Below, piece after piece: positions 1-64,000 of a stretch of 64,000 nt of DNA. Origin of the DNA: a virus (lineage: Duplodnaviria; Caudoviricetes); the IMG/VR virus record IMGVR_UViG_3300033069_001852. One strand, given 5' to 3'. Position numbers and translations under genes: made by a program. Positions within the stretch are counted from its first letter, which is position 1. Each line of letters begins with the position of its first letter. The notes under the pieces were generated by a model. It saw only the letters and a list, made by a program, of their open reading frames with translations. It was not told where the DNA came from and did no database searches.

Positions 1-328
1 AAACGTTACTATTATTTTTTACTGACCAACCGGCGTCCCGGACCAGTTGTTGACTGGCACTAGCGCCATTGACTGCCGAACCCGTAAAATCCCAACCGTT
101 GACAAAGTCGAATTTTTTCTCCGTGATGGATATGAGCGGAAATGGATATCGAACTAAAGTATCATCGGTGCGCCACAACTCTTTACACTTGGAATAGATG
201 GCTTGAAGTGTCACGCCCTCATAGCCCAAGTTACCCGCGAGGTTGAGGCGAATCCGGCGACTCCCACTTTCAAAAGTTATTTCCGTATTTTTTACCAATA
301 AATCCGGATCGGTTATTTTTGATGGCAT
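1..328 (-). CDS. Partial phage protein, probably structural (runs off the left edge)
   Basis: Not in the ORF track; translated by hand from the ATG at 328 (MPSKITDPDLLVKNTEITF...GVTLQAIYSKCKELW...PFPLISIT) and open to position 2. ATATTTAT lies upstream at 351-358 (-). Confidence 0.75.
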   Translation of the reverse strand, partial: MPSKITDPDLLVKNTEITFESGSRRIRLNLAGNLGYEGVTLQAIYSKCKELWRTDDTLVRYPFPLISITEKKFDFVNGWDFTGSAVNGASASQQLVRDAGWSVKNNSNV

Positions 329-400
329 AATAGTGTTTTATTGATTATCTATAAATATGTGTTGGTCGCTATAAAAACGAACATTATCTAATTTTTATGG

Positions 401-3400
401 TTACTCCGGGTTTGAATAGTTCCGATCAATGGTCTGTTGAATTGGAATTTCCACATCGGTGTTGGTTAAAGTGTATGCGGTCCGTTGAAAGACATAACCT
501 AAGTTGTTGATAACAATAAACACAGGAGTATTTTGATAAAAATCATACGTATAGGTGTAGTCTCCGGTGGGGTAATCTGCTACGTAGCTCGCATCCAAAA
601 TGTAAGAGTCGGCTTCCCGGATTATGTCAACTTTTGAACCGGAAGTTACTCCTGTTAAAGTGATCGTGGGTCGAGATACAGGATAAAATGATCCGGTATC
701 AACGGTTGTAAATATTTGTAGTCCATCGATATACGAAGTCGCATTTGGTAATATGGCTCGGGAAGTTGCGGCCGTCTGGGAACAAGTCGCATAGGATAGG
801 TTATTGCTGCGGATGACTTCCGATCCGGAAAATGAGCCGGTGATATCCGCTAAAATCAAGGTTCCGGTCACGCCTAAATCTTCATCTGCGACAACCCGGG
901 CAATGGCATTGGTAATGGATCCTGTAATATAACGGTCTATAACAAATGGTAGGGCCTGGCTCGCATACCTTAATCCCGGCCGAGCCGTCAGCCGCACTCG
1001 CATATTGAAACCGCTTGTTGCGTCCACTACGCTTTCGGTTAAAGCGGGACCGATTTCAATCCAATCACCATAACCCGTTCCGGAATCGATTGCGACTTCT
1101 TTTAATAAGGAATAAGACGATGTGATCTGGTTTCCAAGCTCTGCGCCGCTAATAAAAGGGGAGTCCACTATAAAATCTCCAGGCAGTTTAAGTTCGGGTA
1201 AAAATCCACTGATTCCGTAGATTTTATATGGCCAAGTGTAGGTAATCGAACTTCCGGTTTCAAGGAAATATAATCTTCCTGTATTTGCGAACTGAACACT
1301 TCCTGTGATAGTGTAGGGTAGGGGGGAACGGGATGACGCATTGAAACAGAGATGTAATGATCCTGTATTGCTTTTCCAATCAAATTGATTAAAAATAATA
1401 TCGTAGACGGTTGTATAGGAGACACCCACCCCATCGGTTGTAGAACCTAACGCGTGAACCACGGCGTTCGTGGCAGGGCGTGCATTTGCCGCTGAAACAT
1501 TTTTTAGTTCAACCGCCAGGGGTGCGGTAGCTACATTACACAAAGGAATATCCGCGTTATTCGCATACACATTTTGCATTATTAAGCCCTGAGCATTGTT
1601 TACTCCCGTGACCAAATAGTTTGTGGACACATAATTTCTAAAACCACCAATGTTCCAATTGTGAATAAAATTGTCGTTGGATAAGACTGACACGTTAATT
1701 AAATTCGCGGCGGAATAATTGTAATCAATGTCAAAATTCAAAAAACGATTATTGGACGCCGCGTTAACTAACGTTAGGAATGTCAGACCAAAACCGGTAT
1801 TCTTGTATGGTTGTCTAAAACCATCAAAAACATTGTTGGCCGCATTATATAGATATATTGGTTGCGCAATCCCCCTGGCAACGGAATCCGCGATCAGAGT
1901 CTTCTTTTCAGGAACAAAATTAGAAGCAGTTCCACAATGTAATTCCCAGTGATGCGAACTTCCGACCAAACCACCGAACAATATTTCGGTGCCGCTACCT
2001 TGGGGGCCCCGACTCCACGTTCGGACGGAAGTCGGCATTTGATCTGCGACCGACTGGGAGACGGGAACCGTCGTAGTATTGTTGTGGGGATGGGCTACTA
2101 TTCCTGTATTTAATTGAGCTTGCGCCGCCCAAACTTTTGTATTGGTTGGAATAATGCCCCGGCCATAAATTCCCACGGATGCGGTGGTGGTAGTAAAGGT
2201 GGGAGTGAAGGGTAAAGTAAACCGGTTCCACCCCTGGGTTGCCACGCAGGACGCACTGGCCTTGGTCGCTCCAATTGAAGCCGAAAGGGACATGGATACA
2301 CTGGAAGTCAAGGCGGCTAAATATACTGAAAAAACATAGGGCGTGTTAGCGATAACGGACACCGACTGGGTGACGTAGCCCGCAGAATTGGTAAATAATA
2401 ATTGATCGCCGGATAAAACTGCGCTCGTACCAATCAAGGTATCATTTGGACATATCCTAGCGCCCGCCGTCACCGTGACATTGCTTTTAAACCACGTTGC
2501 GTTATCAAATACAGACGATTGTAATATTAGATTCGAAGAAGTGGGTGCGGCAAGGGGGATAAATATCTGCGGCGCGCTATCACTATAAACTCCTGAAGTG
2601 CTAAACTTTCTGAGTACATAGTAGTATGGTTGGCCATAAGTAAATCCGGTGCCGCCCAACAATGAGCCGGTGTCATTGAAAGTGACCGTGGCGACGGTTG
2701 AGGATGAATAAACCATCACGGCGGATGCGGTATCATCAAACGATTCCGTCTGCCGGAATATCTGATAACCTAATGACGGATCACGCCGAATCCAGACACA
2801 CGAAGCGGTTGTCGCCAGGGGGCCAGGTCCCGCGCCCGTGTTGATGGGGAAAACTCCGAAATAATCCGGATGATTCCTGGCATCCGCTCCGCTGGCGGTA
2901 TAGGGCGTTGCGGAGAATGGTCGGCTGTCAACATATTCGGAGCCCGTCTGGTAATAATAGGGTAAATCATTGTTCACCGATTCGGTGAATTGAGTATTAC
3001 GGAAGGAACGAAATTTATACCAATAAGGTTGACCCAGAACATACGGCGCATTGGTCAGAGGGTCAATGCCACGGCGCCAGTTGGAAGTAAAACCATAACT
3101 CCCTCCGTTATAACCCTGAGAATGAGTGATGGCAGTAAAAGTATTACCGATGCTGTTTTGAATATTGAAGGCTTCGCCCCCATACATTTCAAGATTGGTA
3201 AATTCTGAATCGTTGACGAAGTTTAGACATAAACCATAATCAAAGTTTTTCGGATTGAAAAAGTTAAAGGTTTTTAATTTATTTATGGTTAAATTGGTGG
3301 CATTATTAATATACACCGTTCCCGTGAAGGTCGCGGCGGTGGCTGTGTTTTGGTTGGAGGCCAGAGCCACTCTGCCGAAGTTCGCAACATACATCTTATT

Positions 3401-4405
3401 GATATTGGCGCCATTGATGTACGACCATATGATCCCACCCTGGGTGCCGCCCCAACGTTGATCCCGGGTGATCCAGCCGGAGGCTAAAGTAAAATAACGA
3501 CGCACAGGATGAGAAGCAAAGGCGACGTTGTCAATGGTCAATGAATAACATTCCGATATCGTGGGATATTCCGACCAGGCGCAGTTTTTCATTTCACAAA
3601 TTTGCGCCTGGGTAAAATTAGCCCACGCTTCATCAAACAATGCGGTATTACACCGAAACACGCCGCCGGCGGTATAGACAAAGTTACAGCTGGTCGCGCT
3701 GGTGGCGGTCTGTAAATTCAATGGCGTTACGTCGGTGAGTATTATGTTGGGAATCCGAATCCGGGACTCAGAAGGAAATACATTTCCGTTGCCATTACCA
3801 TCGCCGCAGGCTAAGGATGCGGTATACAATAATGGAAAACCACTTTCAATGGGCGATAAAGCACTGGCGGACCGGCTGCCGGTAAAATTGGTGGGGTAAG
3901 GTTCGTTGATAGTCGCCTGAGTGAAAAATTTCCCTGCGCTACCCGTCCACGCAAAGTCCAAATTCTTCTTAAAAAATTGTTGGGCTTCACCAACCGTCGT
4001 GGTTAAATTCATCCACGGTTCAAAATCATTTGAGCCAGATGCGGTCTCAACCCAGATTGCCGGCACGGAATCGGTGTAGGGGTTGATTATGGTTTGATAT
4101 GGCGTGCCGTCGCCATTATCCAAATATATCCAGCTACCCGTTATTTCGACAGAACCTAAACCTGATGTGGGGGTGATTGAATTGGCTGTCGCGCCGCTGC
4201 TCCGCCCCATCATAAAACGAATGGGGATTGTACTTGAAGTGTTTTGGATGAATAAGTTTCCGTTATTGATGGTGACGCTTTTCCAACATTTTATCTGCGA
4301 CGTATCTACGGTCACCACTGCGCCGTTATTGATAACCAAACTATCGAAGTTGGCAAATGCGACATTTGCCATATTTACACTTGATGTTATTGTTATTGTA
4401 GCCAT
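401..4405 (-). CDS. Large virion protein with beta-helix-like segments (tail spike/depolymerase-like)
   Basis: 1334 aa, T/S/N-rich. Pectin-lyase-like repeats (NNATNLTINK, NSIGNTF, ASNNRF) and a CBM-like segment (SNLILQSSVFDNATW). Lies in the fibre gene cluster. Confidence 0.55.
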   Translation of the reverse strand: MATITITSSVNMANVAFANFDSLVINNGAVVTVDTSQIKCWKSVTINNGNLFIQNTSSTIPIRFMMGRSSGATANSITPTSGLGSVEITGSWIYLDNGDGTPYQTIINPYTDSVPAIWVETASGSNDFEPWMNLTTTVGEAQQFFKKNLDFAWTGSAGKFFTQATINEPYPTNFTGSRSASALSPIESGFPLLYTASLACGDGNGNGNVFPSESRIRIPNIILTDVTPLNLQTATSATSCNFVYTAGGVFRCNTALFDEAWANFTQAQICEMKNCAWSEYPTISECYSLTIDNVAFASHPVRRYFTLASGWITRDQRWGGTQGGIIWSYINGANINKMYVANFGRVALASNQNTATAATFTGTVYINNATNLTINKLKTFNFFNPKNFDYGLCLNFVNDSEFTNLEMYGGEAFNIQNSIGNTFTAITHSQGYNGGSYGFTSNWRRGIDPLTNAPYVLGQPYWYKFRSFRNTQFTESVNNDLPYYYQTGSEYVDSRPFSATPYTASGADARNHPDYFGVFPINTGAGPGPLATTASCVWIRRDPSLGYQIFRQTESFDDTASAVMVYSSSTVATVTFNDTGSLLGGTGFTYGQPYYYVLRKFSTSGVYSDSAPQIFIPLAAPTSSNLILQSSVFDNATWFKSNVTVTAGARICPNDTLIGTSAVLSGDQLLFTNSAGYVTQSVSVIANTPYVFSVYLAALTSSVSMSLSASIGATKASASCVATQGWNRFTLPFTPTFTTTTASVGIYGRGIIPTNTKVWAAQAQLNTGIVAHPHNNTTTVPVSQSVADQMPTSVRTWSRGPQGSGTEILFGGLVGSSHHWELHCGTASNFVPEKKTLIADSVARGIAQPIYLYNAANNVFDGFRQPYKNTGFGLTFLTLVNAASNNRFLNFDIDYNYSAANLINVSVLSNDNFIHNWNIGGFRNYVSTNYLVTGVNNAQGLIMQNVYANNADIPLCNVATAPLAVELKNVSAANARPATNAVVHALGSTTDGVGVSYTTVYDIIFNQFDWKSNTGSLHLCFNASSRSPLPYTITGSVQFANTGRLYFLETGSSITYTWPYKIYGISGFLPELKLPGDFIVDSPFISGAELGNQITSSYSLLKEVAIDSGTGYGDWIEIGPALTESVVDATSGFNMRVRLTARPGLRYASQALPFVIDRYITGSITNAIARVVADEDLGVTGTLILADITGSFSGSEVIRSNNLSYATCSQTAATSRAILPNATSYIDGLQIFTTVDTGSFYPVSRPTITLTGVTSGSKVDIIREADSYILDASYVADYPTGDYTYTYDFYQNTPVFIVINNLGYVFQRTAYTLTNTDVEIPIQQTIDRNYSNPE

Positions 4406-4421
4406 ATTATATTAATAAGTA

Positions 4422-5360
4422 TCATCCTAATGACTTGGAGACGCCTGCGAACATAGAACCGGAGTATAATACCGTTACGACACAGACCGTGGTCCCAAAC
4501 TGACCCCCAAGTTTATAAGTACAATCGGATATCTGATTGAGTGGCCCGGCGTAAGTGACATTGGAATAATCGTAGGGTGGGAGGGCCAGACCACTACTAC
4601 CTCCGTTCAACGCATAAGAGGCAGTCGTCGCATAGGAAGCGGAGGTGGCTTGAGTTGCGTTGGAAATTGAACCACTAAAATAACTTGCGGTCAATGCGAC
4701 GGATGCGGTGATATTCCAGGTCGAACCCGAAGTAATGACTGCGCCTCCCGAGCCGCCTCCGTTTAACGCATAGGAAGCGGTCAGGGCATAACTCGCGGTT
4801 TGGGCCGTGATCGTAATGGAAGCAGTATCCGCCCAGGACGCAGTAATGGGATATTTTGATCCCGTATTAAGGGTTGTGCCTCCAGGGCTGCTATTTAAAG
4901 CGTAAGATGCGGTCCGGGAATAGGATGCGCTCAACGCATCTACTGACAATGAGGCCGTTTCGGCAAAAGTTGCGCTGAGCGCATAAGACGCGGTATCCGT
5001 AAAAATTGATGTGAGGGCAAGCGGCGCATACTCCGCATAGGATGCGCTATTTGCGACGGAGACATAAGAAGCCGTCCGAGCATAAGAACTGGAAAGGGCA
5101 GCTAAAGAAGCAGAGGCCCATGAGGAAGAGTATTGATAGTAATTGATGACGGCGGAGACGGATGCGCTGGCGACCGTCATTGAGGCGGTAACATCACTAG
5201 TTATTACTGAGTTGCCCGCGGAGCTCGAAGGAATATAAAATACTACATTGCCCAGACCATCCAAGACATAAAGATCCGTGGCCTGAACATATTGTTGTAA
5301 TACATCCTGGTACGAGCGGCTTATGAATTGGTTTGTGAGGTCACGGGACAGAAATCTCAT
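4422..5360 (-). CDS. (S/T)ASYA-repeat fibre-like protein
   Basis: 312 aa with the TASYALNGG and GSKYPITASWA repeats also found in the two giant fibre genes. Confidence 0.65.
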   Translation of the reverse strand: MRFLSRDLTNQFISRSYQDVLQQYVQATDLYVLDGLGNVVFYIPSSSAGNSVITSDVTASMTVASASVSAVINYYQYSSSWASASLAALSSSYARTASYVSVANSASYAEYAPLALTSIFTDTASYALSATFAETASLSVDALSASYSRTASYALNSSPGGTTLNTGSKYPITASWADTASITITAQTASYALTASYALNGGGSGGAVITSGSTWNITASVALTASYFSGSISNATQATSASYATTASYALNGGSSGLALPPYDYSNVTYAGPLNQISDCTYKLGGQFGTTVCVVTVLYSGSMFAGVSKSLG

Positions 5361-5372
5361 ACCTTATAACTA

Positions 5373-5945
5373 TTACGTAATCAAGGATGCCACTTCTTTT
5401 ATCAATTGGTTTTGTCGCTTTGGATCGGAGATTTTGTTAATGCGGAAGTATTCTTTGATAACTTGTTTGAAATTGTTTCGTTTGGAGGTGGCTAGATTTG
5501 AACGATTGATGCCGAATTTGTTCAATACGGTGGTAATTTCAAAAAGCAAACTATCGTTCGGACGGGGTTTTGAACTTACGGGAACGGATACTTTCGGAGG
5601 GGAGATGGAAAGCGTGGGTTTCGTTGGAGTCGTCTGTTCTTTGACTTGGACTTTTAACTGAGTGTGTTCTTCAACGATAAAGTCGTCTTGCCACGGTCGA
5701 AAATAGGTGTCTTCAACTACCACTTCAAGATGTATCTTTCCGGTTACACTTTCCTCTAACAAGCCCCGCAGCCGTTTAATTGGCACGATACATTTGCCAT
5801 TTTTCAATTCTCCACGGAACATCAAATTTAAGCCATCCTGGGCTTCCACGATAATACGGGCAAAAGCATCCTTCAGTGATGCGTTTTTTATTTGAACCGC
5901 ACACTCAAATGTCTCTGCTTTGTCAGTATAAAGTTTGTAAGCCAT
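5373..5945 (-). CDS. Hypothetical protein
   Basis: 190 aa ORF tightly packed and co-oriented with its neighbours. Confidence 0.75.
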   Translation of the reverse strand: MAYKLYTDKAETFECAVQIKNASLKDAFARIIVEAQDGLNLMFRGELKNGKCIVPIKRLRGLLEESVTGKIHLEVVVEDTYFRPWQDDFIVEEHTQLKVQVKEQTTPTKPTLSISPPKVSVPVSSKPRPNDSLLFEITTVLNKFGINRSNLATSKRNNFKQVIKEYFRINKISDPKRQNQLIKEVASLIT

Positions 5946-5946
5946 A

Positions 5947-6270
5947 TTATTCCTCTGCTATAGTTATATCAATTCCCGCTACCGCTTTAATTACCAGTTC
6001 CACGTCTCTGGCATTAACCACGATATCCGTTTTTACTTCTTTCGTCTCATCGTAGCGTGAACCGTCCTTAATCTTACATAACAAGCGAATAAATCGCTTT
6101 TTTTTCTCATTTTCTTCGGCTGGGGTATTAAGCCAATCCGGAAGAAACGGCTTTGCGGAACTTCCAAACCCTTGAATAATGTCCTCTACTAACTGACATT
6201 CACTCCAGGTCCAGTTTGCTAAATCCCACGAAATATCACAATTACCCCAACGGTAACAAAACAAAGCCAT
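5947..6270 (-). CDS. Hypothetical protein
   Basis: 107 aa, first gene of a leftward unit; motif variant CTATTTAT at 6279-6286 (-). Confidence 0.7.
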   Translation of the reverse strand: MALFCYRWGNCDISWDLANWTWSECQLVEDIIQGFGSSAKPFLPDWLNTPAEENEKKKRFIRLLCKIKDGSRYDETKEVKTDIVVNARDVELVIKAVAGIDITIAEE

Positions 6271-6404
6271 ACAATGTAATAAATAGACGGATTACGAATT
6301 AAAATCCAATTTCTCTCTATTACCGAGCAGAGATATTTTGCGTTTACGCATTTCCGCTATGGAATGCTTTTTTAATTGATATTTATAACTGACCCATTTT
6401 CCTT

Positions 6405-7256
6405 ATGAAGACAACCAAAAAACAATTTCACCGCTTGCTTCAAGAAGTCGTAACGGAAGTTATTAGCGAAACCAAACCTTTATTAAATGAAGCCCTTTCT
6501 GCCGTTGTCGCCAAACGGCCGCAGGAAAGTATCGCAGAAGCCCCCCAAAAAAATCTTCCTGGTTCGGAGCCAGACAAGTGGAAAGCTATTTCCGGAGCCA
6601 ATCCATCAAAGCCTGTGAGTAATGACATCCAACAATTTGCTAAAGAATTATTGGAGAAAATTACAGACCGGCAGAGGAAAAAAGGATTTGATGATATGAA
6701 TCTCGGGAACGCTATTCTTGATATGATTAAATTTAAAATGAGCAAGGAGGGTTGGTCAAAAGGCCAATCAGACACCGACGCTCTTCAAGCCAGACGGAAT
6801 GCCGGCGATCCACGGGAAAGCATATCGGAGGGTATGGATGGAGAGAAAGAAGAAAGAATTAGGGCCGAGATGCGAAAATTGCTAAGCCACACTTTTCAGG
6901 AACCATTACTCTCCAAAGCTATAGACGATGCTATCCAGGCTATAAAGGACTCATTGGGCAAAACGAACGAACCATATAAATCTTCAAGTAATTCGGATAT
7001 TATGAAAATGAAGAAGGGATTGGGGTTTGATGTTAAAGATGTACGTGAAGATAGACGAAAAGAGGCTAATGATAAGTTGGAATTTGAAAAATGGCTAAAA
7101 CAGTTTAATCCTGGATTGACTCCGGATAATATTGCTTATGATATTGCGTTTGAGGCTTGGAAGGCGGGAAAAGCAGTTGGTTACAAATCAATTCAAATCA
7201 ATCCCAACTGGATAAAAGAATCCTCCACCGATTTAAATAATTATCAGAAAAAATGA
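6405..7256 (+). CDS. Hypothetical charged protein, possible internal head protein
   Basis: 283 aa; N-terminus MKTTKKQFHRLLQEVVTEVISE; several (L/I/V)-x-E sites; ATATTTAT at 6379-6386. Confidence 0.7.
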   Translation: MKTTKKQFHRLLQEVVTEVISETKPLLNEALSAVVAKRPQESIAEAPQKNLPGSEPDKWKAISGANPSKPVSNDIQQFAKELLEKITDRQRKKGFDDMNLGNAILDMIKFKMSKEGWSKGQSDTDALQARRNAGDPRESISEGMDGEKEERIRAEMRKLLSHTFQEPLLSKAIDDAIQAIKDSLGKTNEPYKSSSNSDIMKMKKGLGFDVKDVREDRRKEANDKLEFEKWLKQFNPGLTPDNIAYDIAFEAWKAGKAVGYKSIQINPNWIKESSTDLNNYQKK

Positions 7257-7876
7257 TTCAACTCACCAACATTTTAAAAGAAGTCTACTTTAATGGCTTT
7301 ACCGTCTCTGAAGCAGCGTCAGAGTTTAGTCGGCCTGAGAATTTCTATAAATACGCAGAAGGTAAGGGTTGGACAGCTTGGCGAGGCGGTAATAACAATG
7401 AAAATGGTTCCACCGCTGCGGCCATCGTTTTTGAGGGTGAGAACAAGAGTCGGATGTGGTTTAAAATCAAATATCCTGATAAACTATCTGAGTTTGTAGG
7501 GAGTTCGGTGTCAGAGAACCAACACGACTATAAGCGCGTTTATCGAGCGGGCAAACGAATTACTAATAAATGGATAAAAGAGGCTTATCGGATTAGAAAA
7601 ACCCCACGTAATTACTCTCCGGACGGGAAACCGATAAAACGCGGATGGCAGGAATGCTTTCAAATGGCTCTGGAGGCGGAGGGATTAAAACCCTATGTGG
7701 AGTCGACCGGCGTCGATTATACCAAATGGCACTCTATGAAAAAAACTTCGGATACTAATTCGGAGGAGAATGACCAAGACACCGATGAAACCGAAGCGAA
7801 TTTTCATAACAAATATGACGCCGAACCGAGCCAGCGGTCTGGATTGTCTTATACCCATTTACCGGATGATAGATGA
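7253..7876 (+). CDS. Hypothetical protein with leader MIQLTNILKE; paralog of 7873-8370
   Basis: ATGA overlap with the upstream gene; shares RxWxxIK...W.ECF..AL.....PY with the next ORF. Confidence 0.75.
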   Translation: MIQLTNILKEVYFNGFTVSEAASEFSRPENFYKYAEGKGWTAWRGGNNNENGSTAAAIVFEGENKSRMWFKIKYPDKLSEFVGSSVSENQHDYKRVYRAGKRITNKWIKEAYRIRKTPRNYSPDGKPIKRGWQECFQMALEAEGLKPYVESTGVDYTKWHSMKKTSDTNSEENDQDTDETEANFHNKYDAEPSQRSGLSYTHLPDDR

Positions 7877-8370
7877 TGATAAAGCTTAAACCATTATTGA
7901 ACGAGTTGTGGTCTCCCGGCGCCTTAACCAACGGCGACGACGAATTGCGTTCTTATCCTTCCGAAACCGTGACTAAACAGGGGGCCCCCGAATGGTTCAT
8001 GGCGCATGGGACTAATGATTGGCACAATAAAAAAGCATATTGCTCCGCATATATCACCGAGACCGGCGGTAAACCAATGCGCATTTGGGTGGAGATTAAA
8101 ACTCGTGGTCTACGCAAACCCAATGATACGCATAGTTCTCATCACGAACGTGTCCGTAAAGCCATTGCGAAAGTATCCCGGGCCTGGTCCGGTGAAGCTA
8201 AGCGTTTAAAAAAGGAAGTCCGCCTTTCAGAAATTGGCAATCGAAGTTATCCCACCTGGAAAGAATGTTTCGTTCAAGCCTTGAAGAGTCAAAAAGTTGC
8301 GCCCTACATCACCGCACAGGGCACGGACGAGGCTGCGATGGATCCCGTCAATTTTACTCCCCGGAGTTAA
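7873..8370 (+). CDS. Hypothetical protein with leader MIKLKPLLNE; paralog of 7253-7876
   Basis: ATGA overlap; RIWVEIK...WKECFVQAL...APY. Confidence 0.75.
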   Translation: MMIKLKPLLNELWSPGALTNGDDELRSYPSETVTKQGAPEWFMAHGTNDWHNKKAYCSAYITETGGKPMRIWVEIKTRGLRKPNDTHSSHHERVRKAIAKVSRAWSGEAKRLKKEVRLSEIGNRSYPTWKECFVQALKSQKVAPYITAQGTDEAAMDPVNFTPRS

Positions 8371-11300
8371 GGCGTGGTAAAAGCAAAAGTGGCATGTACC
8401 CGGACCGCATTCGGGTCGGTTACAAAAGTGGGCGTGACGATCTTCAGCGCAATCCAATCCCCCTGACTCACTGAATATGATCCACTGGCGCTGGCCGTTA
8501 AAAAGGCTGTGCTCCAACTAGCCGAAACCGACAGGCTACCTGTGCCATTAATGTTGGCTTCGTGGTGAACCGATTCGGTGGAACCAAGGGTACCCGTTAC
8601 TAGCACTTTAACTAACATCTGGCGCAACGTGCCGTTAAACGGAATATACATTTTTGCGTTATTGTAAGTCCCGGTCCGATCATCATACCAACCGTAATAT
8701 GCCACCGTGTTATCTGTCACGGTCCATCCCGCCTTGGGGTGCATCGTGTGCATGTATTGCCACGTTGGAGCGTAAGAAGATGAAAGAGAATATGAACTTG
8801 ACGTGGATGTCCCTGTTAAATCTCCAATGAAAACTGAAGCTTTAAACGAACCCGTTGAAGGATTGAAGGAATAGAGGCTTGTACCTCCTCCGTTCCTTGC
8901 CAAGTTTCTGCTGGTACCGGAATCGAAAACGACACCATATTCGGTGTTATCATTACCGATGTCGGTTATCGTAATTGCGCTGGAAGTTTTTGCCCACGAG
9001 GCCGTTATTGGATATAAACTACCGGTGCTTAGTGAGGTAGCCGAACTACCTCCGTTGAGAGCATACGACGAGGTCAACGCATAACTCGCAGAGATATTTG
9101 TACCGCCCCCAACACTCCCCGACACGCCGTAGGTGCCGATGATCTTGGTGCCGTCAACCGAGCGCAACCAAACCACGGCGACGGTGCCTGCCGCAATCGA
9201 AGTCGGCCAGCCTGTGCCAATGTTCAACCAGCTGTTGGGGAAAGTTAAGGAACTGGACCCCGCAGATGAATTGGAAATAAACAATGCCGTATCGGCAATC
9301 TGACCACTACCCGCCAAGTTGCTATGGGTAAAGTTATAAATAGCGGCATTGGTTAAATTGACCTGTTGATTGGCGGTACTGAAACTTGCCGTAACCCATT
9401 TCAGGGAACTGGTGGTTAACAGGGTGAAAGGTTGATAGGAGGTTACCAAGCTTGCCGTGCTGGCATTGGTCGCATACGAAGCCGACACACTGGGACTGCC
9501 CGGTGCGTAAGACGCCGATAAGGCCGTTAATGCGTAGGACGCACTGACACTTACACTGCCTGAAACACTGAACGAACCAATGATTAAATCATTATTAAGT
9601 GACCGCAGCCATAAGACTCCGACGGCATTGGCCGCAATGGTAGTGGGCCAGCCGGAACCAATGTTTTTCCAGTTGCTGGGAAATACAAGGGAACTGGAAT
9701 TAGCCGCTGAGTTGGAAATGAACAGAGCAATATCCGCCACTTGATTGGTGGAGGCTAAATCACTAGCTGTAAAATTATAGGTCGCGGGATTGACCAGATT
9801 GACCAGCTGACTTGGGTTAGTGAAACTACAGGTAATCCAGTTGCCCGAACCCGTGGTTAAAGTGGTGTTGAACTGATAAGGATTAACACTGGAAGCCGTC
9901 AACGCAATACTTGCTGATAGAGCAAATGATCCTGTGCCTTTGAATAATGACGCCGTGATGACCGAACAGGAAATGTTACCCACGACATCCAGCGTATTAA
10001 CCGCAGTTGTACCTCCGATGGTCACCTTGACGGAATCTGCTCCGGTTCCACCAATGACAGCGGTACGACTGGCGCCGACTTTCGCATTGTATCCCAGAGC
10101 AATTGAACGGGTGATTGACAGAGAGGAACTAACCGCATCGGCATTGGTTCCAATCAAAATGGCATAGCTGCTGGTTGGCGCATCGTAACCGGCGTGATAA
10201 CCCACCATTACGGAATTGCCGGCGTTGGTGGCATTGTAACCCGCTCCCGAACCAACTTGAACCGCAGAACCAGCGTTGGTGGAATTCTTAGCGGCATCGT
10301 GCCCGATCTGAACGGCTTGCGATGCGGTGGTTGAATTGCCCGCGGCTTCATTACCGATCTGGACAGCTAAGTCTGAGACGGTGGAAGTTTTGCCCGCCCA
10401 GAACCCAATCTTGACGGCTTGATTTCCATTAACGGTATCTTTGCCCGCTTCATAACCAATCGCAACTTCACCCGAAGATGATACCGTATTGGCATTAACC
10501 CCGTAACCGATCTGAACATTGATGTTGGATTGTTGAGTCTTGGGAATCCCGAACCCGATTTGAACGGAACTGGTATTGATGCTGCCTTGGTGATAACCGC
10601 CGATTGCCATACCACCTGAAGCACTGATAGCGTTCAAGGCCCAACTGGCGGTGATGGGATACAGGCTGCCTGTGCTTAAAGTCGTTCCTGAACCACCATT
10701 CAATACGTACGAAGCGGTCAACGCATAGGACGCGCTTAATGAACTAGAGGCGTAACTTGAGCTTACAGCATTTAAAGAATTAGTTGCCCACAAGCTTTGT
10801 GTGGAGAAAACAGATTGACTGGAATAAACCGAAAAGGCGGATGAAATGGAAGTGAATGAAAAACTGGAAGTAAACGCATAGGACGCCGTGCGCGCATAGC
10901 TTGAGCTTAGCGCATACGAAGCCGAAAGCGCATATGATGCGGAAAGCGCATTAGCGGCTGAGCCAGTTAAGTCACCAATGAAAACCAGGGCTTTAAATGA
11001 GCCAGTTAAGGGATTGAAAGAGAAGATGCTTGTGCCGCCGCCGTTGCGCACTAAGTTGCTGCCCCCGCCATCAAACACGACCCCATAGTCAGTGTTGGGG
11101 TTTCCTATGTCAGTGACGATAACTGCGCTAGCAGTTTTAGCCCAGGAAGAAGTTACCGGATATAAGCTTCCTGTGCTTAAAGTCGTTCCTGAATTCGGAG
11201 CATAAGAAGCGGAAATTGCCATACTGGCGGTAATCGGATACAGGCTGCCTGTGCCGATTGTGCCTTGCTTATTATTAAGCGCCGTGACAATGGAACTGGA

Positions 11301-14300
11301 ATTCCAAAAGCTAGCAGTTAAGGCCCACGACGCGGTAATTGGATACAGAGAACTAGTGCTGAGGGTTGTACCTGAACCGCCGCCATTAAGAGCATAGGAG
11401 GCAGTAATAGCTACACTAGCGGAAACGGCTATGGTTGCCGATCCGGTTAAGTTGCCAATGAAAACTGAAGCTTTAAATGAGCCAGTTGATGGGTTAAACG
11501 CAAATAGGCTTGTGCCGCCGCCGTTCCTTGCCAAGTTTCCACCGGTACCGGCGTCAAACACGACTCCGTATTCGGTGTTGGGATTACCAATGTCGGAGAT
11601 AGTGACTGCGCTTGACGTTTTTGCCCAGGAAGAAGTTACCGGATACAAACTCCCCGTGATTAAACTTGTGCCAGCGCCACCCCCATTAAGCGCATACGAT
11701 GCGGTCAACGCATAGGAAGCACTGACACTTGGCGAACCGGGAGCGTAAGAAGCTGAAATGGCTCGGCTGGAAGTTATGTAATATAGCCCACCAACATTTA
11801 CACCTGAACTGCTGGGTGGGGCAAAAATGTTGTTGAGGGTCGTCATCATCGACCCAGTACCGCTGTCGCCAAAAACATTTATGCGATACCAGTTGTTATC
11901 GTCGTCGGAGTAAGAGTAAATCTGTCCGCCAACGATCTTGGTTTTATCTGAGTCAACTACTGACGCCGTCGCCGTATAGGAAGAGGAAATCGAACTGGAC
12001 CCATTCGTTGTATAACCCGAACTGCCTGAAACGGTAAATGTCCCAATGATATTGCCATTATCCAAGGCTCGTAACCACATCATTCCGATTGTGCTAGCGG
12101 CGATGCTGGTGGGCCAACCCGTACTAATGTTCTTCCAGTTGTTGGGGAAACTTAATGAACTGGTGGCATTGGCGGAATGGCTAATATACAAGGCGAAATC
12201 CGCAATCTGGCCTGTGCTTGGTAGATTACTCTGCGTGAAACTATATGCCTTGGCCGTAGTCAAATTAACCTGTTCATTCGGCGTGGCAAAACTACAAGTG
12301 ATGACGTTCAATGAACTGGTGTTAACCACCGTGTAAAATTGATACGGGGAGACATATGAGCTACTGACTGAACTTCCGTTTAACGCATAAGAGGCTGTTA
12401 ACGCATAACTGGATGATGAACCAATGCTTCCAGAAAAATTCCAAGAACCAATTATAGTTGTGGTGTCAATGGATCTTAACCAGAGAATCCCAACCGTATT
12501 ACCCGCAATAGTTGTTGGCCAGCCACCACCAATGTTTTTCCAATTGGCTGGAAAAGATACGGAACTGGAAGTGCTTGCGGAATGAGAAACAAATAAGGCA
12601 ATATCCGATACATTATTTGCGGTGGAAATATTACTTGCGGTAAATCTATAATTAGTTGCCGCCACTAAATTGATGATCTGACTTGGATAAAGAAAACTAC
12701 AGGTAATCCAGTTGCCTGATCCGGAGGCAATAGTAATGTAATTCTGACTTGGTACAAGATAAGATGCCGTATCCGCTGTCCCTGTTAGATTACCAATAAA
12801 TAAAGTTGCTTTAAATGAGCCAGTGGACGGGTTAAAAGAGAAAAGACTCGTCCCGCCGCCATTGCGCACTAAATCGCTACCACTTGTAAAGACCACCCCA
12901 AATTCGGTATTGGGATTTCCAATATCAGTGATGGTAACCGCCGATGCGGTTTTAGACCAGGACGCCGTGATGGGATACAAGCTCCCTGTGTTCAGGGACG
13001 TTCCTGGGCCTCCGCCGTTGAGCGCATAGGATGCCGTGAGCGCATAGGATGCGCTAACGCTTGGTGAGCCTGGAGCATAAGAAGCTGAAATGGCTCGGCT
13101 GGAAGTTATATAATACAAACCCCCAACGTTTACTCCGGATGAACTCGGTGGCGCAAAGATATTGTTAAGGGTGGTCATCATTGACCCGGTACCCATATCA
13201 CCGAAAACGTTTATGCGATACCAGTTATTGTCATCATCTGAATAGGAATAGATTTGCCCGCCGACAATCTTAGTTCGATCTGAGTCCAAAACTGAAGCGG
13301 TGGCCGTGTATGAACTACTGATTGAACCTGTGCCTCCGGAGCCTCCGTTTAGGGCATATGATGCGGTTAGCGCATAGGACGCACTAAGGCTTGGTGAACC
13401 TGGCGCATAACTCGCGGAAACACAGAAGGCTGCGTCGAGCGCAAAATCGGCAGTCTGAGCGTGTTCCGTGAAAGAAGCAGTTAATGAACTGGACGCCCAA
13501 GACGCACTAATCGCGAGAGAACTTGGTTGGGCTGGGGCCCAGGAAGCACTCAGCGCCCAACTTGCCGTTATAGGATAAGTGGATCCGGTGGTTAATGAAG
13601 TACCACCAGCACCTCCATTTAACGCATAAGAAGCGGTAATTGCGTGGCTGGCAGTCCCGGTCAAATTACCAAGGAAGACGACGGCTTTAAATGAACCCGT
13701 GGAAGGGTTAAACGCAAAAAGACTGGTACCGCCGCCGTTGCGAACCAATTCACCCGCTCCGGTGCCGTTAAACACCACCGGATAATCGATATTCGGGTTG
13801 CCGATATCAGCAATGGTCACGGTGCTTGCGGTTTTAGCCCAGGAAGCCGTGCCGGTTAAATCGCCGATGAAAACCGAAGCTTTAAATGAGCCGGTAGAGG
13901 GATTAAACGCAAATAGGCTGGTGCCACCCCCGTTGGTCAGAAGATCCTGATTAGATTGAAATACGACTGGGTATTCGGTGTTGGGATTACCGATGTCAGT
14001 AATGGTGGTCCGCGAAGACGTTAAGGCTGTTAGAGAACTGGATGCCCAAGACGCTGACCGTGCGTTTAATGAATTAGTAGCCCAGACAGATTGAGTAGCA
14101 TATTGGGCCCAAGTGGATCCTGAAGCGTATGAATTTGACTGGTTGTAAATCGTGACGTTGTAATATTGGTAATAACTTGTGGTTGTCGCATAACTCGCGG
14201 AAAGTGCGGTCGTTGCGAAACTGGAAGTTAAACTGGCGGAGGCCCAGCTGGCGGAAATGCTATAGGAGGCATAAAGCCCGGAGCCGCCCATCCCAATGCT

Positions 14301-14468
14301 ATATTTCGCTGCCCAATCGGTTATTTTGTCGGCCATAATATGGCCAAACTCATCCAAGTAAACAATCGCATCTGACGCGGAAATGTTTATCTGTTCATAT
14401 TTGGTATTCGCATCACTGCGTTGGATGAACACCGCATCCTTGGAATGTACTTGTGGAGTAAAGGCCAT
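8367..14468 (-). CDS. Giant modular tail fibre/adhesin-like protein
   Basis: 2033 aa with SASYA linkers, six DIGNPN..NGGGTSLFxFNP modules, four xITCSF..FPxNWKNI..WLR-type modules and YadA-head-like xQIG repeats. ATATTTAT at 14482-14489 (-). Confidence 0.75.
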   Translation of the reverse strand: MAFTPQVHSKDAVFIQRSDANTKYEQINISASDAIVYLDEFGHIMADKITDWAAKYSIGMGGSGLYASYSISASWASASLTSSFATTALSASYATTTSYYQYYNVTIYNQSNSYASGSTWAQYATQSVWATNSLNARSASWASSSLTALTSSRTTITDIGNPNTEYPVVFQSNQDLLTNGGGTSLFAFNPSTGSFKASVFIGDLTGTASWAKTASTVTIADIGNPNIDYPVVFNGTGAGELVRNGGGTSLFAFNPSTGSFKAVVFLGNLTGTASHAITASYALNGGAGGTSLTTGSTYPITASWALSASWAPAQPSSLAISASWASSSLTASFTEHAQTADFALDAAFCVSASYAPGSPSLSASYALTASYALNGGSGGTGSISSSYTATASVLDSDRTKIVGGQIYSYSDDDNNWYRINVFGDMGTGSMMTTLNNIFAPPSSSGVNVGGLYYITSSRAISASYAPGSPSVSASYALTASYALNGGGPGTSLNTGSLYPITASWSKTASAVTITDIGNPNTEFGVVFTSGSDLVRNGGGTSLFSFNPSTGSFKATLFIGNLTGTADTASYLVPSQNYITIASGSGNWITCSFLYPSQIINLVAATNYRFTASNISTANNVSDIALFVSHSASTSSSVSFPANWKNIGGGWPTTIAGNTVGILWLRSIDTTTIIGSWNFSGSIGSSSSYALTASYALNGSSVSSSYVSPYQFYTVVNTSSLNVITCSFATPNEQVNLTTAKAYSFTQSNLPSTGQIADFALYISHSANATSSLSFPNNWKNISTGWPTSIAASTIGMMWLRALDNGNIIGTFTVSGSSGYTTNGSSSISSSYTATASVVDSDKTKIVGGQIYSYSDDDNNWYRINVFGDSGTGSMMTTLNNIFAPPSSSGVNVGGLYYITSSRAISASYAPGSPSVSASYALTASYALNGGGAGTSLITGSLYPVTSSWAKTSSAVTISDIGNPNTEYGVVFDAGTGGNLARNGGGTSLFAFNPSTGSFKASVFIGNLTGSATIAVSASVAITASYALNGGGSGTTLSTSSLYPITASWALTASFWNSSSIVTALNNKQGTIGTGSLYPITASMAISASYAPNSGTTLSTGSLYPVTSSWAKTASAVIVTDIGNPNTDYGVVFDGGGSNLVRNGGGTSIFSFNPLTGSFKALVFIGDLTGSAANALSASYALSASYALSSSYARTASYAFTSSFSFTSISSAFSVYSSQSVFSTQSLWATNSLNAVSSSYASSSLSASYALTASYVLNGGSGTTLSTGSLYPITASWALNAISASGGMAIGGYHQGSINTSSVQIGFGIPKTQQSNINVQIGYGVNANTVSSSGEVAIGYEAGKDTVNGNQAVKIGFWAGKTSTVSDLAVQIGNEAAGNSTTASQAVQIGHDAAKNSTNAGSAVQVGSGAGYNATNAGNSVMVGYHAGYDAPTSSYAILIGTNADAVSSSLSITRSIALGYNAKVGASRTAVIGGTGADSVKVTIGGTTAVNTLDVVGNISCSVITASLFKGTGSFALSASIALTASSVNPYQFNTTLTTGSGNWITCSFTNPSQLVNLVNPATYNFTASDLASTNQVADIALFISNSAANSSSLVFPSNWKNIGSGWPTTIAANAVGVLWLRSLNNDLIIGSFSVSGSVSVSASYALTALSASYAPGSPSVSASYATNASTASLVTSYQPFTLLTTSSLKWVTASFSTANQQVNLTNAAIYNFTHSNLAGSGQIADTALFISNSSAGSSSLTFPNSWLNIGTGWPTSIAAGTVAVVWLRSVDGTKIIGTYGVSGSVGGGTNISASYALTSSYALNGGSSATSLSTGSLYPITASWAKTSSAITITDIGNDNTEYGVVFDSGTSRNLARNGGGTSLYSFNPSTGSFKASVFIGDLTGTSTSSSYSLSSSYAPTWQYMHTMHPKAGWTVTDNTVAYYGWYDDRTGTYNNAKMYIPFNGTLRQMLVKVLVTGTLGSTESVHHEANINGTGSLSVSASWSTAFLTASASGSYSVSQGDWIALKIVTPTFVTDPNAVRVHATFAFTTP
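8824..8888. repeat. 65-nt perfect inverted repeat, partner at 27270-27334
   Basis: Compared base by base; encodes GGTSLYSFNPSTGSFKASVFIG in both fibre genes. Confidence 0.85.
10759..10823. repeat. 65-nt perfect inverted repeat, partner at 25437-25501
   Basis: Compared base by base; encodes SSQSVFSTQSLWATNSLNAVS in both fibre genes. Confidence 0.85.
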
Positions 14469-14546
14469 ACTTATTCAATGGATAAATATGACTGGGTCAG
14501 ACCTTTTGAAGAAAAGTTATAATGGTTGCGGCCATGGTTTGAAAAA

Positions 14547-15083
14547 TTAAAGTTTAAAATAAGAATATTCCTCCACAATTGGAGAGTAATAGAGGGTATC
14601 AATTTTCACAGAAATCCGCTGGGGAGTTAGATTAAAAACAAATTTCCCCTTCTGGACATAGGCCAAGGTCAAGTGGGGATGATAGACAGGATATTCATCG
14701 TGGTTAGGAAATTTTGAAAATTGTTCGTGTAAACGGGTTAATTGAGGGGCTCGAACATCAAATTTTACCACATCATAATCGGGATTATTATCAAACAGAC
14801 TCAATTGGATCAAATCGATGTTGAAGGGTTTGACGCCTTTCAACACACTCCGGATTTGGAGTTCATTCAGGTCGGGTTGAAATCCATATTTAACCGTGAC
14901 ATGCGGCTCTTTTTCCCGCCCAAACTCACTTCCTTTCACATATAAAATGGAATCGGAGATAATCCGCTGGTTAAAATTTATAAGCTTTTGCGCGGAAGTT
15001 CCGGTTACCCGAGCCATAAGGCAACCATAGGAGTTGGAGGGACCCGCAGCTTCCGTCAATAATTGGCGATAGGAGATGTTCAT
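14547..15083 (-). CDS. 2H phosphoesterase (T4 gp57B/Acb1-like, or RNA 2',3'-cyclic phosphodiesterase)
   Basis: Two HxT motifs, PHVTVKYG and NHDEYPVYHPHLTLAY. Leader MNISYRQLLTE. Confidence 0.85.
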   Translation of the reverse strand: MNISYRQLLTEAAGPSNSYGCLMARVTGTSAQKLINFNQRIISDSILYVKGSEFGREKEPHVTVKYGFQPDLNELQIRSVLKGVKPFNIDLIQLSLFDNNPDYDVVKFDVRAPQLTRLHEQFSKFPNHDEYPVYHPHLTLAYVQKGKFVFNLTPQRISVKIDTLYYSPIVEEYSYFKL

Positions 15084-15271
15084 GGGGTAAATGTTCTTTC
15101 GGCTAAATGTTTCAATCTATCTTCCATCTTAGAAGAAACCAGCAAACAATCCGCGTCCGTCCACATTTCATACGGATTATCGTGGATATTTCCAAAAATA
15201 TGTTCAAGCGGAAGAATTTTAAATCCCTTTTTCGCCAAGGCCATGGAAATGTTTTTAGTTCGCTGTGCCAT
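15080..15271 (-). CDS. Small ORF or remnant resembling the C-terminus of the 40683-44366 paralog family
   Basis: KGFKILPLE...EMWTDADCLLV compared with NGFKLVTIE...EVWTDSPALLI. Fills the gap in the operon and overlaps both neighbours. Confidence 0.5.
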   Translation of the reverse strand: MAQRTKNISMALAKKGFKILPLEHIFGNIHDNPYEMWTDADCLLVSSKMEDRLKHLAERTFTP

Positions 15272-16703
15272 TTTCCAATTCCTTTCGTATTACCGCTAGA
15301 GCTTCCTCACGGCTGACGCCCGGATTCTCATACCACATATCAGTGACCTTACCCAATAGTTCAGTAAATCTTGGTCCAGGTTTAATACCCAGTGCGATCA
15401 AGTCATGCCCATTAATTGGCAGTTGGGGTTTTTTCTTAATCAAGTTCATATCCAAGGTGGCCAAACGAGCCTTGATCAATTTTATTTGATTGGGCATAGC
15501 CGACGCATCCGCATGCGCAGTATTATCCGCGTGGATCAGATCCAAAGTATCCTCCAACTGCTCACCCATATCTACCCGGAATTTTCGTAAAGCTTTATCG
15601 CTGATATCCGCAGAGTCGCCGGCACCCTTTAGGCGCATATGATTTTCCACGCCCTTACATACGGCGTCAATCAATTCCGTGGGATATTTCAACCGGGTCA
15701 TTACGATCCGGGTTATTTTGGCGCCTTCGTCTTCATGCCGATAAAAATGAACACCCGTTGGTGTCACTGAGCGGGTCACGGTTTTACCTATGTCGTGAAA
15801 TAAAGCCATTAAGCGTTGAATTAATACCGGGTTCGTCTTGCTCAAAACTTCAAGGGTGTGGTCAAAGACATCGTGTTTATGATGAATGTTCTGGGTCATT
15901 TTGATGGCCGGGATCAATTCAGGAATTGTATACGGCAACAAACCAACTATCCTCAACAATTTAATGGCTCGGTGGGGCGACCCCGTCTGGAGCATTTTAT
16001 TCAGTTCATCCTTAATGCGTTCTTTGGAAATGATTTCCATCCGCGGCGCATTTTTCTTGATGGCCCGGATCATAAACATCGGCAAATCCCAATTATACTT
16101 TATGGTAAATCGAATGGCCCTTAGCATGCGCAACGGATCGTCGCTAAAAATCTGATCAGGCTGGATTGCGGTTTTGACAATTCCCCGCTTGATGTCTTCA
16201 ACCCCATGCCCCGTCAGATCCAAAATTTCACTGGTGGTTAAATCTTTCAATAAAGAATTGGTGGTAAAATCACGCCGTTCGGCATCGTCCCGCATAGTGC
16301 CATGCGAAACGGTCGGATTGCGACTATTGGGATCATCATAAGTTTCTTTGCGGGGCATGACAGCTTCAATATCCAAGTCGGATAAATCCTGACCGTTATG
16401 TTTCACCCCACGCAGATTAAATTTAGCCGTGCCATATTTGCTCGCAATGACAGGATTACTGCCCTGTTTATAGGCCCCAACTTTTTTGGTGATCCAATCG
16501 GAAAATTCCACTCCGCCATTGGGTTTGTTGACGACCAGGTCCAAATCTTTAGCATCCACTCCCATTAATTCATCTCGTACTGCGCCACCGGCTAGATACA
16601 CACGACCTTCCCACTCTGTTCCTTTTATTGTTTTAGATAAAAAATCTAATGCTGCCTTTTCTACTAACCCCTCATTTATCAAATTTTTAAGATTGACATC
16701 CAT
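15255..16703 (-). CDS. cca: Class II CCA tRNA nucleotidyltransferase with HD domain
   Basis: GGAVRD..DLD, RRDFTTNSL, DDPLRMLRAIRF, SKERIKDEL, HD motif LFHDIGK and tail INGHDL..GIKPGP. Leader MDVNLKNLINE. Confidence 0.93.
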   Translation of the reverse strand: MDVNLKNLINEGLVEKAALDFLSKTIKGTEWEGRVYLAGGAVRDELMGVDAKDLDLVVNKPNGGVEFSDWITKKVGAYKQGSNPVIASKYGTAKFNLRGVKHNGQDLSDLDIEAVMPRKETYDDPNSRNPTVSHGTMRDDAERRDFTTNSLLKDLTTSEILDLTGHGVEDIKRGIVKTAIQPDQIFSDDPLRMLRAIRFTIKYNWDLPMFMIRAIKKNAPRMEIISKERIKDELNKMLQTGSPHRAIKLLRIVGLLPYTIPELIPAIKMTQNIHHKHDVFDHTLEVLSKTNPVLIQRLMALFHDIGKTVTRSVTPTGVHFYRHEDEGAKITRIVMTRLKYPTELIDAVCKGVENHMRLKGAGDSADISDKALRKFRVDMGEQLEDTLDLIHADNTAHADASAMPNQIKLIKARLATLDMNLIKKKPQLPINGHDLIALGIKPGPRFTELLGKVTDMWYENPGVSREEALAVIRKELENGTAN

Positions 16704-17451
16704 AAGACAATTCTTCTTTCTTGGTGTGGTCAGGCCCTAATAAAAAATTATAATTCCACCCCTTTTCTTTACAAAATTCAATAGCGACTGTTGCCTTCTT
16801 TATATCCACCGATTTTATCCAACCTTTTATCTCTTCAATTGTATTTCCATTTACAAAAAAATCTGGTACATAATATGTTTTCAATCCATTCTCACTAATA
16901 TACGGAATTCTTATTTTATGTTTCTTTGTCCAAGATATTCTGTTTTCATCATACCACTTCATTCTTTTTAATTCATACGAACTATCATACCACTCTTGTT
17001 CACCATTATCTTTTACATAAAATCCAGTTTTCCAATTATTCTTAATGGTGTATTTTCCTTCTGATAGTCGTTTCGTATATGTATTCGTTCTTTTTTCTAT
17101 TCCTTCTGGAGTTTTCCAGTGATTGGATAATAACATCCGATTTCGAATAGCCTCTCTTCTCACTGGATTATTACATGCTGTTTTTTGTTTTTCTTTTATT
17201 TCTGGACAATTCATCGGGTTGTTTATAGATAACCACTCTCTAAACTTTTTTCGTTTTGATGGATTTTTATCACCCAGAAATTTAGCGGCGACTTCCGGTT
17301 TTTTCATCGGATTAGCACATGAACGACATCTTTTTTGTTTTTTTCTTGATGAATAGTAATTGGACTTTGTTGAGTATGGCATGTCTGTTCCACATGATGG
17401 ACATTCTTTTATCCAATATACCTTACCATTTATTATTTGTGTATTAATCAT
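16687..17451 (-). CDS. Free-standing homing-endonuclease-like protein (Zn finger plus PD-(D/E)xK domain)
   Basis: CPSC and CRSC pairs, NPMK/NPSK/NPMN repeats, SSYE...YVPDF...EIKGW. Visibly more AT-rich than its flanks. Confidence 0.75.
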   Translation of the reverse strand: MINTQIINGKVYWIKECPSCGTDMPYSTKSNYYSSRKKQKRCRSCANPMKKPEVAAKFLGDKNPSKRKKFREWLSINNPMNCPEIKEKQKTACNNPVRREAIRNRMLLSNHWKTPEGIEKRTNTYTKRLSEGKYTIKNNWKTGFYVKDNGEQEWYDSSYELKRMKWYDENRISWTKKHKIRIPYISENGLKTYYVPDFFVNGNTIEEIKGWIKSVDIKKATVAIEFCKEKGWNYNFLLGPDHTKKEELSYGCQS

Positions 17452-18467
17452 AAACCGCCCTTTAAAAATTCCTGCGTTTTAGTAATCAATTCCGTTTCAG
17501 GAACCGCATCTAATTGGTCGCCATAAATAGACTGCCAAAAGGCTTTAATTTTACCAATCATCGGGCCGGGCTTTACTTCCGGAAAATTGCGCATTAACCA
17601 TTCGCCGCCGTATTTGGATTTAATCACCGTTTTGTTGTTAATCTTTTCAATTTCCGATTGTAATTTTTGATAATAATGGGGGAATTCTTGTTTTAGGAAA
17701 TAATCCTCATCTTCAATTTTTCTGGTCTTGTTCAAGGCTACTAATCCGTTTCTAATCGCTATTGCCGTTGGGCGACCAGGTCGGCTGCGTTTACGATCTC
17801 CGTGGTTCATTCCACTATCCGCCACTTGCCGACTATCAAACAAATCGCTGGCGGCAATAAAATCAACAATGTCTTGAACGGTTTGAATTTGATCAAACGT
17901 ATTTAGAACTTGCTTATAACCAAGAATGACAAGGCCCTCTCGCAAATTCCTGGTTAATAAGATTTCATTATTTCTATCACTTTTATCTTTGTAAATCTTA
18001 AAAAAGCCTTGGTTACCGTATTTGTAATTTAATTTTCGAGAGATAATACCAAGGATACCACTGAAGTCGTTGTATGATAGATAATCATAATTTGCCGCAA
18101 ACTCATCTTCGGACGACATAATAAAATCGACATGAACCGTTTTGTTCACGGTGGGGTTCTTGTAAAGCACACTATGAATATTTCCATTTTTACTATAATC
18201 AATCATGTATGAACCCAAGAATTGTTTTAACGTATTGTAAACATGTTGATTGCCACATGCGACAATATCAATATCGCCGTGATCGGCTTTGGTGGGTAAG
18301 GCCCGGCTCAATTGGAACTTTGAAAATTTATCCCCCAGCCGTTTCTGTAAATCTCCAAAAATGATATTCATGTCCGCAGTCGTCACCCGTTCGGCTCGGG
18401 GGCCGAACAATTTCCCACCTTCTTTAAGCGCGGGAATGCTTTCCACTATAGCTTTCAACTTAATCAT
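17448..18467 (-). CDS. Pol-beta-superfamily nucleotidyltransferase with CCA-like C-terminal tail
   Basis: HGDIDI and VHVDFI catalytic-type aspartates; tail KYGGEWLM..VKPGPMIG. Start moved to the ATG at 18467 (MIKLKAIVES), which gives an ATGA overlap. Confidence 0.7.
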   Translation of the reverse strand: MIKLKAIVESIPALKEGGKLFGPRAERVTTADMNIIFGDLQKRLGDKFSKFQLSRALPTKADHGDIDIVACGNQHVYNTLKQFLGSYMIDYSKNGNIHSVLYKNPTVNKTVHVDFIMSSEDEFAANYDYLSYNDFSGILGIISRKLNYKYGNQGFFKIYKDKSDRNNEILLTRNLREGLVILGYKQVLNTFDQIQTVQDIVDFIAASDLFDSRQVADSGMNHGDRKRSRPGRPTAIAIRNGLVALNKTRKIEDEDYFLKQEFPHYYQKLQSEIEKINNKTVIKSKYGGEWLMRNFPEVKPGPMIGKIKAFWQSIYGDQLDAVPETELITKTQEFLKGGL

Positions 18468-19420
18468 ACTAGTTTTAAATATTTTCCGTAATCCCACGGT
18501 TGTTTGTGATACCGTTTCATAAAACTGTGAGCCGTCAAACTAAAATTCATTCCGGCTAGTTTGTCTTTATAAGATTCATACCATTTATGACCAATCTCAA
18601 ATCCCACGGAAATCTGACTATATTTACCTAAATTTTCCTTTTGGCCAGAATGGATATCATCCACGCTTTTCATCATTGCCGTCCGGACCGTTTGGGGTTT
18701 TATTTTCAAGCCTTTTCTCAAATAACCCTTGGCCTCTGTTTTGCTAAGCCCACCATCCTCCTCCAAGTCTGAAAATAAATACTTTTTTAACTTGTTAAAC
18801 ACAGACATTTCCCGCTCGGTGGGCTGGCCGAAATCTTTTGAATATAATTTAAACCAAAAAAATAGAACGCCGGCTTCTGTTACTTCATAAGTTTTGTTGG
18901 GTTGGATGCGCTTATGTGAGTCGTCGATTATTTCAATTACTACCGCTGATTCGGACAGAATTTCAACATCTTCCCGCTTTGCTTTTTTTCCATCATTTTT
19001 CCAATACAATTCCGCTAAAAAAGGATCAATTTCCCACTCTAAGCGTTCCGGTCTTTCCTTGGCTATGCGCCTAATTTCTTCAAAATTAGGATTGTCGCGG
19101 TCGAATTTTTCGTGGAACTCATCGATTAAAGTAGAATTAGCTACATGGATTTTACCCCGGGGCTTAACGACATATAGAATGCCTTTGTCAACAAAGCGGC
19201 TCCGGGGAATAACCGATGAGTAGACGCAGTTTAAACGACTGGGTTTATCGGAAAAATGCTTCCGCCGATAAAATTCCAAACCAATTTCTGAAGGAATGTT
19301 TTCCAACCAGTGTTTTCCATCCTCACTACGTTTGGATTTGATCAAATCTCCAACGGTCATCGGATAATTAGAACGATGGTAGAGCGTTACATTTTCACTG
19401 ATTTCCGTTAGGATTTTCAT
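18464..19420 (-). CDS. DUF2441-like putative ADP-ribosyltransferase-fold protein
   Basis: LYH...VGDLI, EFYRRKHFSDKPSRLNCVY, LYVVKP, YW...EDVEIL. Leader MKILTEISE. Confidence 0.55.
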   Translation of the reverse strand: MKILTEISENVTLYHRSNYPMTVGDLIKSKRSEDGKHWLENIPSEIGLEFYRRKHFSDKPSRLNCVYSSVIPRSRFVDKGILYVVKPRGKIHVANSTLIDEFHEKFDRDNPNFEEIRRIAKERPERLEWEIDPFLAELYWKNDGKKAKREDVEILSESAVVIEIIDDSHKRIQPNKTYEVTEAGVLFFWFKLYSKDFGQPTEREMSVFNKLKKYLFSDLEEDGGLSKTEAKGYLRKGLKIKPQTVRTAMMKSVDDIHSGQKENLGKYSQISVGFEIGHKWYESYKDKLAGMNFSLTAHSFMKRYHKQPWDYGKYLKLV

Positions 19421-19956
19421 CTCCGTTTCCTATAATCTAAACATTTTCTGTTTTCACCCGCTTGATTTTTGTAATTTTTCACTGGCAAACCAACAGCCTC
19501 CAACTTTTTCCAGGCAGCGGAAGCTTCATCCGCTTGTAAAGACGATGCGTGTAAACACATATTTTTTTCCGCCAACCACATTGCTCCCGCAATATAAAGA
19601 ACATAACCGATTCCATTCCTCTTATAATTTTCTTCTACTTTAATAAAATCAACAACGGGACAATCAACCCAATGATAGTAAAATTTCTTATATTCTTGGT
19701 TCAGATATCTGTCGGTAAAAGCTTCGTTAAAATACTTCTGGAAAGCTTCTTTATTTGGGAATACTTCCCAGAACTTTTTGTCAGCGATGTAATCCATCTT
19801 CAGATATCCAATCTTTTTTCCGTTGAGATGCGCTTCAACTAATGATTGAGCCCAAGTATTTCCATCTCCCCGTGTAGACATGTTTTCAGAATATTTGAAT
19901 TCTATGCGCCCCAACTTTGATTTGGCATACTTTATTTTCTTTTCGTTGAGATTCAT
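19417..19956 (-). CDS. GNAT-family acetyltransferase
   Basis: Motif A VDFIKVEENYKRNGIGYVLY and ASAAWKKL. Starts MNLNE. Confidence 0.75.
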   Translation of the reverse strand: MNLNEKKIKYAKSKLGRIEFKYSENMSTRGDGNTWAQSLVEAHLNGKKIGYLKMDYIADKKFWEVFPNKEAFQKYFNEAFTDRYLNQEYKKFYYHWVDCPVVDFIKVEENYKRNGIGYVLYIAGAMWLAEKNMCLHASSLQADEASAAWKKLEAVGLPVKNYKNQAGENRKCLDYRKRR

Positions 19957-20483
19957 TTTAAATACCTGTCTTGAAATAATTTATTTCGCCGTGTCAATTC
20001 TGTGCCGTTCGCAAACCGCCGACATTCTTTCTTCGCTGCCGCCCAATCACCGTTTAATACGGCTTTGGTAAATTTGGGAAATTTATCCAATGAACCCAGA
20101 TTAAAAGCGAATTCTGTCAACATTTCCGATTGTTTAGACGAAAGCGGAATTTTAACCCCCAACTTAGACATATACTGCTTTACCACCCTCTGTGCTTGTT
20201 CCAGATCCTTTTTTAGTAATTTTTCCGCTTCACCATCGGTTATACCCGCAGTTAATCGACGTAATTCATCCTGGGCTTGAATTTTATGTCCCCAGGCAAT
20301 GGTGGGTAAACCACCCTCAAATGATTTGTGAGGATACCAACGTCCATCTCTAAAACCGGCTTTCGCAGCGTTCTCCAGATTTTTTACAAATTCTATAAAA
20401 TCGGAGGAGAAATTTTCCGCCGGTTGAATTTCCGCTTGGGGCATGTCAATCGCTTCCTCCAGTATTTTTTTCAGAGATATCAT
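19953..20483 (-). CDS. GH24 (phage-type) lysozyme
   Basis: LEN...GGLPTIAWGH, EAEKLLKKDL, FAFNLG, FPKF, LTRR. Leader MISLKKILEE. Confidence 0.85.
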   Translation of the reverse strand: MISLKKILEEAIDMPQAEIQPAENFSSDFIEFVKNLENAAKAGFRDGRWYPHKSFEGGLPTIAWGHKIQAQDELRRLTAGITDGEAEKLLKKDLEQAQRVVKQYMSKLGVKIPLSSKQSEMLTEFAFNLGSLDKFPKFTKAVLNGDWAAAKKECRRFANGTELTRRNKLFQDRYLK

Positions 20484-20489
20484 CGTTAA

Positions 20490-20538
20490 ATAAATATAGG
20501 TCGGTTATCTGCGATTACACCCAACATTGTATATTTAT
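20490..20538. promoter_or_regulatory. Divergent pair of ATATTTAT putative late-promoter motifs
   Basis: 20490-20497 (-) heads the lysozyme-to-2H operon and 20531-20538 (+) heads the neck operon. Representative of 16 exact copies at gene starts. Confidence 0.65.
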
Positions 20539-20561
20539 TTATGTAACAACACAACCTGATT

Positions 20562-21782
20562 ATGGCAGATTATAACACCGTCACCCAAACCAACCCACTT
20601 TTATTCGTCAGCGGGTCGCCGATTTTGGACCAGGACCGCATCCGTTGGCCCGGGTCTGGTTCAAATCCCCAAGCGCTTTTACCTTATGGGTTTTATAAAA
20701 ACGATGCGTTGTTCTTGAAAGACTGCCAATCCTCCGCAGTTTGGGCAGCCTATCGATTGGGTTTTCCTGTTCAAGACGTGGAAATGTTAGATGTTATGTT
20801 TTACGCGGCCTACGAAGAAGCGACGAATGCGTATGAGGCTCAGGTCAATCAATTTAACATTCGTAATTACATCGCTAATTTCCAAGGCCAGAGCGTTCAG
20901 TCCATCGGCAATCTGACCGGACAAGCGGTCGTGGGAACGCCGATGAGTCAAATCATTGCCTTGGCCGACTCCTACGGCGCTGAAGCTGGAGTCGGAGGTA
21001 CGGTGGATTGGAAAAAAGGCTTCGTCCTGACTTCACCATATCAACAAACCTATGATCTACAAGCCTTGTGGGGTGATGTTTCCGAAAGTTGTAATCGAAT
21101 TGAGATCAAAAGGATTTTTCACGACCGCACGCCGGCTTTTTCCCGTATCTACGACCCATTCAGTATGACGGGGATGAGTTATAGCAATATTTTCAACGAA
21201 CTGGGCTTTGGCGCATACTCCCCCGCGGTTCAGTTCCTGATGACGCCGATTTTTGAAGATTTATTACGGGGTCAAGCAATTGAGTTTAATGATATGGTGC
21301 GGAAGAGTCAATATTCTTTTGAAATCATAAACAACAAATTAAAACTATTTCCGATTCCTCAGGAAAGCATTCGTGTGTGGTTTGATTATATCGTGGAAAA
21401 AGATCGCACTGCGACCTCCGTCATTTCGGGATCCAACATCGTGTCCGACTATTCTAATATTCCATATCAAAATCTGATATATAGTCAGGTCAATGAAGTC
21501 GGCAAACAATGGATTCGCAAATATTTCCTTGCCTGTTGTAAGGAAACGTTGGGTATGGTGCGGCAAAAATACCAAAACATTCCGATTCCCGGAGGCGAAG
21601 TGACCCTGGACGGAGCAGAACTGCGCCAGGAAGCTCAGCAAGAAAAAGAAGCCTTGTTGGTGGAAATTCGTGAAAATTTAGAAGCCGCCGGGCGGAAACA
21701 GCAAATTCAGGACCGGGGGGAAGAAGCGGATAGTATTAACCGCACGCTTAGTAAAATTCCCCTCTTGGTATACGTAGGATAA
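20562..21782 (+). CDS. Neck/head-completion protein (T4 gp13-like)
   Basis: RLGFPVQDVEM near the N-terminus; WIRKYFLA..KETLG.VRQKY..IPIPGGEVTLDG near the C-terminus. Confidence 0.75.
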   Translation: MADYNTVTQTNPLLFVSGSPILDQDRIRWPGSGSNPQALLPYGFYKNDALFLKDCQSSAVWAAYRLGFPVQDVEMLDVMFYAAYEEATNAYEAQVNQFNIRNYIANFQGQSVQSIGNLTGQAVVGTPMSQIIALADSYGAEAGVGGTVDWKKGFVLTSPYQQTYDLQALWGDVSESCNRIEIKRIFHDRTPAFSRIYDPFSMTGMSYSNIFNELGFGAYSPAVQFLMTPIFEDLLRGQAIEFNDMVRKSQYSFEIINNKLKLFPIPQESIRVWFDYIVEKDRTATSVISGSNIVSDYSNIPYQNLIYSQVNEVGKQWIRKYFLACCKETLGMVRQKYQNIPIPGGEVTLDGAELRQEAQQEKEALLVEIRENLEAAGRKQQIQDRGEEADSINRTLSKIPLLVYVG

Positions 21783-21786
21783 AATT

Positions 21787-22260
21787 ATGGGCTTACATGG
21801 CAAATGGTTCTCACAAAGAGACATGCGGTTTATGGATAGTATCAATGCGGAATTAACCGGTGATGTCATTCAAACGGATGTCGTGCTTTTCAAGATTTGT
21901 CCTGGCGCAACACCGATAAACATCTACGGCGAATCAGACCCTGCGACCGGTAAAATGTATTATCCAGGCATCACGGCGACCTGTTTAATTGATAAGGAAG
22001 ATATCCGGGCTGAGTACAGTGAACACGGGATTGATAAGGAACAACCAGTGGAATTTCGTTTTCGGGAAAAACTTTTGAAAGAATTGAATTTTTATCCCCA
22101 AGAAGGCGACCTGGTCTTTTTCAATCAACGGTATTATGAAATTGATAATGTGATTCAGGAACAATTTATGGGCGGAGTGGCTAGTAAATCGCTTTCCATT
22201 AATGTTCGTACCCACTACACACGTCTAAGCCGCATTGGTTTGGTCGAAAGACAGCTATGA
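21787..22260 (+). CDS. Neck/head-closure protein (gp14-like)
   Basis: NIYGES and PQEGDLVFF..YYEI; directly follows the gp13-like gene. Confidence 0.6.
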   Translation: MGLHGKWFSQRDMRFMDSINAELTGDVIQTDVVLFKICPGATPINIYGESDPATGKMYYPGITATCLIDKEDIRAEYSEHGIDKEQPVEFRFREKLLKELNFYPQEGDLVFFNQRYYEIDNVIQEQFMGGVASKSLSINVRTHYTRLSRIGLVERQL

Positions 22261-22275
22261 TAGAAGGAACATAAT

Positions 22276-23553
22276 ATGGCATGGCAAGGTAATCCAGACA
22301 ACAATCAGCCAAATCCGATGCAGGAGGGGAGCAACCTTTCAGATCGGAAAAAAAGTCATTTCCCTCTTTCCGATGTGGAAAAAGACGGAGAAACCCGCGC
22401 TGTCCATACACGGCGGGACAATGATATTGTAAAAGATGTATCCGTCAAATTGATGGATATTGACACCATCATTTTAAATCATGTCGTGGACATGCAATTA
22501 AGTGTGGTGGACGACGGGTTAAATGTCAAAGTCCCCGTTTATTATTCCTCTCCGGAAAAGTGGAAGAGTGTTCAGAAAGATGGCGTTTTTCGTGATTACA
22601 ATGGAAAAATAATTTTACCTGCCATTGTTTTCCATCGGGAAACCAGTGAGAAGGATACCGCTCTAGCAACGTTCAATCGTTATTTGAGATATCCGGTTAT
22701 GAAGAAATATTCCACCAAGAACAAATACACTCCGTTCACGGCCCTGGCGGGTCAGAATGCTCCGGTGGATGAGATTTATGACGTGGTTTATCCGGACCAT
22801 ATGATCTTCACATACAAATTTATTCTCTGGACCGAATCGGTGGAACAAATGAATAAGTTGGTTGAACGGATTAGTTTTGAGACGGAGGATTATTGGGGTG
22901 CGCCCCGTGGTATGCGCTTGCGCACCCAAGTCGATTCATATTCCCACACGGTTGAACTCCAACCCGACGTGGACCGGCTTGTAAAAACTGATTTTAATTT
23001 AGTGGTTCATGGTTATTTATTACCGGAATCGTTTAATGTGGAATTCGCGCGGCGGCCTACCACGCGGAAGGTTTTAACGCCGAAGAAAGTTTTAATGGGT
23101 ATGGAAACGACAACTTCTACGTTTGACCCGAACGTGGTAGAAGATTATAGCAATAAATGGAGGAGCCAACGCTGGCCGAATTTACCAAAAATTGAGGAGC
23201 CATCGGGTGCGCCGATGGTCTGGGTGGACTCAGCTATTGGGTCGTCTGCGCCGAAAGATGTCGTTGATGCTTTTTTCAATATTTATAAATCGACGGTGGG
23301 TAAAATATCAATATTCAATATGTGGGCGTCTGTCCCAGCAAACTCCTCAGCCGCAGGCGCAGAGGGGCAGATTGCCATCGATGGTAGTTATCTTTACATC
23401 TATTCTGGCGGTGCCTGGCGCAGGATTGCGATCAGCGCGCCGAGTAGTCCTGGAGCTCCAGGCAATGAAGGACAAATGGCGGTTGATAGTGAATATTTTT
23501 ATATTTATTCAACAGGCAAATGGAGGAGGGTAGCCATTTCCCAATTCATATAA
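22276..23553 (+). CDS. Tail terminator/sheath stabiliser (gp15-like) with C-terminal duplicated module
   Basis: VPVYYSSPEKW, LPAI, Y.F.LWT...QMN.LVE. Two copies of GxEGQxAxD.xY.YIYS.GxWRRxAIS at the C-terminus. Confidence 0.6.
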   Translation: MAWQGNPDNNQPNPMQEGSNLSDRKKSHFPLSDVEKDGETRAVHTRRDNDIVKDVSVKLMDIDTIILNHVVDMQLSVVDDGLNVKVPVYYSSPEKWKSVQKDGVFRDYNGKIILPAIVFHRETSEKDTALATFNRYLRYPVMKKYSTKNKYTPFTALAGQNAPVDEIYDVVYPDHMIFTYKFILWTESVEQMNKLVERISFETEDYWGAPRGMRLRTQVDSYSHTVELQPDVDRLVKTDFNLVVHGYLLPESFNVEFARRPTTRKVLTPKKVLMGMETTTSTFDPNVVEDYSNKWRSQRWPNLPKIEEPSGAPMVWVDSAIGSSAPKDVVDAFFNIYKSTVGKISIFNMWASVPANSSAAGAEGQIAIDGSYLYIYSGGAWRRIAISAPSSPGAPGNEGQMAVDSEYFYIYSTGKWRRVAISQFI

Positions 23554-23558
23554 TTATT

Positions 23559-26500
23559 ATGCCAGGAGCAACACCATATTATTCCAAAGCTAAAGATGTA
23601 TTTCTCCAGCGGCGGACGGCGGACGGACATTTTGAAGAGTGGGGCGTGACCGTCCAACCCAATGCGGTCATCGCGACGGATGCGGCAAACAATGTTGTTT
23701 CCATTCCGATTTCTTCTCCCGTGTTTGGGGCAGGTACACCGTTAGCAACAGGGTCTACCTATCCAATAACATCAAGTTGGGCGGAATCTACCGTTATAGC
23801 GGTAAGCGCTTCATGGACCCCTAATTCATTGTCTGCTTCTTATGCGAACAATGCGACTTTAGCCGAACTGGCGACCAATGCCATTTTAGCCACGGATGCT
23901 AATTTTTCTATCAATGCAAGTTACGCTTCTCAGTCTATTAGCGCTTCTTACGCTCCGGTAGAACTAGATTTCAGTTCAAGTGTCAGTGATCAGATAAATA
24001 ACAAACAAACGATTATTGTTTCTGGCTCATCGTTTTATATTACCTCTAGCCAATCCGAAATATCAATATATTCTGTTCAAGCGGAATCTGCTTCTTGGGC
24101 ATCGAGCTCCTTAAACGCGTTAGCGGCCAATACGGCGGAAACTGCGTCTTTTTCAATTTATTCTTCTACGGCGGAAAGCGCATCTTATTCAGCCTATTCC
24201 CCTTCAGCGGAAAGTTCGTCTTATGCGATGTCTTCTTCTGCAGCGGCGAGCGCATCTTATTCAATTTATTCCTCCACGGCGGAAAGTTCGTCTTACGCAG
24301 CTTCGGCTTCTTGGGCGCCCTCCTCTACAATGGCGGGAAGTGCTTCCTGGGCTTCCAGTTCCTTAAGCGCGTCGTATATTAGTGTGGCAAATCTTCCAGC
24401 GCACACCGCTTCCTGGGCTAATAATTCAGTTAATTCTAATCGGGCTACTCAATCCTTGTTTGCTATTAGTTCAAGTTGGGCTTCCGCCTCCATATCCGCG
24501 AGCTATATCACGGCATCGAACATCGTCGGAGTCATGGTTACATCATCTTACGCCCACGCCGCGACCAGCGCGTCTTGGTGCGCAACAGGAAGTTATTTCT
24601 ATTATGTTTTTTACGATGTAACTCAATCACTGACTTATGTTGTTTCAGCGTCCTGGTCAACAAGTAGTTTTCGGGCTCAATTCGCAAGCCAGTCTATTTT
24701 AGCTATTAGTTCTTCATGGGCTTCCAGTTCATTGAGCGCTTCATACATCAATGTAAATAATCTTCCGAGCCACACCGCGAGCTGGGCATGGAATGCCTTG
24801 GATGCTGATCAAGCGAATTTAGCTACTCAAAGTATATTTGCTACTCAATCAATGTATGCGTTAAGTGCATCCTGGGCATCTAGTTCCCTGAGCGCGTCGT
24901 ATATTGCCGTAAACAATTTACCTGCTCACACTTCTTCCTGGGCTAATACCGCGAGTTTAGCTACAGCTATAAATTTTGTTCCAAGAACAAGTACGTTTAG
25001 CACGCAATCAATATATGCTACGCAATCAATATATGCTACGCAGTCGTCGTTCGCGTTAAGTGCTTCCTGGGCTTCTAGCTCCATCAGTAGTTCCTATACA
25101 ACCACCGCATCTTTTTGGAATAGCTCTAGCGTAATAACACTAATCAATACCAAACAGAGTAATTTAGAAACAGGTTCAACCATCCCATTTACTTCTAGTT
25201 GGGCAACCGATGTTGTGAATGATCGAATGGTGGTAACAGGAAGCACATATCCAATTACCGCAAGTTGGGCTAATACGGCTAGTTTTTGGAACTCCGGCTC
25301 AGTCGTCACGTCAATTAATACCAAGCAGAATAATATTGCTACTGGGTCTATAGTTCCCTTTACATCTTCATGGGCGCAAAATTCTTTTTCTGCGTCCCTT
25401 GCTTTAGCCGCCAACGTAACCAGTCAAGCGATTTACTCCAGTCAATCTGTTTTCTCCACACAAAGCTTGTGGGCAACTAATTCTTTAAATGCTGTAAGCT
25501 CGAGCCGAGCCTCTAGTTCATTAAGCGCGTCTTATGCGTTGACCGCGTCGTATGCCTTAAATGCCGGTGGTTCAGGAACGACTTTAAGCACAGGGAGTCT
25601 TTATCCGATAACGGCCAGTCAAGCGGTCAGTTCTTCACGGGCAGTGAGTTCGGTGTCTGCTTCATATTCCCTAACCGCATCTTATTCGCTTAACGGCGGA
25701 GGATCCGGGACAACATTAAACACTGGAAGTTTATATCCCATCACCGCGAGCCAAGCCATTTCCGCTTCTTATGCGCCAGGGAATCCATCCATTTCCGCTT
25801 CTTATGCGACTTCAGCGTCATATGCGTTATTTACCAGCACGGCCTTAACCGTTTCCGCATCGTGGGCTAGTCAATCCGCTTTTGCGCCAGTCATCTTTAG
25901 CAATGTTCAGGTAATCAATGGTCAGTTATTGATCCTAAGCACGGACACGAATACTTGGTATTCCCTTGGGGTCAGTGATGATGGTATGGGCTCGTATACG
26001 ACTAATTTGACTCCGACCACCAATACCGGAAGTTATTACGCCAGCGGCAGTTTTTATTACGCAACTATTACTAGTTCGGTTTCGGCGTCGTGGGCTTCCA
26101 GCTCCGTCTCAGCCTCCTATGCGTTAACGGCGTCCTATGCGCTTAACGGAGGAAGCGGTGGAGGTTCATCAATCTCTGCGTCCTGGGCATCTAGTTCCTT
26201 GAGCGCAAGCTATGTTACTTCTTATCAATCATATGTTATTTTGGCCACCGGGTCGGGGAATTGGATTACTTGTAGTTTCGGAACTACAAATCAACAAGTC
26301 AATTTAACCACCGCGTTAGCCTATAACTTAACCCACAGTAATATTGCGCCAGCCAATCAAGTGGCTGACACGTCGCTTTACATCAGCCATTCCGCCAATG
26401 CGACCAGTTCGTTAAATTTCCCAAGTACATGGAAAAATATCGGCAGCGGTTGGCCTTCTACTATCGCTGGTAATACTGTCGCCGTTGTCTGGCTCCGTTC

Positions 26501-28085
26501 AATTAACGCAGGCACGATCATTGGAACATATGGAGTATCAGGAAGCACTAGCACATCAAGTTATGTGTTAGTAACTTCATCAAGCTTTTCTTCAGCGTCT
26601 TTATCAGCAAGTTATGCTTTAACTGCTTCCTACGCATTAAACGGGGGCGGAGCAGGAATAATCGCCGGGGGTTCTTACAATATCAGTTCTAGTTGGGCAT
26701 CAGCCTCATTGAGCAGTTCATATTTAGCTCCGGGACAGACCTATAGTTTAATAATAACAAGTTCAACCAATTGGATCACCTGTAGTTTTGGAATCCCAAA
26801 TCAAGTTGTAAATTTACCGGCCGCATTAAATTATCGTTTTACCGCGAGTAACCTACCTATTACTGGTCAGGTAAACGATATAGCCCTATACATTAATCAC
26901 TCTGCGGCTGGATCTAGTTCACTTTCTTTCCCCACCAATTGGAAAAATGTTGGCGGAGGTTGGCCGGCAACTATTCAGTCGGGAACAGTCGGTGTTCTTT
27001 GGTTACGTGCCATTGACACCTCTTCAATCGTTGGTTCCTTTAGTGTTTCTGGTAGCATCAATTCCTCGGCAAGTTATGCGTTAACAGCCTCTTATGCGTT
27101 AAACGGAGGCGGCGCAGGAACTTCATTGAATACTGGAAGTTTATATCCAATAACGGCCAGCTGGGCAAAAACTTCCAGCGCAGTCACCATTACGGATATC
27201 GGTAATCCCAACACCGAATACGGCGTCGTTTTCGATGCCGGCACTGGTGGAAATTTAGCTCGCAACGGCGGAGGTACAAGCCTCTATTCCTTCAATCCTT
27301 CAACGGGTTCGTTTAAAGCTTCAGTTTTCATTGGCGACCTGACAGGAACTGCGGCACGAGCGACAACCGCGTCGATTCTTGTACCTAGCCAAAGTTACTC
27401 CCTAATAACAGTTGGGATTGGAAATAAAATTACTTGTAGTTTTAGTATTCCGAATCAAACCATAAGTTTGTCCACGGCTAGCATTTACAATTTTGTCGTT
27501 AGTGATTTACCACCATCAAATATGGTATCAGATGTTGGGTTGTTTATCTCTCATTCCGCAGCCAGTTCTAGTTCCTTGGTTTTTCCGAGCAACTGGAAAA
27601 ATATTGGTTCTGGTTGGCCGAGTAATATTGCAGGCGGAACGGTTGCGGTTCTTTGGTTACGTTCCATTGGCAATTCAATTATTGGGACCTATGGGGTGTC
27701 GGGAAGTTCAAGCGGAACGAGCAATTCTTCAAGTTCTAGTTCTACTTCTTCTTATTTACTATCATCTAACATTGGAGAGTATCGTTTCATATCAGCAAGC
27801 GCAAATGCTCTCACCACTTCCTCTCTGTTTACGGTTCAAACCGCGAGTTATGATGGATGCTTTTTCAATTACATAGCCAAGGGTGGTTCCAATCGCCGAG
27901 CGGGAATTTTTACTAGTATGTGGAGTGGTTCTTTAGTATCATTCAACGAAGTGCCCACGGCGGACTTGGGTGACGCATCGGCCTTGAATATAAATGTGGT
28001 TGTATCAGGACCAAATGTGGTATTCCAAGCAGAAAATTCGTCGGCGACAAATTATCAAATAAAAGCAAGCGTTACAAGCATGTAA
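23559..28085 (+). CDS. Giant modular fibre-like protein, paralog of 8367-14468
   Basis: SASWASSS/SASYA repeats, three xITCSF..WLR modules and one DIGNPN module. Start placed at the ATG at 23559, after the upstream stop. Confidence 0.75.
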   Translation: MPGATPYYSKAKDVFLQRRTADGHFEEWGVTVQPNAVIATDAANNVVSIPISSPVFGAGTPLATGSTYPITSSWAESTVIAVSASWTPNSLSASYANNATLAELATNAILATDANFSINASYASQSISASYAPVELDFSSSVSDQINNKQTIIVSGSSFYITSSQSEISIYSVQAESASWASSSLNALAANTAETASFSIYSSTAESASYSAYSPSAESSSYAMSSSAAASASYSIYSSTAESSSYAASASWAPSSTMAGSASWASSSLSASYISVANLPAHTASWANNSVNSNRATQSLFAISSSWASASISASYITASNIVGVMVTSSYAHAATSASWCATGSYFYYVFYDVTQSLTYVVSASWSTSSFRAQFASQSILAISSSWASSSLSASYINVNNLPSHTASWAWNALDADQANLATQSIFATQSMYALSASWASSSLSASYIAVNNLPAHTSSWANTASLATAINFVPRTSTFSTQSIYATQSIYATQSSFALSASWASSSISSSYTTTASFWNSSSVITLINTKQSNLETGSTIPFTSSWATDVVNDRMVVTGSTYPITASWANTASFWNSGSVVTSINTKQNNIATGSIVPFTSSWAQNSFSASLALAANVTSQAIYSSQSVFSTQSLWATNSLNAVSSSRASSSLSASYALTASYALNAGGSGTTLSTGSLYPITASQAVSSSRAVSSVSASYSLTASYSLNGGGSGTTLNTGSLYPITASQAISASYAPGNPSISASYATSASYALFTSTALTVSASWASQSAFAPVIFSNVQVINGQLLILSTDTNTWYSLGVSDDGMGSYTTNLTPTTNTGSYYASGSFYYATITSSVSASWASSSVSASYALTASYALNGGSGGGSSISASWASSSLSASYVTSYQSYVILATGSGNWITCSFGTTNQQVNLTTALAYNLTHSNIAPANQVADTSLYISHSANATSSLNFPSTWKNIGSGWPSTIAGNTVAVVWLRSINAGTIIGTYGVSGSTSTSSYVLVTSSSFSSASLSASYALTASYALNGGGAGIIAGGSYNISSSWASASLSSSYLAPGQTYSLIITSSTNWITCSFGIPNQVVNLPAALNYRFTASNLPITGQVNDIALYINHSAAGSSSLSFPTNWKNVGGGWPATIQSGTVGVLWLRAIDTSSIVGSFSVSGSINSSASYALTASYALNGGGAGTSLNTGSLYPITASWAKTSSAVTITDIGNPNTEYGVVFDAGTGGNLARNGGGTSLYSFNPSTGSFKASVFIGDLTGTAARATTASILVPSQSYSLITVGIGNKITCSFSIPNQTISLSTASIYNFVVSDLPPSNMVSDVGLFISHSAASSSSLVFPSNWKNIGSGWPSNIAGGTVAVLWLRSIGNSIIGTYGVSGSSSGTSNSSSSSSTSSYLLSSNIGEYRFISASANALTTSSLFTVQTASYDGCFFNYIAKGGSNRRAGIFTSMWSGSLVSFNEVPTADLGDASALNINVVVSGPNVVFQAENSSATNYQIKASVTSM
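25002..25042 (+). repeat. 18-nt tandem repeat (TQSIYA x2)
   Basis: ACGCAATCAATATATGCT twice, plus a partial third copy. Confidence 0.85.
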
Positions 28086-28129
28086 TATTTTAATTAAAAA
28101 TCCGAACATCGGACTATGTATAATCAGTT

Positions 28130-28408
28130 ATGAATACCCCTATAAAAATATCCGGCGACGAACTCGCCGAAATAAAAATGTTACAGAACAAGGTCAGCCA
28201 AAAAGTCTTTGAGTTCGGCAATTTAGGAATTGAGAAAATTGAAATTGACCGAGCGGTCCAATCCTTTGTGGAAAAAGATAAAAAGTTAAGAGAAGAATGG
28301 GATGGTTTACAAAGGATGGAACGGGAATTTGTGAACAAACTTATCAAGAAATACGGGGAAGGCGACCTGGATCTAAAAGAAGGCACTTTCACCCCCTCAC
28401 CAAAATAA
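28130..28408 (+). CDS. Small coiled-coil protein
   Basis: 92 aa, predicted helical, ending KKYGEGDLDLKEGTF. Confidence 0.7.
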   Translation: MNTPIKISGDELAEIKMLQNKVSQKVFEFGNLGIEKIEIDRAVQSFVEKDKKLREEWDGLQRMEREFVNKLIKKYGEGDLDLKEGTFTPSPK

Positions 28409-28474
28409 TGCGTACGGTTCTTGGTGTTTTATTTCTATATTTATACGCCAATTAATAGTGTAGTAACTCCAGAT

Positions 28475-29446
28475 ATGTGTAACGAAAAATTATTAAACTT
28501 ACCAACTTTAATGTCAGGTTCTAAAATGCGTATAAAATGGAATTCAAAAATTTCAGGGATTTATGCTTGGGTTAATGAATTAAATGGAAAAATGTATGTG
28601 GGACAAGCTACTAATTTCTATAGGCGGATTTATGATGAAATGAATGGTTTTAAGAATAATAAGGATCAAAATCTTAAAAAACTTTACAACGCAGTAAAGA
28701 AATATGGAATTTCTAATTTCAGGGTAATTAAGTTGTTGGAGTCCCCCGTGGTTTATTTGAATAAGTTGGAATGTCTTCTTATAGGATATTACGATACAAA
28801 AGAAAAAGGTTACAATTGTACGCTCGGTGGAGAAGGTAGTGTCAATCACATAGTAACCTCTGAACAAATAGAAAAACACAAACAAACTATGAACAAATAC
28901 TGGAATGAGGATCGGAGAACTATCCATTCCAATAAAATGAAAATTTGGTTTAACTCTAAAACAATCCGTGACCAAGAACGTATGATATCTGGAAACGGCT
29001 GGTGGTTAAATCCAGAAATAAAGGAAAAACATCTCTCCAACACCAGATCATCAATGACTAGTCGCCGAGTGGAACAACAAAAATTATCATTGAAGAAGTT
29101 CTATAAAACGAACAAAAATAAAAATTGTATGAATAGAGAAATAATCTCTCCGACGAATGATGTGGTAAAAATAAATGGATTGTGCTCGTTTTGTAAAATG
29201 TATAAAATAGGAATGAAAGGTATCGTGCGTGTTATTCGTGGAGAACACAAACATTACAAAGGATGGCACATAGACCCAGGGTTTGTATATATGCCTAACG
29301 TGGAGTACGTGCGGGATAATTCTGGTAGAATTCATTCCTTTACATCCATTTCACAGTTCTGTAAGAACAATGGGATCGATAGGGGAAATTTGAGAAAAGT
29401 GTTAAATGGGATAGGTAATTCGTGTGGAGGATTTCAAAAATTATAA
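28475..29446 (+). CDS. GIY-YIG homing endonuclease with NUMOD-like tail
   Basis: SGIYAWVNELNGKMYVGQA, GYNCTLGGEG and C-terminal FCK..I HTH-like repeats. Start uncertain, but downstream of the motif at 28437. Confidence 0.88.
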   Translation: MCNEKLLNLPTLMSGSKMRIKWNSKISGIYAWVNELNGKMYVGQATNFYRRIYDEMNGFKNNKDQNLKKLYNAVKKYGISNFRVIKLLESPVVYLNKLECLLIGYYDTKEKGYNCTLGGEGSVNHIVTSEQIEKHKQTMNKYWNEDRRTIHSNKMKIWFNSKTIRDQERMISGNGWWLNPEIKEKHLSNTRSSMTSRRVEQQKLSLKKFYKTNKNKNCMNREIISPTNDVVKINGLCSFCKMYKIGMKGIVRVIRGEHKHYKGWHIDPGFVYMPNVEYVRDNSGRIHSFTSISQFCKNNGIDRGNLRKVLNGIGNSCGGFQKL

Positions 29447-29515
29447 AAGAAAATATGTTTATGAATTTTTGAATATATTTATATTTAGTGGTAACCAAAA
29501 AGGAAAGATAATACA

Positions 29516-32500
29516 ATGCCAATACAAGAAGGTGGAACATTTCAGCCGCACTCAAGGATCGTGAGTCCTGGAGTTTTTACGCGTGAATTTGATCAGAGCG
29601 GGATCGCCCAAGGCGTCCAAGATATCGGCGGAGTCGTCGTTGCCCCATTTCCTAAAGGTCCGGGGTTTTCTCCGACTCTTGTCCGTGATGTTGCCACACT
29701 GGAAGACCGCTTCGGCGTTGCCGACGGCACATTCTATGGCCCATATACGGCTAAGGAATACCTTTTGGAGCGGGGCTTGGTCACGGTTTGTCGCGTGGGC
29801 GCACTAACTGGCTACCACCAGAAGTATCCTTTTGTCCTTTATGCGATAAAAGGTGAATATGACCGCAATATTGACAGCGGTTCTCTGTCTGTATCCGGTT
29901 CTGTTCTGTCGCTTTCCGATAGTCTGATCGCATCTTCTTCCGCCAACCTCAGCAATGTTTCTTCTGGAATTCTCTGGAATACAACCACGACGACGACCAG
30001 TGCGTCTTTTGTTTTTGTAACTGGATCGGTCCAAGTTAAAGGCGTTCCTTTTACTGCCACTTTTGTAAATGCGGCAGGTACTGGAACCAGTCCGTTCGGT
30101 ACGGCGGCTAGTGGTTCATTGTATTACAATGGTCAGTCCGCCAATATCGGTTATCTATCGGCTACGACCGTAACCAATATTCTAATTTCAGTTAGCACCA
30201 GCAGTTTGAGTGGTAGTTCCGCTACGACCAGCAGTTTGATGAAGTATTTGTTGACCAATAGTGCGTTTTCTTCATCCTGGAATGGAACGGTCACCTTAGC
30301 TAGTGGTTCAGATCCCTTCGATTATTCCGTCCAGAATCCTGTGTATTTGACTCAGGGCGGTATTCAAGCTATTTCTGGTGCTTGTGCGTCATATATTTAC
30401 GGCATCAGCGGAATCGTTTCGGGAGAATTCGGTGCGTATACCGGAACCTTTACTCCTAATGGCACGCCGACTTTTGATCCCTGTGCCAATGTTTGGACTT
30501 CCGGTAGTGCGGATTACCGCGTTTTGGCGGTGTTGGGTGATACCCAGTATGGTGGTATTAACAGCAGCTTGGAAGCTCCTGGATTCAGTGGTTCTTCGAT
30601 GACGACTGCGAGCCGGATTCAGAATTCTGTAACGATTCCAACAACTTACGATATCACTTTGAAATCCACCGATAGTTCCGCGACCATTGGCACGTATCGT
30701 GTTGATCTGGACGCGGCAAGCACCAAGTATATTTCCAATGTGTTTAGCGCCGATGCCACCGGCGGAGACCCTGACAAACAGGTCGCCGGTCAGAAAATTG
30801 AAGCCGCTTATTTGTATAAGTTCTTCGCCAATAGTTTGGCTACGGTTGCGGCAAACAAGAAAGATTGGTTCATTTCCGGAAGTGTTCTTCCTGATTATAC
30901 CTTCGCGGGTGAAGCGCTTAAATTGGTGGATGATTATTCACTAAATTTAACGGAGGGCGATTCCCAATTCGCATTGACCAATGCGTCCACTCCGTGGGTC
31001 GTATCCCAGAAAATTGCTCCGTGGCAGACGGGCAGCGCCGAAACGCGGTTCCGTTTGTTCAAAGTTCACACCTTAAGCGATGGTACCAACACTAATACCG
31101 ATTACAAGATTGAAATATCCAACGTCAAGTTGTCCGGCACCGTCGCGGGTAGTGATTGGGGTTCTTTCACCCTCACGGTTCGCAAATACAGCGACACTGA
31201 TAAGAAGCCGGTGATTTTGGAATCTTTCCGTAATTGTAATCTTGATCCAACATCCGCAAATTATGTTGCTCGGCGGATTGGTAATGCTTATCGTTACATC
31301 GATTTCAATGGCAAAGTTCTTGAATTCGGCGATTTTAGCAACAACAGCCGTCACATTCGTATTGAAATGAATGGTGATGTTCTCCCGACCACCGCGGTGC
31401 CTTATGGTTTTGAAGCGTATTCCACGCCCATTAACAGTTCCGCGGGTCGTTGGATTCCGACGATGAAATACACCAAGGCTTCCGTGTATAGCGGCAATCC
31501 TGGAAAATATCCGTCCGGTATAACTTTTGATGACGCTCCGACCGGCGCCGATTCTGAATTGGCGAGCCTGTATCCCACCAGCTCGACTGGAATTGGGGCA
31601 TCAGATGACAATAAGCAATACTTCGCTCCGTTGCCTGAATTTGGGGCTTATGGTAGCATTGGAGGTAATTCCGTGTTCGCCTTGGATGAAGTTATCACGG
31701 CCAACGGCGTCGGTTTCGGCAGTTTGTTAAGCGCCGCCTTAAGCGGTTCGGTTCCGGCTGAATATGATAGCGTCAACGAAAACACTTACACAAAGATGCG
31801 TAAGTTTGTATTCGGTTTCCAAGGTGGCTTTGATGGTCAGAGCCCCGCAATTCCGATTAATGTCGGCGCCGACATCACTGCGGGTAACACCCAGGGTTTG
31901 AATTGTGTCAATAGCACCTCCGCCGGGTCCATTGCTTACAAACAATGTATTGGCGCTTTGAGCAATGCGGATGAATTTGATATCAATCTGATTGTTGCTC
32001 CTGGCATTATTCACCAATATCACAGCTATCTCACCAATTTGATCGTTGATATGTGTGAGCAGCGTGGTGATTGTTTCTACATTATGGATATTTACGCGGA
32101 TGATGGTAACCCCAGCGCCGGACAAATTTCGGAAGTAGTAAGCTACGCCGCGCAGTTTGATACCAATTACGCCGCTGCTTATTATCCGTGGGTCAAGATT
32201 CTTGACACCAATATCAATCAAATCGTAACGGTGCCGCCTTCCGTGGTGATGCCAGCCGTATACGCCGCGAATGATAAAGTGGCGGCCCCTTGGTTCGCGC
32301 CGGCCGGTTTGAACCGGGGTGGAATTTCCAACGCCGTCGGCGTGACGGATCGGACGACGCATTCGGAACGGGATGATCTGTATGAGGGTAAGGTTAACCC
32401 CATTGCTATCTTCCCTGGAGAAGGCGTAGCTATCTGGGGTCAGAAGACTCTTCAGGACGCAGCGTCAGCAACGGACCGGATTAATGTGCGCCGGCTGTTA

Positions 32501-32794
32501 ATTGACCTCAAAAAGTTCTTCGCTTCCACTTCGAAGTATCTTTTGTTTGAACAGAATACCTCCGCGACCCGGAATAAATTCCTGGCTATTGTCAATCCTT
32601 ATATGGATTCCGTTAAACAACGGTCTGGTTTGTATAACTTCTTCGTCAAGATGGATGAGGAAACCAATACGGCAGATATCATTGATGAAAACATCTTGTA
32701 TGGTAAGATCTATATTCAACCGACCAAAACGGTAGAATTCATCGTCTTGGACTTCAATATTTTGGCTAGTGGAGCGGTTTTTTCTAGCATTTAA
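29516..32794 (+). CDS. Contractile tail sheath protein (gp18-like)
   Basis: SPGVFTREFD, KGP, YAAAYYPWV, PWFAPAGLNRG, VNPI, WGQKTLQ, RINVRRL, LFEQN, IQPTKTVEFI. Confidence 0.97.
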   Translation: MPIQEGGTFQPHSRIVSPGVFTREFDQSGIAQGVQDIGGVVVAPFPKGPGFSPTLVRDVATLEDRFGVADGTFYGPYTAKEYLLERGLVTVCRVGALTGYHQKYPFVLYAIKGEYDRNIDSGSLSVSGSVLSLSDSLIASSSANLSNVSSGILWNTTTTTTSASFVFVTGSVQVKGVPFTATFVNAAGTGTSPFGTAASGSLYYNGQSANIGYLSATTVTNILISVSTSSLSGSSATTSSLMKYLLTNSAFSSSWNGTVTLASGSDPFDYSVQNPVYLTQGGIQAISGACASYIYGISGIVSGEFGAYTGTFTPNGTPTFDPCANVWTSGSADYRVLAVLGDTQYGGINSSLEAPGFSGSSMTTASRIQNSVTIPTTYDITLKSTDSSATIGTYRVDLDAASTKYISNVFSADATGGDPDKQVAGQKIEAAYLYKFFANSLATVAANKKDWFISGSVLPDYTFAGEALKLVDDYSLNLTEGDSQFALTNASTPWVVSQKIAPWQTGSAETRFRLFKVHTLSDGTNTNTDYKIEISNVKLSGTVAGSDWGSFTLTVRKYSDTDKKPVILESFRNCNLDPTSANYVARRIGNAYRYIDFNGKVLEFGDFSNNSRHIRIEMNGDVLPTTAVPYGFEAYSTPINSSAGRWIPTMKYTKASVYSGNPGKYPSGITFDDAPTGADSELASLYPTSSTGIGASDDNKQYFAPLPEFGAYGSIGGNSVFALDEVITANGVGFGSLLSAALSGSVPAEYDSVNENTYTKMRKFVFGFQGGFDGQSPAIPINVGADITAGNTQGLNCVNSTSAGSIAYKQCIGALSNADEFDINLIVAPGIIHQYHSYLTNLIVDMCEQRGDCFYIMDIYADDGNPSAGQISEVVSYAAQFDTNYAAAYYPWVKILDTNINQIVTVPPSVVMPAVYAANDKVAAPWFAPAGLNRGGISNAVGVTDRTTHSERDDLYEGKVNPIAIFPGEGVAIWGQKTLQDAASATDRINVRRLLIDLKKFFASTSKYLLFEQNTSATRNKFLAIVNPYMDSVKQRSGLYNFFVKMDEETNTADIIDENILYGKIYIQPTKTVEFIVLDFNILASGAVFSSI

Positions 32795-32805
32795 TCAACA
32801 ATTCA

Positions 32806-32832
32806 AAAGAGGCAGAAATGCCTCTTTCTTTT
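32806..32832 (+). terminator. Rho-independent terminator after the sheath gene
   Basis: AAAGAGGCA-GAAA-TGCCTCTTT followed by CTTTT. Confidence 0.8.
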
Positions 32833-32875
32833 ATACATATAGGACAATAACATTCATTTAACAGGATAAAACACT

Positions 32876-33661
32876 ATGAACATTACAAAATTTGGAAATC
32901 CGATAGAGATTAAAAAAATATGTGAATGGACCAAAAAAGAATTCGTAGTTGATTGGAAGCATAGAAAACAAAGGTTTATCGATAAGATTTCTATGTATGC
33001 GTGGAGAAAATTCAATAATAGAGAAATAGCGATTTGTGGTGGGTGTGGAAAATTATTTGAAAGATGTAAAAGAATATCGGATTATAAAAAGAACTTACCC
33101 ACACAATACTGCTCCCTTCACTGCTCATTATCATCAGATACAAAGAGGGAAAAATTAAGGAAGTGGGGATTGTCAGAAAAAAATCACTGGAATACAGAAA
33201 AATGTCAGAATAAGGTGAGGGCCACAAAATTAAAATTGTATGGTGATGTCAACTATAACAACAAAGAACAAACCAAAGAGACATGTTTGGAAAAGTATGG
33301 AGTACCGTTTGCGGTATACCTCCCACGATGTCAATCTAATGGAAAAAGAATATCAAAATTTCAAAAAAAAATATATCTAAATGTATTAAAAGATCATCCC
33401 GATGCTGTTCTGGAACACTATCTCCCGGATGTTAAGCGATTCGTGGATATATATGTTCCGTCTGAAAGGAGTGTTATCGAATGCCATGGGGATTACTGGC
33501 ATTGTAATCCTAAAAAATGTAGAAAAGATTACTATAACAAATCGGTAAAAATGACAGCGGAAAAAATCTGGGACAAGGATGGGGCCAAGAGAAAATTGTT
33601 AGAAGCGGCTGGGTATGTGGTGTCCGTCGTGTGGGAAAATTCATTGAAAAAATTTAAATGA
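32876..33661 (+). CDS. Homing-endonuclease-like protein (Vsr/DUF559-type domain)
   Basis: Zn-finger cysteines, TCLEKYGV repeat, VDIY...IECHGDYWH...GY.V.VVWE. Confidence 0.8.
   Translation: MNITKFGNPIEIKKICEWTKKEFVVDWKHRKQRFIDKISMYAWRKFNNREIAICGGCGKLFERCKRISDYKKNLPTQYCSLHCSLSSDTKREKLRKWGLSEKNHWNTEKCQNKVRATKLKLYGDVNYNNKEQTKETCLEKYGVPFAVYLPRCQSNGKRISKFQKKIYLNVLKDHPDAVLEHYLPDVKRFVDIYVPSERSVIECHGDYWHCNPKKCRKDYYNKSVKMTAEKIWDKDGAKRKLLEAAGYVVSVVWENSLKKFK
33263..33300. repeat. 38-nt perfect inverted repeat, partner at 39569-39606
   Basis: AAAGAACAAACCAAAGAGACATGTTTGGAAAAGTATGG in both endonuclease genes. Confidence 0.85.
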
Positions 33662-33677
33662 TATATTGGGTCACGTG

Positions 33678-33705
33678 CGACTTAATAAAATAAGTTGGGT
33701 TTTTT
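33678..33705 (+). terminator. Probable terminator
   Basis: CGACTTA-loop-TAAGTTG followed by a T-run. Confidence 0.4.
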
Positions 33706-33739
33706 ATTGCCCATTCCCAGTGGGTGATATTTATAAACA

Positions 33740-34360
33740 ATGAAATTGGCTAAACTTTTAATGGAGAGTGAGACCGTAGGCAAAACCTTCGTCTCCGTGG
33801 ATATTCAGCCAGAGTATGAAAACGGGTTCGACTTCCAATTGTACACCCTTGTAGAGTTTTTAAATACCCATTACGATGATATGGCTCAGTTGGTTTTCCT
33901 GTATAATGGTCACGAGACCTTGGGCATGATAAGGGAGATGGATTATAAAATGTGGTGGTTGGAAAACGGTTTGCGGGAGGACATCGTTGACTCTGCCATA
34001 TTTTATGATAAGGGCTATGCGTTTTTCCGCTATTGTATGGATAGTGGCTTGGATCACGATGTCACGGTAAATTTTATTAGATTCCTATACGAAAATGATA
34101 TTCGGGATTCTCGGGAAATGGATCGGAATATGTGGGCGAAGTATCTGCGCCAATATCGTAGAACGGATAAGAAAGAAGCCCACGAATTACTGGCCAGTTC
34201 AGCGGATTGCGTAAACATTCCTGATTTGATGGATTTCATAAAACGCTTTTCCAACCTTGTTCTCACCGGTGGCGGCATTAATGAATGTCTGAAAGAAGTG
34301 GAAATTGCGCTTCAAGCCTTAAATAAATCTTACAAAATTTTCTCCAAATTTACATACTGA
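33740..34360 (+). CDS. Isochorismatase/nicotinamidase-like cysteine hydrolase
   Basis: VSVDIQP, FYDKGY and LTGGGINECL match the D-K-C triad pattern. Leader MKLAKLLME. Confidence 0.55.
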   Translation: MKLAKLLMESETVGKTFVSVDIQPEYENGFDFQLYTLVEFLNTHYDDMAQLVFLYNGHETLGMIREMDYKMWWLENGLREDIVDSAIFYDKGYAFFRYCMDSGLDHDVTVNFIRFLYENDIRDSREMDRNMWAKYLRQYRRTDKKEAHELLASSADCVNIPDLMDFIKRFSNLVLTGGGINECLKEVEIALQALNKSYKIFSKFTY

Positions 34361-34391
34361 ATAATTCATTCGATATTTATTGCTAGGGCTT

Positions 34392-34595
34392 ATGAAAGCG
34401 AGCAAAAATAACAGACCGACGCATGTTCCGTATAATGATAACGACCTTGAACATGTCTCTGCGGGGCCGGAGTATGGCCAAACCTGGCGGAACCGGAATC
34501 AGGTCTGGGCAGAATTTGAGTCGGCGGAATATGCTGGTTGGGTTAACGAAATACAATCTGCGATTCTGAGAATAAGGCGAATCAGCTTTTTATGA
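34392..34595 (+). CDS. Small hypothetical protein
   Basis: ATG 11 nt after ATATTTAT (34373-34380); 67 aa. Confidence 0.5.
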   Translation: MKASKNNRPTHVPYNDNDLEHVSAGPEYGQTWRNRNQVWAEFESAEYAGWVNEIQSAILRIRRISFL

Positions 34596-34756
34596 CACGA
34601 AGACTAGGTACTTAAGTACTTTAAGCCCTGGTTGCTTTTAAGCTTGCTTTACACTGGGCTTGTTGCGCTTCTGGGCTTAAGTACATCATTTTTTTAAACC
34701 CTTGTCAACATTATTCAATCTTATTTGGATATTTATATTCAGTCTGAATTTAAAAT

Positions 34757-35296
34757 ATGATATCCATTGTCCCACCCAATAGTCTGGCTAAAAAATATGA
34801 CCGAATAATCTTCTGTGATTTAGACGGCGTGCTTGTCGATTTTAAACAAGGGGCATTAAATTTAGGCGTGGATATTGGCGGACAGGACAAACCGCACCCC
34901 AATGAGGACAAGCTTTGGCAGGCGGTTGATGCTTATGGTAAGGATAAATTTTTTGCTAATCTACCGTGGATGCCCGACGGCCAGCAACTCTGGCGTTTTA
35001 TTAATGAAAATTTCTTGGATGTAAAAATTTTAACCGCATTGGGTAAGTCGGACAAAAAGGACAATCTGACTCGCAAGGGCAAAGGTGAATGGTTACAAAA
35101 AAACATTCCCGAGCTTCGTTTGCGGAACGTTCATATGGTCCCCAATAAACACGCCAAAAAACATTATGCTAGTCCAGGAGATGTCTTGATCGATGACACG
35201 GATATATGTATCAATGAGTGGTTAACGAAGGGTGGAATCGGAATTTTACATAAAAATACCCAAGAAACAATACAGAGGCTGGCTAAATTAATATGA
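34757..35296 (+). CDS. HAD-family 5'(3')-deoxyribonucleotidase-like protein
   Basis: CDLDGVLVDF, LPWMPDG, ILTA, LIDD, GGIGILH. Confidence 0.88.
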   Translation: MISIVPPNSLAKKYDRIIFCDLDGVLVDFKQGALNLGVDIGGQDKPHPNEDKLWQAVDAYGKDKFFANLPWMPDGQQLWRFINENFLDVKILTALGKSDKKDNLTRKGKGEWLQKNIPELRLRNVHMVPNKHAKKHYASPGDVLIDDTDICINEWLTKGGIGILHKNTQETIQRLAKLI

Positions 35297-36171
35297 ATAA
35301 ATCAAATCTAAAAGAATTTGTCAAACGGACACTGGAAGCGATGGAAGACTTGACCAACATAAAAAAGAAACAATCTGGCGTCAGTCCCGATAAACTAAAA
35401 CATTCTGGATGTCCGAAGTGTAAAAATCCAATGACCACATTGAATTCCACCAAACCGCCGATGTGGGGCTGCGACAAATGTAAACATACCTGGAAAGAAG
35501 CGGTCAATGAAAACGACGAACCAATAAAAAGAGCATATTCTAAATACAAAGCGGTGTGTAGAAAATCCCCCTGGAAATTCGATGAAAAAAATATAGCTTC
35601 ATTTGGAGTATTTAAAAAACACTACCTGAGTAAAAAAGACAAAGTAAATGAAGAGCACGGCGATGTCCATTATTGGGGTGCGCAACCAAAAGATAAAAAT
35701 AGTAGTATCTCTACGGGCTATAAAGGGACCGATCCGATAAAAACCCCTGTGACTGAGGCTGGTCAACCAAAAATGAGTCCTATGGATTTTGAGATTAAAA
35801 GGCGCGAAATCGAAAATATCCTTAATAAAGGCGGTCGACGCAACGCCGTCGTAGATTTTTTTGATCAAAAAGAAATTATAGACCTAACAGGCGATACGGA
35901 TAAGGATGGCGCAATTGTAATCCAACCAAACAAAGCTTTAGACATATATCGCGGGGGTATTTTTATCTACCCAACCCACTATGAGATTTTACTTAAACTT
36001 GTTGATGGTAAAAAGATTGATCTTCGTAAAGTAACGGATTGGGACCAGGTCAAGAAAACCATTCGTGGTTATAGCGGATTAAACGAATCCATCAATAACA
36101 AAGCGCTCCACCGATTGGTTATCGAGGCGGCTAAAGAAGTCGTCGCGGAAAGTCGTAATAGGAAAAAATGA
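35293..36171 (+). CDS. Hypothetical protein with Zn ribbon
   Basis: CPKC...CDKC; N-terminus MNKSNLKEFVKRTLE; repeated VNE/VTE/LNE sites. Confidence 0.7.
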   Translation: MNKSNLKEFVKRTLEAMEDLTNIKKKQSGVSPDKLKHSGCPKCKNPMTTLNSTKPPMWGCDKCKHTWKEAVNENDEPIKRAYSKYKAVCRKSPWKFDEKNIASFGVFKKHYLSKKDKVNEEHGDVHYWGAQPKDKNSSISTGYKGTDPIKTPVTEAGQPKMSPMDFEIKRREIENILNKGGRRNAVVDFFDQKEIIDLTGDTDKDGAIVIQPNKALDIYRGGIFIYPTHYEILLKLVDGKKIDLRKVTDWDQVKKTIRGYSGLNESINNKALHRLVIEAAKEVVAESRNRKK

Positions 36172-38384
36172 TACAATTCCGGATTTACAACAAACACCTT
36201 GACCAAAATCTCTGGAATGAGCAGAAAGAGCTTGATCCGGAGGTGCGGACTATTCTCCTGAAGATCGCTAAGGATTATTATGAGGGGAACAAAGAAATTG
36301 AAGGTGCGCTGGTCGACGCGTATATCGTCGGTTCCTCCGCAAATTACAATTGGACTCCGGATAGCGATATAGACTTACATCTGGTCGTTGACGCAAGTAA
36401 ATTAGATTTGGAGGAGGAAACGGCCCGTTCATTATTCGAATTGATGGCCAATAAATGGAACCAAAATCACGCCATTAAAGTCAAAGGTCACAATCTTGAA
36501 CTCTACATTCAGGACATCAACCACAATGTGCGCTCTTCTGGAATTTATTCACTTACCACCGGCGAATGGGTAAAAGAACCCCATCCGGAAAAAGTGGAAA
36601 TCGACGAAGAAAATATTAAACAAAAATACCGGAATATGGTAGCCCGGATAGACAACGCCGTCCAGGAACAAAGCGTGGTCAAGATGAAGAAGGTGATGGA
36701 AGATTTACGGAACCAACGCAACACCGGCCTTGCCCGCGCAGGTGAATTTAGCACGGAAAATATTGTTTTCAAGATGCTGCGTCGGTTTGGCAACATCGAA
36801 AAGTTAAAGAAGGCAACGCATCAGGTTTATGACCGGGAAATGACTCTGACGGAAGGCATTAAAAATCCCCACGATTTGATTATTGGTTACGTCACCCCCT
36901 CTTTAAAAGTAAACGCAAAGGATTATTCCCAGATCAAGGGGCATACTGATTTTATTGATGTGAAGAGTTGGTATGGTGTCACCGCCTGGCGGTTCCGTCG
37001 TGATCTAAATTTATTATTCTGGTGGAAACCGCATACGGGTGAGATTAGTCAAGATGAACGGGATACGGTCGTGGAATTTCTGGAACAGAAGTACAAAGCG
37101 CGTAACATCACTCAAAAATTTTTAGTTCCTGGGCCAGGTATGAATCAGGATAACTGGGACATTTCCCACGGCGTGAAAGAGACCCTTCAACAGGAGGAAG
37201 ATGGGGGTCGGATTAATCCCGATGATCTAATCGTTGGCTATATCGACAAAAATATGGAGATAAAATCCACCTCCAGTCGTATCGCCAAGACCCACGGACA
37301 TTTCAGCGGTCAATACTGGAATGGTCAGGATAGGACCATTGGCTGGCGCTTCCGCAAAGATTTAGGAGTATTATACTGGTGGGATGGTGACCCGGATGAT
37401 CGTTCGGTGAGTAATGCCGACCGGCTGGCGGTGTTAGATTACCTGCGTGAAAAATATCATTTCACGGGACCAATTCAACAAAAAATCATTACCATCGGTG
37501 ATAACGATACCCGGGACGATAAACGAAGAGCCCACGGGGTGTTTGAAATGGCCGATTTACAGCTAAAAGGTAAAACTCCCTATGCGGGGGAAGTGCGGCT
37601 TAAAGATTTGCCGATTGAAGCCGCCAAAGAAAACATTGTGGTTTTTCGCAACGACAAGGAAACCTTTTTCCCCGCCGGATTTACCTTGGTTTATTTCATG
37701 GATTCTGACCAAGCCGTTCAAGCCATTAAAACCGGCGGCATTCCCTACCTTATGGTGCCCCGTGGGACATTTTATTCCGGCGGCTCACCAATCACCGACA
37801 TCTGGAAGAAAAAATTTCAAAAACCAGGTACCGAACATATCATTGGTGTATTAGAAGGCGTAAGCAATGACCAGGAAATTTTCGTGGATATGCTTACCGT
37901 CCGGCCACATTGGCAAAGAAATCACGTCGCCACACGGATGCTTAATCAGTTAAAAACAATGTTCCCCAACGCACAAGTTAAAACTTCCGGCCAGACGGCG
38001 ACCGGTGAAAAATTTTTTAGTGCGCTGAAAGAAGAGGATACCAACCCTAATCGCAGCTTTACATGGATAACCGGATTAACCAACGACAATTTAGAATCGG
38101 TTTCCGAAAAATATAGCGGGCACATCAACAATGTTACCCATCAAAAACTTCAAATAAAAAATTCGCAGAAATTTCCTACGGGGCATACAATTGCCTGGCG
38201 CTATGTTTATGATGGCGACTTCATAAATTTTTGGAATTCACCCTCTGCCGATCAAACGGAAGAAATTTACTCCCACCTTAAACAAAAATACGGAATTACG
38301 CCCAAACGCAATGTCATCATACCGTCCCACAAACATATGTTTACGCCGCGGACAGATGAGCCGCTTGCGGAGCTTGCGGTTTAG
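36168..38384 (+). CDS. Multidomain protein: nucleotidyltransferase, three Trp-rich repeats and a GNAT domain
   Basis: GSSANYNW..DSDIDLH and LELY; repeats IxG...H...WR(F/Y)...(F/Y)W...L..KY; GNAT motif VDMLTVRPHWQRNHVATRML. Confidence 0.75.
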   Translation: MIQFRIYNKHLDQNLWNEQKELDPEVRTILLKIAKDYYEGNKEIEGALVDAYIVGSSANYNWTPDSDIDLHLVVDASKLDLEEETARSLFELMANKWNQNHAIKVKGHNLELYIQDINHNVRSSGIYSLTTGEWVKEPHPEKVEIDEENIKQKYRNMVARIDNAVQEQSVVKMKKVMEDLRNQRNTGLARAGEFSTENIVFKMLRRFGNIEKLKKATHQVYDREMTLTEGIKNPHDLIIGYVTPSLKVNAKDYSQIKGHTDFIDVKSWYGVTAWRFRRDLNLLFWWKPHTGEISQDERDTVVEFLEQKYKARNITQKFLVPGPGMNQDNWDISHGVKETLQQEEDGGRINPDDLIVGYIDKNMEIKSTSSRIAKTHGHFSGQYWNGQDRTIGWRFRKDLGVLYWWDGDPDDRSVSNADRLAVLDYLREKYHFTGPIQQKIITIGDNDTRDDKRRAHGVFEMADLQLKGKTPYAGEVRLKDLPIEAAKENIVVFRNDKETFFPAGFTLVYFMDSDQAVQAIKTGGIPYLMVPRGTFYSGGSPITDIWKKKFQKPGTEHIIGVLEGVSNDQEIFVDMLTVRPHWQRNHVATRMLNQLKTMFPNAQVKTSGQTATGEKFFSALKEEDTNPNRSFTWITGLTNDNLESVSEKYSGHINNVTHQKLQIKNSQKFPTGHTIAWRYVYDGDFINFWNSPSADQTEEIYSHLKQKYGITPKRNVIIPSHKHMFTPRTDEPLAELAV

Positions 38385-39951
38385 TTGAGTGCCAAACCCA
38401 CTTGGTATTGCCACAATCCCAGATTCGGTCAAACCCAGCCGCCTGCATGTTCCCCCACTCCGTCAACGCAGGGTTAAAATTACTTAACACCTTTTTCAAT
38501 TTGTGTTTTTGAAATGACATACGATTTTTCGAAGTGGCATAATTGCCCATAATGTAGAAATAATTTGGGCTAGTATTATGCGAAAACAAGAATCCTAATT
38601 GAACGTATAAATTTCCTGTAAAAAATCGCCTGTCGCTGTAAGAGACGATGCTTTTCGGTTTAAAATTATTGATAAAGTGATTAAATAATTTACCGGCACT
38701 GCCAATGACACTGGTATCCAATTTATTACAGAACCTAGACATCTCCCACTCCACTTTCTTATCAAACCGGGATTTGCAAAATGTCATTAACGATACCAAT
38801 TCATTTTTACTATATAAACCAAACCGAAGGGACGATATATCCTTTCCCTGTAAATGATTGTTTACAAGAAATAAATCACTTTCATTTTTTGGAACCGGAC
38901 GGATAACGCATTTTCGCCCAAAAACTTTTTGGTTTTGATGGCGGGAAAAAAGATTCTTTAAAATAGATTTTATGATCGATTGTTTAAATTTCCATTCGTC
39001 TTCCCATATCTGTAACAACCTAATGCCATTCAACAAACAACGTTTCATTTTATTTAAATGGTATACCTTATTTTTTCCGCCAATACACTCACTGTGCCAA
39101 TATAACCCATTACACTCAATGGCTAGTTTGAGTTTTGGAATATAGATATCCAATTCTTTTGGACTTAAAATTGTTCTATCATCAATGGCAATGTCAATCT
39201 CCGGTCCCAACAATTCCGTGACATAATCCACGATTTCTTTTTGGAAAAATGACATGCCATTTTTATCACACGTTGGACATATCGGCCCCTTTCCATTGCT
39301 GATGAAATATTCCGACTTGTAATTACACCGTTTACACTTAAACGGATATTTTTTATTAAACGCCTTTGTAACTCCGGAGTACTCATCTAAACCGAACAGA
39401 GGTTCAAAATTTACGAACCGCTCGTGATCCATAAATTTAGAAAACATATTTTTGTTATGGACCAATTTAAACTGTCGTGTTTTGGAGGGGTGATCGACTC
39501 CGTATTTCCTTATACAGGTATTTTGACTTTTCAAACGATATGCTTCAGTATTTAGAAAACTGGAAACGCCATACTTTTCCAAACATGTCTCTTTGGTTTG
39601 TTCTTTATTGTTATAATTTTCGTCACCGTATCTGGCCGATAGTGTTTTCTTGGTTTTATCCTTATGATCGGACATTTTCCCAGGATGATCCACCCCATGT
39701 TTATTCAACATCGACTGTTTGAACCTTTCTTGGGTTTGTGTAGTTTGCATGGGATGATGGCCACCATAACGAAGATCGTGAATTTCTTTTTGACTAGCCG
39801 CCATTTTCGCCAATGTATCAGGATGTTTCTGTGCACATGCCTTACTACAGAACCGTTGGACATTTCGCTTGTAGAAGGATACGGAAAATGTTTTTTGGCA
39901 AGTTAGACATGTTTTTTCAACAAAGTCAGGATTTAGTTTTGGTCGCCCCAT
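38341..39951 (-). CDS. Homing-endonuclease-like protein (Hef-like)
   Basis: KYGV repeats, ELDIYIPKLKLAIECNGLYWHS, IWEDEW, SYSDRR, RIWDCG. Confidence 0.85.
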   Translation of the reverse strand: MGRPKLNPDFVEKTCLTCQKTFSVSFYKRNVQRFCSKACAQKHPDTLAKMAASQKEIHDLRYGGHHPMQTTQTQERFKQSMLNKHGVDHPGKMSDHKDKTKKTLSARYGDENYNNKEQTKETCLEKYGVSSFLNTEAYRLKSQNTCIRKYGVDHPSKTRQFKLVHNKNMFSKFMDHERFVNFEPLFGLDEYSGVTKAFNKKYPFKCKRCNYKSEYFISNGKGPICPTCDKNGMSFFQKEIVDYVTELLGPEIDIAIDDRTILSPKELDIYIPKLKLAIECNGLYWHSECIGGKNKVYHLNKMKRCLLNGIRLLQIWEDEWKFKQSIIKSILKNLFSRHQNQKVFGRKCVIRPVPKNESDLFLVNNHLQGKDISSLRFGLYSKNELVSLMTFCKSRFDKKVEWEMSRFCNKLDTSVIGSAGKLFNHFINNFKPKSIVSYSDRRFFTGNLYVQLGFLFSHNTSPNYFYIMGNYATSKNRMSFQKHKLKKVLSNFNPALTEWGNMQAAGFDRIWDCGNTKWVWHSTKPQAPQAAHLSAA

Positions 39952-40075
39952 ATAATATTCTTTCTGTTCAAATGTGTCTATCTATATATAGATTATCCAA
40001 AGGGATACGACAATATTTTATATTCGGATATTTATTAACTAAGGATGACAAACATTCAAAACAAAGGAAAATTTT

Positions 40076-40567
40076 ATGACCGAACTAATTAATCCAAATG
40101 AGATATTCTGGACTGCCTTCGAACCAAAAGTGAAGAACAGGTTCATTATGTATCTTGACGGTGTCCCCGCTTTCACTATTCGTAAGACTGACCGCCCAAA
40201 GGTACAGAGCGAAAAGAAAGCTCTGGACCACATCAACACCCAGCGTTATTACAAGGGCAAGACCACTTGGCAAGATATGACGATGGAACTTTACGACCCT
40301 ATTGTCCCGTCCGCCGCGCAAGCCGTGATGGAATGGATTCGGCTTTCTCACGAAAGCGTAACGGGCCGCGATGGTTATCAGGACTTCTACAAGAAGGATG
40401 TCACCATCAACGTTTTGGGTCCCGTCGGTGATAAAGTGGAAGAGTGGGTTCTCAAAGGGGCCTTCCCGATTGCCGCAGACTTTCAAGATGTTGATTGGCA
40501 GGACAGCGGCGATCCACTGGGCATTACGGTCACCCTCAGTATTGACTACGCAATTCTACAATACTGA
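40076..40567 (+). CDS. Tail tube protein (gp19-like)
   Basis: EPKVKNRF, KGKTTW, LYDPI, VMEW, YKKD, EEWVLKGAFP, LSIDYA. Confidence 0.9.
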   Translation: MTELINPNEIFWTAFEPKVKNRFIMYLDGVPAFTIRKTDRPKVQSEKKALDHINTQRYYKGKTTWQDMTMELYDPIVPSAAQAVMEWIRLSHESVTGRDGYQDFYKKDVTINVLGPVGDKVEEWVLKGAFPIAADFQDVDWQDSGDPLGITVTLSIDYAILQY

Positions 40568-40595
40568 TATCCAATAAACACGGATATTTCAAATT

Positions 40596-40633
40596 TCTCC
40601 TTACTACTAAACCTGGTAAGGAGATTTTTATTT
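40596..40633 (+). terminator. Rho-independent terminator after the tube gene
   Basis: TCTCCTTAC...GTAAGGAGA followed by TTTTTATTT. Confidence 0.75.
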
Positions 40634-40682
40634 ATGCGCATCCAATCCGCGGGAGTTATATTTATTCTCATACTCTAGTCTT

Positions 40683-41693
40683 ATGTCCATTATTAGATTA
40701 AAACCGATAGTTGAAGCTACCTTGTCTGAAAAAACTGCTTTTGGCAGTCGCTCTGGCCAGAAATCCCTTCGCCGGTTTGAGGTTAAATCGGAAGTTTTCC
40801 AACGGCTTTTAAATGGACCTTTCAAAAACTATTCCCACCGTGAGCTACCGGAATATGAAAAAATATATCGGCTCGCTGAAAAACGCCGTAGCAAATCCAG
40901 AGGCGCTCCTGTGGAATATGAAATCATTGTGCCCCGTAAATCAGAACGCAGCTCAAAGGATTCCTGGAATACCTACACGGTATTGTTGAGTAAATTGCCT
41001 AGTTGGGCCGGCTGGCCCAAGCGTTCCCATTCCGTGATATTTTTCGTTGGGTCGATTAAGACGGATACCCAGTATGGGAGTCATATTTATAGGCTTATCC
41101 CCAAGAACGGGGCGAAAATTGCGGTGTCCACTCACCACGACATTTTAGAGCCGCCCGCCTGGCCTCACATGCGCCAACTCTTGTCCCGGAATGGTCAATT
41201 CATTGATATCACCGTGCTTTGTCAATTACTTGGTCGCATGATCAGTTGGGCGCAGGTGGCTAAAAAATATAAAGACAAAGCTCCGAACGTGTTCGGCAGC
41301 GACTTAAATGACCTTAAATCTCAAAATTTAAATAATTGGGTTATGAATGTGCGGTTAGAAAATTATGCTAAACTCATAAAACTTTTGGATGCTTCCCTAA
41401 ACCAAAAAACCCTGCCCCAAATTAAAAACGCCTTGGACAGCGCTTTTACCAACTCCCCGTTGGGGGAATGGCAAAAAAATAGATTCTTGGAGTATAAGGA
41501 AACTTTTGAATTTTATGCTAATTTGGTGGAGAAATATGGCGGCTGGGAAAACTTATTGAGTGAAGCGTTGGATCCGGTTAAAAATGGTTTCGAACTGATG
41601 ACGGCAGAGAATGTCCGCCCCAACCATAATAAATCGTGTGAGGCCTGGACCGATGACGCGTGTTTGATGAAATATGACAAGGGGAATTTTTAA
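40683..41693 (+). CDS. Paralog 1 of a tandem family, putative ART fold
   Basis: IYR, LPSWAGWPKRSHS, YG, PKNGAKI, NGF..EAWTD. Leader MSIIRLKPIVE. Confidence 0.6.
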   Translation: MSIIRLKPIVEATLSEKTAFGSRSGQKSLRRFEVKSEVFQRLLNGPFKNYSHRELPEYEKIYRLAEKRRSKSRGAPVEYEIIVPRKSERSSKDSWNTYTVLLSKLPSWAGWPKRSHSVIFFVGSIKTDTQYGSHIYRLIPKNGAKIAVSTHHDILEPPAWPHMRQLLSRNGQFIDITVLCQLLGRMISWAQVAKKYKDKAPNVFGSDLNDLKSQNLNNWVMNVRLENYAKLIKLLDASLNQKTLPQIKNALDSAFTNSPLGEWQKNRFLEYKETFEFYANLVEKYGGWENLLSEALDPVKNGFELMTAENVRPNHNKSCEAWTDDACLMKYDKGNF

Positions 41694-42568
41694 TGTTAAA
41701 ACTGTCCAACATTTTGACGGAGACGACCAGACGGAGCCAGAAGATTCGCAAACCCATCTTTATGAATGCTTTGGTCCGGGGTCAATTCTCTTCTGCTTAT
41801 AACAAAATGTTGGAGGGACGGAGGATCTATCGGGGCATAACCGGTAGTGCGGAATGGCCTTATTGGATTGTCAAACCAGGCTCCGCGGAGCGCAAATCAC
41901 GCAATACTTCCAATTTTTATACCGGCTTGATTGATAACTTACCAAGTTGGAAAAACTACCCCAAACGCAGCCGTAGTATCATATGTTCTACCGGACGTGG
42001 TGGAGCAGCTTCGTTTGGTAATGTTCTGGATGTCTTTCCAAAAAATGGAGCCAAAATTGGCATTTGTTCAGCGGAAGATTTCTGGTTATCCTTCCCGGCC
42101 ACCCACACGCGGCTTGATCTTCAGGACATGTCCTATTTCAACGCGTATTTCATTTCTATTTTTTACCAAGCCTCTCACAAGCTTTCGCATCTAGCCTCCG
42201 AACTGACGGATAAAACTTATCCCGCATTTATCAAGCTTGCGAATGAGTTGATTAACAAAGAAAAATACATTGAAACGATTAACATTCAGAGGTCGGTAGA
42301 CCGTTTACCTTACGGCGTATCTTCGGATATGTTGGTGAAGGATGTCCGGTTTAATTTTAACAACGATTGGGAAAAATACTTTGATGAATTGTTGAATCCT
42401 GAAATTAACGGCTTTGTGATTACTACGATTGAAGATTACCAAATACCAACCGATTCCGCCAGCGACATCGAAATTTGGACAGACGCACCTTCACTAATGA
42501 TTAGCCATCACCATCAACAGGAATTATTTTCCTCCGATCTTGCGGCTCGGCCTGGAGGCACGATATGA
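41693..42568 (+). CDS. Paralog 2 of a tandem family, putative ART fold
   Basis: IYRG, LPSWKNYPKRSRSIICST, PKNGAKI, EIWTD. Leader MLKLSNILTE. Confidence 0.6.
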   Translation: MLKLSNILTETTRRSQKIRKPIFMNALVRGQFSSAYNKMLEGRRIYRGITGSAEWPYWIVKPGSAERKSRNTSNFYTGLIDNLPSWKNYPKRSRSIICSTGRGGAASFGNVLDVFPKNGAKIGICSAEDFWLSFPATHTRLDLQDMSYFNAYFISIFYQASHKLSHLASELTDKTYPAFIKLANELINKEKYIETINIQRSVDRLPYGVSSDMLVKDVRFNFNNDWEKYFDELLNPEINGFVITTIEDYQIPTDSASDIEIWTDAPSLMISHHHQQELFSSDLAARPGGTI

Positions 42569-43542
42569 TAAAACTCTCTTACTTGTTAATGGAAGATGAG
42601 AATGAGCGTGATCCCAGCTTGAGGAAGTCTCGGGAAATCCCGGTCACTGCCGCCATTAACATCTTACGCACCCAGTGTACGGAAGCGGTAAAACTATTCA
42701 GTGAGCACCCAGCGGGAACCGGTTTATACCGTGGTTATCGGAGTGATAATTATTGTTTGGAAATTGACCCAACAACCCGGGAACGAACGGGCAGCCGCAA
42801 CTTATATAACGCATTAACTTCCATTTTACCGTCCTGGTCAGAATTCCCCCAGCGTAGCCATTCCGTGATGTTCAGTCCGACTCCGGAAATCGCCAAGGTT
42901 TATGGTAAAATTTATTGGTTATTTCCTTTTGACCAATCGTCGATTGCGCATTGTAATAACCGTGATTGTTGGTATTCTTTTGAATACGCTACCAAGAGGC
43001 TCGGTAGGGGGATTAGCAGTATTGATTATGTCATGGATTTATTTTCAATACTGATCGCATATTCAGTGATTTCAACACGGAAAGATATTGATGGGAATTA
43101 TTATTTCAATACTAAAGTGGGCAAGCATTTCACCAAACGTGAATATACGGTTTCAAATGCGCAAGCCTTGTTGAAAGAGATGAAACGTATTACTCCCGCA
43201 ATTTTAAAGCTTTGTCAGAAAGAAATTGACAAACCAAAAAAGGATTTTGAAATCGTCGGCATATGCGGGGATATCCTTAAAAATTTTAAAGGGGATTGGG
43301 TGGAATACTTCGATTTACTATTAAGTCCGGAAAACAATAAAATAGGTTTGACAACTATTTCCGAAACCGTGAAGTTTCCCCGGGTGGAAATGTGGACGAC
43401 CGGAAAATGTATTATGGTTAACCCCCAGACCGATTTTAACTTTTACAACCTTGGCGACACTTCAATCTGCGGCACATTTTTTAAACATAATATTCAGGTG
43501 GCGAAAACCGCCGGTGCCATCCACCTAATGGGGATTCCATGA
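42565..43542 (+). CDS. Paralog 3 of a tandem family, putative ART fold
   Basis: LYRG, LPSWSEFPQRSHSVMFS, YG, EMWTT. Leader MIKLSYLLME. Confidence 0.6.
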   Translation: MIKLSYLLMEDENERDPSLRKSREIPVTAAINILRTQCTEAVKLFSEHPAGTGLYRGYRSDNYCLEIDPTTRERTGSRNLYNALTSILPSWSEFPQRSHSVMFSPTPEIAKVYGKIYWLFPFDQSSIAHCNNRDCWYSFEYATKRLGRGISSIDYVMDLFSILIAYSVISTRKDIDGNYYFNTKVGKHFTKREYTVSNAQALLKEMKRITPAILKLCQKEIDKPKKDFEIVGICGDILKNFKGDWVEYFDLLLSPENNKIGLTTISETVKFPRVEMWTTGKCIMVNPQTDFNFYNLGDTSICGTFFKHNIQVAKTAGAIHLMGIP

Positions 43543-44366
43543 TAAAACTTTCTCAACTATTGAATGAGTCGGATAATGTGGCAGGCGGCCCCCGGACAAA
43601 ACAGATCGCCAGTGCCGCAGCAGGACAGAAACTTCTGATCCATAAAGCTTCAGCCGCTCTAGAAGCTGCCCGCCGGGATTGTGGAATTTACCGTGGGGTG
43701 AAAACCCTACCCAATGAATATGCGGCCTACCGTTTTGTCCGGCCCGCTAAAGCTTATCGCATGGCTAAAAACACAACCAATTTTACCAATGCGGTGTTGG
43801 ATGTTATTCCAAGCTGGAAGTCTTGGCCCAAGCGCAGTCAGAGCATCGTCTGTTCCAATGCGCCCGACCGCGCCGGCGGCTATGGTATAACCTTTGGGGT
43901 TTTTCCTTTTAACGGAGCTAAGATCGGAATCAGTTCCGATGCGGATTTCTGGATGTCTTTCGAAAGGTTAAATGATCGTTTGGGTTGGGATGTCGCCACC
44001 TTCAACGATCAGATGGCCATTGCCCTAGAGGGGATAGGGATATATGAAGATTTGGAGCGGATACTACCGCGGGGAATACAAAAAATCTTTAATCACATTG
44101 ACAGCAAATTTATATTGTACCCCAATTTTTTCGAAAACCTTTTTGCTTCAAGTTCCTATCGCAGCCGTGACCCTATATTAAAGGACATGGCCAAATATAT
44201 GACTGAAGGCGCAGAGAAATATTTTGACGAATTACTAAATCCTGAGGCGAACGGTTTTAAATTAGTCACCATTGAAGAATACGATTTGAGTCAGTATCCA
44301 GCAATGGAGGTCTGGACCGATAGTCCGGCTCTATTAATTGATCGCAAGGTGGTGGCTTTACCTTAA
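43539..44366 (+). CDS. Paralog 4 of a tandem family, putative ART fold
   Basis: IYRG, IPSWKSWPKRSQSIVCS, YG, PFNGAKI, EVWTD. Leader MIKLSQLLNE. Confidence 0.6.
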   Translation: MIKLSQLLNESDNVAGGPRTKQIASAAAGQKLLIHKASAALEAARRDCGIYRGVKTLPNEYAAYRFVRPAKAYRMAKNTTNFTNAVLDVIPSWKSWPKRSQSIVCSNAPDRAGGYGITFGVFPFNGAKIGISSDADFWMSFERLNDRLGWDVATFNDQMAIALEGIGIYEDLERILPRGIQKIFNHIDSKFILYPNFFENLFASSSYRSRDPILKDMAKYMTEGAEKYFDELLNPEANGFKLVTIEEYDLSQYPAMEVWTDSPALLIDRKVVALP

Positions 44367-44385
44367 TATTTGTATATTTATGTCT

Positions 44386-45108
44386 ATGGTAAAACTAGCG
44401 GAATTGGTGATGAATGAGTCGGTTTATGACAAGGGACTATTTAAAGCGGTCTTTTTCGGCGGGCTTCCCGGAGCCGGCAAGTCCTACACCATACAAAATA
44501 TCTCTGATGGCAATATTGAACCCCGGATCGTCAATTTTGACAAGTATGCGGAATTTCTGGGCAAACAATTGGACATCAAAGATGTCGGAGGTTATGTGGA
44601 TAAGACCTTCATTGACCGGACTAAGCGCATGACGATCAATCAACTTTCCCTGTATGTTAATGGAATGTTGCCCTTGTTCGTGGATAGTACAAGCAATAAG
44701 ATTAACCGTGCAGTTTATCGGGATGGTTTGTTGAAAATGTTTGGTTATGACACCGCTATGGTTTGGGTCAATACTTCACTGGAGACTGCGATTAAACGAA
44801 TTCAAAAACGGGATCGTTCAGTCCCTATTCCTTTTGTCAAGGCGGTATTCAAGAATATGGAAGAGAATAAAGCCTACTACAAAAGCCATTTTGAAATGTT
44901 CGTTGAGGTTAATAATGACGAAGGCGAATTGACCGATAAAGTCATTACCGACGCATACAAAAAAGTATCGGGATTTTTTAAAACGGAAGTGGGTAACCCC
45001 ACCGGCCGCCGCAATTACCAAGCGGCTAAAGCATCTTCCGGCTATTTGGTGCCTCAGGTTTACCGTGATATAAACAAAATCAAGAGCAAGTTAGTCAATT
45101 GGTATTGA
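44386..45108 (+). CDS. P-loop kinase (Zeta/AAA_33-like)
   Basis: GGLPGAGKS, LFVDST, WVNTSLETAIKRIQKRDRSVP. Start placed at MVKLAELVMNE, just after the motif at 44374-44381. Confidence 0.8.
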   Translation: MVKLAELVMNESVYDKGLFKAVFFGGLPGAGKSYTIQNISDGNIEPRIVNFDKYAEFLGKQLDIKDVGGYVDKTFIDRTKRMTINQLSLYVNGMLPLFVDSTSNKINRAVYRDGLLKMFGYDTAMVWVNTSLETAIKRIQKRDRSVPIPFVKAVFKNMEENKAYYKSHFEMFVEVNNDEGELTDKVITDAYKKVSGFFKTEVGNPTGRRNYQAAKASSGYLVPQVYRDINKIKSKLVNWY

Positions 45109-45122
45109 TATTTATACATTAC

Positions 45123-45434
45123 ATGAATTTTGCGCAATTAAAAACGATGATCAAAGCAATCCTCAATGAAGCAATTGATGGGTTTGTTTTTCACGATCAT
45201 CCCGAAGCCGCAACGGGCGATGGCTTCAACGTCCCAACGGATGTGAAATATAATAGCATTTATCTAGGCACGCTGGTTTCCAAGCCGGATGGTTATGAAA
45301 TTGCGTATCTGGACACACCTAAAGGCAAACAAAAAATTTCCAGCAATAAACAGAATAAATTTAAATCCAAGAACGCCGCGGCGGAAAAACTTCATGAGAT
45401 TTGGCGTTTGGTCAGAAACAAAGGACTATTTTAA
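45123..45434 (+). CDS. Hypothetical protein with leader
   Basis: MNFAQLKTMIKAILNE; ATATTTAT at 45108-45115. Confidence 0.7.
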   Translation: MNFAQLKTMIKAILNEAIDGFVFHDHPEAATGDGFNVPTDVKYNSIYLGTLVSKPDGYEIAYLDTPKGKQKISSNKQNKFKSKNAAAEKLHEIWRLVRNKGLF

Positions 45435-45435
45435 T

Positions 45436-46359
45436 ATGAATACAATTGGTATCCTCCCCGGGCGTTTTCAACCGCCGCATCGGGGGCACTTGGAAGCTTA
45501 CAAACACGCCGTTCAGATCGTGGGTAAGAACAACGCATATGTTGCGACTTCTGACAAAATCGATCCGATTAAATCACCTTTGAATTTCAGAGAGAAGCAA
45601 CAGATTTGGACGCGGCATGGGGTGCCAATTGATAAAGTTGTAAAGGTTACCAATCCCTATAAGTCGGAAGAAATCACGCATAAATTCAATCCCAAACAAA
45701 CGGCGGCAATTTTCTTTCTTTCCCAGAAAGACGCCGCTAGGATTCCATTTAAAAACGCCGCGGGGCAACCCTCATATTTTCAACCCTATAAAGGTAATGA
45801 AGATAAACTTCAACCTATTTCCGAACACGGTTATATCGCCGTAACTCCGACTTTTAAAATTGACGGTAAAAACATCTCCGGAACGGTAGTGCGTGAAGGC
45901 CTGGGATCGGCTAAATACAGCGAATCGCAAAAACGCAAACTCTTCCAATGGATCTTTGGTTGGTTTGATATGGCTCTGTTTGAATTGTTGGTGGATAAAT
46001 TCACCGCCGCGGAACAGGATAAAAACAAACCCGTCACTCCGATTAATGAGGTCCACCAAAGATTGAAAGAATATCTGAAGGGAATCATCCGAGAATTAAC
46101 CTTTTCTGTGCCTAGTGTTGAGCCCGATGTTTCCGCCGATCCTAAAAAACCCACAACCATAACCGACCCCACGGCCGAAAAAGATCCAGATCAGGAACGA
46201 AAAGATCGGGAAATGTCACGGCGAAAATTGGAATTGATAAAAAAGAAACGTCAATTCCAAGATAGTCAAAAGAACTGGCGCACAAAGGGGGTTGAACAGG
46301 ACAAACGCGATATCCGGGCCACCGATGCGGAAATCGCTGATTTGCGCTCCCAGATATAA
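45436..46359 (+). CDS. HxGH (cytidylyltransferase-like) nucleotidyltransferase
   Basis: PGRFQPPHRGH, SPLNF, ISGTVVR. Start moved to the ATG at 45436. Confidence 0.8.
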   Translation: MNTIGILPGRFQPPHRGHLEAYKHAVQIVGKNNAYVATSDKIDPIKSPLNFREKQQIWTRHGVPIDKVVKVTNPYKSEEITHKFNPKQTAAIFFLSQKDAARIPFKNAAGQPSYFQPYKGNEDKLQPISEHGYIAVTPTFKIDGKNISGTVVREGLGSAKYSESQKRKLFQWIFGWFDMALFELLVDKFTAAEQDKNKPVTPINEVHQRLKEYLKGIIRELTFSVPSVEPDVSADPKKPTTITDPTAEKDPDQERKDREMSRRKLELIKKKRQFQDSQKNWRTKGVEQDKRDIRATDAEIADLRSQI

Positions 46360-46417
46360 TATTCCAAAAATATTGGGCCGGGCCTACTTATAGGAAAGGT
46401 TAACAATCCAATATTTT

Positions 46418-47251
46418 ATGAGCGAAGGCAAAATCCCCCTACGCCGAACTTCAGGTCCAACTGATCCGGCCCAAGCTAAAGAACAACCACGGTACCCGAC
46501 CGATACCATTTCCCTTCCCACTAAGGGCTGGTTTTATCCCGAAAATACCCCCCTGGCCACGGGCGAGGTAGAGATCAAGCAAATGACTGCGCGGGAAGAG
46601 GATATCCTTGCCAATCAGGATTTAATCCGCCGTGGTAAAGTTCTAGATAAACTACTCCAATCACTATTGATTGATAAGAATATAAATCCTGAGGACATTT
46701 TAATTCCCGATAAGAATGCCATCTTTATTGCTATTCGCCGCTTTGCTTATGGCGACAACTATTCCGTCAATGTCACTTGCCCCCAATGTGGCGTGAAATC
46801 CCGGGTTGATATCAATTTGGCCGAATTAAAGGATAAAGAAATTGATCTTTCTCTTTTACCACGTTGGAAGAATAATTTTACATTTGTGCTTCCAAAAGCG
46901 GGAACGGTATTGACATACAAACTATTAAATCAGAAGGATGAGGACGATATTGAGCGAGAAATCACTGCATTACGTAAAGTGAATAAGGAAGCTTCCAGTG
47001 AAGTCACCACCCGCTTGAAATACGTTATCACCGCGATTGATGGTAATCCGGACAAAGATCGGATTAGAAAATTTGTGGATGAAGAATTTTTAGCCGTGGA
47101 TGCTCGGGCGTTCAGAAATTCTATGAAGGCTAACACCCCGGACATTGACATGCAATTTGATTTCAAATGTTCCAATTCCAGATGCGAACACGAAAGGAGG
47201 ATGGATATCCCTGTGGGAGCCTCCTTTCTATGGATTGACATTGAGTCCTGA
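46418..47251 (+). CDS. Baseplate hub/tail assembly chaperone (T4 gp26-like)
   Basis: LPTKG..YP, MTAREEDIL, CPQC and C...C; immediately upstream of the tape measure. Confidence 0.75.
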   Translation: MSEGKIPLRRTSGPTDPAQAKEQPRYPTDTISLPTKGWFYPENTPLATGEVEIKQMTAREEDILANQDLIRRGKVLDKLLQSLLIDKNINPEDILIPDKNAIFIAIRRFAYGDNYSVNVTCPQCGVKSRVDINLAELKDKEIDLSLLPRWKNNFTFVLPKAGTVLTYKLLNQKDEDDIEREITALRKVNKEASSEVTTRLKYVITAIDGNPDKDRIRKFVDEEFLAVDARAFRNSMKANTPDIDMQFDFKCSNSRCEHERRMDIPVGASFLWIDIES

Positions 47252-47462
47252 AGATAGGATCCGGGTTCACACGGATATTCATCAACTTTGTTATTATGGC
47301 GGCGGAGGTTTTACTCCGGGGGAAATCTATGAAATGCCTATTTTTCTTCGTTACTTCCATTTAAAACAATTATCCAAAACCAAAGAAGCCGAAGTCGCTT
47401 CACAACAGGGTGGCGAAGAGGCTAAACCAACGCCCAAGAAAATCCAACCAAAACCCTTCTAA
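47226..47462 (+). CDS. Probable frameshift extension of the chaperone (+1 frame)
   Basis: Open frame FYGLTLSPEDR..IHQLCYYGGGGF..IYEMPIFLR overlapping the chaperone end, with no ATG near the chaperone stop. Confidence 0.6.
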   Translation, partial: FYGLTLSPEDRIRVHTDIHQLCYYGGGGFTPGEIYEMPIFLRYFHLKQLSKTKEAEVASQQGGEEAKPTPKKIQPKPF

Positions 47463-47502
47463 GCCCCATATTTATACTTTGACCCATCAATAGGTATAAT
47501 AC

Positions 47503-49764
47503 ATGGCAACACTAGACCCTAAATCATTAGAGGCCGCTAAAGATCACGCTAAAGAAATTGAAAAACTTCTTGGCTCCAGCGCCGAAAGCGTGGATGTCCT
47601 AAATGAGAATTTCAACCTCACCGTTGAATTGTTGAAAAAAATGCGGGACACGCTCGGCGACTCCGATGAGGAGTTAATTAAATTCGGAAATAATATCCTT
47701 TCCAATCTCACCAAGGAAACCACGATTGAAGGCAAAATTTTAGCCACGAAACAAGCCCAGTCAGATATTTTACGTCAGATGGTAAAATCAGGAATAAGTT
47801 TAGTGGACAGCGGCGGCGAATTGTCAATTCAAGGAAAATTTCTTTCTTCCATCATGCAGCAGGCGGCTAAGGCGCAAGCGGAACAAAGTTCTAATTTTAT
47901 CCGCCAGGTATTTTTCAGTGAACGCTTTAATCGGAATTATGCGCAAGCCTTCGGGATCGCAAAAAAACTTCCCAGTCATATGACTGCCGCCGGCAATGCG
48001 ATGGCAAAATTACCCATCATCGGCAGTATTACATCCAAGGTTCTGACCGGTCTTGGCTCTAAACTAGCGCTTATGGGAGTTCCGGTCATCGGTTGGATAA
48101 CCACCGCGATTCTTTTAGCGGTTGATCTTGGTAAGGAGATTCTTGAAGTTTTTAAACAAGCCGACGAAGCGGGGACTAAATTCCGGATGACGGTGGGTTT
48201 TATTCGAAAAAATACCGTGGCAATTGACGAAGACGCTCGTAGGATCGCCATTGATTTCGCAACGGTCGGAGCCACTTTTGATCTGGCCTATAATAGCGTA
48301 ACGGCCATTATGACGACGATGGGATCGTTGGTTGGTTATTCTAAAGGCTTGGTGGAAACCGGAACTATTTTTGCCGCCCAACTTGGAGTTTCCGCGGAAA
48401 AGAGCATGGTCACCCTGAAAGCGTTTGCGCAAATTTCCCGCTCCACTATGGCCGCCCAGCGCAATATGTTGGGGTTTGTCGCACGCTTATCACAAGCCGG
48501 CGGCACCAATTTAAATGAAGTGATGAGCGACATCGCAGAATTTTCCCAATCCAATTACCGTTTCATGAAGGGCACCACATCAGAATTGATCAAAGCGACG
48601 GTGGAAGCCCGTCGGATGGGAACTTCTCTGGCCAGCGTCGGTAAATCTGCCAATTCATTATTAAATTTCACCCAAAGCATCAATGACGAAATGGAAGCCA
48701 GTGTTTTATTGGGTCGGTCAATTGATCTTCAGAGGGCTAGGAGCCTATCCTATGCCGGCGACCTGGCGGGCCTAAACAAGGAAATTTTACGCCTTGCTCA
48801 GGCTGCGGATTTCGAAAACATGGATCCGTTTCAAATGCAGGCCTTTGCTAAAGCCGTCGGCCTGGCCGAATCAGAAATCAGCAAAATGTTGGTCGCTTCC
48901 CGCGACCAAGAAGAACAAAATCGTTTGCTAGCTAAAGACCCCTCCTTGAAAGCTCGGGTGGAAGAATATCGTAAAATATTAGCCGCGTCAGAGAAGACCA
49001 CGAAAAATCTTGGTCAACAATACCTCCTAGACCTCCAACGGGAAGCGAATCAAACTCGCATGTTAGCCATCCAACAACAATGGACGGCGTTAACCCAAAA
49101 AATTGCGGAAGAATGGTTGCCGGTGATTGACACAATGTTGAAAGCTATCGTCCCCGTTATCAATGTTATCTCCAAGGCTATCCAGATCGCGATGAAACCA
49201 ATAACTGATCTGGCTAAGATCTATAGTGGAATTTCTAAATTGATGAATACCCAGAATCCGGAGGACTATTCGAAGGGGTGGGAATTAGCGGCCGATGGGG
49301 TAAAACACCATTTACTAGGTTCAATGACGGGCGTTTATGATTTTATCGCTAATCTGTTTAAAGCAAATTCCCCACACCGTTTGGGGCAGATGTATGTAGA
49401 TGGTTTTACCAAAGCAGCACCCTTGGTGGAAAAATCACTTACTACTTCGATGACCCGAGCCGCAGCAAGTACCGCGGATATTTTGAGTGGTATGGGATTG
49501 GAGCCGGTCGGAGATAATGCCCCGCCAGGTATGGGTACAATTGCCCCCATCGCGCAACGACCGAAAAGTGTTCAGGACTTTTCCAATATGGCTACGGATA
49601 GCACAATCATGAAAGTTGTGGATTCCATTAATCGTTTGCGAGAAGATATGCTTAGTGGTAAATTGGGAGCCAATGTTCGACTCGATAGTCAAATCTTAGC
49701 GGAGTCTACCAAACGGGCTACTGATTTTAGAGGTGGTTATGGCACAAACAACGCTCGCGCTTAA
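47503..49764 (+). CDS. Tape measure protein
   Basis: 753 aa, Ala-rich and helical; INDEMEASVLLGRSIDLQRAR; lies between the chaperone and baseplate genes. Confidence 0.75.
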   Translation: MATLDPKSLEAAKDHAKEIEKLLGSSAESVDVLNENFNLTVELLKKMRDTLGDSDEELIKFGNNILSNLTKETTIEGKILATKQAQSDILRQMVKSGISLVDSGGELSIQGKFLSSIMQQAAKAQAEQSSNFIRQVFFSERFNRNYAQAFGIAKKLPSHMTAAGNAMAKLPIIGSITSKVLTGLGSKLALMGVPVIGWITTAILLAVDLGKEILEVFKQADEAGTKFRMTVGFIRKNTVAIDEDARRIAIDFATVGATFDLAYNSVTAIMTTMGSLVGYSKGLVETGTIFAAQLGVSAEKSMVTLKAFAQISRSTMAAQRNMLGFVARLSQAGGTNLNEVMSDIAEFSQSNYRFMKGTTSELIKATVEARRMGTSLASVGKSANSLLNFTQSINDEMEASVLLGRSIDLQRARSLSYAGDLAGLNKEILRLAQAADFENMDPFQMQAFAKAVGLAESEISKMLVASRDQEEQNRLLAKDPSLKARVEEYRKILAASEKTTKNLGQQYLLDLQREANQTRMLAIQQQWTALTQKIAEEWLPVIDTMLKAIVPVINVISKAIQIAMKPITDLAKIYSGISKLMNTQNPEDYSKGWELAADGVKHHLLGSMTGVYDFIANLFKANSPHRLGQMYVDGFTKAAPLVEKSLTTSMTRAAASTADILSGMGLEPVGDNAPPGMGTIAPIAQRPKSVQDFSNMATDSTIMKVVDSINRLREDMLSGKLGANVRLDSQILAESTKRATDFRGGYGTNNARA

Positions 49765-49767
49765 TTT

Positions 49768-51693
49768 ATGGCAAATACAACAAGCAATGGAACAGGAAAC
49801 AGTTTAATTGGCGCACCAACTCTTGTGCGTATTCCGCCAAATTATCCCGTCGAACCAATGCCGGGTAAAGTGGAACAATTGTTGGAATATAATCAGTCTG
49901 CGTTGTATCACTACCCTTCTCCATTCACCAGTAATACTAACCTATTGCGCTTCGGTCGGGAACAACCTTATATCTATCGGTATATTGATAACCCGAATAA
50001 ATCTTCCCTACCGCCGATCCCCGCTAAGTATAAGAATATTGAGTCAATTATTCCCCTCCGGGCCGGCGCCGATGACATCATGCGCATGTCATATTACTTG
50101 TTTGGTGGACGCGGCGTCCAGTTTATAACTACACAATTTTTACTCCAGGCTCAGCAGCCGTTCGATGAGACTGCGGTTTATAATCCAGCGGAGGTTTTGA
50201 GCGCGACCGCAAGTCCGCTGTCCCTGGGGATCATTCCCATGCCCCAACGCCACATCAACATCAGTAGTGGAGTTTTGGGGGCCTTAGCTAGTATCATCGG
50301 TATAAACATTAGCAATGGCAATACCGCACCCCCAAGTTCCGTTGGTCAGGACGCCTTACCGAAGATTGGCGCCGCCGATGGTAAAGGTTTGTTACGCGCT
50401 GCCACTGCGAATAAAGCTGTCGGCATTCTCCATGTCAAATTCCCCGCGGGTGGCGAACCCAGCCCGAAATCAGGAATCTGGAGCACAATTGGGAAAAGTA
50501 TTCTAACCACCGCCGCGGATAGCATAAAAGTATTTCTTAAACCAATATTTCCTTTGCGGCAGAAGGGAGTAAAATACCGGGGTGATGAAATTGCCTATGG
50601 TCTAATGCGTAGTGATGCCGCCGGGCGTTTTACATCTTACAATAAAGATGAAGTAGCCATATCCATCTTTGACATTCGCCGTGAGGGGGTAAAGGTTTTA
50701 AACAACAATCGCGTTTATCGAGCACTGAATGGTGACAAGGTTTTATCCCAATATAATCAAAAAACTCCACTTGTATCGGAATATGATAATTCAACCTCCA
50801 AGGTTCCGGTCGTGGATACTTCCATCATCGGCAATCGTAATCTCCGCATGGTGCGAGCAGGCGCCGGCGATGGTCTCAATCAAATCGGCGTCCTCACAAA
50901 AGGTTCAGCGAATTCTGACGGCGTCCCTATTAAAAACGTGCCTATGAATTATGTCGGATGGGAAACCTGGCGCCCCTACCAAGACGACCTCATCGCTTTC
51001 TTTTTCTATGATGTGATTAATGAGAAATACATACCATTCCGAGCAACCGTAAAAGGGATCAATGATACAACGGCGGCGCACTGGGATGAACTTCGATTTA
51101 TCGGCCGGGCCGACCAGGTCTATACTTACAATGGATTTGTTCGTTCGCTCGCTTTCCAGTTTAGCGTGGTGGTGACCAGTCTTGAAGATTTGTTACCCAC
51201 CTGGCAAAAGATAAATTATATGAAGACCTCATTGAAGCCCGCGGGTTATACTCTGAGTGGCACGCGCCAGTACAATCGCTTTATGATTCCGCCCATGTTT
51301 ATGCTTACCGTGGGGGATATGTATAAATACCAACCAATCGTCATAACTAATCTAACCATAAACATTCCGGAAAATGCGAACTGGGAGACCTTAAACGAAA
51401 ACAATTCCACAACTTGGGAATACCTCCACGATAGTATCCACGCGGATAGCAGTTTCGTGGGAAAATACGCGCAGTTGCCGAAAGAAGTTGATATCTCAGT
51501 GACATGTAACTTGCTCGAAAAAGATCGGGCTGAAGTCGCGAGTGTAGATTTCGGCCATGCGCCGAAAGACGAGGCGGGAAATTTCATCATCGGCGATTCA
51601 ACCAAACCTTACCTCCCCGCGCCAAATAAATTTTCCAAAACAATAAATCCCGCATATGAAGGGGATGTCAATCCACAACCCACCATGGCATGA
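49768..51693 (+). CDS. Baseplate/tube-initiator-like protein
   Basis: C-terminal FRA..IND...W....IGRA..YTY.GF.RS..F.F and PP...LTVGD; follows the tape measure. Confidence 0.55.
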   Translation: MANTTSNGTGNSLIGAPTLVRIPPNYPVEPMPGKVEQLLEYNQSALYHYPSPFTSNTNLLRFGREQPYIYRYIDNPNKSSLPPIPAKYKNIESIIPLRAGADDIMRMSYYLFGGRGVQFITTQFLLQAQQPFDETAVYNPAEVLSATASPLSLGIIPMPQRHINISSGVLGALASIIGINISNGNTAPPSSVGQDALPKIGAADGKGLLRAATANKAVGILHVKFPAGGEPSPKSGIWSTIGKSILTTAADSIKVFLKPIFPLRQKGVKYRGDEIAYGLMRSDAAGRFTSYNKDEVAISIFDIRREGVKVLNNNRVYRALNGDKVLSQYNQKTPLVSEYDNSTSKVPVVDTSIIGNRNLRMVRAGAGDGLNQIGVLTKGSANSDGVPIKNVPMNYVGWETWRPYQDDLIAFFFYDVINEKYIPFRATVKGINDTTAAHWDELRFIGRADQVYTYNGFVRSLAFQFSVVVTSLEDLLPTWQKINYMKTSLKPAGYTLSGTRQYNRFMIPPMFMLTVGDMYKYQPIVITNLTINIPENANWETLNENNSTTWEYLHDSIHADSSFVGKYAQLPKEVDISVTCNLLEKDRAEVASVDFGHAPKDEAGNFIIGDSTKPYLPAPNKFSKTINPAYEGDVNPQPTMA

Positions 51694-51989
51694 AACGATA
51701 CAATTCAACCAAACAAAAAGAACGATGGGATGGAAAACGGGTTTATGGGATTACCTATTATCCAACCATTACCCATAATCAGAGCGATGTATTTGTCATA
51801 AGTTCCGCCGGCGATTATTTAGACAGTTTAGCTAACAAGTATTATAACGATCCTACGCTTTGGTGGGTTATCGCTTTGGCTAATAATATCGGCAAAGGGC
51901 GCTTGAGCGTGCCACCAGGATTACAATTGCGAATCCCCATGGATATCAATCAAATAGTAAGCAATTTCAATAATTTAAACCGAAAATAA
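51690..51989 (+). CDS. LysM-like baseplate protein (gp53-like)
   Basis: GDYLDSLANKYYNDPTLWWVIALAN..GLQLRIP. Confidence 0.85.
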   Translation: MKRYNSTKQKERWDGKRVYGITYYPTITHNQSDVFVISSAGDYLDSLANKYYNDPTLWWVIALANNIGKGRLSVPPGLQLRIPMDINQIVSNFNNLNRK

Positions 51990-51992
51990 GTT

Positions 51993-54689
51993 ATGATTTT
52001 ACCTAACATCATTCCATGGGAACCTAGTCACGTCCCGATGGAGTTACAGGAAGAATTGGCCCGCAGACGCCAAAACATTTCCCTCAATTACTCCCCCATT
52101 AAAACTTCATGGCAGAATGGGGATTGGAAAAAATATACCGGGCCAATGTCGGCTTGGATCAGAGTTTGTTCCAACGGTCGGGGCCGGCCTGAGTATGACA
52201 TTCAACCAACCCCCACAGCCAGGCCGGCGAGTAGTGATCAAGAATTTCAATTTCACCCGGATGTCTTCCGTCACAAACGATTTATATTTTCGAGCGGCAA
52301 GGATTTTGAATCAACCTATGGTTTTAAACGCACCGGCGAATCTCCCCAATCACAGATCATTGGTTATATGCCCAATGGGATGCCGCATGTCATTGATAAT
52401 AGTCGCACCGCGGAATATCCAATTCATGTTCCGGCGCCAGAAGTAACGCGGGTGGAAATGACGATTCAAAAGGAACTGCTCCGCAGGGCAACGATTGAAT
52501 GGGTATGTTTTTCATGGAAACAACTGGAGTATATGACTCCTTATTTCTTGGTTCCAGGAATTACATGTATGGTGGAGATGGGTTGGAATCATTTTAATCC
52601 AAAGTCACTAGTCGATCTCACCAATGACAATACCATGCGTTCATTGTGGGAAAATCCTTATCCATTATACACCAACAACATTATCGATTCAAACGGTAAC
52701 TATGATGTCATCTATGGAATGATTACCAATTTCAACTGGTCCGTGGATGGGAATAATCGTTATACATGTACAACTGAAATCACTTCGAAAAACCGGTTGT
52801 ATGCGGGTCTTCCTGTAAACTCTGAACTTTTTGTTCGGGATTTAAAGAATAAAAAAGAGCCAGCGAAGACGACGGGTAACCTGGCGGAATTTCTCAACGA
52901 TACTCAATTGGTCCACGATTTTAGACAACTGGCCCGTTTGGGAACATCGAAATTTTTTAAATCACAATCACCCACGCCTCCTTCGACTAATCCAACACCA
53001 TCGACAATTAGCTTTGGTTTGTCCCCGGCGCTCACACAACAGATTCCTAATAACAAACCCTCTAGCTTAGTCGCACCCACAACCATCGAATCCGCTTTTT
53101 TCAAAGATGTTTATGATCGAGCCCTAAGCATCCCCGACGCAGAAAAAAGACAATTGAAGCTTTCGTATTTATACGGGGTCTTTGACGGGCGTGATACAAC
53201 CGAAACGGATACGGGAAAAACCCCAAGCAAAAATCAAGCCGATTTTGATCAAGGTACTGCGACCGATGACACGACTTGGTTTAGTATGGGGTTATTATCA
53301 ACCTTAATCAATCTCTTTTCCGACCGGGCGTCATTAACGGATAAATCGTCGATGTTTGAATTGGACCTGGATGATGTTATTATCGGCGCCCACCCCAATT
53401 TAATATCCGCCAACGGACATGTTATGTTGGTGCCGAATTTTGAATCCCCCAAATTTTTTTGGGGCCGACGTGGCTTACATACGGCTTACGGGAGAACATC
53501 AGAAAAGGCCACCGACTTCGGCGACCCAGATTATTACAATCAATATGTTCAAGCATACAAATCCGACCGGAAGGCGGATGTGACCTTACAAACCGTCTTA
53601 AACCAGAAAGAAGCCGCCCGGGACGATATTGATTTATGGATTAATCGCAATGTTTACCGGCTTAATCCACCCTCCATTCAAAGTTCAGAGGATCCCGTTT
53701 ATGTTGTACCGGAAAAAGGCAGTCGGTCATTTCCCAATCGGAAAATTCCTGAAGCCAGTCCGTGTGGTTATCTTCGTGATATCTATTTCAACGTGGCGCA
53801 ATTCAAGAGTATTCTCAAAAACAATCAATTTGTTAAAAGTTATTATGATTTGGTCCAAGGCATAATCCAGGACTTGAACGCCGCGAGCGCAAATTTTTGG
53901 AATTTACAGATGTGCGACAATGGCTTGGGTAAATGGACAATTATTGATGCTAACTTCGTCAGCGCACGGAATGGCAAACAAGGTAAAGTTTTGACCTTCG
54001 ACATGCACGATGCCAACAACATCGTTAAAGCTTTTAAGTTTCGGCCGCAAATGTCCGACGCACAGACGAATCGGGTTTTGTATGGGGAAATTTCCAATCC
54101 AAAAAGCCAGTTCTACTCCAAGGAGGAAGTGGAGAGTCTTAATTTCTCTTACAAAGACACATACCTTTACAACGATGCTGATGCTTATAACAAATCATAC
54201 ACTTCCGCTAATATAAGATTTGAAGAAGTTTGGAAAATGATACTGGAACAAATCCAAGTCGTTGACCAAGACGCATCCGATACTTTTCAAATGAAAATTC
54301 AAAGGGATTTATACCCCAACTTGGAAACCAAGGATAATCCACAAAAGAAATTTCGTTATTTGAAATTGTCCCTCCCCGCCGCCAAGGGGCAAAGCATCCT
54401 GCGGAAGTTATTGGATGATAATGATTTTGAAAAGAATTCCAAATACTGCGCTATTCAACCAGGAATAAATGCGGAAATTACTATTCAGGGTTTGGGCGGT
54501 CTTCGAACATTTCAGTGTTTTTTGATTAAAAATCTACCCAATCCCTATTCCCATAAAGATGTTATTTTTCAAATCTTGAATGTTATGGATCATATCGAAT
54601 CTGGCAACTGGGAGACAACAATTGTCGCTGGCCTCCGTCCATTACGTGGTTACATAAAAAATGCTCTGAGTCTAAATACGGTGACATAA
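51993..54689 (+). CDS. Baseplate hub-like protein
   Basis: 898 aa; RRATIEW.CF..QL...YFLVPG...EMGW, GMITNFNWS, C-terminal H.I....WETTI; baseplate gene context. Confidence 0.55.
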   Translation: MILPNIIPWEPSHVPMELQEELARRRQNISLNYSPIKTSWQNGDWKKYTGPMSAWIRVCSNGRGRPEYDIQPTPTARPASSDQEFQFHPDVFRHKRFIFSSGKDFESTYGFKRTGESPQSQIIGYMPNGMPHVIDNSRTAEYPIHVPAPEVTRVEMTIQKELLRRATIEWVCFSWKQLEYMTPYFLVPGITCMVEMGWNHFNPKSLVDLTNDNTMRSLWENPYPLYTNNIIDSNGNYDVIYGMITNFNWSVDGNNRYTCTTEITSKNRLYAGLPVNSELFVRDLKNKKEPAKTTGNLAEFLNDTQLVHDFRQLARLGTSKFFKSQSPTPPSTNPTPSTISFGLSPALTQQIPNNKPSSLVAPTTIESAFFKDVYDRALSIPDAEKRQLKLSYLYGVFDGRDTTETDTGKTPSKNQADFDQGTATDDTTWFSMGLLSTLINLFSDRASLTDKSSMFELDLDDVIIGAHPNLISANGHVMLVPNFESPKFFWGRRGLHTAYGRTSEKATDFGDPDYYNQYVQAYKSDRKADVTLQTVLNQKEAARDDIDLWINRNVYRLNPPSIQSSEDPVYVVPEKGSRSFPNRKIPEASPCGYLRDIYFNVAQFKSILKNNQFVKSYYDLVQGIIQDLNAASANFWNLQMCDNGLGKWTIIDANFVSARNGKQGKVLTFDMHDANNIVKAFKFRPQMSDAQTNRVLYGEISNPKSQFYSKEEVESLNFSYKDTYLYNDADAYNKSYTSANIRFEEVWKMILEQIQVVDQDASDTFQMKIQRDLYPNLETKDNPQKKFRYLKLSLPAAKGQSILRKLLDDNDFEKNSKYCAIQPGINAEITIQGLGGLRTFQCFLIKNLPNPYSHKDVIFQILNVMDHIESGNWETTIVAGLRPLRGYIKNALSLNTVT

Positions 54690-54693
54690 TAAA

Positions 54694-54722
54694 TTGATCC
54701 AACCAATCTGTCGTGGTATGGT
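54694..54722 (+). promoter_or_regulatory. Sigma70-like promoter for the polymerase gene
   Basis: TTGATC-17 nt-TATGGT with an extended TG; the ATG at 54731 follows 8 nt later. Confidence 0.45.
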
Positions 54723-54730
54723 ACCGCGAT

Positions 54731-56110
54731 ATGATTGAAAATAAAGAAAGTTATGAAGATTTCTACAAAGAAATTGAAAATCACGATCTTATTTTACACA
54801 TTGTCCCAGCCGAACCCCATTTTCACGCTGCCGTTTGTCAACCAATTGCTGCGTTTGTGTATGATGTTCAGACTAAGCGGAGTTATTCCATTTCTTTTAA
54901 TCACCCGGATATAGACTTCAAATTACCGGCGCAAGAATTTGCGCAGCGGATTGTAAAGCAAAATAACCGCATATGGGCGATGGATAAGAAGAGTCTGATT
55001 CAGACCCTTCCAGTCGATGGAATATATGATATTAACCTTGTCCGATTTCTTAAAAATAACTCTACATTTGACTATCAGACGGAAACTCCGGCCCATAACC
55101 TCCTTGAGCGATTTTATCCTGATCGGAGGAATTTAAACCGAATTATACCTTTGGTTAAACATAAGGAGATATTTGACGGAATGGTGGCAAGTTGTGTGGA
55201 AATGATCAAAACGGCGGAAATTGATCCAGCCTACAATAAAGTCAACACGATTATTCTTGAAACCCTAGCCGAATTGGAGCAAAATGGCATTTGTATAGAT
55301 AAGCCTCTGTTTGATAAATGTTTCGGGGTGCGGACTCACCCAGCCGGCGAACTAAACGTAGTGTATAGTCAATATAATCCATACACGTCAACCGGCCGCC
55401 CAAGTAATCGTTTCGATGGTGTCAATTACGCGGCTTTGAAAAAAGATGACGGCTGCCGGCGATGTTTTGTTTCACGGCACAATGTTGGCGTGACGAAACG
55501 AATGGCCGGAAAAATGTTGCTGATTGATTATTCCGCATTTCACCCCCGCATTATTTCCTATCTGATTGGGTTTAAATTGCCCGTGACGATGGATATTTAT
55601 CAATATCTGGGTGAGTTATACTTTAACAAAAAGATCCTCAATGCCTACGATATTGATGAAGCTAAAAAACTCACCTTCCGTCAACTCTACGGCGGCGTCG
55701 AGAAACAATACGAACACATAAAGTATTTTAACCGGCTTAAAGGTTTTGTCGACACCCATTGGAATTTTTTCTGTGCTCACGGTTTCGTTGAAACTCCCAT
55801 TTTTCAAAGGCGAATTACCACCGAACACATTAAAGACCCCAATCCCAATAAGCTGTTTAACTATATCCTTCAGGCAACGGAGACGGAGATTGCGATTCCG
55901 GTCATCTTTCAACTTAACCATTTTCTGAGAAAACGTCAGTCGAAGGCTATTTTATACACCTACGATTCGGTTTTGTTTGATTTTTGCCGGGATGATGAAA
56001 AGGACACTCTTCAAGGAATTGTTGAGATTATGTGTAAAAATAATCATTTTCCTATTAAGATGTATGTGGGGAATGATTACGCGAACCTTAATCAAATTCC
56101 TATTTCTTAA
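54731..56110 (+). CDS. polA: Family A DNA polymerase-like protein (compact, divergent)
   Basis: TSTGRPS, motif A DYSAFHPRI, motif B KKLTFRQLYG, YILQATE, motif C YTYDS. Confidence 0.8.
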   Translation: MIENKESYEDFYKEIENHDLILHIVPAEPHFHAAVCQPIAAFVYDVQTKRSYSISFNHPDIDFKLPAQEFAQRIVKQNNRIWAMDKKSLIQTLPVDGIYDINLVRFLKNNSTFDYQTETPAHNLLERFYPDRRNLNRIIPLVKHKEIFDGMVASCVEMIKTAEIDPAYNKVNTIILETLAELEQNGICIDKPLFDKCFGVRTHPAGELNVVYSQYNPYTSTGRPSNRFDGVNYAALKKDDGCRRCFVSRHNVGVTKRMAGKMLLIDYSAFHPRIISYLIGFKLPVTMDIYQYLGELYFNKKILNAYDIDEAKKLTFRQLYGGVEKQYEHIKYFNRLKGFVDTHWNFFCAHGFVETPIFQRRITTEHIKDPNPNKLFNYILQATETEIAIPVIFQLNHFLRKRQSKAILYTYDSVLFDFCRDDEKDTLQGIVEIMCKNNHFPIKMYVGNDYANLNQIPIS

Positions 56111-56143
56111 CCCAAGTCCTCCATATTTATACTTATCTATGGT

Positions 56144-57760
56144 ATGATAATGGAGAAGTTTCTAAAAGATGTTATTCTGGAAGTATCAATGCGCTTGCCT
56201 TGTGGGGGCGCATTTCTTGATTTTCACGATGACAACCATTTGGTCCTGATCGAAGCGGCCTTACAACAACGGGGGCTTTCGTCAGAACAATCTAATGCTG
56301 TCCTTCAACAATTAGCGGAGAAGGATAATCAAAAAAACAACCTGACCCACAGCGACATTTCCACATTAAAAATGTTGGGGCTGCGCTTAAAATCCGAATC
56401 GGAGTATCAGTCATTAAAGCTGAATGAAGTGGATGTGGAATCGGTAACTTTTACCACGGGCGGCGCGCACCGGATTTTTGAAGAGGCAACGGTAAAATTT
56501 AAAAAACTTTACGCCTATATCCGTTCTCAATCGACGGTGTATATCACGGTGGCCGGTTCGATCAACAAGATGCGTTCCGCAGACAACATCCGAATTTGTC
56601 AGTGGGGGCCTTCCCGGGGTCCTGGTTCAGCGAACTATAACCAAATCGTCGCGGTTTTCAGTTTGATCAAACAATTTCCCGCCATATTACAGGTGAGCAC
56701 AAATTTACCCCAGGGTATTAATTATGAGATGCAAAAAGTGGAGGAGTTAAACGACATTTTACAAAAATCAGCCACCCCTTCTCACTTGTATATCTACAAA
56801 GATAAAAAAATTGTTCCGATGCATGTTATGGCGCGCAGTGCGGCTAAAGTTACTGGCGTCGGCAAAGCCGACATCGCATTGGAGAATGAACGAAAAGAGG
56901 AAGTATTTTGGATCTCTTATAAAAACGGAGACTATTTTGGTAAACAAGGCCAAGTGTTGTTATCCGTCCCTTTTCAACAATACGGTTCGTTACAAGGTTT
57001 GTATGATAGCGGTTTTACCGACCGACCGCTTGCGAGTGATAAGGATGTTCCAGGAAAAGAAATCCAACGGCTTATCAACATTTTTATCAAAGCGATGATG
57101 GTCAAGGCAGGTTTAAACAAATATACGATTAAAAATGCGGTACGCATTGATGCTAAAAAGAAAGATGTCCTCATTTATGTGGAGGGGAATAAGCTTGTAA
57201 CTATTGGACCCAACCATCCAATGTATGATCTTGTGGGTGACCCGGTCATTTTGAAAAAGATGGCAAAGAATGTAAGAAAAGAAGGCAAGTTGAATTTACA
57301 TTTTTTCCTTCAAGGAACCCCGGAATTTTATTTTGATATGATGAAAGATTCGGAGATAATGGATCGTGAAACCCTGAACACCATCTCAGGGAAATCAATC
57401 TATGGCACAGATTTTTTTGTTGGTAATAACCGTTTCGGCCGTGAAAACATAAATATGCTTTTACAAACGAGTCGGAAATTGATTATCCAATCCCATAATG
57501 CCGCGGGGGAGTCGGATGGTTTAGTGTTAAGAACAGACGAACAGGGGCACATTCTTATGAATCCAAACCTACCCTCAGCGATCACGGATGAATTGGAACA
57601 GGTTATTGATGTGTATCTGCCTGTTCTTTTTACCCGTTTTACTCGCAACGAAGGCTTTAAATGGACGGATGAAACTGGAAAAAATATGATTTTCGGCGGC
57701 CGCTTTCTTATCCTCCCCAAGGGAAAGATGCCATCGAAGGCAATTGAGGTAAATTTATGA
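56144..57760 (+). CDS. Hypothetical protein, possible PD-(D/E)xK nuclease domain
   Basis: KADIAL...WISYK...FQQYG. N-terminal region resembles that of 58142-59029. ATATTTAT at 56123-56130. Confidence 0.55.
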   Translation: MIMEKFLKDVILEVSMRLPCGGAFLDFHDDNHLVLIEAALQQRGLSSEQSNAVLQQLAEKDNQKNNLTHSDISTLKMLGLRLKSESEYQSLKLNEVDVESVTFTTGGAHRIFEEATVKFKKLYAYIRSQSTVYITVAGSINKMRSADNIRICQWGPSRGPGSANYNQIVAVFSLIKQFPAILQVSTNLPQGINYEMQKVEELNDILQKSATPSHLYIYKDKKIVPMHVMARSAAKVTGVGKADIALENERKEEVFWISYKNGDYFGKQGQVLLSVPFQQYGSLQGLYDSGFTDRPLASDKDVPGKEIQRLINIFIKAMMVKAGLNKYTIKNAVRIDAKKKDVLIYVEGNKLVTIGPNHPMYDLVGDPVILKKMAKNVRKEGKLNLHFFLQGTPEFYFDMMKDSEIMDRETLNTISGKSIYGTDFFVGNNRFGRENINMLLQTSRKLIIQSHNAAGESDGLVLRTDEQGHILMNPNLPSAITDELEQVIDVYLPVLFTRFTRNEGFKWTDETGKNMIFGGRFLILPKGKMPSKAIEVNL

Positions 57761-58140
57761 AAAAAACCATTACACTAACGCAACTGAAGAAGTTGATCAA
57801 AGAATGTATAACTCAGGTAATTAAGGAAAAATCTCAAGATGAAATTCCACGCTGGGCGGGAGGAATTATCTCTCAAGTACAAACCATATTTTCTATTGGC
57901 GGCCGGCAAGATATTGAGTATGTGTATAGGCCCGAAAATCAATATTTAGGTTTTTACAATCTCATAGGATCGGATGTTCGTTTAATTCATTTGCGGCCGG
58001 TGTATAGAATAGATGATAGCAAATTTACAATTCCCCCAGGAACTATTTTTGACTTGTATATGGTCACCGCGCATGGAGATATAAATAAAGAAGACGTTAA
58101 ATGGAATGAGGTCCTGAAACTTTTCAGAGGTCATAAGTAA
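57757..58140 (+). CDS. Hypothetical protein with leader-like N-terminus
   Basis: MKKTITLTQLKKLIKECITQVIKE; ATGA overlap. Confidence 0.7.
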   Translation: MKKTITLTQLKKLIKECITQVIKEKSQDEIPRWAGGIISQVQTIFSIGGRQDIEYVYRPENQYLGFYNLIGSDVRLIHLRPVYRIDDSKFTIPPGTIFDLYMVTAHGDINKEDVKWNEVLKLFRGHK

Positions 58141-58141
58141 T

Positions 58142-59029
58142 ATGAATACATTAATGGAAAAACTGCTGAATAATGTGTGTCTGGATGAACGCATTGATAC
58201 GGGTACATTTGATATCGCAAACAATGACCATATTGATGTCATGCGTGAATATCTGGTCAACCGTGGAATCGAAGAGAATCAAGCGGTCGCTTTTACAAAT
58301 CGGGTGGTTGAGGGGGGCAAGCATCCCGAACGCCAGGCTTATAATAAAAATGGTATTTTGGTGACCTTTCCCACTCCCCAACACAAGCAAAACGCAATTC
58401 GCCGCGGCACCCATTTTGAAAAAGATCCAACCAAAGGCAAACCCAATCTTTTCGGGCCTGGTCCTGACGGTAAACCCCGCCGCGGGCCCGGTCGTCCCGC
58501 CAAAGACGATGCGGAAAAAGCTTCCGGCGAATACACTCCCCCGGCCGAAGGCGGTGGGCAATCAATAACTCCCCAAGGCGACGTATCCACTTTACCAGTC
58601 TCAGGAACCAGTTCGGATTCTGCGCCGGCGCCCGGAGATACCGCGGTCACGATGTCGGCGCCCGAAGCGCCAGGTGAGTCTGGGCCCACCGAACCCGCCG
58701 AACAAGGGCCTCCGGATGTTTTGCCCGCCAAACCACCACAAGAAAAAGAGCAGGATCGTAAGGCGATTCAACAAATGATGGCCGCAAAAAATACAGGCCT
58801 GGGCTCGCCGTTGAATACCGAACCAACTCCGGTTGCGAAAGATCCTGAGAATGACAAGACGATCAATGAAACGAAAGTGGCAATGAAAAATATGTTAAAA
58901 CAGAATGATTACTTGTTAGATCGAATCGCTGCGTTTGCTTTGGAACACACGGAGATTCCTCTATGTTATGATATCATTGCGGAATTACAATGTCGGAATC
59001 CAAATGGAATTGGTTATCGTAATATCTAA
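58142..59029 (+). CDS. Hypothetical protein with Pro/Glu-rich disordered region
   Basis: 295 aa ORF packed 1 nt after the previous stop. Confidence 0.7.
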   Translation: MNTLMEKLLNNVCLDERIDTGTFDIANNDHIDVMREYLVNRGIEENQAVAFTNRVVEGGKHPERQAYNKNGILVTFPTPQHKQNAIRRGTHFEKDPTKGKPNLFGPGPDGKPRRGPGRPAKDDAEKASGEYTPPAEGGGQSITPQGDVSTLPVSGTSSDSAPAPGDTAVTMSAPEAPGESGPTEPAEQGPPDVLPAKPPQEKEQDRKAIQQMMAAKNTGLGSPLNTEPTPVAKDPENDKTINETKVAMKNMLKQNDYLLDRIAAFALEHTEIPLCYDIIAELQCRNPNGIGYRNI

Positions 59030-59037
59030 AATCAACT

Positions 59038-59436
59038 ATGAACGATATCCGGCAGTTGCTTTGTACTTTTTCCGAAATTAAGACCTTTAAAGAAATTGTC
59101 AATGACATTAAAGTTTTTTACGCTATCCCCCACGCTAAATTTTTTGTCTTCAATAACACCAAAGTACCTCAGGAAATCTACATAACTTATAATGTCCTCT
59201 CACCACTGGGCAAGGAACTACCAAAATTTCCCAACACCATTTCCATCCACCGTAAAAAACAGACAAATACGCTTTATACCTTGAATGCGATGAATCAGAT
59301 CATCCGCGATGAGAATAATGGTGTCTTTGATAAAAACCATATGGTCCACTGGGAACATTACCAGAATTCTCTGATAATAACCGGCGATGTCAGTATAAGA
59401 ATCATCTCCCTGGCGATTCATGATATTTTAAGTTGA
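59038..59436 (+). CDS. Hypothetical phage protein
   Basis: 132 aa; QLLCTF...HRKKQTNTLYTLNAMN. Confidence 0.7.
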   Translation: MNDIRQLLCTFSEIKTFKEIVNDIKVFYAIPHAKFFVFNNTKVPQEIYITYNVLSPLGKELPKFPNTISIHRKKQTNTLYTLNAMNQIIRDENNGVFDKNHMVHWEHYQNSLIITGDVSIRIISLAIHDILS

Positions 59437-59544
59437 GACTTGGCGTTTTCTGCTTTAGAATAGTACTTATGAGTAAGATCAAGAAGTGCTTAATAGTTAC
59501 GGATTGATTACTTACTTAAACAAATTATTACTTAGGAGAAAATT

Positions 59545-60411
59545 ATGGACATTAGCAAAGTTAAACAGCGTTTGAATTCACTTCGCAACAAAGACAAGAA
59601 ATCAGACCTTATCTGGAAACCCGCCCCCGGCAAACAAACGGTACGAATTGTACCTTACACCCACAACGATCAAAACCCTTTTATCGAACTCAAGTTTCAC
59701 TATAACTTGAACGGTAAAACCTTCCTCAGCCCTGACACCTTCAACAAGCCAGACCCGATTGTTGAATTCGCTAATAAGCTCAAAAAGAGCGGCGACAAGG
59801 AAGAGTGGCAATTCGCACGCAAGCTTGAACCCAAGATGCGGACATTCTGCCCCGTGATTGTGCGTGGTAAGGAAAAGGAAGGCGTCAAATTCTGGGGCTT
59901 TGGTAAGCAAGTGTATCAAGCTATTCTTTCTTATATTGCGGATCCGGATTACGGCGATATTACCGATCCAGTCAACGGACGGGACATTGTTGTTGAGTTC
60001 CGCACTGCGGAAGAAACTGGAAAGAGTTTTCCGGAAACCACCATCCGCCCGAAGCCCAATCAGACTCCGGCAGTTACGGACGACCTCAAGGATACCCTGG
60101 ATGACCAAAGCGATATTCTTGAATTGTTTGAATTGCCAACCTATGACGACCTCAAAGTAGCCATGGATACTTGGTTGAATGAAGGCGCAGTGGAGGAAAC
60201 TGATGTAGTTGCCGCAGATGGAACTACTACGACCGTCTCCGTATCAACCGCCCCCGCGTCACTTGCTAAGAACAAGCCAGTAACCACCCCAGCCCCCGCT
60301 GCGGTTGAAGCTCTTGTTGAAAAGCCAGTTGAGGCAACGCCGGCGAAAAACACCGGAAAAGAAAATATGGAATCCGTAATGAAAGATTTCGATAAACTGT
60401 TCGAAAGTTAA
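59545..60411 (+). CDS. Single-stranded DNA-binding protein (gp32-like)
   Basis: WKP..GKQTVRIVP, FHY, DPI, VKFWGFGK, DITDP..GRD, acidic tail DFDKLFES; AGGAG ribosome-binding site. Confidence 0.85.
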   Translation: MDISKVKQRLNSLRNKDKKSDLIWKPAPGKQTVRIVPYTHNDQNPFIELKFHYNLNGKTFLSPDTFNKPDPIVEFANKLKKSGDKEEWQFARKLEPKMRTFCPVIVRGKEKEGVKFWGFGKQVYQAILSYIADPDYGDITDPVNGRDIVVEFRTAEETGKSFPETTIRPKPNQTPAVTDDLKDTLDDQSDILELFELPTYDDLKVAMDTWLNEGAVEETDVVAADGTTTTVSVSTAPASLAKNKPVTTPAPAAVEALVEKPVEATPAKNTGKENMESVMKDFDKLFES

Positions 60412-60426
60412 TCATTAAAACTAATT

Positions 60427-60460
60427 GGAAGAGTACCTGAAATATGGTACTCTTCCTTTT
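60427..60460 (+). terminator. Rho-independent terminator after the SSB gene
   Basis: Perfect 11-bp stem GGAAGAGTACC/GGTACTCTTCC followed by TTTT. Confidence 0.85.
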
Positions 60461-60482
60461 AATCTCAACCAAGGATTTTATT

Positions 60483-61640
60483 ATGGCAAAAAAACCATCG
60501 GTTCACGTCGAACATTCGGCGGCAAAAATTGATCGCGACGATTTAGCTTCTCTCATCAAAGATTCTCTTAATAATGCGCAGAAGGATAAGGGTAAAGTTG
60601 CGCATTTTCTTGATGAACAGGATGATCCGTCTCTGATCAGCGACTGGGTCTCAACCGGTTCCACTTTTTTAGATCTCGCAATTTCTAATCGCCCTAACGG
60701 AGGTCTTCCCGTCGGCCGCATCATCGAATTGAACGGCCTTGAATCGACTGGTAAAAGTTTGGTGTGTGCGCATTTATGCGCTGAAACGCAAAAGAAAAAT
60801 GGAGTCGCCATTTATTTGGATACGGAAAGCGCCGCGGCGCCGGAGTTCTGGAAAGCGTTGGGGGTTAAATTGGAAAATCTTGTTTACGTCCGCCCCTACA
60901 CCATCGAAGAAGTTTTTGAATACGTGGAAAGAATTATTGCGAAGGTTCGGGCTTCGAGCCGTGATAGGTTAATAACTATTATCATTGATAGTATCGCAGG
61001 TGCAACGACGGAAAAAGAAGCAGAGTCAGAACATGGCGTGGATGGGTATAATACCGCAAAAGCCCTTATTATTGGTAAGGCAATGCGCCGAATTACTGAT
61101 GTTATTGAAAAGCAACGCATACTTCTGGTGGTCACAAACCAATTGCGCGTCAATATGAACGCCATGGCGTTTGGAGACAAGTATATCACTCCCGGTGGTA
61201 AAGGTTTACCCTACGCAGCCTCGGTGCGTGTTCGTTTAGCTTCAATGAAGAAACTCAAGAAAGGCGACGACACAATCGGCGTTCGTTGTAAATGTACAGT
61301 GGTAAAAAACCGCATGGGCCCACCGGCACGCAAAGCTGAATTTGATATCTTTTTTGATTCCGGTATTCAAGACCGCAAGAGTTGGTTGGAATTTTTGAAG
61401 GAACAGAAAGTGGCCAGCAACACGGCCGGGGTTTATAACATAAAGATGCCGAGTGGGAATTATAAACTTACCGTCTCTGAATTCGCGGCGAAGTTAAATG
61501 AAGACGCCGCTTTCAAAGATGAAATATACAATTACATCTGTGAGAAACAGATTATGATATATCGTGATCCCACGGCGAAAATTGATGAAGACATAACTGA
61601 GTCCGAAGAAGAATCGGAAGTTGGTACATCAGAAGAATAA
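60483..61640 (+). CDS. recA: RecA/UvsX recombinase
   Basis: STGSTFLDLA, GGLPVGRIIE.NGLESTGKS, IIIDS, TNQLR, TPGGKGL..AASVR, VKNR. Start placed after the terminator. Confidence 0.95.
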   Translation: MAKKPSVHVEHSAAKIDRDDLASLIKDSLNNAQKDKGKVAHFLDEQDDPSLISDWVSTGSTFLDLAISNRPNGGLPVGRIIELNGLESTGKSLVCAHLCAETQKKNGVAIYLDTESAAAPEFWKALGVKLENLVYVRPYTIEEVFEYVERIIAKVRASSRDRLITIIIDSIAGATTEKEAESEHGVDGYNTAKALIIGKAMRRITDVIEKQRILLVVTNQLRVNMNAMAFGDKYITPGGKGLPYAASVRVRLASMKKLKKGDDTIGVRCKCTVVKNRMGPPARKAEFDIFFDSGIQDRKSWLEFLKEQKVASNTAGVYNIKMPSGNYKLTVSEFAAKLNEDAAFKDEIYNYICEKQIMIYRDPTAKIDEDITESEEESEVGTSEE

Positions 61641-61690
61641 CATCGCTGAAAGACAATCGGCTCGTAATATTATAGAACACTGATAATGAT

Positions 61691-61990
61691 ATGAAATGGA
61701 TTAGCCCTAATTATCTGGGTTGGTTATTGCTCATTATCAGTGTTCTTTTAATATTGATTCCCAACCTTCCCATTTATCCGATTGTTTTCACTTTTCTTCT
61801 GTCCGTCGGCATGGGAATACTCACAATTAAGAGAAAAATGAAAGGGCAGGGAATTGGAATTTTAGTTGGGAATTTGATCATCTTACCCTTTGTACTTTTA
61901 GTATTATGGGTAACATTTATCAAGTTTGAGGCCAGTGTGGTTTTTTCAAAACAAAAAGCCACTAACCATGTAGAAAGTATAAGCAAATGA
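61691..61990 (+). CDS. Small membrane protein
   Basis: Three hydrophobic segments in 99 aa. Confidence 0.7.
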   Translation: MKWISPNYLGWLLLIISVLLILIPNLPIYPIVFTFLLSVGMGILTIKRKMKGQGIGILVGNLIILPFVLLVLWVTFIKFEASVVFSKQKATNHVESISK

Positions 61991-62340
61991 AAATTAGAAC
62001 AGGATTCGTAAGTAATAGTAGTTCAAGCTCCTTTGTGGTTCTAGGGGTAAAAATGGATAAAGCAACTTCCGAAAAATTAAAAAAGCTATGTCCGCCGAAC
62101 AAAGAAGAAAAGGCGGATGACGGTCTGTGGTGGGAAAGACTCTCAGAAGAATTGGGATTGGAAGTCATCTACAATGAACCACATTGTCTGATTGGTGAGC
62201 CGTTGGCCAGTGGCGACGATTATATGGAAGAGTGTGAATATGACATTAAAGAAATTGAAAAGAAAGCTAAAACAATTCAGGCAGCTTTAAAGGGAATAGA
62301 TGTTCCTGTCAAATTACTGATGGGAACACGTCCCTCATAA
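61987..62340 (+). CDS. MKIRxGFVSNSSSSSF-family protein
   Basis: Characteristic N-terminal motif; ATGA overlap. Confidence 0.75.
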   Translation: MKIRTGFVSNSSSSSFVVLGVKMDKATSEKLKKLCPPNKEEKADDGLWWERLSEELGLEVIYNEPHCLIGEPLASGDDYMEECEYDIKEIEKKAKTIQAALKGIDVPVKLLMGTRPS

Positions 62341-62344
62341 AATT

Positions 62345-63418
62345 ATGGATGTCGGCGGCAATGATAGAAAGAAATTGTTTAGTCTCTTTTCTGGTTTACA
62401 GGGTGAGATTAAAAAGGCGCATGAGCTAGGTGTGAGCGGGGCGACTAAAAATGAAGTATTATTGGTTGATGGTTACAATACTTTCATTCGCTGTTTCGCC
62501 GCGATCCCGACTCTGAATGATAATGGTCTTCATACCGGAGGCGTATCCGGTTTTTTGAAATCGGTCGGCTATGCTATAAAACTTATACAGCCGGATCGAT
62601 GTATTATTGTCTTTGACGGTCCCGGTGGTTCAATGTATCGCCGAAAAATCTTTCCGGAATACAAAGCGCACCGAAAAACCAAAGTGCGTTTAAATCGTAT
62701 TTATGAGGACAATCATACCGATCTAGGTTCGGAGGATCAAGCCTTAAAACGCCAACTTCAGCGTACTGTGGCCTATTTACATAATCTTCCAGTTAACATG
62801 TTATCATTGGATAATGTGGAGGCGGACGATACTATGGCTTTCTGCTCACATTATCTTCAGGAAAGCAATATCAATATCATGAGCGCAGATAAAGATTTTT
62901 TGCAGTTGGTTAGTGATCGGGTGAAGGTATGGAGCCCTAGCAAAAAACGATTCTACGGCCCATCTGAAGTCGTGTCGGAATATGGTATTCACCCATACAA
63001 CTTTGCAATTTTCCGAGCCTTAGATGGCGATGTATCCGATAACATTCCAGGTATTCCAGGATGTGGATTAAAAACCATCATTAAAGCGTTTCCTTTTTTA
63101 ATTGAACCACGCAAGGTTCTTTTGGAAGAGATTTATAAATATTGTGAAGTTAATCGGACCAAACTTAAGATTTACGAAAAGGTTTTGGCCGACAAGCCAA
63201 CGGTTGAACGCAATTATGAATTAATGCAATTACATGAAACGCAGTTAACTACCCATGCCCAGGTTCATGTTATGGATATTCTAAACAATCCGGTACCGAA
63301 AATGAACCGCATAGAATTCTCCAAACTTATAACGGAGGACCGGATGTGGAATAACATTCCCAATTATCAAATTTGGTTGAATGAGGTATTTGGCAAGCTC
63401 AACAATTTTGTAAAATGA
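62345..63418 (+). CDS. 5'-3' exonuclease/flap endonuclease (T4 RNase H- or Pol I N-terminal-like)
   Basis: LLVDGYN, VFDG, YKAHR, EADD, SADKDFLQL, GDVSDNIPGIPGCGLKT. Confidence 0.93.
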   Translation: MDVGGNDRKKLFSLFSGLQGEIKKAHELGVSGATKNEVLLVDGYNTFIRCFAAIPTLNDNGLHTGGVSGFLKSVGYAIKLIQPDRCIIVFDGPGGSMYRRKIFPEYKAHRKTKVRLNRIYEDNHTDLGSEDQALKRQLQRTVAYLHNLPVNMLSLDNVEADDTMAFCSHYLQESNINIMSADKDFLQLVSDRVKVWSPSKKRFYGPSEVVSEYGIHPYNFAIFRALDGDVSDNIPGIPGCGLKTIIKAFPFLIEPRKVLLEEIYKYCEVNRTKLKIYEKVLADKPTVERNYELMQLHETQLTTHAQVHVMDILNNPVPKMNRIEFSKLITEDRMWNNIPNYQIWLNEVFGKLNNFVK

Positions 63419-63419
63419 T

Positions 63420-63698
63420 ATGGAACCGCGGCTCTTGCCCCCATTTTCATATACTACGACCACCTCAATCAATACTTCATTTGACACTGAAGTCGATCTG
63501 ACTATGAAACAAACCGCTAAAAATAAATTGATGTCACAATTGGATCCTGTTAAATGGCATGATTTGGAGGATGACAGCATTATAATGGTTGGAATAAAAA
63601 AGGAAATGGAAACAAAAACATGCCAAACGACTTTGGGAGATTTAAAGCGGCATATTCTCAATGAGATACTGGAAGAATTAAGGGGTAGAAAAAGTTAA
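63420..63698 (+). CDS. Hypothetical protein
   Basis: 92 aa ORF adjacent to the exonuclease; start uncertain. Confidence 0.5.
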   Translation: MEPRLLPPFSYTTTTSINTSFDTEVDLTMKQTAKNKLMSQLDPVKWHDLEDDSIIMVGIKKEMETKTCQTTLGDLKRHILNEILEELRGRKS

Positions 63699-63723
63699 AG
63701 TGGTATTATTTCTGTATAAGAAA

Positions 63724-63752
63724 TTTACTTGGACCAGTTTTCTCCGTACACT
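63724..63752 (+). promoter_or_regulatory. Sigma70-like promoter
   Basis: TTTACT-17 nt-TACACT upstream of the ATG at 63768. Confidence 0.4.
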
Positions 63753-63767
63753 ATACCCACAATAACT

Positions 63768-64000
63768 ATGCAAGTTGACAACCTAAAAAAATACGGAGCT
63801 GAGTTTCAGACGAAATGTGTCTCCACTTTACTCGCGGACAAATCATTCGTTGAACGCATTTATGAAATCCTTGAACCCAAGGTTTTTGAATCGGATGCTA
63901 ATCAGTGGATCGTCGAAGAGATAAAAACTTATTTCATGCAATATAAATCACTACCGACTCCGGCAGTGTTTAAATTTAAAATGGATGAGTTGACCAAGGG
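63768..64000 (+). CDS. Partial CDS, probable replicative helicase N-terminus
   Basis: Translated by hand: MQVDNLKKYGAEFQTKCVSTLLADKSF..ILEPKVFE...YF.QYKSLPT; open to the window edge; replication context. The catalytic domain is not visible. Confidence 0.55.
   Translation, partial: MQVDNLKKYGAEFQTKCVSTLLADKSFVERIYEILEPKVFESDANQWIVEEIKTYFMQYKSLPTPAVFKFKMDELTK

Follow-up and report, generated by a model that had tools for sequence, protein, structure and literature searches.

A short N-terminal leader on unrelated proteins of an uncultured phage clade as a probable capsid-targeting propeptide

The window analysed here, a 64,000-nucleotide stretch of DNA from an uncultured giant T4-like phage (Caudoviricetes; IMG/VR record IMGVR_UViG_3300033069_001852), contains a series of genes whose products begin with a leader of 10 residues with the consensus M-I-K-L-K-x-[L/I]-[L/I]-x-E, in short MIKLKxLLxE, and the C-terminal end of this leader matches the cut site of a T4-type head protease (Table 1). 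Two leader classes were distinguished: 13 genes have a short MIKLKxLLxE type of 9–11 residues, and those at 6405, 35293, 45123, 56144 and 57757 have a longer type in which [LIV]-x-E sites are stacked. Tagged proteins reach 482 aa in the short-tag class and 538 aa when both classes are counted. All N-termini listed in an earlier note on this DNA were found in the sequence at the positions assigned to them, while its count of about 18 unrelated proteins came down to about 12–13 distinct tagged families, as the four-paralogue family and the 7253/7876 pair each consist of related proteins. The proposed shorter form MNLNE (19417–19956) was rejected as a leader, since the orthologue begins seven residues further in and is untagged. 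At 45123 a long-form leader is indeed present, but it belongs to a separate ORF, and the cytidylyltransferase-like gene that follows is untagged. Among the window genes checked, the tag was absent from the sheath, tube, neck, fibre-like, baseplate, SSB, UvsX and exonuclease genes and from the homing endonuclease (16687–17451) inside the enzyme operon, as had been claimed for structural, replication and inserted endonuclease genes.

Table 1 Tagged genes, long-leader genes and promoter-like boxes in the window.
Feature	Coordinates	Strand	Details
Long-form leader protein	6405..7256	+	283 aa; ...RLLQE VVTE VISE ...PLLNE, stacked [LIV]-x-E sites
Tagged protein	7253..7876	+	207 aa; MIQLTNILKE; paralogue of 7876-8370
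Tagged protein	7876..8370	+	164 aa; MIKLKPLLNE
Tagged 2H phosphoesterase	14547..15083	-	178 aa; MNISYRQLLTE; Pfam 2_5_RNA_ligase2 38.2 bits
Tagged CCA-adding enzyme + HD domain	15255..16703	-	482 aa; MDVNLKNLINE
Tagged protein, possible nucleotidyltransferase	17448..18467	-	339 aa; MIKLKAIVE; start ATG at 18467
Protein with weak, shortened leader	18464..19420	-	318 aa; MKILTEISE; loose rule only
Tagged phage lysozyme	19953..20483	-	176 aa; MISLKKILEE; Pfam Phage_lysozyme 51.3 bits, from residue 57
Tagged protein, predicted hydrolase in the earlier note	33740..34360	+	206 aa; MKLAKLLME
Long-form leader protein	35293..36171	+	292 aa; MNKSNLKEFVKRTLE; near-threshold zinc-ribbon matches
Four tandem tagged paralogues	40683..44366	+	leaders MSIIRLKPIVE, MLKLSNILTE, MIKLSYLLME and MIKLSQLLNE in the earlier note; 40683-41693, 41693-42568, 42565-43542, 43539-44366
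Tagged P-loop kinase	44386..45108	+	240 aa; MVKLAELVMNE; Pfam AAA_33 32.5 bits
Long-form leader ORF	45123..45434	+	103 aa; MNFAQLKTMIKAILNE
Untagged cytidylyltransferase-like gene	45436..46359	+	next after 45123-45434
Protein with 13-residue leader	56144..57760	+	538 aa; MIMEKFLKDVILE
Long-form leader protein	57757..58140	+	127 aa; ...LKKLIKE CITQVIKE
ATATTTAT box	6379..6386	+	18 nt upstream of 6405; heads operon 6405-8370
ATATTTAT box	20490..20497	-	6 nt upstream of lysozyme start; heads operon 20483 to 14547
ATATTTAT box	33727..33734	+	5 nt upstream of 33740
ATATTTAT box	40658..40665	+	17 nt upstream of four-paralogue array
ATATTTAT box	44374..44381	+	4 nt upstream of kinase start
ATATTTAT box	56123..56130	+	13 nt upstream of 56144

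The lysozyme gene opens the minus-strand enzyme operon, and tagged orthologues of it occur in G001, L006 and L115. Pfam matches bore out the domain labels given earlier to the 2H, CCA-adding/HD, lysozyme and AAA_33 kinase proteins, while the nucleotidyltransferase label (17448–18467) is left with a sole match, to a PHROG family annotated 'DNA polymerase' (1e-8), and with none in Pfam or the PDB, and the hydrolase label (33740–34360) with a weak isochorismatase or nicotinamidase lead; the L040 orthologue of the latter begins MIKLKSILTE. The 2H protein also matches Acb1 in Pfam at 27.2 bits (cut-off 27), and its orthologues are tagged in L002 (MIRLKQLLTE/VKYEYGCVMA; the slash follows the Glu) and untagged in L003 and L004 (MSENVKYEYGCVMA). 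For the CCA-adding enzyme (Pfam PolyA_pol, PolyA_pol_RNAbd, HD and tRNA_NucTran2_2), the region homologous to CCA enzymes of known structure begins at residue 13, beyond the leader; among its 120 orthologues, 113 had a recognisable anchor and 73 of these carry an N-terminal tag. Kinase orthologues begin MIKLxDLLxE/GVxDxGI, and the G001 orthologue of 7876–8370 begins MKLKTLILLNE. The 18464–19420 product gave weak Atlas leads only (DUF2441 and Arr), and neither the 6405–7256 nor the 7253–7876 product had a family match in Pfam or PHROG.

The array of four tandem paralogues lies directly downstream of the tube gene and belongs to a family with 3755 cluster representatives at E ≤ 1e-3. An R, an S-x-S motif and an E are invariant in both alignments (A1 and A2), and the AF2 model reached a pLDDT of 91.6 as a whole, with the leader (pLDDT 47) outside the fold. 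No match to the model was found with Foldseek, and in VIA-align ADP-ribosyltransferase (ART) folds made up most of the higher-ranked rows, all with Z ≤ 6.1 and thus below Z 8. These weak fold scores, taken with the R, S-x-S, E pattern, suggest that the four paralogues probably have an ADP-ribosyltransferase fold.

A promoter-like box, ATATTTAT, occurs 23 times, and 13 of these copies lie no more than 60 nt ahead of a start on the same strand, where 0.5 would be expected. Every tagged operon has the box upstream, as do the sheath, tube, neck, fibre-like and tape-measure-like operons, but the SSB, UvsX and exonuclease genes are not preceded by it.

The frequency of the leader was assessed with a rule preset from T4, [L/I]-x-E with the Glu at residue 8–12 (loose rule), which 13 of 51 window genes obey against 2.2 expected from internal 12-mers of the same 51-gene protein set (binomial p 1.5e-7); the controls gave 13 of 327 internal Met-start windows and 4 of 170 spurious ATG ORFs. 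Under a stricter rule, with hydrophobic residues at P7, P4 and P3 and Glu at P1, the count was 8 of 51 against 0.11 expected (p 3e-13), with 0 of 327 and 1 of 170 in the same controls, so that the motif is enriched at true N-termini only. In a pooled set of 54 leaders, for which the pattern [LIVMF]xx[LIVMF][LIVM]xE fixes the P1 Glu by selection, the Glu stands exactly at residue 10 in 34. Leu occupies P7 in 46, Leu or Ile occupies P4 in 51, and Leu, Ile or Val occupies P3 in all 54; conservation is nil downstream of the Glu. Depletion of internal phi-phi-x-E sites in the tagged proteins was not significant (36 observed, 44.6 expected). Leu4 is encoded by all six Leu codons and positions 7 and 8 by at least eight codons, and for this reason the signal lies in the peptide rather than in an RNA element; selection on the leader acts at the amino-acid, not the nucleotide, level. 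The converse reading, in which the similarity arises at the level of nucleotides or translation through AT-rich, leaderless or weakly structured mRNA starts, or through chance and N-terminal compositional bias, could draw on the AT-rich codons of the leader consensus and on the three tagged genes in which ATATTTAT lies only 4–6 nt before the ATG and which may therefore be leaderless. The codon spread contradicts it, however, and the low control counts, the tags on promoterless genes inside operons and the absence of tags from this genome's structural and replication genes make it very improbable.

Beyond the window, a pattern scan of IMG/VR found the leader in at least 119 stretches, so that it is spread through the whole clade, and the 54 pooled tagged proteins fall into 30 BLAST families. 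Orthologues of one enzyme occur with and without the tag, and the difference falls exactly at the Glu; a deoxyribonucleotidase, for example, is untagged in the window and tagged in L126 and L102. The leader is portable between protein families. Duplication of all tagged genes from one ancestor, with the shared N-terminus as a leftover, would suit the four tandem genes and the 7253/7876 pair, which are true paralogues, but it is contradicted by the unrelated Pfam families involved (PolyA_pol with HD, 2H, lysozyme, AAA_33, PARP) and the 30 BLAST clusters, and orthologues that differ only in the presence of the tag likewise render it highly unlikely. The complete relative G006 (368.8 kb) has clear orthologues of the structural and replication genes of the window, whereas only 7253–7876 among the tagged proteins was matched there, and weakly (28% identity, E 4e-7); G006 has 20 leader matches of its own against 2.8 expected. 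The tagged cargo set is hypervariable, like the internal-protein loci of T-even phages, whose cargo genes vary widely between related phages (PMC3012670).

Relatives encode a T4-type S77 (gp21-type) protease, a gp20 portal and Gp23 capsid protein, the protease being present in G001, G002 and 8 of 12 large tagged contigs, and the window phage presumably has an S77 protease of its own. In these relatives, tagged proteins lie between the portal and protease genes: the order in G001 is TerL, gp20 portal, a 292-aa protein, a 157-aa long-leader protein, a 336-aa protein (MIRLKNLIKIQE) and the S77 protease, with the scaffold and Gp23 capsid protein further on, and the tagged proteins occupy the position held in T4 by the core proteins gp67 and gp68. 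The protein adjoining TerL in G001, with the leader MIRLKSLLQE, is a PARP-domain ART (28.6 bits, cut-off 26.7), and the cultured Microcystis phage Mel-JY01, a member of the clade, has three MIKLK-tagged genes (60276, 60923 and 62733) together with an annotated prohead protease. The maturation Glu of the capsid protein is conserved in the relatives with I at P3, T4 gp23 cleavage Glu65 aligning with QLIDE/V in G001 and QLISE/A in Mel-JY01. These observations bear on the view that the leader is an address or regulatory peptide unlinked to the capsid, serving membrane or replication localisation, as a recognition tag for a chaperone or AAA+ protease (degron) of host or phage, or as an assembly tag for a cytoplasmic multi-enzyme complex. 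A short amphipathic helix at the N-terminus would suit many binding partners, the resemblance to T4 lies in pattern and not in homology, and a search of the complete tagged contig G007 (207 kb) detected no S77 protease. Yet the spacing of the Glu, exactly three residues beyond the L/I/V pair, corresponds to the specificity of the S77 protease and to the maturation site of the clade's capsid protein, tagged proteins sit within the head module, and tagged genes cluster near structural genes with a common promoter box. Moreover, a check of two T4-like Kyanoviridae phages, P-SSM2 and HTVC008M, turned up no tag, which is for that reason not a general host-machinery signal; we regard a role away from the capsid as unlikely.

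We therefore favour, with a probability of roughly 0.7, the interpretation that the leader is a T4-style capsid-targeting propeptide, greatly expanded in this clade. Because one 10-residue tag ending in a head-protease cut site is found on about 12 unrelated proteins, the phage most likely loads these proteins into its capsid and delivers them with its DNA. The prediction of capsid targeting in the earlier note is in this respect supported by the enrichment, peptide-level selection, portability, T4 positions, head module of the relatives, conserved capsid maturation Glu and ATATTTAT; all the computational checks suggested in that note, and several further ones, gave the outcome expected for capsid targeting. 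From the genes we infer core binding, cleavage, residence in the virion, injection and a biological role of the cargo as follows. During prohead assembly, the protein would attach to the scaffolding core through the hydrophobic face formed by residues 4, 7 and 8 of a short helix; the prohead protease, of the T4-type S77 family, would then cut the tag off after the Glu of [L/I]-x-E, and the mature enzyme would be free inside the head and exit with the DNA at infection. The putative cargo would include a set for tRNA or RNA-end repair (the CCA-adding enzyme with HD domain, 2H phosphoesterase, P-loop kinase and possible nucleotidyltransferase) besides the lysozyme, the four ART-fold paralogues and several uncharacterised proteins, and these domain types would be consistent with the host takeover or counter-defence proposed earlier. 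The second, longer leader with its stacked [LIV]-x-E sites may mark small proteins resembling degradable prohead-core components. Our literature search found no paper describing the leader tag of these phages. Several points count against the capsid-targeting propeptide: by T4 standards the cargo would comprise unusually many and unusually large proteins, about 12 of them in one window, and T4 offers no direct precedent for packaging a lysozyme or a CCA enzyme in the head. The match to the T4 sequence is confined to a residue pattern, the ART-fold scores of the paralogues are weak, the internal phi-phi-x-E sites show no significant depletion, and no S77 protease was detected in G007.

The leader might instead serve the prohead or its protease as a propeptide on proteins that are not injected, be they internal structural or scaffold-like components or zymogens timed by a late protease, which would act inside the producing cell, for example the lysozyme as endolysin. 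Proteins with the stacked leaders do look like degradable core proteins, and members of this class, to which 57757–58140 belongs, flank the protease in G001 and Mel-JY01. Lysis would be an equally good function for the lysozyme, and late-type promoter boxes suit any late function. Against this, the tagged proteins are for the most part enzymes of nucleic-acid metabolism, for which a structural role is implausible, RNA-repair enzymes would gain little from late activation in the producing cell, and proteins carrying the T4 capsid-targeting sequence (CTS), foreign ones included, all reach the head and are delivered (PMC9026906). This alternative is accordingly given little weight.

Like the leader described here, the T4 CTS (MKTYQEFIAE in IPII and IPIII; also IPI) comprises about 10 residues at the extreme N-terminus, with hydrophobic or aromatic residues at 4 and 7, [I/L] at 8, Glu at 10 and an L/I-x-E end, and is portable between unrelated proteins (PMC9026906). 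In IPIII, positions 4 and 7 determine targeting and 8 and 10 processing, gp21 cleaving at L/I-x-E (PMC9026906), and these mapped positions are the conserved positions of the clade leader. The two share a residue pattern and no sequence homology, and the function proposed here is a predicted one. Furthermore, the CTS tags three small basic proteins, whereas the window tags about 12 proteins, mostly enzymes of 160–480 aa, and the clade tag, unlike the CTS, defines a very large uncultured clade. In the T4 record, the propeptides of gp24 (MAKINELLRE), gp22 (MLKEQLIAE) and gp21 (MNEPQLLIE) have the same phi-phi-x-E end at residue 9–10, and that of gp24 shares I4, L7, L8 and E10 with the clade consensus; however, they belong to structural or assembly proteins, while the clade leader is found on accessory enzymes.

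T4 Alt is a packaged and injected ADP-ribosyltransferase with an N-terminal propeptide cleaved by gp21. Its counterparts here would be the PARP-domain ART tagged by G001 next to TerL and the four probable ART-fold paralogues of the window, although no sequence similarity to Alt was detectable in these candidates. In the giant phages phiKZ, 201phi2-1 and SPN3US, many ejection and inner-body proteins are packed into the jumbo capsid and processed after Glu by a gp21-related prohead protease (PMC9026906; see also PMC7411985 and PMC10052503). These three phages have an S/A-x-E motif and long, dissimilar propeptides, and are not known to use a short portable N-terminal tag; for the phage studied here, the relatives point to a T4-type Gp23 capsid protein and gp20 portal. 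Virion-carried enzymes and proteins of other phages, namely the T7 internal core protein gp16 with its transglycosylase domain, the N4 virion RNA polymerase and the P22 ejection proteins, are incorporated through dedicated protein–protein contacts rather than a common cleavable tag, and they provide a precedent for the capsid delivery of muralytic and nucleic-acid enzymes.

A short N-terminal leader of the MIKLKxLLxE type, about ten residues long and ending in glutamate, had been described in an earlier note as shared by about 18 unrelated proteins of the window and read as a capsid-targeting signal. Two rules were applied to it: a loose one, set beforehand from T4, in which [L/I]-x-E must end at one of residues 8-12, and a strict one requiring hydrophobic residues at P7, P4 and P3 and Glu at P1, where positions are counted back from the cut and P1 is the leader Glu. 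For both rules, internal 12-mers of the same window proteins supplied the expectation. The loose rule revealed the leader in 13 of 51 window genes against 2.2 expected (p 1.5e-7), and the controls yielded 13 of 327 internal Met-starting windows and 4 of 170 spurious ORFs, while the strict rule returned 8 of 51 against 0.11 expected. The shared leader is therefore borne out, the frequency comparison proposed in that note places the enrichment at true N-termini, and chance was rejected as an explanation on this enrichment over controls. Within the 13 tagged window genes the Glu lies at residue 9-11.

The number of unrelated carriers turned out lower than claimed, at about 12-13 tagged families, as the four tandem paralogues at 40683-44366 (+) constitute one family and the genes at 7253 and 7876 a pair. 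Likewise, the short form 'MNLNE' (19417-19956) was rejected as a leader, because its orthologue is untagged, with a start seven residues downstream. A longer leader placed at 45123 does exist there on an ORF of its own (103 aa, MNFAQLKTMIKAILNE), but this ORF is separate from the cytidylyltransferase-like gene starting at 45436, which has the GxFxPxHxGH motif and no tag. As had been stated, the leader is missing from the window sheath, tube, neck, fibre-like, baseplate, SSB, UvsX and exonuclease genes, as well as from the endonuclease (16687-17451) located inside a tagged operon.

PHROG and Pfam scans identified the genes listed in the table, together with baseplate hub and wedge proteins, a neck adaptor, an exonuclease and several homing endonucleases. 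Judged by its genes, the source of the window is a distant T4-like myovirus, with Microcystis phage Mel-JY01 as the nearest cultured phage (42% sheath identity). Megablast of 20 kb of the window against the phage collection gave no nucleotide-level match, and two tag-rich IMG/VR loci gave none against cultured phages. Many relatives were found in IMG/VR, including G001, a 250.8-kb contig with a CheckV completeness of 74%, and G006, a complete genome of 368.8 kb with terminal repeats that has structural and replication genes in common with the window (sheath 57% identity, tube 71%). Because contigs bearing close orthologues of the window CCA enzyme measure 220-365 kb, we assign the window to a giant phage.

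Selected genes of the window with their positions and the basis of identification
Feature	Position	Basis
CCA-adding enzyme	15255-16703	PolyA_pol head, RNA-binding domain, tRNA_NucTran2_2 and HD; all four Pfam above cut-offs
2H phosphoesterase	14547-15083	2_5_RNA_ligase2 38.2 bits (cut-off 27); LigT_PEase 23.6 (cut-off 23.3)
Phage lysozyme	19953-20483	Pfam
AAA_33 kinase	44386-45108	Pfam
Tail sheath, 1092 aa	29516-32794	PHROG/Pfam
Tail tube	40076-40567	PHROG/Pfam
gp32-type SSB	59545-60411	PHROG/Pfam
UvsX	60444-61640	PHROG/Pfam

Four homing-endonuclease-like genes (HNH, GIY-YIG) are scattered among the structural and cargo genes (16687-17451, 28421-29446, 32876-33661 and 38341-39951), one within the tagged enzyme operon and one between the tagged operon 34757-38384 and the tube gene. 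That operon also contains a 738-aa ORF (36168-38384), of which the N-terminal 225 residues match a PHROG family without assigned function and about 430 aa are conserved in its G001 orthologue (48336-50357). Directly 3' of the baseplate genes, a 465-aa ORF (54713-56110) matches only the C-terminal part (961-1219 of 1445) of the PHROG DNA polymerase profile, and its G006 counterpart (165586-166941) occupies the same position with 43% identity.

The anatomy of the leader was derived from 54 leaders of the window and eight related contigs, picked by the pattern [LIVMF]xx[LIVMF][LIVM]xE. Their consensus is M-I-K-L-K-x-[L/I]-[L/I]-x-E, with Glu at exactly residue 10 in 34 of 54. By residue-pattern match the pool carries L or I at 7, L, I or V at 8 and E at 10; as demanded by the selecting pattern, all 54 have L, I or V at P3 and L, F or I at position 4 (L in 46), and no residue is conserved downstream of the Glu. 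Leu4 is encoded by all six codons (TTA 7, CTA 7, CTC 5, CTT 4, TTG 4, CTG 3) and positions 7 and 8 by at least eight codons each, which argues that selection acts on the peptide and not on RNA or DNA; an RNA-level or translational explanation was accordingly rejected. In the AlphaFold2 model of the paralogue at 43539-44366 (pLDDT 91.6), residues 1-10 form a short helix (pLDDT 47) apart from the globular fold, which begins near residue 20, and in the CCA enzyme homology to solved tRNA nucleotidyltransferases begins at residue 13. A second, longer leader class with stacked sites (e.g. ...LKKLIKE-CITQVIKE) occurs at 6405, 35293, 45123, 56144 and 57757, and flanks the prohead protease in G001 and Mel-JY01. 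Internal sites consisting of a hydrophobic pair, any residue and Glu numbered 36 in tagged proteins against 44.6 expected, a depletion that is not significant.

BLAST sorted the 54 tagged proteins into 30 families, and common descent of the tagged genes was rejected on this grouping and on their domains. Orthologues of the same enzyme occur with or without the tag, the difference falling exactly at the Glu: the 2H enzyme reads MIRLKQLLTE/VKYEYGCVMA in one stretch of related DNA (L002) and MSENVKYEYGCVMA in two others (L003 and L004), and the 5'-3' deoxyribonucleotidase carries the tag in the related stretches L126 and L102 and lacks it in the window (34757). Where the window has the degenerate leaders MKLAKLLME and MVKLAELVMNE, orthologues have the canonical forms MIKLKSILTE and MIKLxDLLxE, respectively. 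Among 120 close CCA orthologues, 113 had a recognisable anchor, and of these 73 carry the tag at the N-terminus and 28 carry the ...[LI]-x-E/G junction internally, behind an extra N-terminal domain, a placement in keeping with a role in cleavage in addition to addressing. Eight CCA orthologues of 650-770 aa (P0161, P0167-P0170, P0173, P0177 and P0188) contain GNAT domains (PF00583, PF13508) and extra N-terminal sequence, and retain an internal M-x-E-I-K-Q-L-I-x-E/G junction just ahead of the CCA domain, which may point to natural fusion polyproteins or to internal initiation.

A candidate enzyme for such cleavage exists in the clade. The T4-type S77 protease, the family of the gp21 prohead protease, was detected in G001, G002 (a further related contig) and 8 of 12 large tagged contigs, though not in one complete tagged contig, and in Mel-JY01 a prohead protease is annotated along with a capsid gene of T4-like type. 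The head module of G001 starts with TerL, a gp20 portal with an intein, a 292-aa protein and a 157-aa long-leader protein, followed by a 336-aa MIRLKNLIKIQE protein and the S77 protease, with scaffold and Gp23 capsid protein further on. By analogy, the tagged proteins of this module take the place of the cleaved T4 core proteins gp67 and gp68. Since the maturation Glu65 of T4 gp23 (FLTE/A) aligned with QLIDE/V in G001 and QLISE/A in Mel-JY01, the clade protease very probably keeps the L/I-x-E specificity. Protease, scaffold, portal and capsid protein were found in relatives, from which those of the window's own phage are predicted. The G001 portal gene (106420-109539, minus strand; L017:6420-9539) encodes 1039 aa, and its intein comprises an HNH_3/NUMOD3 endonuclease and an Intein_splicing match of 52 bits. 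The head module of Mel-JY01 includes a gene annotated as ribosomal protein S21 (RpsU; 22183-22410), which lies between the protease and the scaffold region.

Tagged and structural operons of the window also have a DNA box in common. Of the 23 copies of the ATATTTAT box, 13 are found no more than 60 nt upstream of a start on their own strand, where 0.5 would be expected. The box stands ahead of the fibre-like, neck, sheath, tube and tape-measure-like operons as well as every tagged operon (6405, 20483, 33740, 40683, 44386 and 56144), with none ahead of the window replication genes. The shared box may reflect late co-expression with head genes. For three tagged genes it ends only 4-6 nt before the ATG (33727-33739, 44374-44385 and 20484-20497); if it were a -10-like late promoter element, their mRNAs would be leaderless or nearly so.

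Taken together, these findings support the capsid-targeting reading, to which we give a probability of roughly 0.7. Of the main alternatives, a propeptide without any injection appears improbable, and an unrelated address or a degron is held to be a similarly slim prospect beside the head-module and box evidence.

The tag extends well beyond the window. An exact-pattern scan of IMG/VR for DNA encoding MIKLKxLLxE returned at least 119 stretches, nearly all matches lying at ORF starts and many loci having 2-6 tagged genes. A relaxed MIKL-type pattern, with residues 5 and 6 free and broader codons at 7 and 8, picked out three tagged Mel-JY01 genes (60276, 60923 and 62733) and a single one of Flavobacterium phage immuto, with no match in P-SSM2, HTVC008M or LR756508. 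In G001 the strict matches number 16 where 1.6 are expected, most of them surrounding the head module at 65-112 kb, and G006 has 20 against 2.8. The family of the four paralogues comprises 3755 cluster representatives at E<=1e-3, and about two thirds of the best 149 of these begin with a peptide bearing a hydrophobic pair, any residue and Glu.

Regarding the cargo, Pfam upheld the earlier labels of 2H, CCA, lysozyme and kinase, while for the 'hydrolase' (33740) and 'NTase' (17448) the N-termini stood and the functional labels are weakly based so far; a PDB sequence search with these two and the 2H protein gave nothing useful. The CCA enzyme belongs to class II by family criteria, and its best PDB matches are tRNA nucleotidyltransferases, its CCA rather than poly(A) specificity being a prediction. 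On the 2H protein, the Acb1 profile scored at the borderline (27.2, cut-off 27). Judged by domain type, an RNA/tRNA-end repair set seems to be formed by the CCA-adding enzyme with HD, the 2H phosphoesterase and the P-loop kinase, along with a possible nucleotidyltransferase. In addition, G001 tags a PARP-domain ADP-ribosyltransferase (ART) adjoining TerL; the window protein at 18464-19420 had no BLASTP similarity to this PARP-domain protein. For the four paralogues, most of the higher-ranked VIA-align rows were ARTs (Arr Z 6.1, diphtheria toxin 5.1, DarT, PARPs and Tpt1), and an alignment of 79 sequences revealed R52/R74, R99-S-x-S102 and E257 as invariant or nearly so. As all Z scores are below 8, and Foldseek of the model against the PDB gave no match at E<=0.001, the modelled ART fold is only suggestive; no Pfam ART family matched. 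From tube to baseplate hub, the window (40567-46418: the four paralogues with the possible ART fold, kinase, small leader protein and cytidylyltransferase) and G006 (151587-156374) differ in gene content, and this interval looks like a hypervariable cargo slot. The cargo is hypervariable more generally: among the tagged proteins of the window, only 7253-7876 had a match in G006, a weak one (28% identity, E 4e-7).

A broader proposal, which we advance tentatively and rate at somewhat under even odds, is that a very large clade of uncultured T4-like giant phages preloads whole enzyme sets into the capsid through this 10-residue 'postcode', so that counter-defence and takeover chemistry would start at DNA entry, before any phage gene is expressed. 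In the window the cargo would comprise a tRNA 3'-end repair kit (CCA-adding enzyme with HD, 2H phosphoesterase, kinase and nucleotidyltransferase), an Acb1-like nuclease of defence signals, several ADP-ribosyltransferases and lysozyme, and cargo would be swapped between phages by tag gain or loss. Should the tag act as its T4 counterpart does, sequence by itself would suffice to list the proteins injected by thousands of uncultured giant phages, and capsids would deliver complete enzymatic toolkits for RNA repair and ADP-ribosylation, not small inhibitors alone. This would bear on how phages survive defences acting before phage gene expression, such as tRNA nucleases, cyclic-nucleotide signalling and restriction, would account for a class of hypervariable 'hypothetical' genes adjoining structural modules, and would give those who engineer phage particles for protein delivery a second capsid-loading tag, one already diversified in nature.

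The literature search returned no publication describing the tag of this clade or 'MIKLK' in a phage context and no mention of Mel-JY01, and the papers listed for 'capsid targeting sequence' concerned T4, SPN3US, P1, P22 or engineering. In T4, the internal proteins carry propeptides of 10-19 residues, the first 10 of IPIII suffice for packaging, its residues 4 and 7 serve targeting and 8 and 10 processing, and gp21 cleaves after L/I-x-E (PMC9026906). When fused to the capsid targeting sequence, GFP, beta-galactosidase and nucleases are packaged into heads and delivered (PMC9026906; PMC9958956). The T4 record reads MKTYQEFIAE for IPII and IPIII, MAKINELLRE for gp24, MLKEQLIAE for gp22 and MNEPQLLIE for gp21. 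The clade leader resembles these as a short, portable N-terminal peptide of about 10 aa after the initiator Met, ending in L/I-x-E, and as a sequence pattern its consensus conserves exactly positions 4, 7, 8 and 10. T4 Alt provides a precedent for a packaged ART; G001 tags a PARP-domain ART and the window four paralogues with a possible ART fold. The clade departs from T4 in its consensus, in a presumed cargo that is much larger and enzymatic, and in the use of the tag throughout a group of uncultured giant phages. The window tag thus appears, from sequence comparison, to follow the T4 principle with a different consensus.

Follow-up and report, generated by a model that had tools for sequence, protein, structure and literature searches.

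Leader-tagged enzymes in a putative late cargo operon of a T4-related phage

Why would enzymes as unlike one another as a lysozyme, a nucleotidyltransferase, a CCA-adding enzyme and a 2H phosphoesterase begin with the same kind of short N-terminal leader within a single phage operon? In the ORF listing of the 64-kb window (the whole stretch of DNA that was analysed), eight co-directional minus-strand ORFs form an operon at 14547-20483, with five 4-nt ATGA overlaps and two 17-nt overlaps at their junctions. This arrangement agrees with the first-pass annotation, which had described eight overlapping minus-strand ORFs with mostly ATGA junctions behind a single motif; exactly one ATATTTAT lies ahead of the operon on that strand. 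The features of the locus are listed below from its upstream end, a slash marking each predicted cut in a leader.

20531-20538, plus strand: second copy of ATATTTAT, facing a divergent neck-gene operon
20490..20497, minus strand: ATATTTAT promoter-like box, 14 nt upstream of the operon's first ATG
19953..20483, minus strand: GH24 lysozyme, 176 aa, tagged; leader MISLKKILEE/A, residues 1-10 (20454-20483)
19417..19956, minus strand: predicted GNAT-fold protein, 179 aa, without leader
18464..19420, minus strand: predicted ART-superfamily protein, 318 aa, truncated leader MKILTE/ISE (19394-19420)
17448..18467, minus strand: minimal PolX-like nucleotidyltransferase (NTase), 339 aa, tagged; leader MIKLKAIVE/SIPALKE/GGKLFG, residues 1-16 (18420-18467)
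16687..17451, minus strand: homing-endonuclease-like insert (ORF5), 254 aa, without leader
15255..16703, minus strand: class II CCA-adding enzyme with HD domain, 482 aa, tagged; leader MDVNLKNLINE/G, residues 1-11 (16671-16703)
15080..15271, minus strand: 63-aa ORF (ORF7), translationally coupled at both ends, without leader
14547..15083, minus strand: 2H phosphoesterase, 178 aa, tagged; leader MNISYRQLLTE/A, residues 1-11 (15051-15083)

Pfam searches and fold comparisons bore out the earlier domain calls for the lysozyme, the CCA enzyme with its HD domain, the 2H protein, the NTase and the ART-like protein. The lysozyme matched PF00959 at 51.3 bits (gathering score, 22.3), and in related contig L040 the same lysozyme forms the C-terminal part of a tagged 439-aa protein. 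In the cytoplasm of an infected cell an injected lysozyme would have no obvious use, which counts against reading the operon as cargo. The GNAT call held at the level of fold, with moderate support, and not at the level of sequence: the protein had no Pfam match and no PDB sequence match, its atlas structure gave TM scores of 0.50-0.58 to Acetyltransf_1 clusters, and an R-x-x-G-x-G acetyl-CoA-type motif occurs at RNGIGY. The neighbouring 318-aa product is by prediction an ART-superfamily fold and consists of a DUF2441/BC2332-like N-terminal domain (residues 8-166) and a small beta-rich C-terminal domain. Its homologues carry PF10386, the window protein itself lying under the Pfam cutoff; Pfam assigns DUF2441 to its ART clan, and SCOP places BC2332-like within its ADP-ribosylation superfamily. 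Comparison to 2AUA gave a VIA Z of 9.5 (rmsd 2.7, 125 aligned, 24% identity), to Arr a Z of 5.1, and to other ARTs a Z of 3.2-3.7. The catalytic triad of ARTs is H-Y-E or R-S-E; residues Y14, H15, R16, S17, S61, R62, Y83 and E153 are invariant in the family.

No Pfam model matched the NTase. Its AF2 model (pLDDT 88.5), in which residues 1-20 are disordered and detached from the fold, aligned at Z 11-12.4 over ~170 residues to the palm and thumb of Pol beta, lambda, mu, TdT and ASFV PolX. Tested as a family X DNA polymerase, it has the palm with three carboxylates (GDID and HVD, invariant) and the thumb; canonical PolX also has an 8-kDa lyase domain and fingers, both absent here, the alignment covering palm and thumb only (model residues 14-200) and the rest being an unrelated helical domain. 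It is therefore like a minimal PolX of the ASFV kind and is not classed as canonical family X. Its C-terminal helical domain bears a KPGP..GK motif. The start was placed at the ATGA at 18467; an upstream GTG at 18497 was rejected. ORF5, which the first-pass annotation left unnamed, encodes a zinc ribbon (CxxC pairs), four NUMOD3-like NP repeats and a PD-(D/E)xK TnsA-N-like nuclease (PF08722, 27.3 bits against a cutoff of 26.5; phrog_15427). From this domain composition, and from its absence between the NTase and CCA genes of relative L104, we take it to be a homing-endonuclease-like selfish insert that stands outside any cassette function.

The CCA enzyme matched PF01743, PF12627, PF01966 and PF13735. 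The class II CCA plus HD type was judged by GGxVRD, DxD, RRD, EDxxR and HD motifs, all of which are present, and GGAVRD, DLD, RRDF, DDPLR, HHKHD and HDIGK are intact. The 2H protein matched PF13563 (2_5_RNA_ligase2) at 38.2 bits, with HVTV at 61 and HLTL at 137; TM scores to viral 2H clusters in the atlas were 0.79-0.83, and its position there is in a viral 2H clade between LigT-like and Acb1 models. The Acb1 model PF23474 was reached at 27.2 bits against a cutoff of 27.0, over profile positions 60-140 of 144 only (the C-terminal half), PF13563 being the stronger match, and just 28-63% of the members of its nearest atlas clusters match Acb1. On these scores an Acb1 identity for this enzyme is unproven. 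ORF7 had no homologue in the fetched related loci. The operon showed neither tRNA genes nor an RNA ligase or kinase, which counts against a tRNA-repair role.

A strict leader motif within the first 16 residues was found in 9 of 53 window proteins compared to 0.2 expected (p 5e-13). A position matrix trained only on the leaders of relatives, and then applied to the window proteins, picked 13 of them at p ≤0.005 and none of the sheath, tube, baseplate or fibre proteins. Within the operon, the matrix scored the lysozyme at 19.3, the CCA enzyme at 13.2 and the 2H enzyme at 11.0 (p ≤0.003). The NTase scored 6.6 (p 0.02), and its leader is validated by its family: nearly all sampled members (of at least 195) begin MIKLMDLLKE/GGKLFG, so that the tag abuts a conserved mature N-terminus, GGKLFG. 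The ART protein scored 3.3, which is not significant; its N-terminus is a truncated remnant of the family's full leader, homologues mostly beginning MIKLSHLLLE/QLLSE/IS. The GNAT-fold protein scored -2.3 and lacks a leader, as do the N-termini of its family, ORF5 and ORF7. Thus, of the six products said earlier to carry the leader or a shortened form, four of the eight in the operon are clearly tagged (lysozyme, NTase, CCA and 2H enzymes) and the ART protein keeps a remnant, while the GNAT-fold protein drops out. Because three of the eight genes are untagged and the ART-fold gene has only a remnant, the operon is not uniformly cargo.

The promoter-like box is a feature of the whole window: ATATTTAT occurs in 23 copies against 7.0 +/- 2.7 expected (0 of 100 shuffles reach 23), and ~15 of these are oriented with the gene that follows, 7-48 nt ahead of its start. 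In the window it precedes sheath, tube, neck and fibre genes as well as cargo genes; elsewhere, copies lie upstream of tagged genes in two related contigs, L027 and L031, and Flavobacterium phage immuto has one ahead of its sheath gene. Late expression of the operon, from a box common to structural genes, is in this way supported only indirectly. The host of this phage is probably a member of the Bacteroidota.

The lineage has T4-type head machinery. Contig L022, which is 100% identical to window positions 401-8370, places a PF07068 Gp23 capsid gene ~8 kb to the left of the window. Evidence for an S77 protease comes from the contigs of relatives: in L025, whose capsid protein is 83% identical, the Peptidase_S77 match scores 60.5 bits, LR756508 and LR756501 have both S77 and Gp23, and immuto has S77. 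The T4 gp23 cut site E65/A66 aligns with LLKE/A in LR756508, and the capsid protein of close relatives has KQLIEE/A near residue 62. The scaffold of relatives starts MINSELLKE/A, compared to MLKEQLIAE/A in T4 gp22; the N-terminus of T4 gp24 is MAKINELLRE/S. The [LI]-x-E motif of the leader also occurs in the capsid and scaffold proteins, where T4 gp23 and gp22 are cut. A point against cleaved leaders is that the residue after the leader Glu varies (A, G and S, but also V, L, T and D). In T4, a 10-residue CTS is removed by gp21, and foreign proteins can be packaged via the CTS (PMC9026906, PMC3012670).

The reading that we favour, with a probability of about two in three, is that this is a late cargo cassette of a T4-related myovirus, in which T4-CTS-like, protease-cleaved leaders mark enzymes that are loaded into the head and ejected. 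Because the tag resembles the T4 head-loading tag, the lysozyme, CCA enzyme, NTase and 2H enzyme probably travel inside the virion and enter the cell by injection. By analogy with T4, we infer that the leader would steer each protein into the scaffolding core of the prohead, that the S77 (gp21-type) prohead protease would cut after the Glu and remove the leader, and that the mature enzymes would remain in the head and exit with the DNA at infection. The earlier proposal that the cassette is packaged is well supported by these comparisons (the T4 CTS/gp21 logic, Gp23, S77 and retention of the tag in orthologues). Gene order recurs in part among relatives, as the first-pass annotation had anticipated might be informative: tagged operons with CCA and 2H genes are found in L027 and L030, the NTase-CCA pair recurs in the closest relative, L104, where the two genes are directly adjacent and ORF5 is missing from the same junction, and an NTase-to-CCA cluster lies on the P0117 contig. 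In relatives, CCA and further domains are also combined within a single tagged protein. The tag is modular, the same 2H enzyme being found both tagged (L027, L030 and L037) and untagged (~15 relatives and LR756508).

One alternative, which we consider unlikely, retains prohead targeting and omits delivery: the leader would be a cleaved propeptide, and the enzymes would act in head maturation, or be sequestered or activated late, and then be degraded or expelled like T4 core fragments. Most core proteins and propeptides of T4 are lost from the head after cleavage, a late-activated lysozyme would suit lysis, and numerous tagged proteins would compete for limited head volume. However, T4 proteins with a single N-terminal CTS (IPI-III and Alt, the latter an ART that is packaged and ejected) remain in the head and are then ejected (PMC9026906, PMC3012670), and the prohead interior offers RNA-end enzymes no substrate. 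Moreover, six of six CCA orthologues (49-86% identity; independent uncultured phages) are tagged or fused behind a tagged region; this retention of the tag across lineages speaks for selection on what the packaged form does.

It is quite improbable that the operon is an ordinary cytoplasmic late module for RNA repair or tRNA maturation, its shared N-terminus being a product of recombination or a translation-start module with no capsid role. Jumbo phages commonly encode CCA and 2H enzymes for cytoplasmic RNA repair (PMC7824862). Many 2H homologues work without the leader, and ATGA coupling forces A as the first base of codon 2, favouring I, K or N. Yet 66% of identical aligned leader residues are encoded by different codons; the leader is conserved as a peptide, not as RNA, and is under peptide-level selection. 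Three further points tell against such a module: the motif closes with the Glu-type cut site that capsid and scaffold proteins also have, none of the tail proteins under the same promoter box has the motif, and in the NTase family it abuts the mature N-terminus. Finally, it is very improbable that the leader addresses proteins to some destination or partner other than the prohead core (membrane, phage compartment or chaperone): as a short amphipathic helix the tag belongs to a common type of interaction motif, but its sequences lack the hydrophobic core or lipobox of a secretion signal, tagged genes cluster next to capsid, scaffold and protease genes in relatives, and the tag closely resembles the cleaved N-termini of T4 gp24 and gp22.

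If the enzymes are indeed head-loaded cargo, the NTase-CCA pair, often with the 2H enzyme, might repair RNA 3' ends in the cell, chiefly tRNA CCA ends, before phage gene expression; alternatively, the 2H enzyme might degrade cyclic-nucleotide immune signals. These steps are more speculative, the tRNA-repair and anti-CBASS roles being drawn from domain identity, while a counter-defence role for the cassette is plausible. The ART-fold protein would parallel T4 Alt. A broader proposal, tentative and with the odds against it, is that uncultured T4-related phages of a large clade fill their capsids in advance with a kit for repairing tRNA 3' ends, using a portable tag of 10 residues, and that this kit enters the cell along with the DNA. 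This speculative kit would comprise the CCA enzyme with its HD phosphatase, the minimal PolX-like NTase with its CCA-enzyme-like tail and, often, the 2H phosphodiesterase. If this is true, abortive-infection damage to tRNA CCA ends (toxSAS/CapRel pyrophosphorylation, MenT-type extension or nuclease trimming) would be reversed before any phage gene is expressed, making this the first tRNA repair system to be carried in a virion.

Several known systems share parts of this design. The CCA enzyme has the same head-domain and HD motifs as the bacterial class II CCA plus HD type of E. coli, whose HD domain has 2',3'-cyclic phosphodiesterase and phosphatase activities; unlike E. coli Cca, it has a head-loading-type tag, and its gene belongs to a presumed late operon of structural type, where it is coupled to that of a PolX-like NTase. 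T4 Acb1 (gp57B), an anti-CBASS 2H phosphodiesterase, has in common with the enzyme described here the 2H fold, two H-x-T/S motifs and a viral origin, whereas the Pfam Acb1 model is only touched at cutoff by the latter; no CTS is known on T4 Acb1. Phages and conjugative elements also have polyvalent injected proteins (Iyer, Aravind and co-workers) with ART, GNAT and nucleotide-signal-degrading domains. These have domains of the kinds found here (ART, GNAT and 2H-type) and are proposed to enter with DNA to blunt host defence, but each is one giant multidomain protein, whereas the proteins here are separate, have a tag each and would use T4-type head loading. In phiKZ, SPN3US and 201phi2-1, many head-internal proteins are also cut C-terminal to Glu by a gp21-related protease (gp175/gp245), and phiKZ-type giant phages deliver enzymes such as virion RNAP along with their DNA; unlike here, long, variable propeptides are cut at S/A/G-x-E, there is no uniform 10-residue tag, and the phage lineage is different.

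Like the T4 CTS (IPI, IPII, IPIII and the Alt propeptide; removed by gp21/S77), the tag described here is an N-terminal element of ~10 residues ending in [LI]-x-E, in a lineage that also has a T4-type S77 protease, Gp23 capsid protein and scaffold. As in T4, it is placed on unrelated proteins of a mosaic, fast-changing locus, including one ART-fold cargo like Alt. Its sequence, MIKLKxLLxE, is unlike the T4 CTS and more similar to MAKINELLRE, the propeptide of T4 gp24. The putative cargo here is mostly mid-sized enzymes (CCA plus HD, PolX-like NTase, 2H and lysozyme), whereas that of T4 consists of small basic proteins, and tagged genes are far more numerous than in T4 (at least 13 in 64 kb). 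The mechanism is already known from T4; the set of enzymes that it would carry is new.

The operon and the promoter-like boxes at its 5' end are arranged as follows.

14547-20483, minus strand: eight co-directional ORFs (ORF1-ORF8), namely a lysozyme, a predicted GNAT-fold protein, a predicted ART-fold protein, an NTase, a putative endonuclease insert, a CCA-adding enzyme with HD domain, a short ORF and a 2H enzyme
ORF7, within the operon: 63 aa, no explanation
20490-20497: ATATTTAT box, 14 nt 5' of the operon's first ATG
20531-20538, opposite strand: second ATATTTAT copy, facing a divergent neck-gene operon

The first-pass annotation had described eight minus-strand ORFs, joined mostly by ATGA junctions behind a single motif, and this layout was borne out: five junctions are 4-nt ATGA overlaps, two are 17-nt overlaps, and one ATATTTAT box precedes the set. 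The fourth gene (NTase) starts at the ATGA at 18467 (MIKLKAIVES...) rather than in a longer GTG frame. ATATTTAT occurs 23 times in the window compared to 7.0 +/- 2.7 expected, a count reached by 0 of 100 shuffles, and about 15 copies sit 7-48 nt 5' of gene starts in the orientation of the gene. The genes behind them encode sheath, tube, fibre, gp13-like neck and baseplate-hub proteins, as well as several tagged proteins; the box also lies 5' of tagged genes in two related contigs (L027 and L031) and, in the cultured Flavobacterium phage immuto, 5' of the sheath gene. Because of this placement, and because neither sigma-70-type promoters nor intrinsic terminators are enriched within the operon, we infer with fair confidence that it forms a single transcription unit under a structural-gene-type promoter. 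A 2033-aa fibre protein with repeated modules (SASYALTASYALNGG and NGGGTSLF.FNPSTGSFKA; 8367-14468, minus strand) has its own box at 14482-14489. Gene starts throughout the window lack Shine-Dalgarno sequences and have A/T-rich surroundings which, together with a nearest cultured relative that infects Flavobacterium, point to a Bacteroidota host. Known phages gave no DNA-level match to the window, and exact DNA matching against viral and metagenome contigs did not retrieve the contig that it comes from.

Of 53 window proteins, 9 had the leader motif [LIM]-x-x-[LIV]-[LIVM]-x-E within their first 16 residues, compared to 0.2 expected from internal positions (p 5e-13). A position matrix trained only on relatives' leaders selected 13 window proteins (p <= 0.005), none of them a sheath, tube, baseplate or fibre protein. 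Scores in the operon were 19.3 for the lysozyme, 13.2 for the CCA enzyme, 11.0 for the 2H enzyme, 6.6 for the NTase, 3.3 for the ART protein and -2.3 for the GNAT protein. Six ORFs had been credited with a full or shortened leader; four carry a clear one, the ART protein retains a remnant, and three have no tag. Most ART-family members begin MIKLSHLLLE-QLLSE-IS, and the window protein's start, MKILTEISE, is therefore best read as a truncated leader. A leader on the GNAT protein was rejected on its score and on the untagged state of its family members. In the NTase family (at least 195 proteins), almost every member sampled begins MIKLMDLLKE followed directly by an invariant GGKLFG, and residues 1-20 of the modeled NTase are predicted to be detached from the fold.

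Could the leader act on the message rather than in the protein? A role as an mRNA or translation signal was rejected because the peptide is conserved despite changing codons: 66% of identical aligned leader residues are encoded by different codons. A secretion signal was dismissed because the leader has no hydrophobic core. The codon variation shows that the tag is selected as a peptide.

Similar starts occur elsewhere in the window. Four tandem leader-tagged paralogues (40683-44366, plus strand) had no Pfam match; tagged homologues form arrays directly after the capsid gene of the 484-kb phage LR756508, and one follows the CCA gene of the related locus L104. A P-loop kinase (AAA_33, Zeta-toxin-like; 44386-45108, plus strand) has a likely true start, MVKLAELVMNE|S, that bears the leader (the bar marks the presumed cut after Glu); a ATATTTAT box ends only 4 nt 5' of its ATG, an unusually short distance for a promoter. 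Around the S77 protease of LR756508 (152400-163000), about a dozen small proteins start with a different and longer class of leader (MK..KLRxIIxEE[IL]K..), which the window proteins that begin at 6405 and 57757 resemble. The proteins of this class may be scaffold-core proteins like T4 gp67 and gp68.

The enzymatic assignments were examined individually. ORF1 is a GH24 lysozyme (PF00959, 51.3 bits). ORF2 matched no family at the sequence level and its profile had no sequence match in PDB; an atlas model aligned with GNAT clusters at TM 0.50-0.58, and an R-x-x-G-x-G motif is present. The ART-like label for ORF3 holds at the level of predicted fold, since its AF2 model (pLDDT 84.5) matched BC2332 (2AUA, Z 9.5) and Arr (Z 5.1), followed by Tpt1, pertussis S1, DarT, diphtheria toxin and scabin (Z 3.2-3.7), and since DUF2441, found on ORF3 homologues, belongs to the Pfam ART clan and the BC2332-like family to the SCOP ADP-ribosylation superfamily. 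Pfam models matched 0 of 32 NTase family members. The ORF4 model (pLDDT 88.5) resembled the palm and thumb of family X polymerases, the minimal ASFV PolX among them, at Z 11-12.4, compared to 8.6 at most for generic NTases, and the GDID and HVD carboxylates are invariant in the family. ORF5, with its zinc ribbon, four NUMOD3-like repeats and TnsA-N-type nuclease, is a homing-endonuclease-like insert, because the NTase and CCA genes of the closest relative, L104 (both 86% identical), have no such gene at their junction. As proposed, ORF6 is a complete class II CCA-adding enzyme with an HD domain and ORF8 is a 2H enzyme with both H-x-T motifs. The Acb1 model matched ORF8 only at the cutoff and over the C-terminal half, the nearest atlas clusters carried mixed LigT-like and Acb1-like annotations, and PDB held no sequence match.

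Parts of the cassette recur in relatives. Two related contigs (L027 and L030) have tagged operons containing CCA and 2H genes with other tagged genes in between, L104 has CCA directly after the NTase, and a more distant contig has the cluster NTase ... ART-PolyVal-like ... CCA. Each of the six CCA orthologues examined (49-86% identity) either has the tag itself or forms part of a fusion protein whose N-terminal region, ahead of it, is tagged (contig L002, 782 aa; the 735-kb phage LR756501, 1233 aa); the fusion group uses a different tag dialect, MI-x-KFK-[IL]-FE. Tagged forms of the 2H enzyme occur in the window, L027, L030 and L037, and untagged forms (MNRHVEKGCLMA...) in about 15 relatives and LR756508, which shows that the tag is gained or lost as a module. 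In contig L040 a tagged 439-aa protein encoded next to the capsid gene has the lysozyme as its C-terminal domain. Among other tagged cargo of relatives are a GNAT and a phosphoribosyltransferase, both above cutoffs, and sub-threshold matches to ART-PolyVal and Tpt1-like proteins.

The lineage also encodes T4-type head machinery. The left end of the window is identical to a Logan contig (L022) that runs on into a Gp23-type capsid gene, and the capsid protein retrieved >600 relatives in IMG/VR on contigs of up to 369 kb. In these relatives the scaffold begins MINSELLKE|A and the capsid protein has KQLIEE|A near residue 62. Contig L025 (capsid 83% identical) encodes an S77 prohead protease (60.5 bits); LR756508 has S77 and Gp23 each above cutoff, and its capsid LLKE|A aligned to the T4 gp23 maturation site E65|A66. 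S77 and Gp23 were not found in contigs L001-L004, which are fragmentary (17-49% complete), so this is not evidence of absence. An S77 protease is annotated in immuto (capsid 58%), whose scaffold and capsid motifs match those above and whose nearby genes include some with tag-like starts. One of these, annotated as a 5'-3' deoxyribonucleotidase (L103, 2355-2954), begins MKKVMGNLADLLLE|E; a window gene (34757-35296, plus strand) has a similar HAD-type DxDGVL start but no tag, and the pair may likewise reflect gain or loss of the tag. Adjacent Gp23-type capsid paralogues in L025 (9467-11260 and 11368-13524) have nearly identical N-terminal propeptides and are likely a gp23/gp24-like pair; the second has a ATATTTAT box 5' of the gene. 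A 536-aa window gene (38341-39951, minus strand) with a zinc-ribbon-like N-terminal start has copies (36-40% identical) beside relatives' protease and capsid genes, twice in LR756508 and also in L025, and looks like a mobile homing-type element targeting head-gene neighbourhoods.

What the cargo would do is suggested, tentatively, by its composition. The conserved NTase-CCA linkage, HD domain and frequent 2H partner fit RNA 3'-end healing; CCA and 2H enzymes are listed among jumbo-phage RNA-repair functions (PMC7824862), and among defence effectors that damage tRNA CCA ends, toxSAS/CapRel pyrophosphorylate them (PMC9712102, PMC11559606) and MenT extends them (PMC11541572). The operon contains no kinase or ligase, and neither the window nor five related loci contain tRNA genes. 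A KPGP..GK segment common to the NTase and CCA tails (18-residue match, pairwise E 0.003) hints weakly at tRNA binding, a lead rather than evidence. Searches of the literature turned up no CCA-adding enzyme described as virion-borne; the single candidate paper deals with an early NTase-like protein that is toxic.

Comparative evidence supports well the proposal that the tagged enzymes are loaded into the head. The tag resembles the N-termini of T4 gp24 (MAKINELLRE|S) and gp22 (MLKEQLIAE|A). The first 10 residues of T4 IPIII are enough for head incorporation and are removed by the gp21 protease, CTS-fused foreign proteins are packaged and delivered, and the ADP-ribosyltransferase Alt is packaged, processed and ejected (PMC3012670, PMC9026906). 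Should the tag act as it does in T4, loading of enzymes into the head would not be confined to T-even phages. It would amount to a general and modular means of delivery across a very large uncultured clade, it would bring RNA repair or counter-defence forward to the moment the DNA enters, and genomes by themselves would suffice to predict virion cargo through a sequence rule. Immuto, a cultured relative with these features, makes a direct test of the idea feasible. That the CTS may allow related phages to package varied proteins is already foreseen in work on T4 (PMC3012670, PMC9026906), so the surprise lies in the cargo and not in the mechanism: the T4 CTS logic is the known part, and the enzyme cargo and its operon organization are the new part.

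Follow-up and report, generated by a model that had tools for sequence, protein, structure and literature searches.

A probable programmed +1 ribosomal frameshift in a gp26/gp51-family tail assembly chaperone gene of a T4-related myovirus

Introduction

Does the gene just upstream of a phage tape measure gene encode one protein or two? In the 64,000-nucleotide stretch of viral DNA analysed here (the window), the open reading frame (ORF) of a putative tail assembly chaperone closes at position 47251, and the +1 frame overlapping its end stays open well beyond that point. Long-tailed phages share a conserved frameshift in the tail assembly chaperone (Xu, Hendrix and Duda 2004; for a review see PMC5009743), and the G/GT chaperone frameshift is described as conserved in these phages "except T4" (PMC5009743). 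T4 gp26 (208 aa) and gp51 (249 aa) are classed as 'hub assembly chaperones' (Leiman et al. 2010, PMC3004832), and their roles in hub assembly have been unclear for decades (PMC3004832). The original prediction for this locus, made from the letters alone, proposed an atypical +1 recoding of the G/GT type. It named conservation of the overlap and of a Phe slippery codon among homologs as checks, and independent initiation of the downstream frame as one outcome that would speak against it. Here, we describe the locus and its relatives, weigh the alternative explanations, and compare the system with known cases of recoding.

Reading frames and predicted products

The reading-frame features of the window are the following:
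46418..47251, + strand: short-form chaperone ORF in the 0 frame, 277 aa, C-terminal end ...PVGASFLWIDIES*
47127..47251, + strand: 0/+1 overlap, both frames open in the window sequence
47222..47230, + strand: putative shift cassette UCC_UUU_CUA (UUU 47225-47227, UUC 47226-47228, next codon UAU 47229-47231)
47229..47462, + strand: +1-frame extension, 77 codons plus TAA, residues 271-347 of the predicted long form

In the 0 frame the chaperone ORF reads TCC (47222-24), TTT (47225-27) and CTA (47228-30) and stops at TGA 47249-51, at the coordinates originally given. The +1 frame is bounded upstream by a stop at 47124-26, reads TTC (47226), TAT, GGA and TTG through the site, and runs without a stop from 47127 up to the TAA at 47460-62, the end point also given before. 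Translation reproduces the proposed 347-aa fusion (P0002) with its junction ...IPVGASF/YGLTLSPEDR; the junction peptide of the predicted fusion is ...GASFYGLTLSPEDR, and its predicted tryptic junction peptide is MDIPVGASFYGLTLSPEDR. Readthrough of the chaperone TGA is rejected, a 0-frame TAG lying two codons after it.

The earlier statement that no ATG lies near the chaperone stop holds for the +1 frame, where the only candidate starts are TTG codons at 47145, 47157, 47235 and 47241; the ATG at 47230 belongs to the third frame, which closes at 47244. These codons bear on a first alternative, a separate small gene, with no fusion being made, whose translation would begin at a TTG of its own (47145, 47235 or 47241) or through reinitiation after UGA 47249-51. 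Both 47235 and 47241 lie near the 0-frame stop, where re-initiation might occur in this one genome. None of the four TTG codons has a Shine-Dalgarno sequence at a working distance.

Protein family, fold and genomic neighbourhood

The 277-aa ORF matches Pfam PF12322 (E 1.3e-12; 48.4 bits, cut-off 24.5) over residues 47-264, on profile positions 10-211 of 219, and PHROG 150, 'baseplate hub'. PF12322 is T4_baseplate, the family of T4 gp26/gp51, the "hub assembly chaperones"; T4 gp26 and gp51 match it with E values of 9e-64 and 4e-52. The ORF has 1166 homologues, the best 120 of which are all 220-291 aa long, and residues C121, C124, C251, C256 and F270 are invariant or nearly so across 65 sequences.

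The AF2 model of the short form has a pLDDT of 88. Among 48,161 chains, its best three matches, with modest Z scores, are 3fgx (Z 5.7), 3klu (Z 5.1) and 2ob9 (Z 4.0), the three solved structures of tail assembly chaperones (identified as such in PMC9603447). A Foldseek search of the model against the PDB gave nothing at E <= 0.001, with 2ob9 at a prob of 0.47.

The neighbouring tail genes are as follows:
29516-32794: sheath gene (PHROG 23, E 1e-68)
40076..40567, + strand: tail tube gene (PHROG 4542 tail tube, E 3.5e-23)
47503..49764, + strand: tape measure protein gene, 753 aa, assigned by BLASTP and gene position

The chaperone gene sits between the tail tube and tape measure genes. As the original prediction held, the tape measure gene is directly downstream: its 753-aa product resembles a protein annotated as tail tape measure in Flavobacterium phage immuto (BLASTP E 4e-18), and its position matches that of the annotated tape measure genes in the related loci L014 and L100. 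The sheath, tube, chaperone and tape measure genes follow one another without a break in immuto, Mel-JY01 and Bacillus phage HSE3. About 5.8 kb of accessory genes separate the tail tube gene from the chaperone gene in the window.

Judged from these matches, the gene at 46418-47251 is a tail (hub/tube) assembly chaperone of the T4 gp26/gp51 family from a large T4-related myovirus. Its gene position matches that of a tail assembly chaperone and its predicted fold appears to do so, and both count in favour of a chaperone frameshift. By sequence the protein is not a classical G-family chaperone. One part of the "G/GT-type" label, the pairing of a short and a long form, is supported, and the other, membership of the classical G-type sequence family, gives way to PF12322.

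Conservation of the overlap and the junction

The comparison covers 95 related loci at 40-60% protein identity, of which 93 are scorable and two run off their contigs. The overlap is conserved among these homologs: every scorable locus (93/93) keeps the +1 extension, with 59-102 codons in 92 and 34 in L080, which is far beyond chance. The -1 frame at the related loci is usually closed within 40 codons. The Phe slippery codon is conserved as well, with an in-frame UUU followed by a pyrimidine in 96/96 sequences (the 95 loci and the window), inside an invariant Phe-Phe/Leu motif. The junction 9-mer is TTTTTTTGG in 68 of the 96 sequences, TTTCTATGG in 9, TTTTTTTAC in 7 and TTTCTTTGG in 6; the rarer forms are TTTCTATTC (3), TTCTTTTGG (2) and TTTTTTTAT (1).

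In a single genome, a single-base homopolymer indel would look just like this arrangement, and the split could then be a sequencing error or the mark of a decaying gene without function. The split recurs, however, in independently assembled loci at 40-60% identity, and none of the best 120 of the 1166 homologues is full length in one frame. The C-terminal tail of the short form itself (F-[FL]-W-P-D...) is conserved, also in relatives that carry two genes and no overlap. Error or decay thus appears already refuted in practice by the comparative data, and we give it virtually no probability.

The place of the switch is narrowly bounded. In 13 loci the first Phe codon begins only 2 nt after the upstream stop of the +1 frame, and in 92/96 sequences the 0-frame stop lies 5-8 codons past that codon, so that the open stretch shared family-wide comes down to about 17 nt around the Phe-Phe codons. 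The 13 loci with a late +1 opening and an early 0-frame stop confine the switch to these ~17 nt.

Start codons in the +1 frame follow no such pattern, and no start position is conserved across the 92 distinct sequences. No start codon precedes the junction in 39 of the 92, and in 24 of them ATG, GTG and TTG are all absent from the upstream stop to 21-25 codons into the extension, leaving a separate gene no start before the core of the conserved domain.

Codon choice at the junction is nearly frozen. The junction Phe codons are TTT in 165/167 cases (background 0.785, P 3e-15), and the Pro codon after the junction Phe is CCT in 90/90 (background 0.379, P 1e-38). This freezing of TTT and CCT indicates that reading of the +1 frame starts ahead of the 0-frame stop, and a coding constraint that begins upstream of this stop argues against a separate gene. 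On these codon counts the freezing is a dual-coding constraint, in which the contributions of +1 coding and of slipperiness are not fully separable.

Unlikely alternatives: slippage by the polymerase or by two bases

A seven-T run spans the junction in 76/96 sequences, and slippage is known to occur on runs of A or T (PMC5009743). RNA polymerase could stutter on the run, dropping one U or adding two, and the frame would change in the transcript. Against this, the window has only TTT (TCC TTT CTA), and 20/96 sequences break the run (TTT CTA, TTT CTT, TTC TTT T) but keep the extension. A seven-base run is also short for efficient transcriptional slippage in bacteria. A T precedes the run in just 1/92, and no in-phase U_UUU_UUU occurs; the run thus stays short and holds its phase instead of growing. 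We consider slippage of the transcript very unlikely.

A slip of -2 would reach the same frame as +1 and add one residue. On TTT TTT T, tRNA-Phe at the second UUU might re-pair two bases back, but no good pairing is available in the window (UCC UUU CUA) or in the other interrupted variants. The natural long forms described below carry two, not three, hydrophobic residues before G-L, as a +1 junction predicts, and a -2 slip is exceedingly improbable.

The extension domain and natural long forms

The extension consists of a conserved helical domain (...H.DI..LCYYGGGGF...IYEMPIFLRYF...) followed by a basic low-complexity tail. An alignment of the 92 distinct extensions gives the motif GG[FY]....VYNMPIWLR.F, and the domain starts right at the junction, with F-[FY]-G-L.... 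The extension alone matches no family in Pfam or PHROG, and a phmmer search with it gives 118 matches. Distant cultured phages share the layout: Bacillus phage HSE3 (TTC TTT CGT), whose extension is detected by the extension HMM (E 1.5e-5), and Rhodothermus phage RM378 (TTT TTT TGG), whose extension is not detected by it. Flavobacterium phage immuto and Microcystis phage Mel-JY01 have the same layout as the window.

The same domain occurs in frame at the C-terminal end of natural long forms. In about 25 relatives, body and extension are joined in one frame in proteins of 303-320 aa, and the predicted fusion of the window aligns with P0176 straight across the junction (BLASTP E 4e-41). The predicted structure of a natural long form is confident straight across the junction and gives the extension domain high confidence.

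A separate gene lies directly 5' of the long-form gene in 7/7 cases examined; it is a complete short-form gene (276-290 aa) in six, and in L105 it is a 5'-truncated ORF of 261 aa that shares their C-terminus. Among the six short-form genes with DNA, the +1 frame closes within 5-21 codons, Phe is TTC in 8/11 codons and Pro is never CCT. Codon freezing is thus gone where the overlap is gone, and these relatives serve as a natural control for +1 reading.

These observations return us to the separate small gene. GenBank records call small genes in immuto, HSE3, RM378 and Mel-JY01, the last from a TTG 5' of the T run, and in 6/92 relatives a Shine-Dalgarno sequence with a +1-frame ATG lies 20 nt before the site. 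Set against this are the fusion of the domain, in frame, to the same body in ~25 natural long forms and a long-form model that is confident across the junction. Independent initiation, for which TTG 47235 had been the example, finds neither a Shine-Dalgarno sequence at that codon nor any start in the 24/92 relatives noted above, and a separate gene is unlikely.

RNA context of the proposed shift site

One further feature lies around the site:
47192..47228, + strand: perfect 9-bp inverted repeat, GAAAGGAGG at 47192-47200 and CCTCCTTTC at 47220-47228

The repeat would form a hairpin of -16 kcal/mol with the shift site in its 3' arm. Only members of the clade to which the window belongs show pairing of comparable strength (-9 to -16 kcal/mol), and RNAalifold gives no family-wide consensus structure for an upstream stem. 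Exchanging arms among the loci makes the arm duplex energy only slightly worse (-6.3 for the true pairs, -5.8 +/- 0.24 after the exchange). An upstream stem common to the family is rejected, and the stem is real only in this clade, where, with a Shine-Dalgarno 5' arm and a shift-site 3' arm, it could tune the slip. The 60 nt after the site in 92 loci show no folding beyond that of shuffles (mean z -0.23, control region -0.47), and a downstream RNA stimulator is rejected.

The Shine-Dalgarno-like AAAGGAGG is present at 47193-47200, as the original prediction stated; it ends 24 nt before UUU, too far from the shift site for an RF2-type stimulator, and GGGAG (47215-47219) ends 5 nt before UUU. 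CUA makes up 8% of Leu codons in the window (5.9 per 1000), and most relatives carry UUU or UGG at this position. In-frame UUU_Y occurs about 150 times in the window's large ORFs, so the site alone would be unable to give high efficiency. No tRNA genes are found within the 64,000-nt window.

Proposed mechanism

Taken together, the comparative evidence makes it very probable that a programmed +1 ribosomal frameshift at UUU_C (47225-47228) yields the 347-aa long form. The majority of ribosomes would stay in frame and release the 277-aa short form. In a minority, with peptidyl-tRNA-Phe on UUU (47225-47227) and the ribosome awaiting the infrequent CUA, the tRNA would slip +1 and re-pair with UUC (47226-47228), and reading would resume at UAU (47229-47231). 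Translation of the +1 frame to 47462 would then add a helical domain of ~45 aa and a basic tail. The slip of tRNA-Phe from UUU to UUC is the part of the original prediction that the conserved extension, the UUU_Y site, the pattern of starts, the codon freezing and the natural long forms support best. By analogy with lambda G/GT, the shared body may bind the product of the tape measure gene that follows; the extension may recruit another tail component, probably the tube protein. We infer the slip itself, its efficiency, the product ratio and the binding partners, which lie beyond what computation shows.

Comparison with known frameshifting systems

The locus resembles lambda gpG/gpGT in that the gene is just 5' of the tape measure gene, the short and C-terminally extended products would share an N-terminal body, no start is conserved in the second frame, and the slippery site is conserved despite diverged proteins. 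The predicted fold is also nearest, with modest scores, to the solved chaperones 3fgx, 3klu and 2ob9. Unlike the -1 shift of lambda on an X_XXY_YYZ heptamer, the proposed shift is +1 on UUU_Y; a canonical -1 slip does not fit, with the extension in the +1 frame and the -1 frame closing quickly. The protein, a member of PF12322, is also roughly double the length and has two CxxC pairs, and its family has no detected stimulatory element.

Bacterial UUU_Ynn sites are prone to +1 shifts, and influenza PA-X is made at UCC_UUU_CGU, the site named in the original prediction (PMC5009743). The E-site and P-site codons of PA-X (UCC UUU) are identical to those of the window, the proposed event is likewise a P-site slip of tRNA-Phe onto UUC before an infrequent A-site codon, and neither system has an obvious RNA stimulator; Bacillus phage HSE3 even has UUU_CGU. 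The ribosome here is bacterial, however, the A-site codon is CUA in the window, with most relatives having UUU or UGG, only 16/92 relatives carry UCC, and the biological roles are unrelated. Other +1-prone sites are UUU_CGN in amalgaviruses and UUU_Ynn in bacterial argI and YopN-TyeA.

To our knowledge, well-studied cases of programmed +1 frameshifting in bacteria are few, RF2 being the main one. Unlike RF2 (prfB), the window has a sense codon in the A site and no Shine-Dalgarno sequence 3 nt before the shift codon. Among tailed viruses, Listeria phage PSA reportedly uses +1 shifts in its capsid and tail genes, at a Pro codon said to lie next to a stop. The myovirus chaperone of halovirus HSTV-2 is described as 'very likely +1' (PMC5009743). 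Both are alike in placing +1 recoding in structural or assembly genes, and their descriptions set them apart by other protein families and other shift sites.

Relation to T4 gp26/gp51 and cyanophage Syn9

T4 gp26 and gp51 fall in the same family as the chaperone described here. The Phe-Phe motif recurs at the end of gp26 (...EFFELL*), and gp51 consists of the family body and 48 extra C-terminal residues; T4 thus has a short and a long form. Unlike in the window, these are two genes on opposite strands, away from the tape measure gene and with no overlap. Homology of the extension to the gp51 tail was considered and rejected: the HMM score of -1.1 is no better than 2000 shuffles, and the alignment is colinear but not significant.

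The gp26-like gene of cyanophage Syn9 (NC_008296) reads TCT TTT TTC GGG TAG, with its T run phased as U_UUU_UUC. It belongs to the same family, has the C-terminal Phe-Phe motif, and is followed by a 71-aa extension with a similar ...MPWE..IY... core. Unlike in the window, this extension is in the -1 frame behind a classical -1 heptamer, and from its frames Syn9 would reach the extension through a -1 slip on U_UUU_UUC within that Phe-Phe motif.

We lean towards the view that gp26/gp51 are the 'missing' G/GT system of T4-type phages, with the Phe-Phe motif as a switch point crossed by +1, by -1 (Syn9) or by duplication (T4 and others). If this is true, T4 would be no exception in kind, having two paralogous genes where its relatives have one recoded gene. 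The +1 route would be that of this phage and of uncultured relatives numbering in the hundreds, and no natural set of programmed +1 sites on bacterial ribosomes would be larger; the more than 90 natural UUU_Y-type variants offer a ready-made series for what sets +1 efficiency. A search of the literature on gp26/gp51, PF12322 or the baseplate hub assembly catalyst together with frameshifting, in a coverage that leaves out most subscription journals, returned no report. Current annotation misses the long form, and four GenBank records carry a spurious small gene or nothing in its place.

Reading Frames and Identity of the Chaperone Gene

The chaperone gene of the window ends in two overlapping reading frames, which are very probably joined by a programmed +1 frameshift at UUU_C (47225-47228). 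The coordinates in the original prediction for the open reading frame (ORF), the TCC TTT CTA codons, the stop, the +1 frame and AAAGGAGG agree with the sequence.

46418-47251: 0-frame ORF of 277 aa, ending ...DIPVGASFLWIDIES*, with TGA at 47249-47251
47222-47230: putative shift-site codons TCC TTT CTA
47127 to 47462: open +1 frame, closed by TAA at 47460-47462
47193-47200: AAAGGAGG

When TCC-T is taken as a single step, in-silico translation reproduces the predicted 347-aa fusion (P0002) with its junction peptide ...GASF/YGLTLSPEDR. The 277-aa protein, or short form, scores 48.4 bits against the Pfam family PF12322 'T4_baseplate', above the cut-off of 24.5, and also matches PHROG 150 'baseplate hub'. 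PF12322 is also matched by T4 gp26 (208 aa, E 9e-64) and T4 gp51 (249 aa, E 4e-52), and residues 1-201 of gp51 constitute the family body, followed by 48 more residues. Both T4 proteins are 'hub assembly chaperones' in Leiman et al. 2010 (PMC3004832). When the AlphaFold-predicted short form (pLDDT 88, pTM 0.81) was aligned to 48,161 representative PDB chains, its best three structural matches, 3fgx (Z 5.7), 3klu (Z 5.1) and 2ob9 (Z 4.0), were all structures named as tail assembly chaperones in PMC9603447. With Z scores this modest, the likeness of the modelled fold is supporting evidence and not proof; Foldseek alone gave no significant match for the short-form model.

The gene directly 3' of the chaperone gene encodes 753 aa with a match (E 4e-18) to the protein annotated as tape measure in Flavobacterium phage immuto, and the sheath and tube genes lie upstream. 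The order sheath-tube-chaperone-tape measure is unbroken in immuto, Microcystis phage Mel-JY01, and Bacillus phage HSE3. In relatives the tube gene adjoins the chaperone gene, and in the window about 5.8 kb of accessory genes lie between the two.

29516-32794: sheath gene
40076-40567: tube gene
40683-46359: accessory genes, among them a cytidylyltransferase-like gene
41693-44366: three accessory ORFs matching PHROG 12810
44338-45108: accessory ORF whose N-terminal part matches PHROG 12810 and which has an AAA_33 kinase-like domain

Conservation of the Split

The fusion, used as a query, retrieved 1166 relatives, the best 120 of which are all 220-291 aa long and cover just 62-80% of it. A comparison set of 13 viral loci, 80 metagenome loci and two cultured phages (40-60% identity) gave 93 scorable loci out of 95, the other two running off their contigs. 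The +1 frame continues past the 0-frame stop for 59-102 codons in 92 of the 93 and for 34 codons in one, so that the overlap looked for in homologs is kept in every scorable locus, while the -1 frame usually closes within 40 codons. The 92 distinct extensions can be aligned as a protein domain right from the junction, with the consensus F-[FY]-G-L-T...QIH..[VL].FHGKGG[FY]....VYNMPIWLR.F and then a Lys/Glu/Gln-rich tail. On these alignments, the frame split is evidently conserved and not a sequencing error. The sole early-ending extension, on a 2116-nt metagenome contig (L080), stops within the conserved MPI motif; a broken gene copy or a misassembly may account for it.

Codons at the Probable Shift Site

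In all 96 sequences, the window included, the first Phe codon is invariant; Phe or Leu comes next, and Trp usually after that.

Junction 9-mers among the 96 sequences
TTTTTTTGG: 68
TTTCTATGG: 9, including the window
TTTTTTTAC: 7
TTTCTTTGG: 6
TTTCTATTC: 3
TTCTTTTGG: 2
TTTTTTTAT: 1

In each of the seven variants, one or more in-frame UUU codons have U or C as the next base, and the slippery Phe codon is thus found in 96/96. The +1 frame of 13 loci opens just 2 nt 5' of the first Phe codon, and the 0-frame stop lies 5-8 codons past that codon in 92/96; the stretch open in both frames family-wide is therefore about 17 nt. The junction Phe is TTT in 165/167 codons (P 3e-15 against 78.5% in the rest of the same genes), and the next Pro is CCT in 90/90 (P 1e-38 against 38% in the rest); all four codons are used for a Pro located five codons upstream. 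Since CCT supplies, with its frozen T, the middle base of a +1-frame Leu codon, the +1 frame is under coding selection even before the 0-frame end. In the 0-frame ORFs of 92 loci, a pyrimidine follows UUU in 24% of cases (163/683) and UUC in 43% (81/187), which may reflect avoidance of shift-prone UUU_Y off the programmed site or ordinary codon-pair bias.

Probable Mechanism and Alternatives

A ribosomal +1 slip of tRNA-Phe would explain all seven site variants; in TTC TTT TGG variants, the slip would have to fall on the second Phe codon, with the product still reading ...F-F-G-L. Transcriptional slippage on the T run, which would also change the frame, cannot explain the variants with interrupted runs, that of the window among them. 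A -2 slip would join the same frames but has no possible re-pairing in the window. As for a -1 slip, a T precedes the T run in 1/92 alone, and hence there is no in-phase U_UUU_UUU heptamer.

The site proposed for the +1 slip shares its E-site and P-site codons with the influenza PA-X site, UCC_UUU_CGU, in which altering UCC lowers efficiency (PMC5009743). The next codon differs, being CUA in the window, where it makes up 8% of Leu codons and is among the two rarest. The lambda G:GT ratio is about 30:1 (PMC5009743), and a low slip efficiency may therefore suffice; we infer the slip efficiency, the product ratio and the partners of the short and long forms.

The original prediction named independent initiation of the downstream ORF as the competing account. 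The only candidate +1-frame starts in the window are TTG codons at 47145, 47157, 47235, and 47241, none with a Shine-Dalgarno sequence at working distance. The 92 distinct sequences have no conserved start position and few candidate starts with a Shine-Dalgarno sequence; 39 have no +1-frame start codon 5' of the junction, and 24 have no ATG, GTG or TTG in that frame anywhere between the upstream stop and a point 21-25 codons inside the extension. In six relatives a Shine-Dalgarno sequence and an ATG do lie 20 nt upstream in the +1 frame; these arise from conserved 0-frame Glu-Arg-Arg and Asp-Val codons and are regarded as incidental.

A search for a stimulator common to the whole family found none. 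The window sequences GAAAGGAGG (47192-47200) and CCTCCTTTC (47220-47228) complement each other perfectly, and this 9-bp inverted repeat would thus place the shift codon inside a 9-bp stem (-16 kcal/mol). Comparable pairing (-9 to -16 kcal/mol) occurs only in the closest clade of the window and not family-wide. The 3' arm resembles the 3' end of 16S rRNA, as expected of the complement of a Shine-Dalgarno sequence. For a conserved Gly three codons before the site (position -9 from the first Phe codon), the 92 loci supply 57 Gly codons, 42 of them GGG or GGA, giving a G-rich GGGG/GGAG patch 5-8 nt 5' of the shift codon (in the window, GGGAG at 47215-47219).

Natural Long Forms and Two-Gene Relatives

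With the 78-aa extension as query, a full phmmer scan matched 118 proteins, mostly short stand-alone gene calls but also several proteins of 303-320 aa in which the domain sits in frame at the C-end of a PF12322 body. BLASTP alignments of the predicted fusion with two of these long proteins cross the junction unbroken (E 4e-41 and 1e-36), and a further search yielded 25 such natural long forms. An AlphaFold prediction for one natural long form keeps its confidence through the junction (pLDDT 90.3), with predicted extension helices at 232-248, 255-259 and 263-296 and a disordered tail after them.

Each of seven long-form genes examined has another gene directly 5'. Six of these neighbours are complete short-form genes (276-290 aa); the seventh, in L105, is an ORF of 261 aa that is truncated at its 5' end and shares the C-terminus. 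A protein of about 950-1080 aa is called downstream in four of the seven.

Tandem short and long PF12322 genes without overlap, by comparison locus
L097: 4150-5930
L098: 4139-5927
L102: 3144-4918
L103: 1674-3415
L104: 1627-3430
L105: 1-1720

The two-gene short forms read in sequence end ...F-[FL]-W-P-x-x-x-x*. In the six with DNA, Phe is TTC in 8/11 codons, CCT is absent from the Pro codons (CCA, CCC or CCG), and the +1 frame closes within 5-21 codons. This relaxation of the slippery codons and of CCT ties the codon freezing to the presence of the overlap. The tandem genes are a gene-duplication answer to the same need.

Distant Cultured Phages

The overlap layout also occurs in distant cultured phages. 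Bacillus phage HSE3 reads ...GAG TTC TTT CGT... with a 74-aa +1 ORF detected by the extension HMM (E 1.5e-5), and Rhodothermus phage RM378 reads TCC TTT TTT TGG with a +1 ORF of 76 aa. The Phe-Phe motif is retained in T4 gp26 (TTC TTT GAG), which lacks an extension, the T4 long form being the separate gene 51. In cyanophage Syn9 the gp26-like gene (L107, NC_008296, ~2150-2390) ends GCT TCT TTT TTC GGG TAG, with the T run phased as a classical U_UUU_UUC; its 71-aa extension has a similar core but lies in the -1 frame, the opposite slip direction on the same Phe-Phe motif. These comparisons suggest that lineages differ in their use of this one motif, for a +1 slip, for a -1 slip or for neither.

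Prior Reports and Annotation

A chaperone frameshift 5' of the tape measure gene is well known as a kind, and a likely +1 case is described in halovirus HSTV-2 (PMC5009743). The literature searched held no report of a frameshift in the T4 gp26/gp51 protein family, of a +1 shift on UUU_Y kept across hundreds of phages, or of a link between such recoding and the two genes of T4, and these three aspects appear unreported. Four GenBank records carry no frameshift annotation and call the +1 extension a separate small hypothetical gene, its start chosen arbitrarily.

Extension gene calls in the four records
L014: 4851-4961 (NC_055915 gp038)
L015: 4737-4973 (PP395634 WWT39326)
L100: 4252-4422 (MF418016 gp075)
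L101: 4201-4377 (NC_004735 p030)
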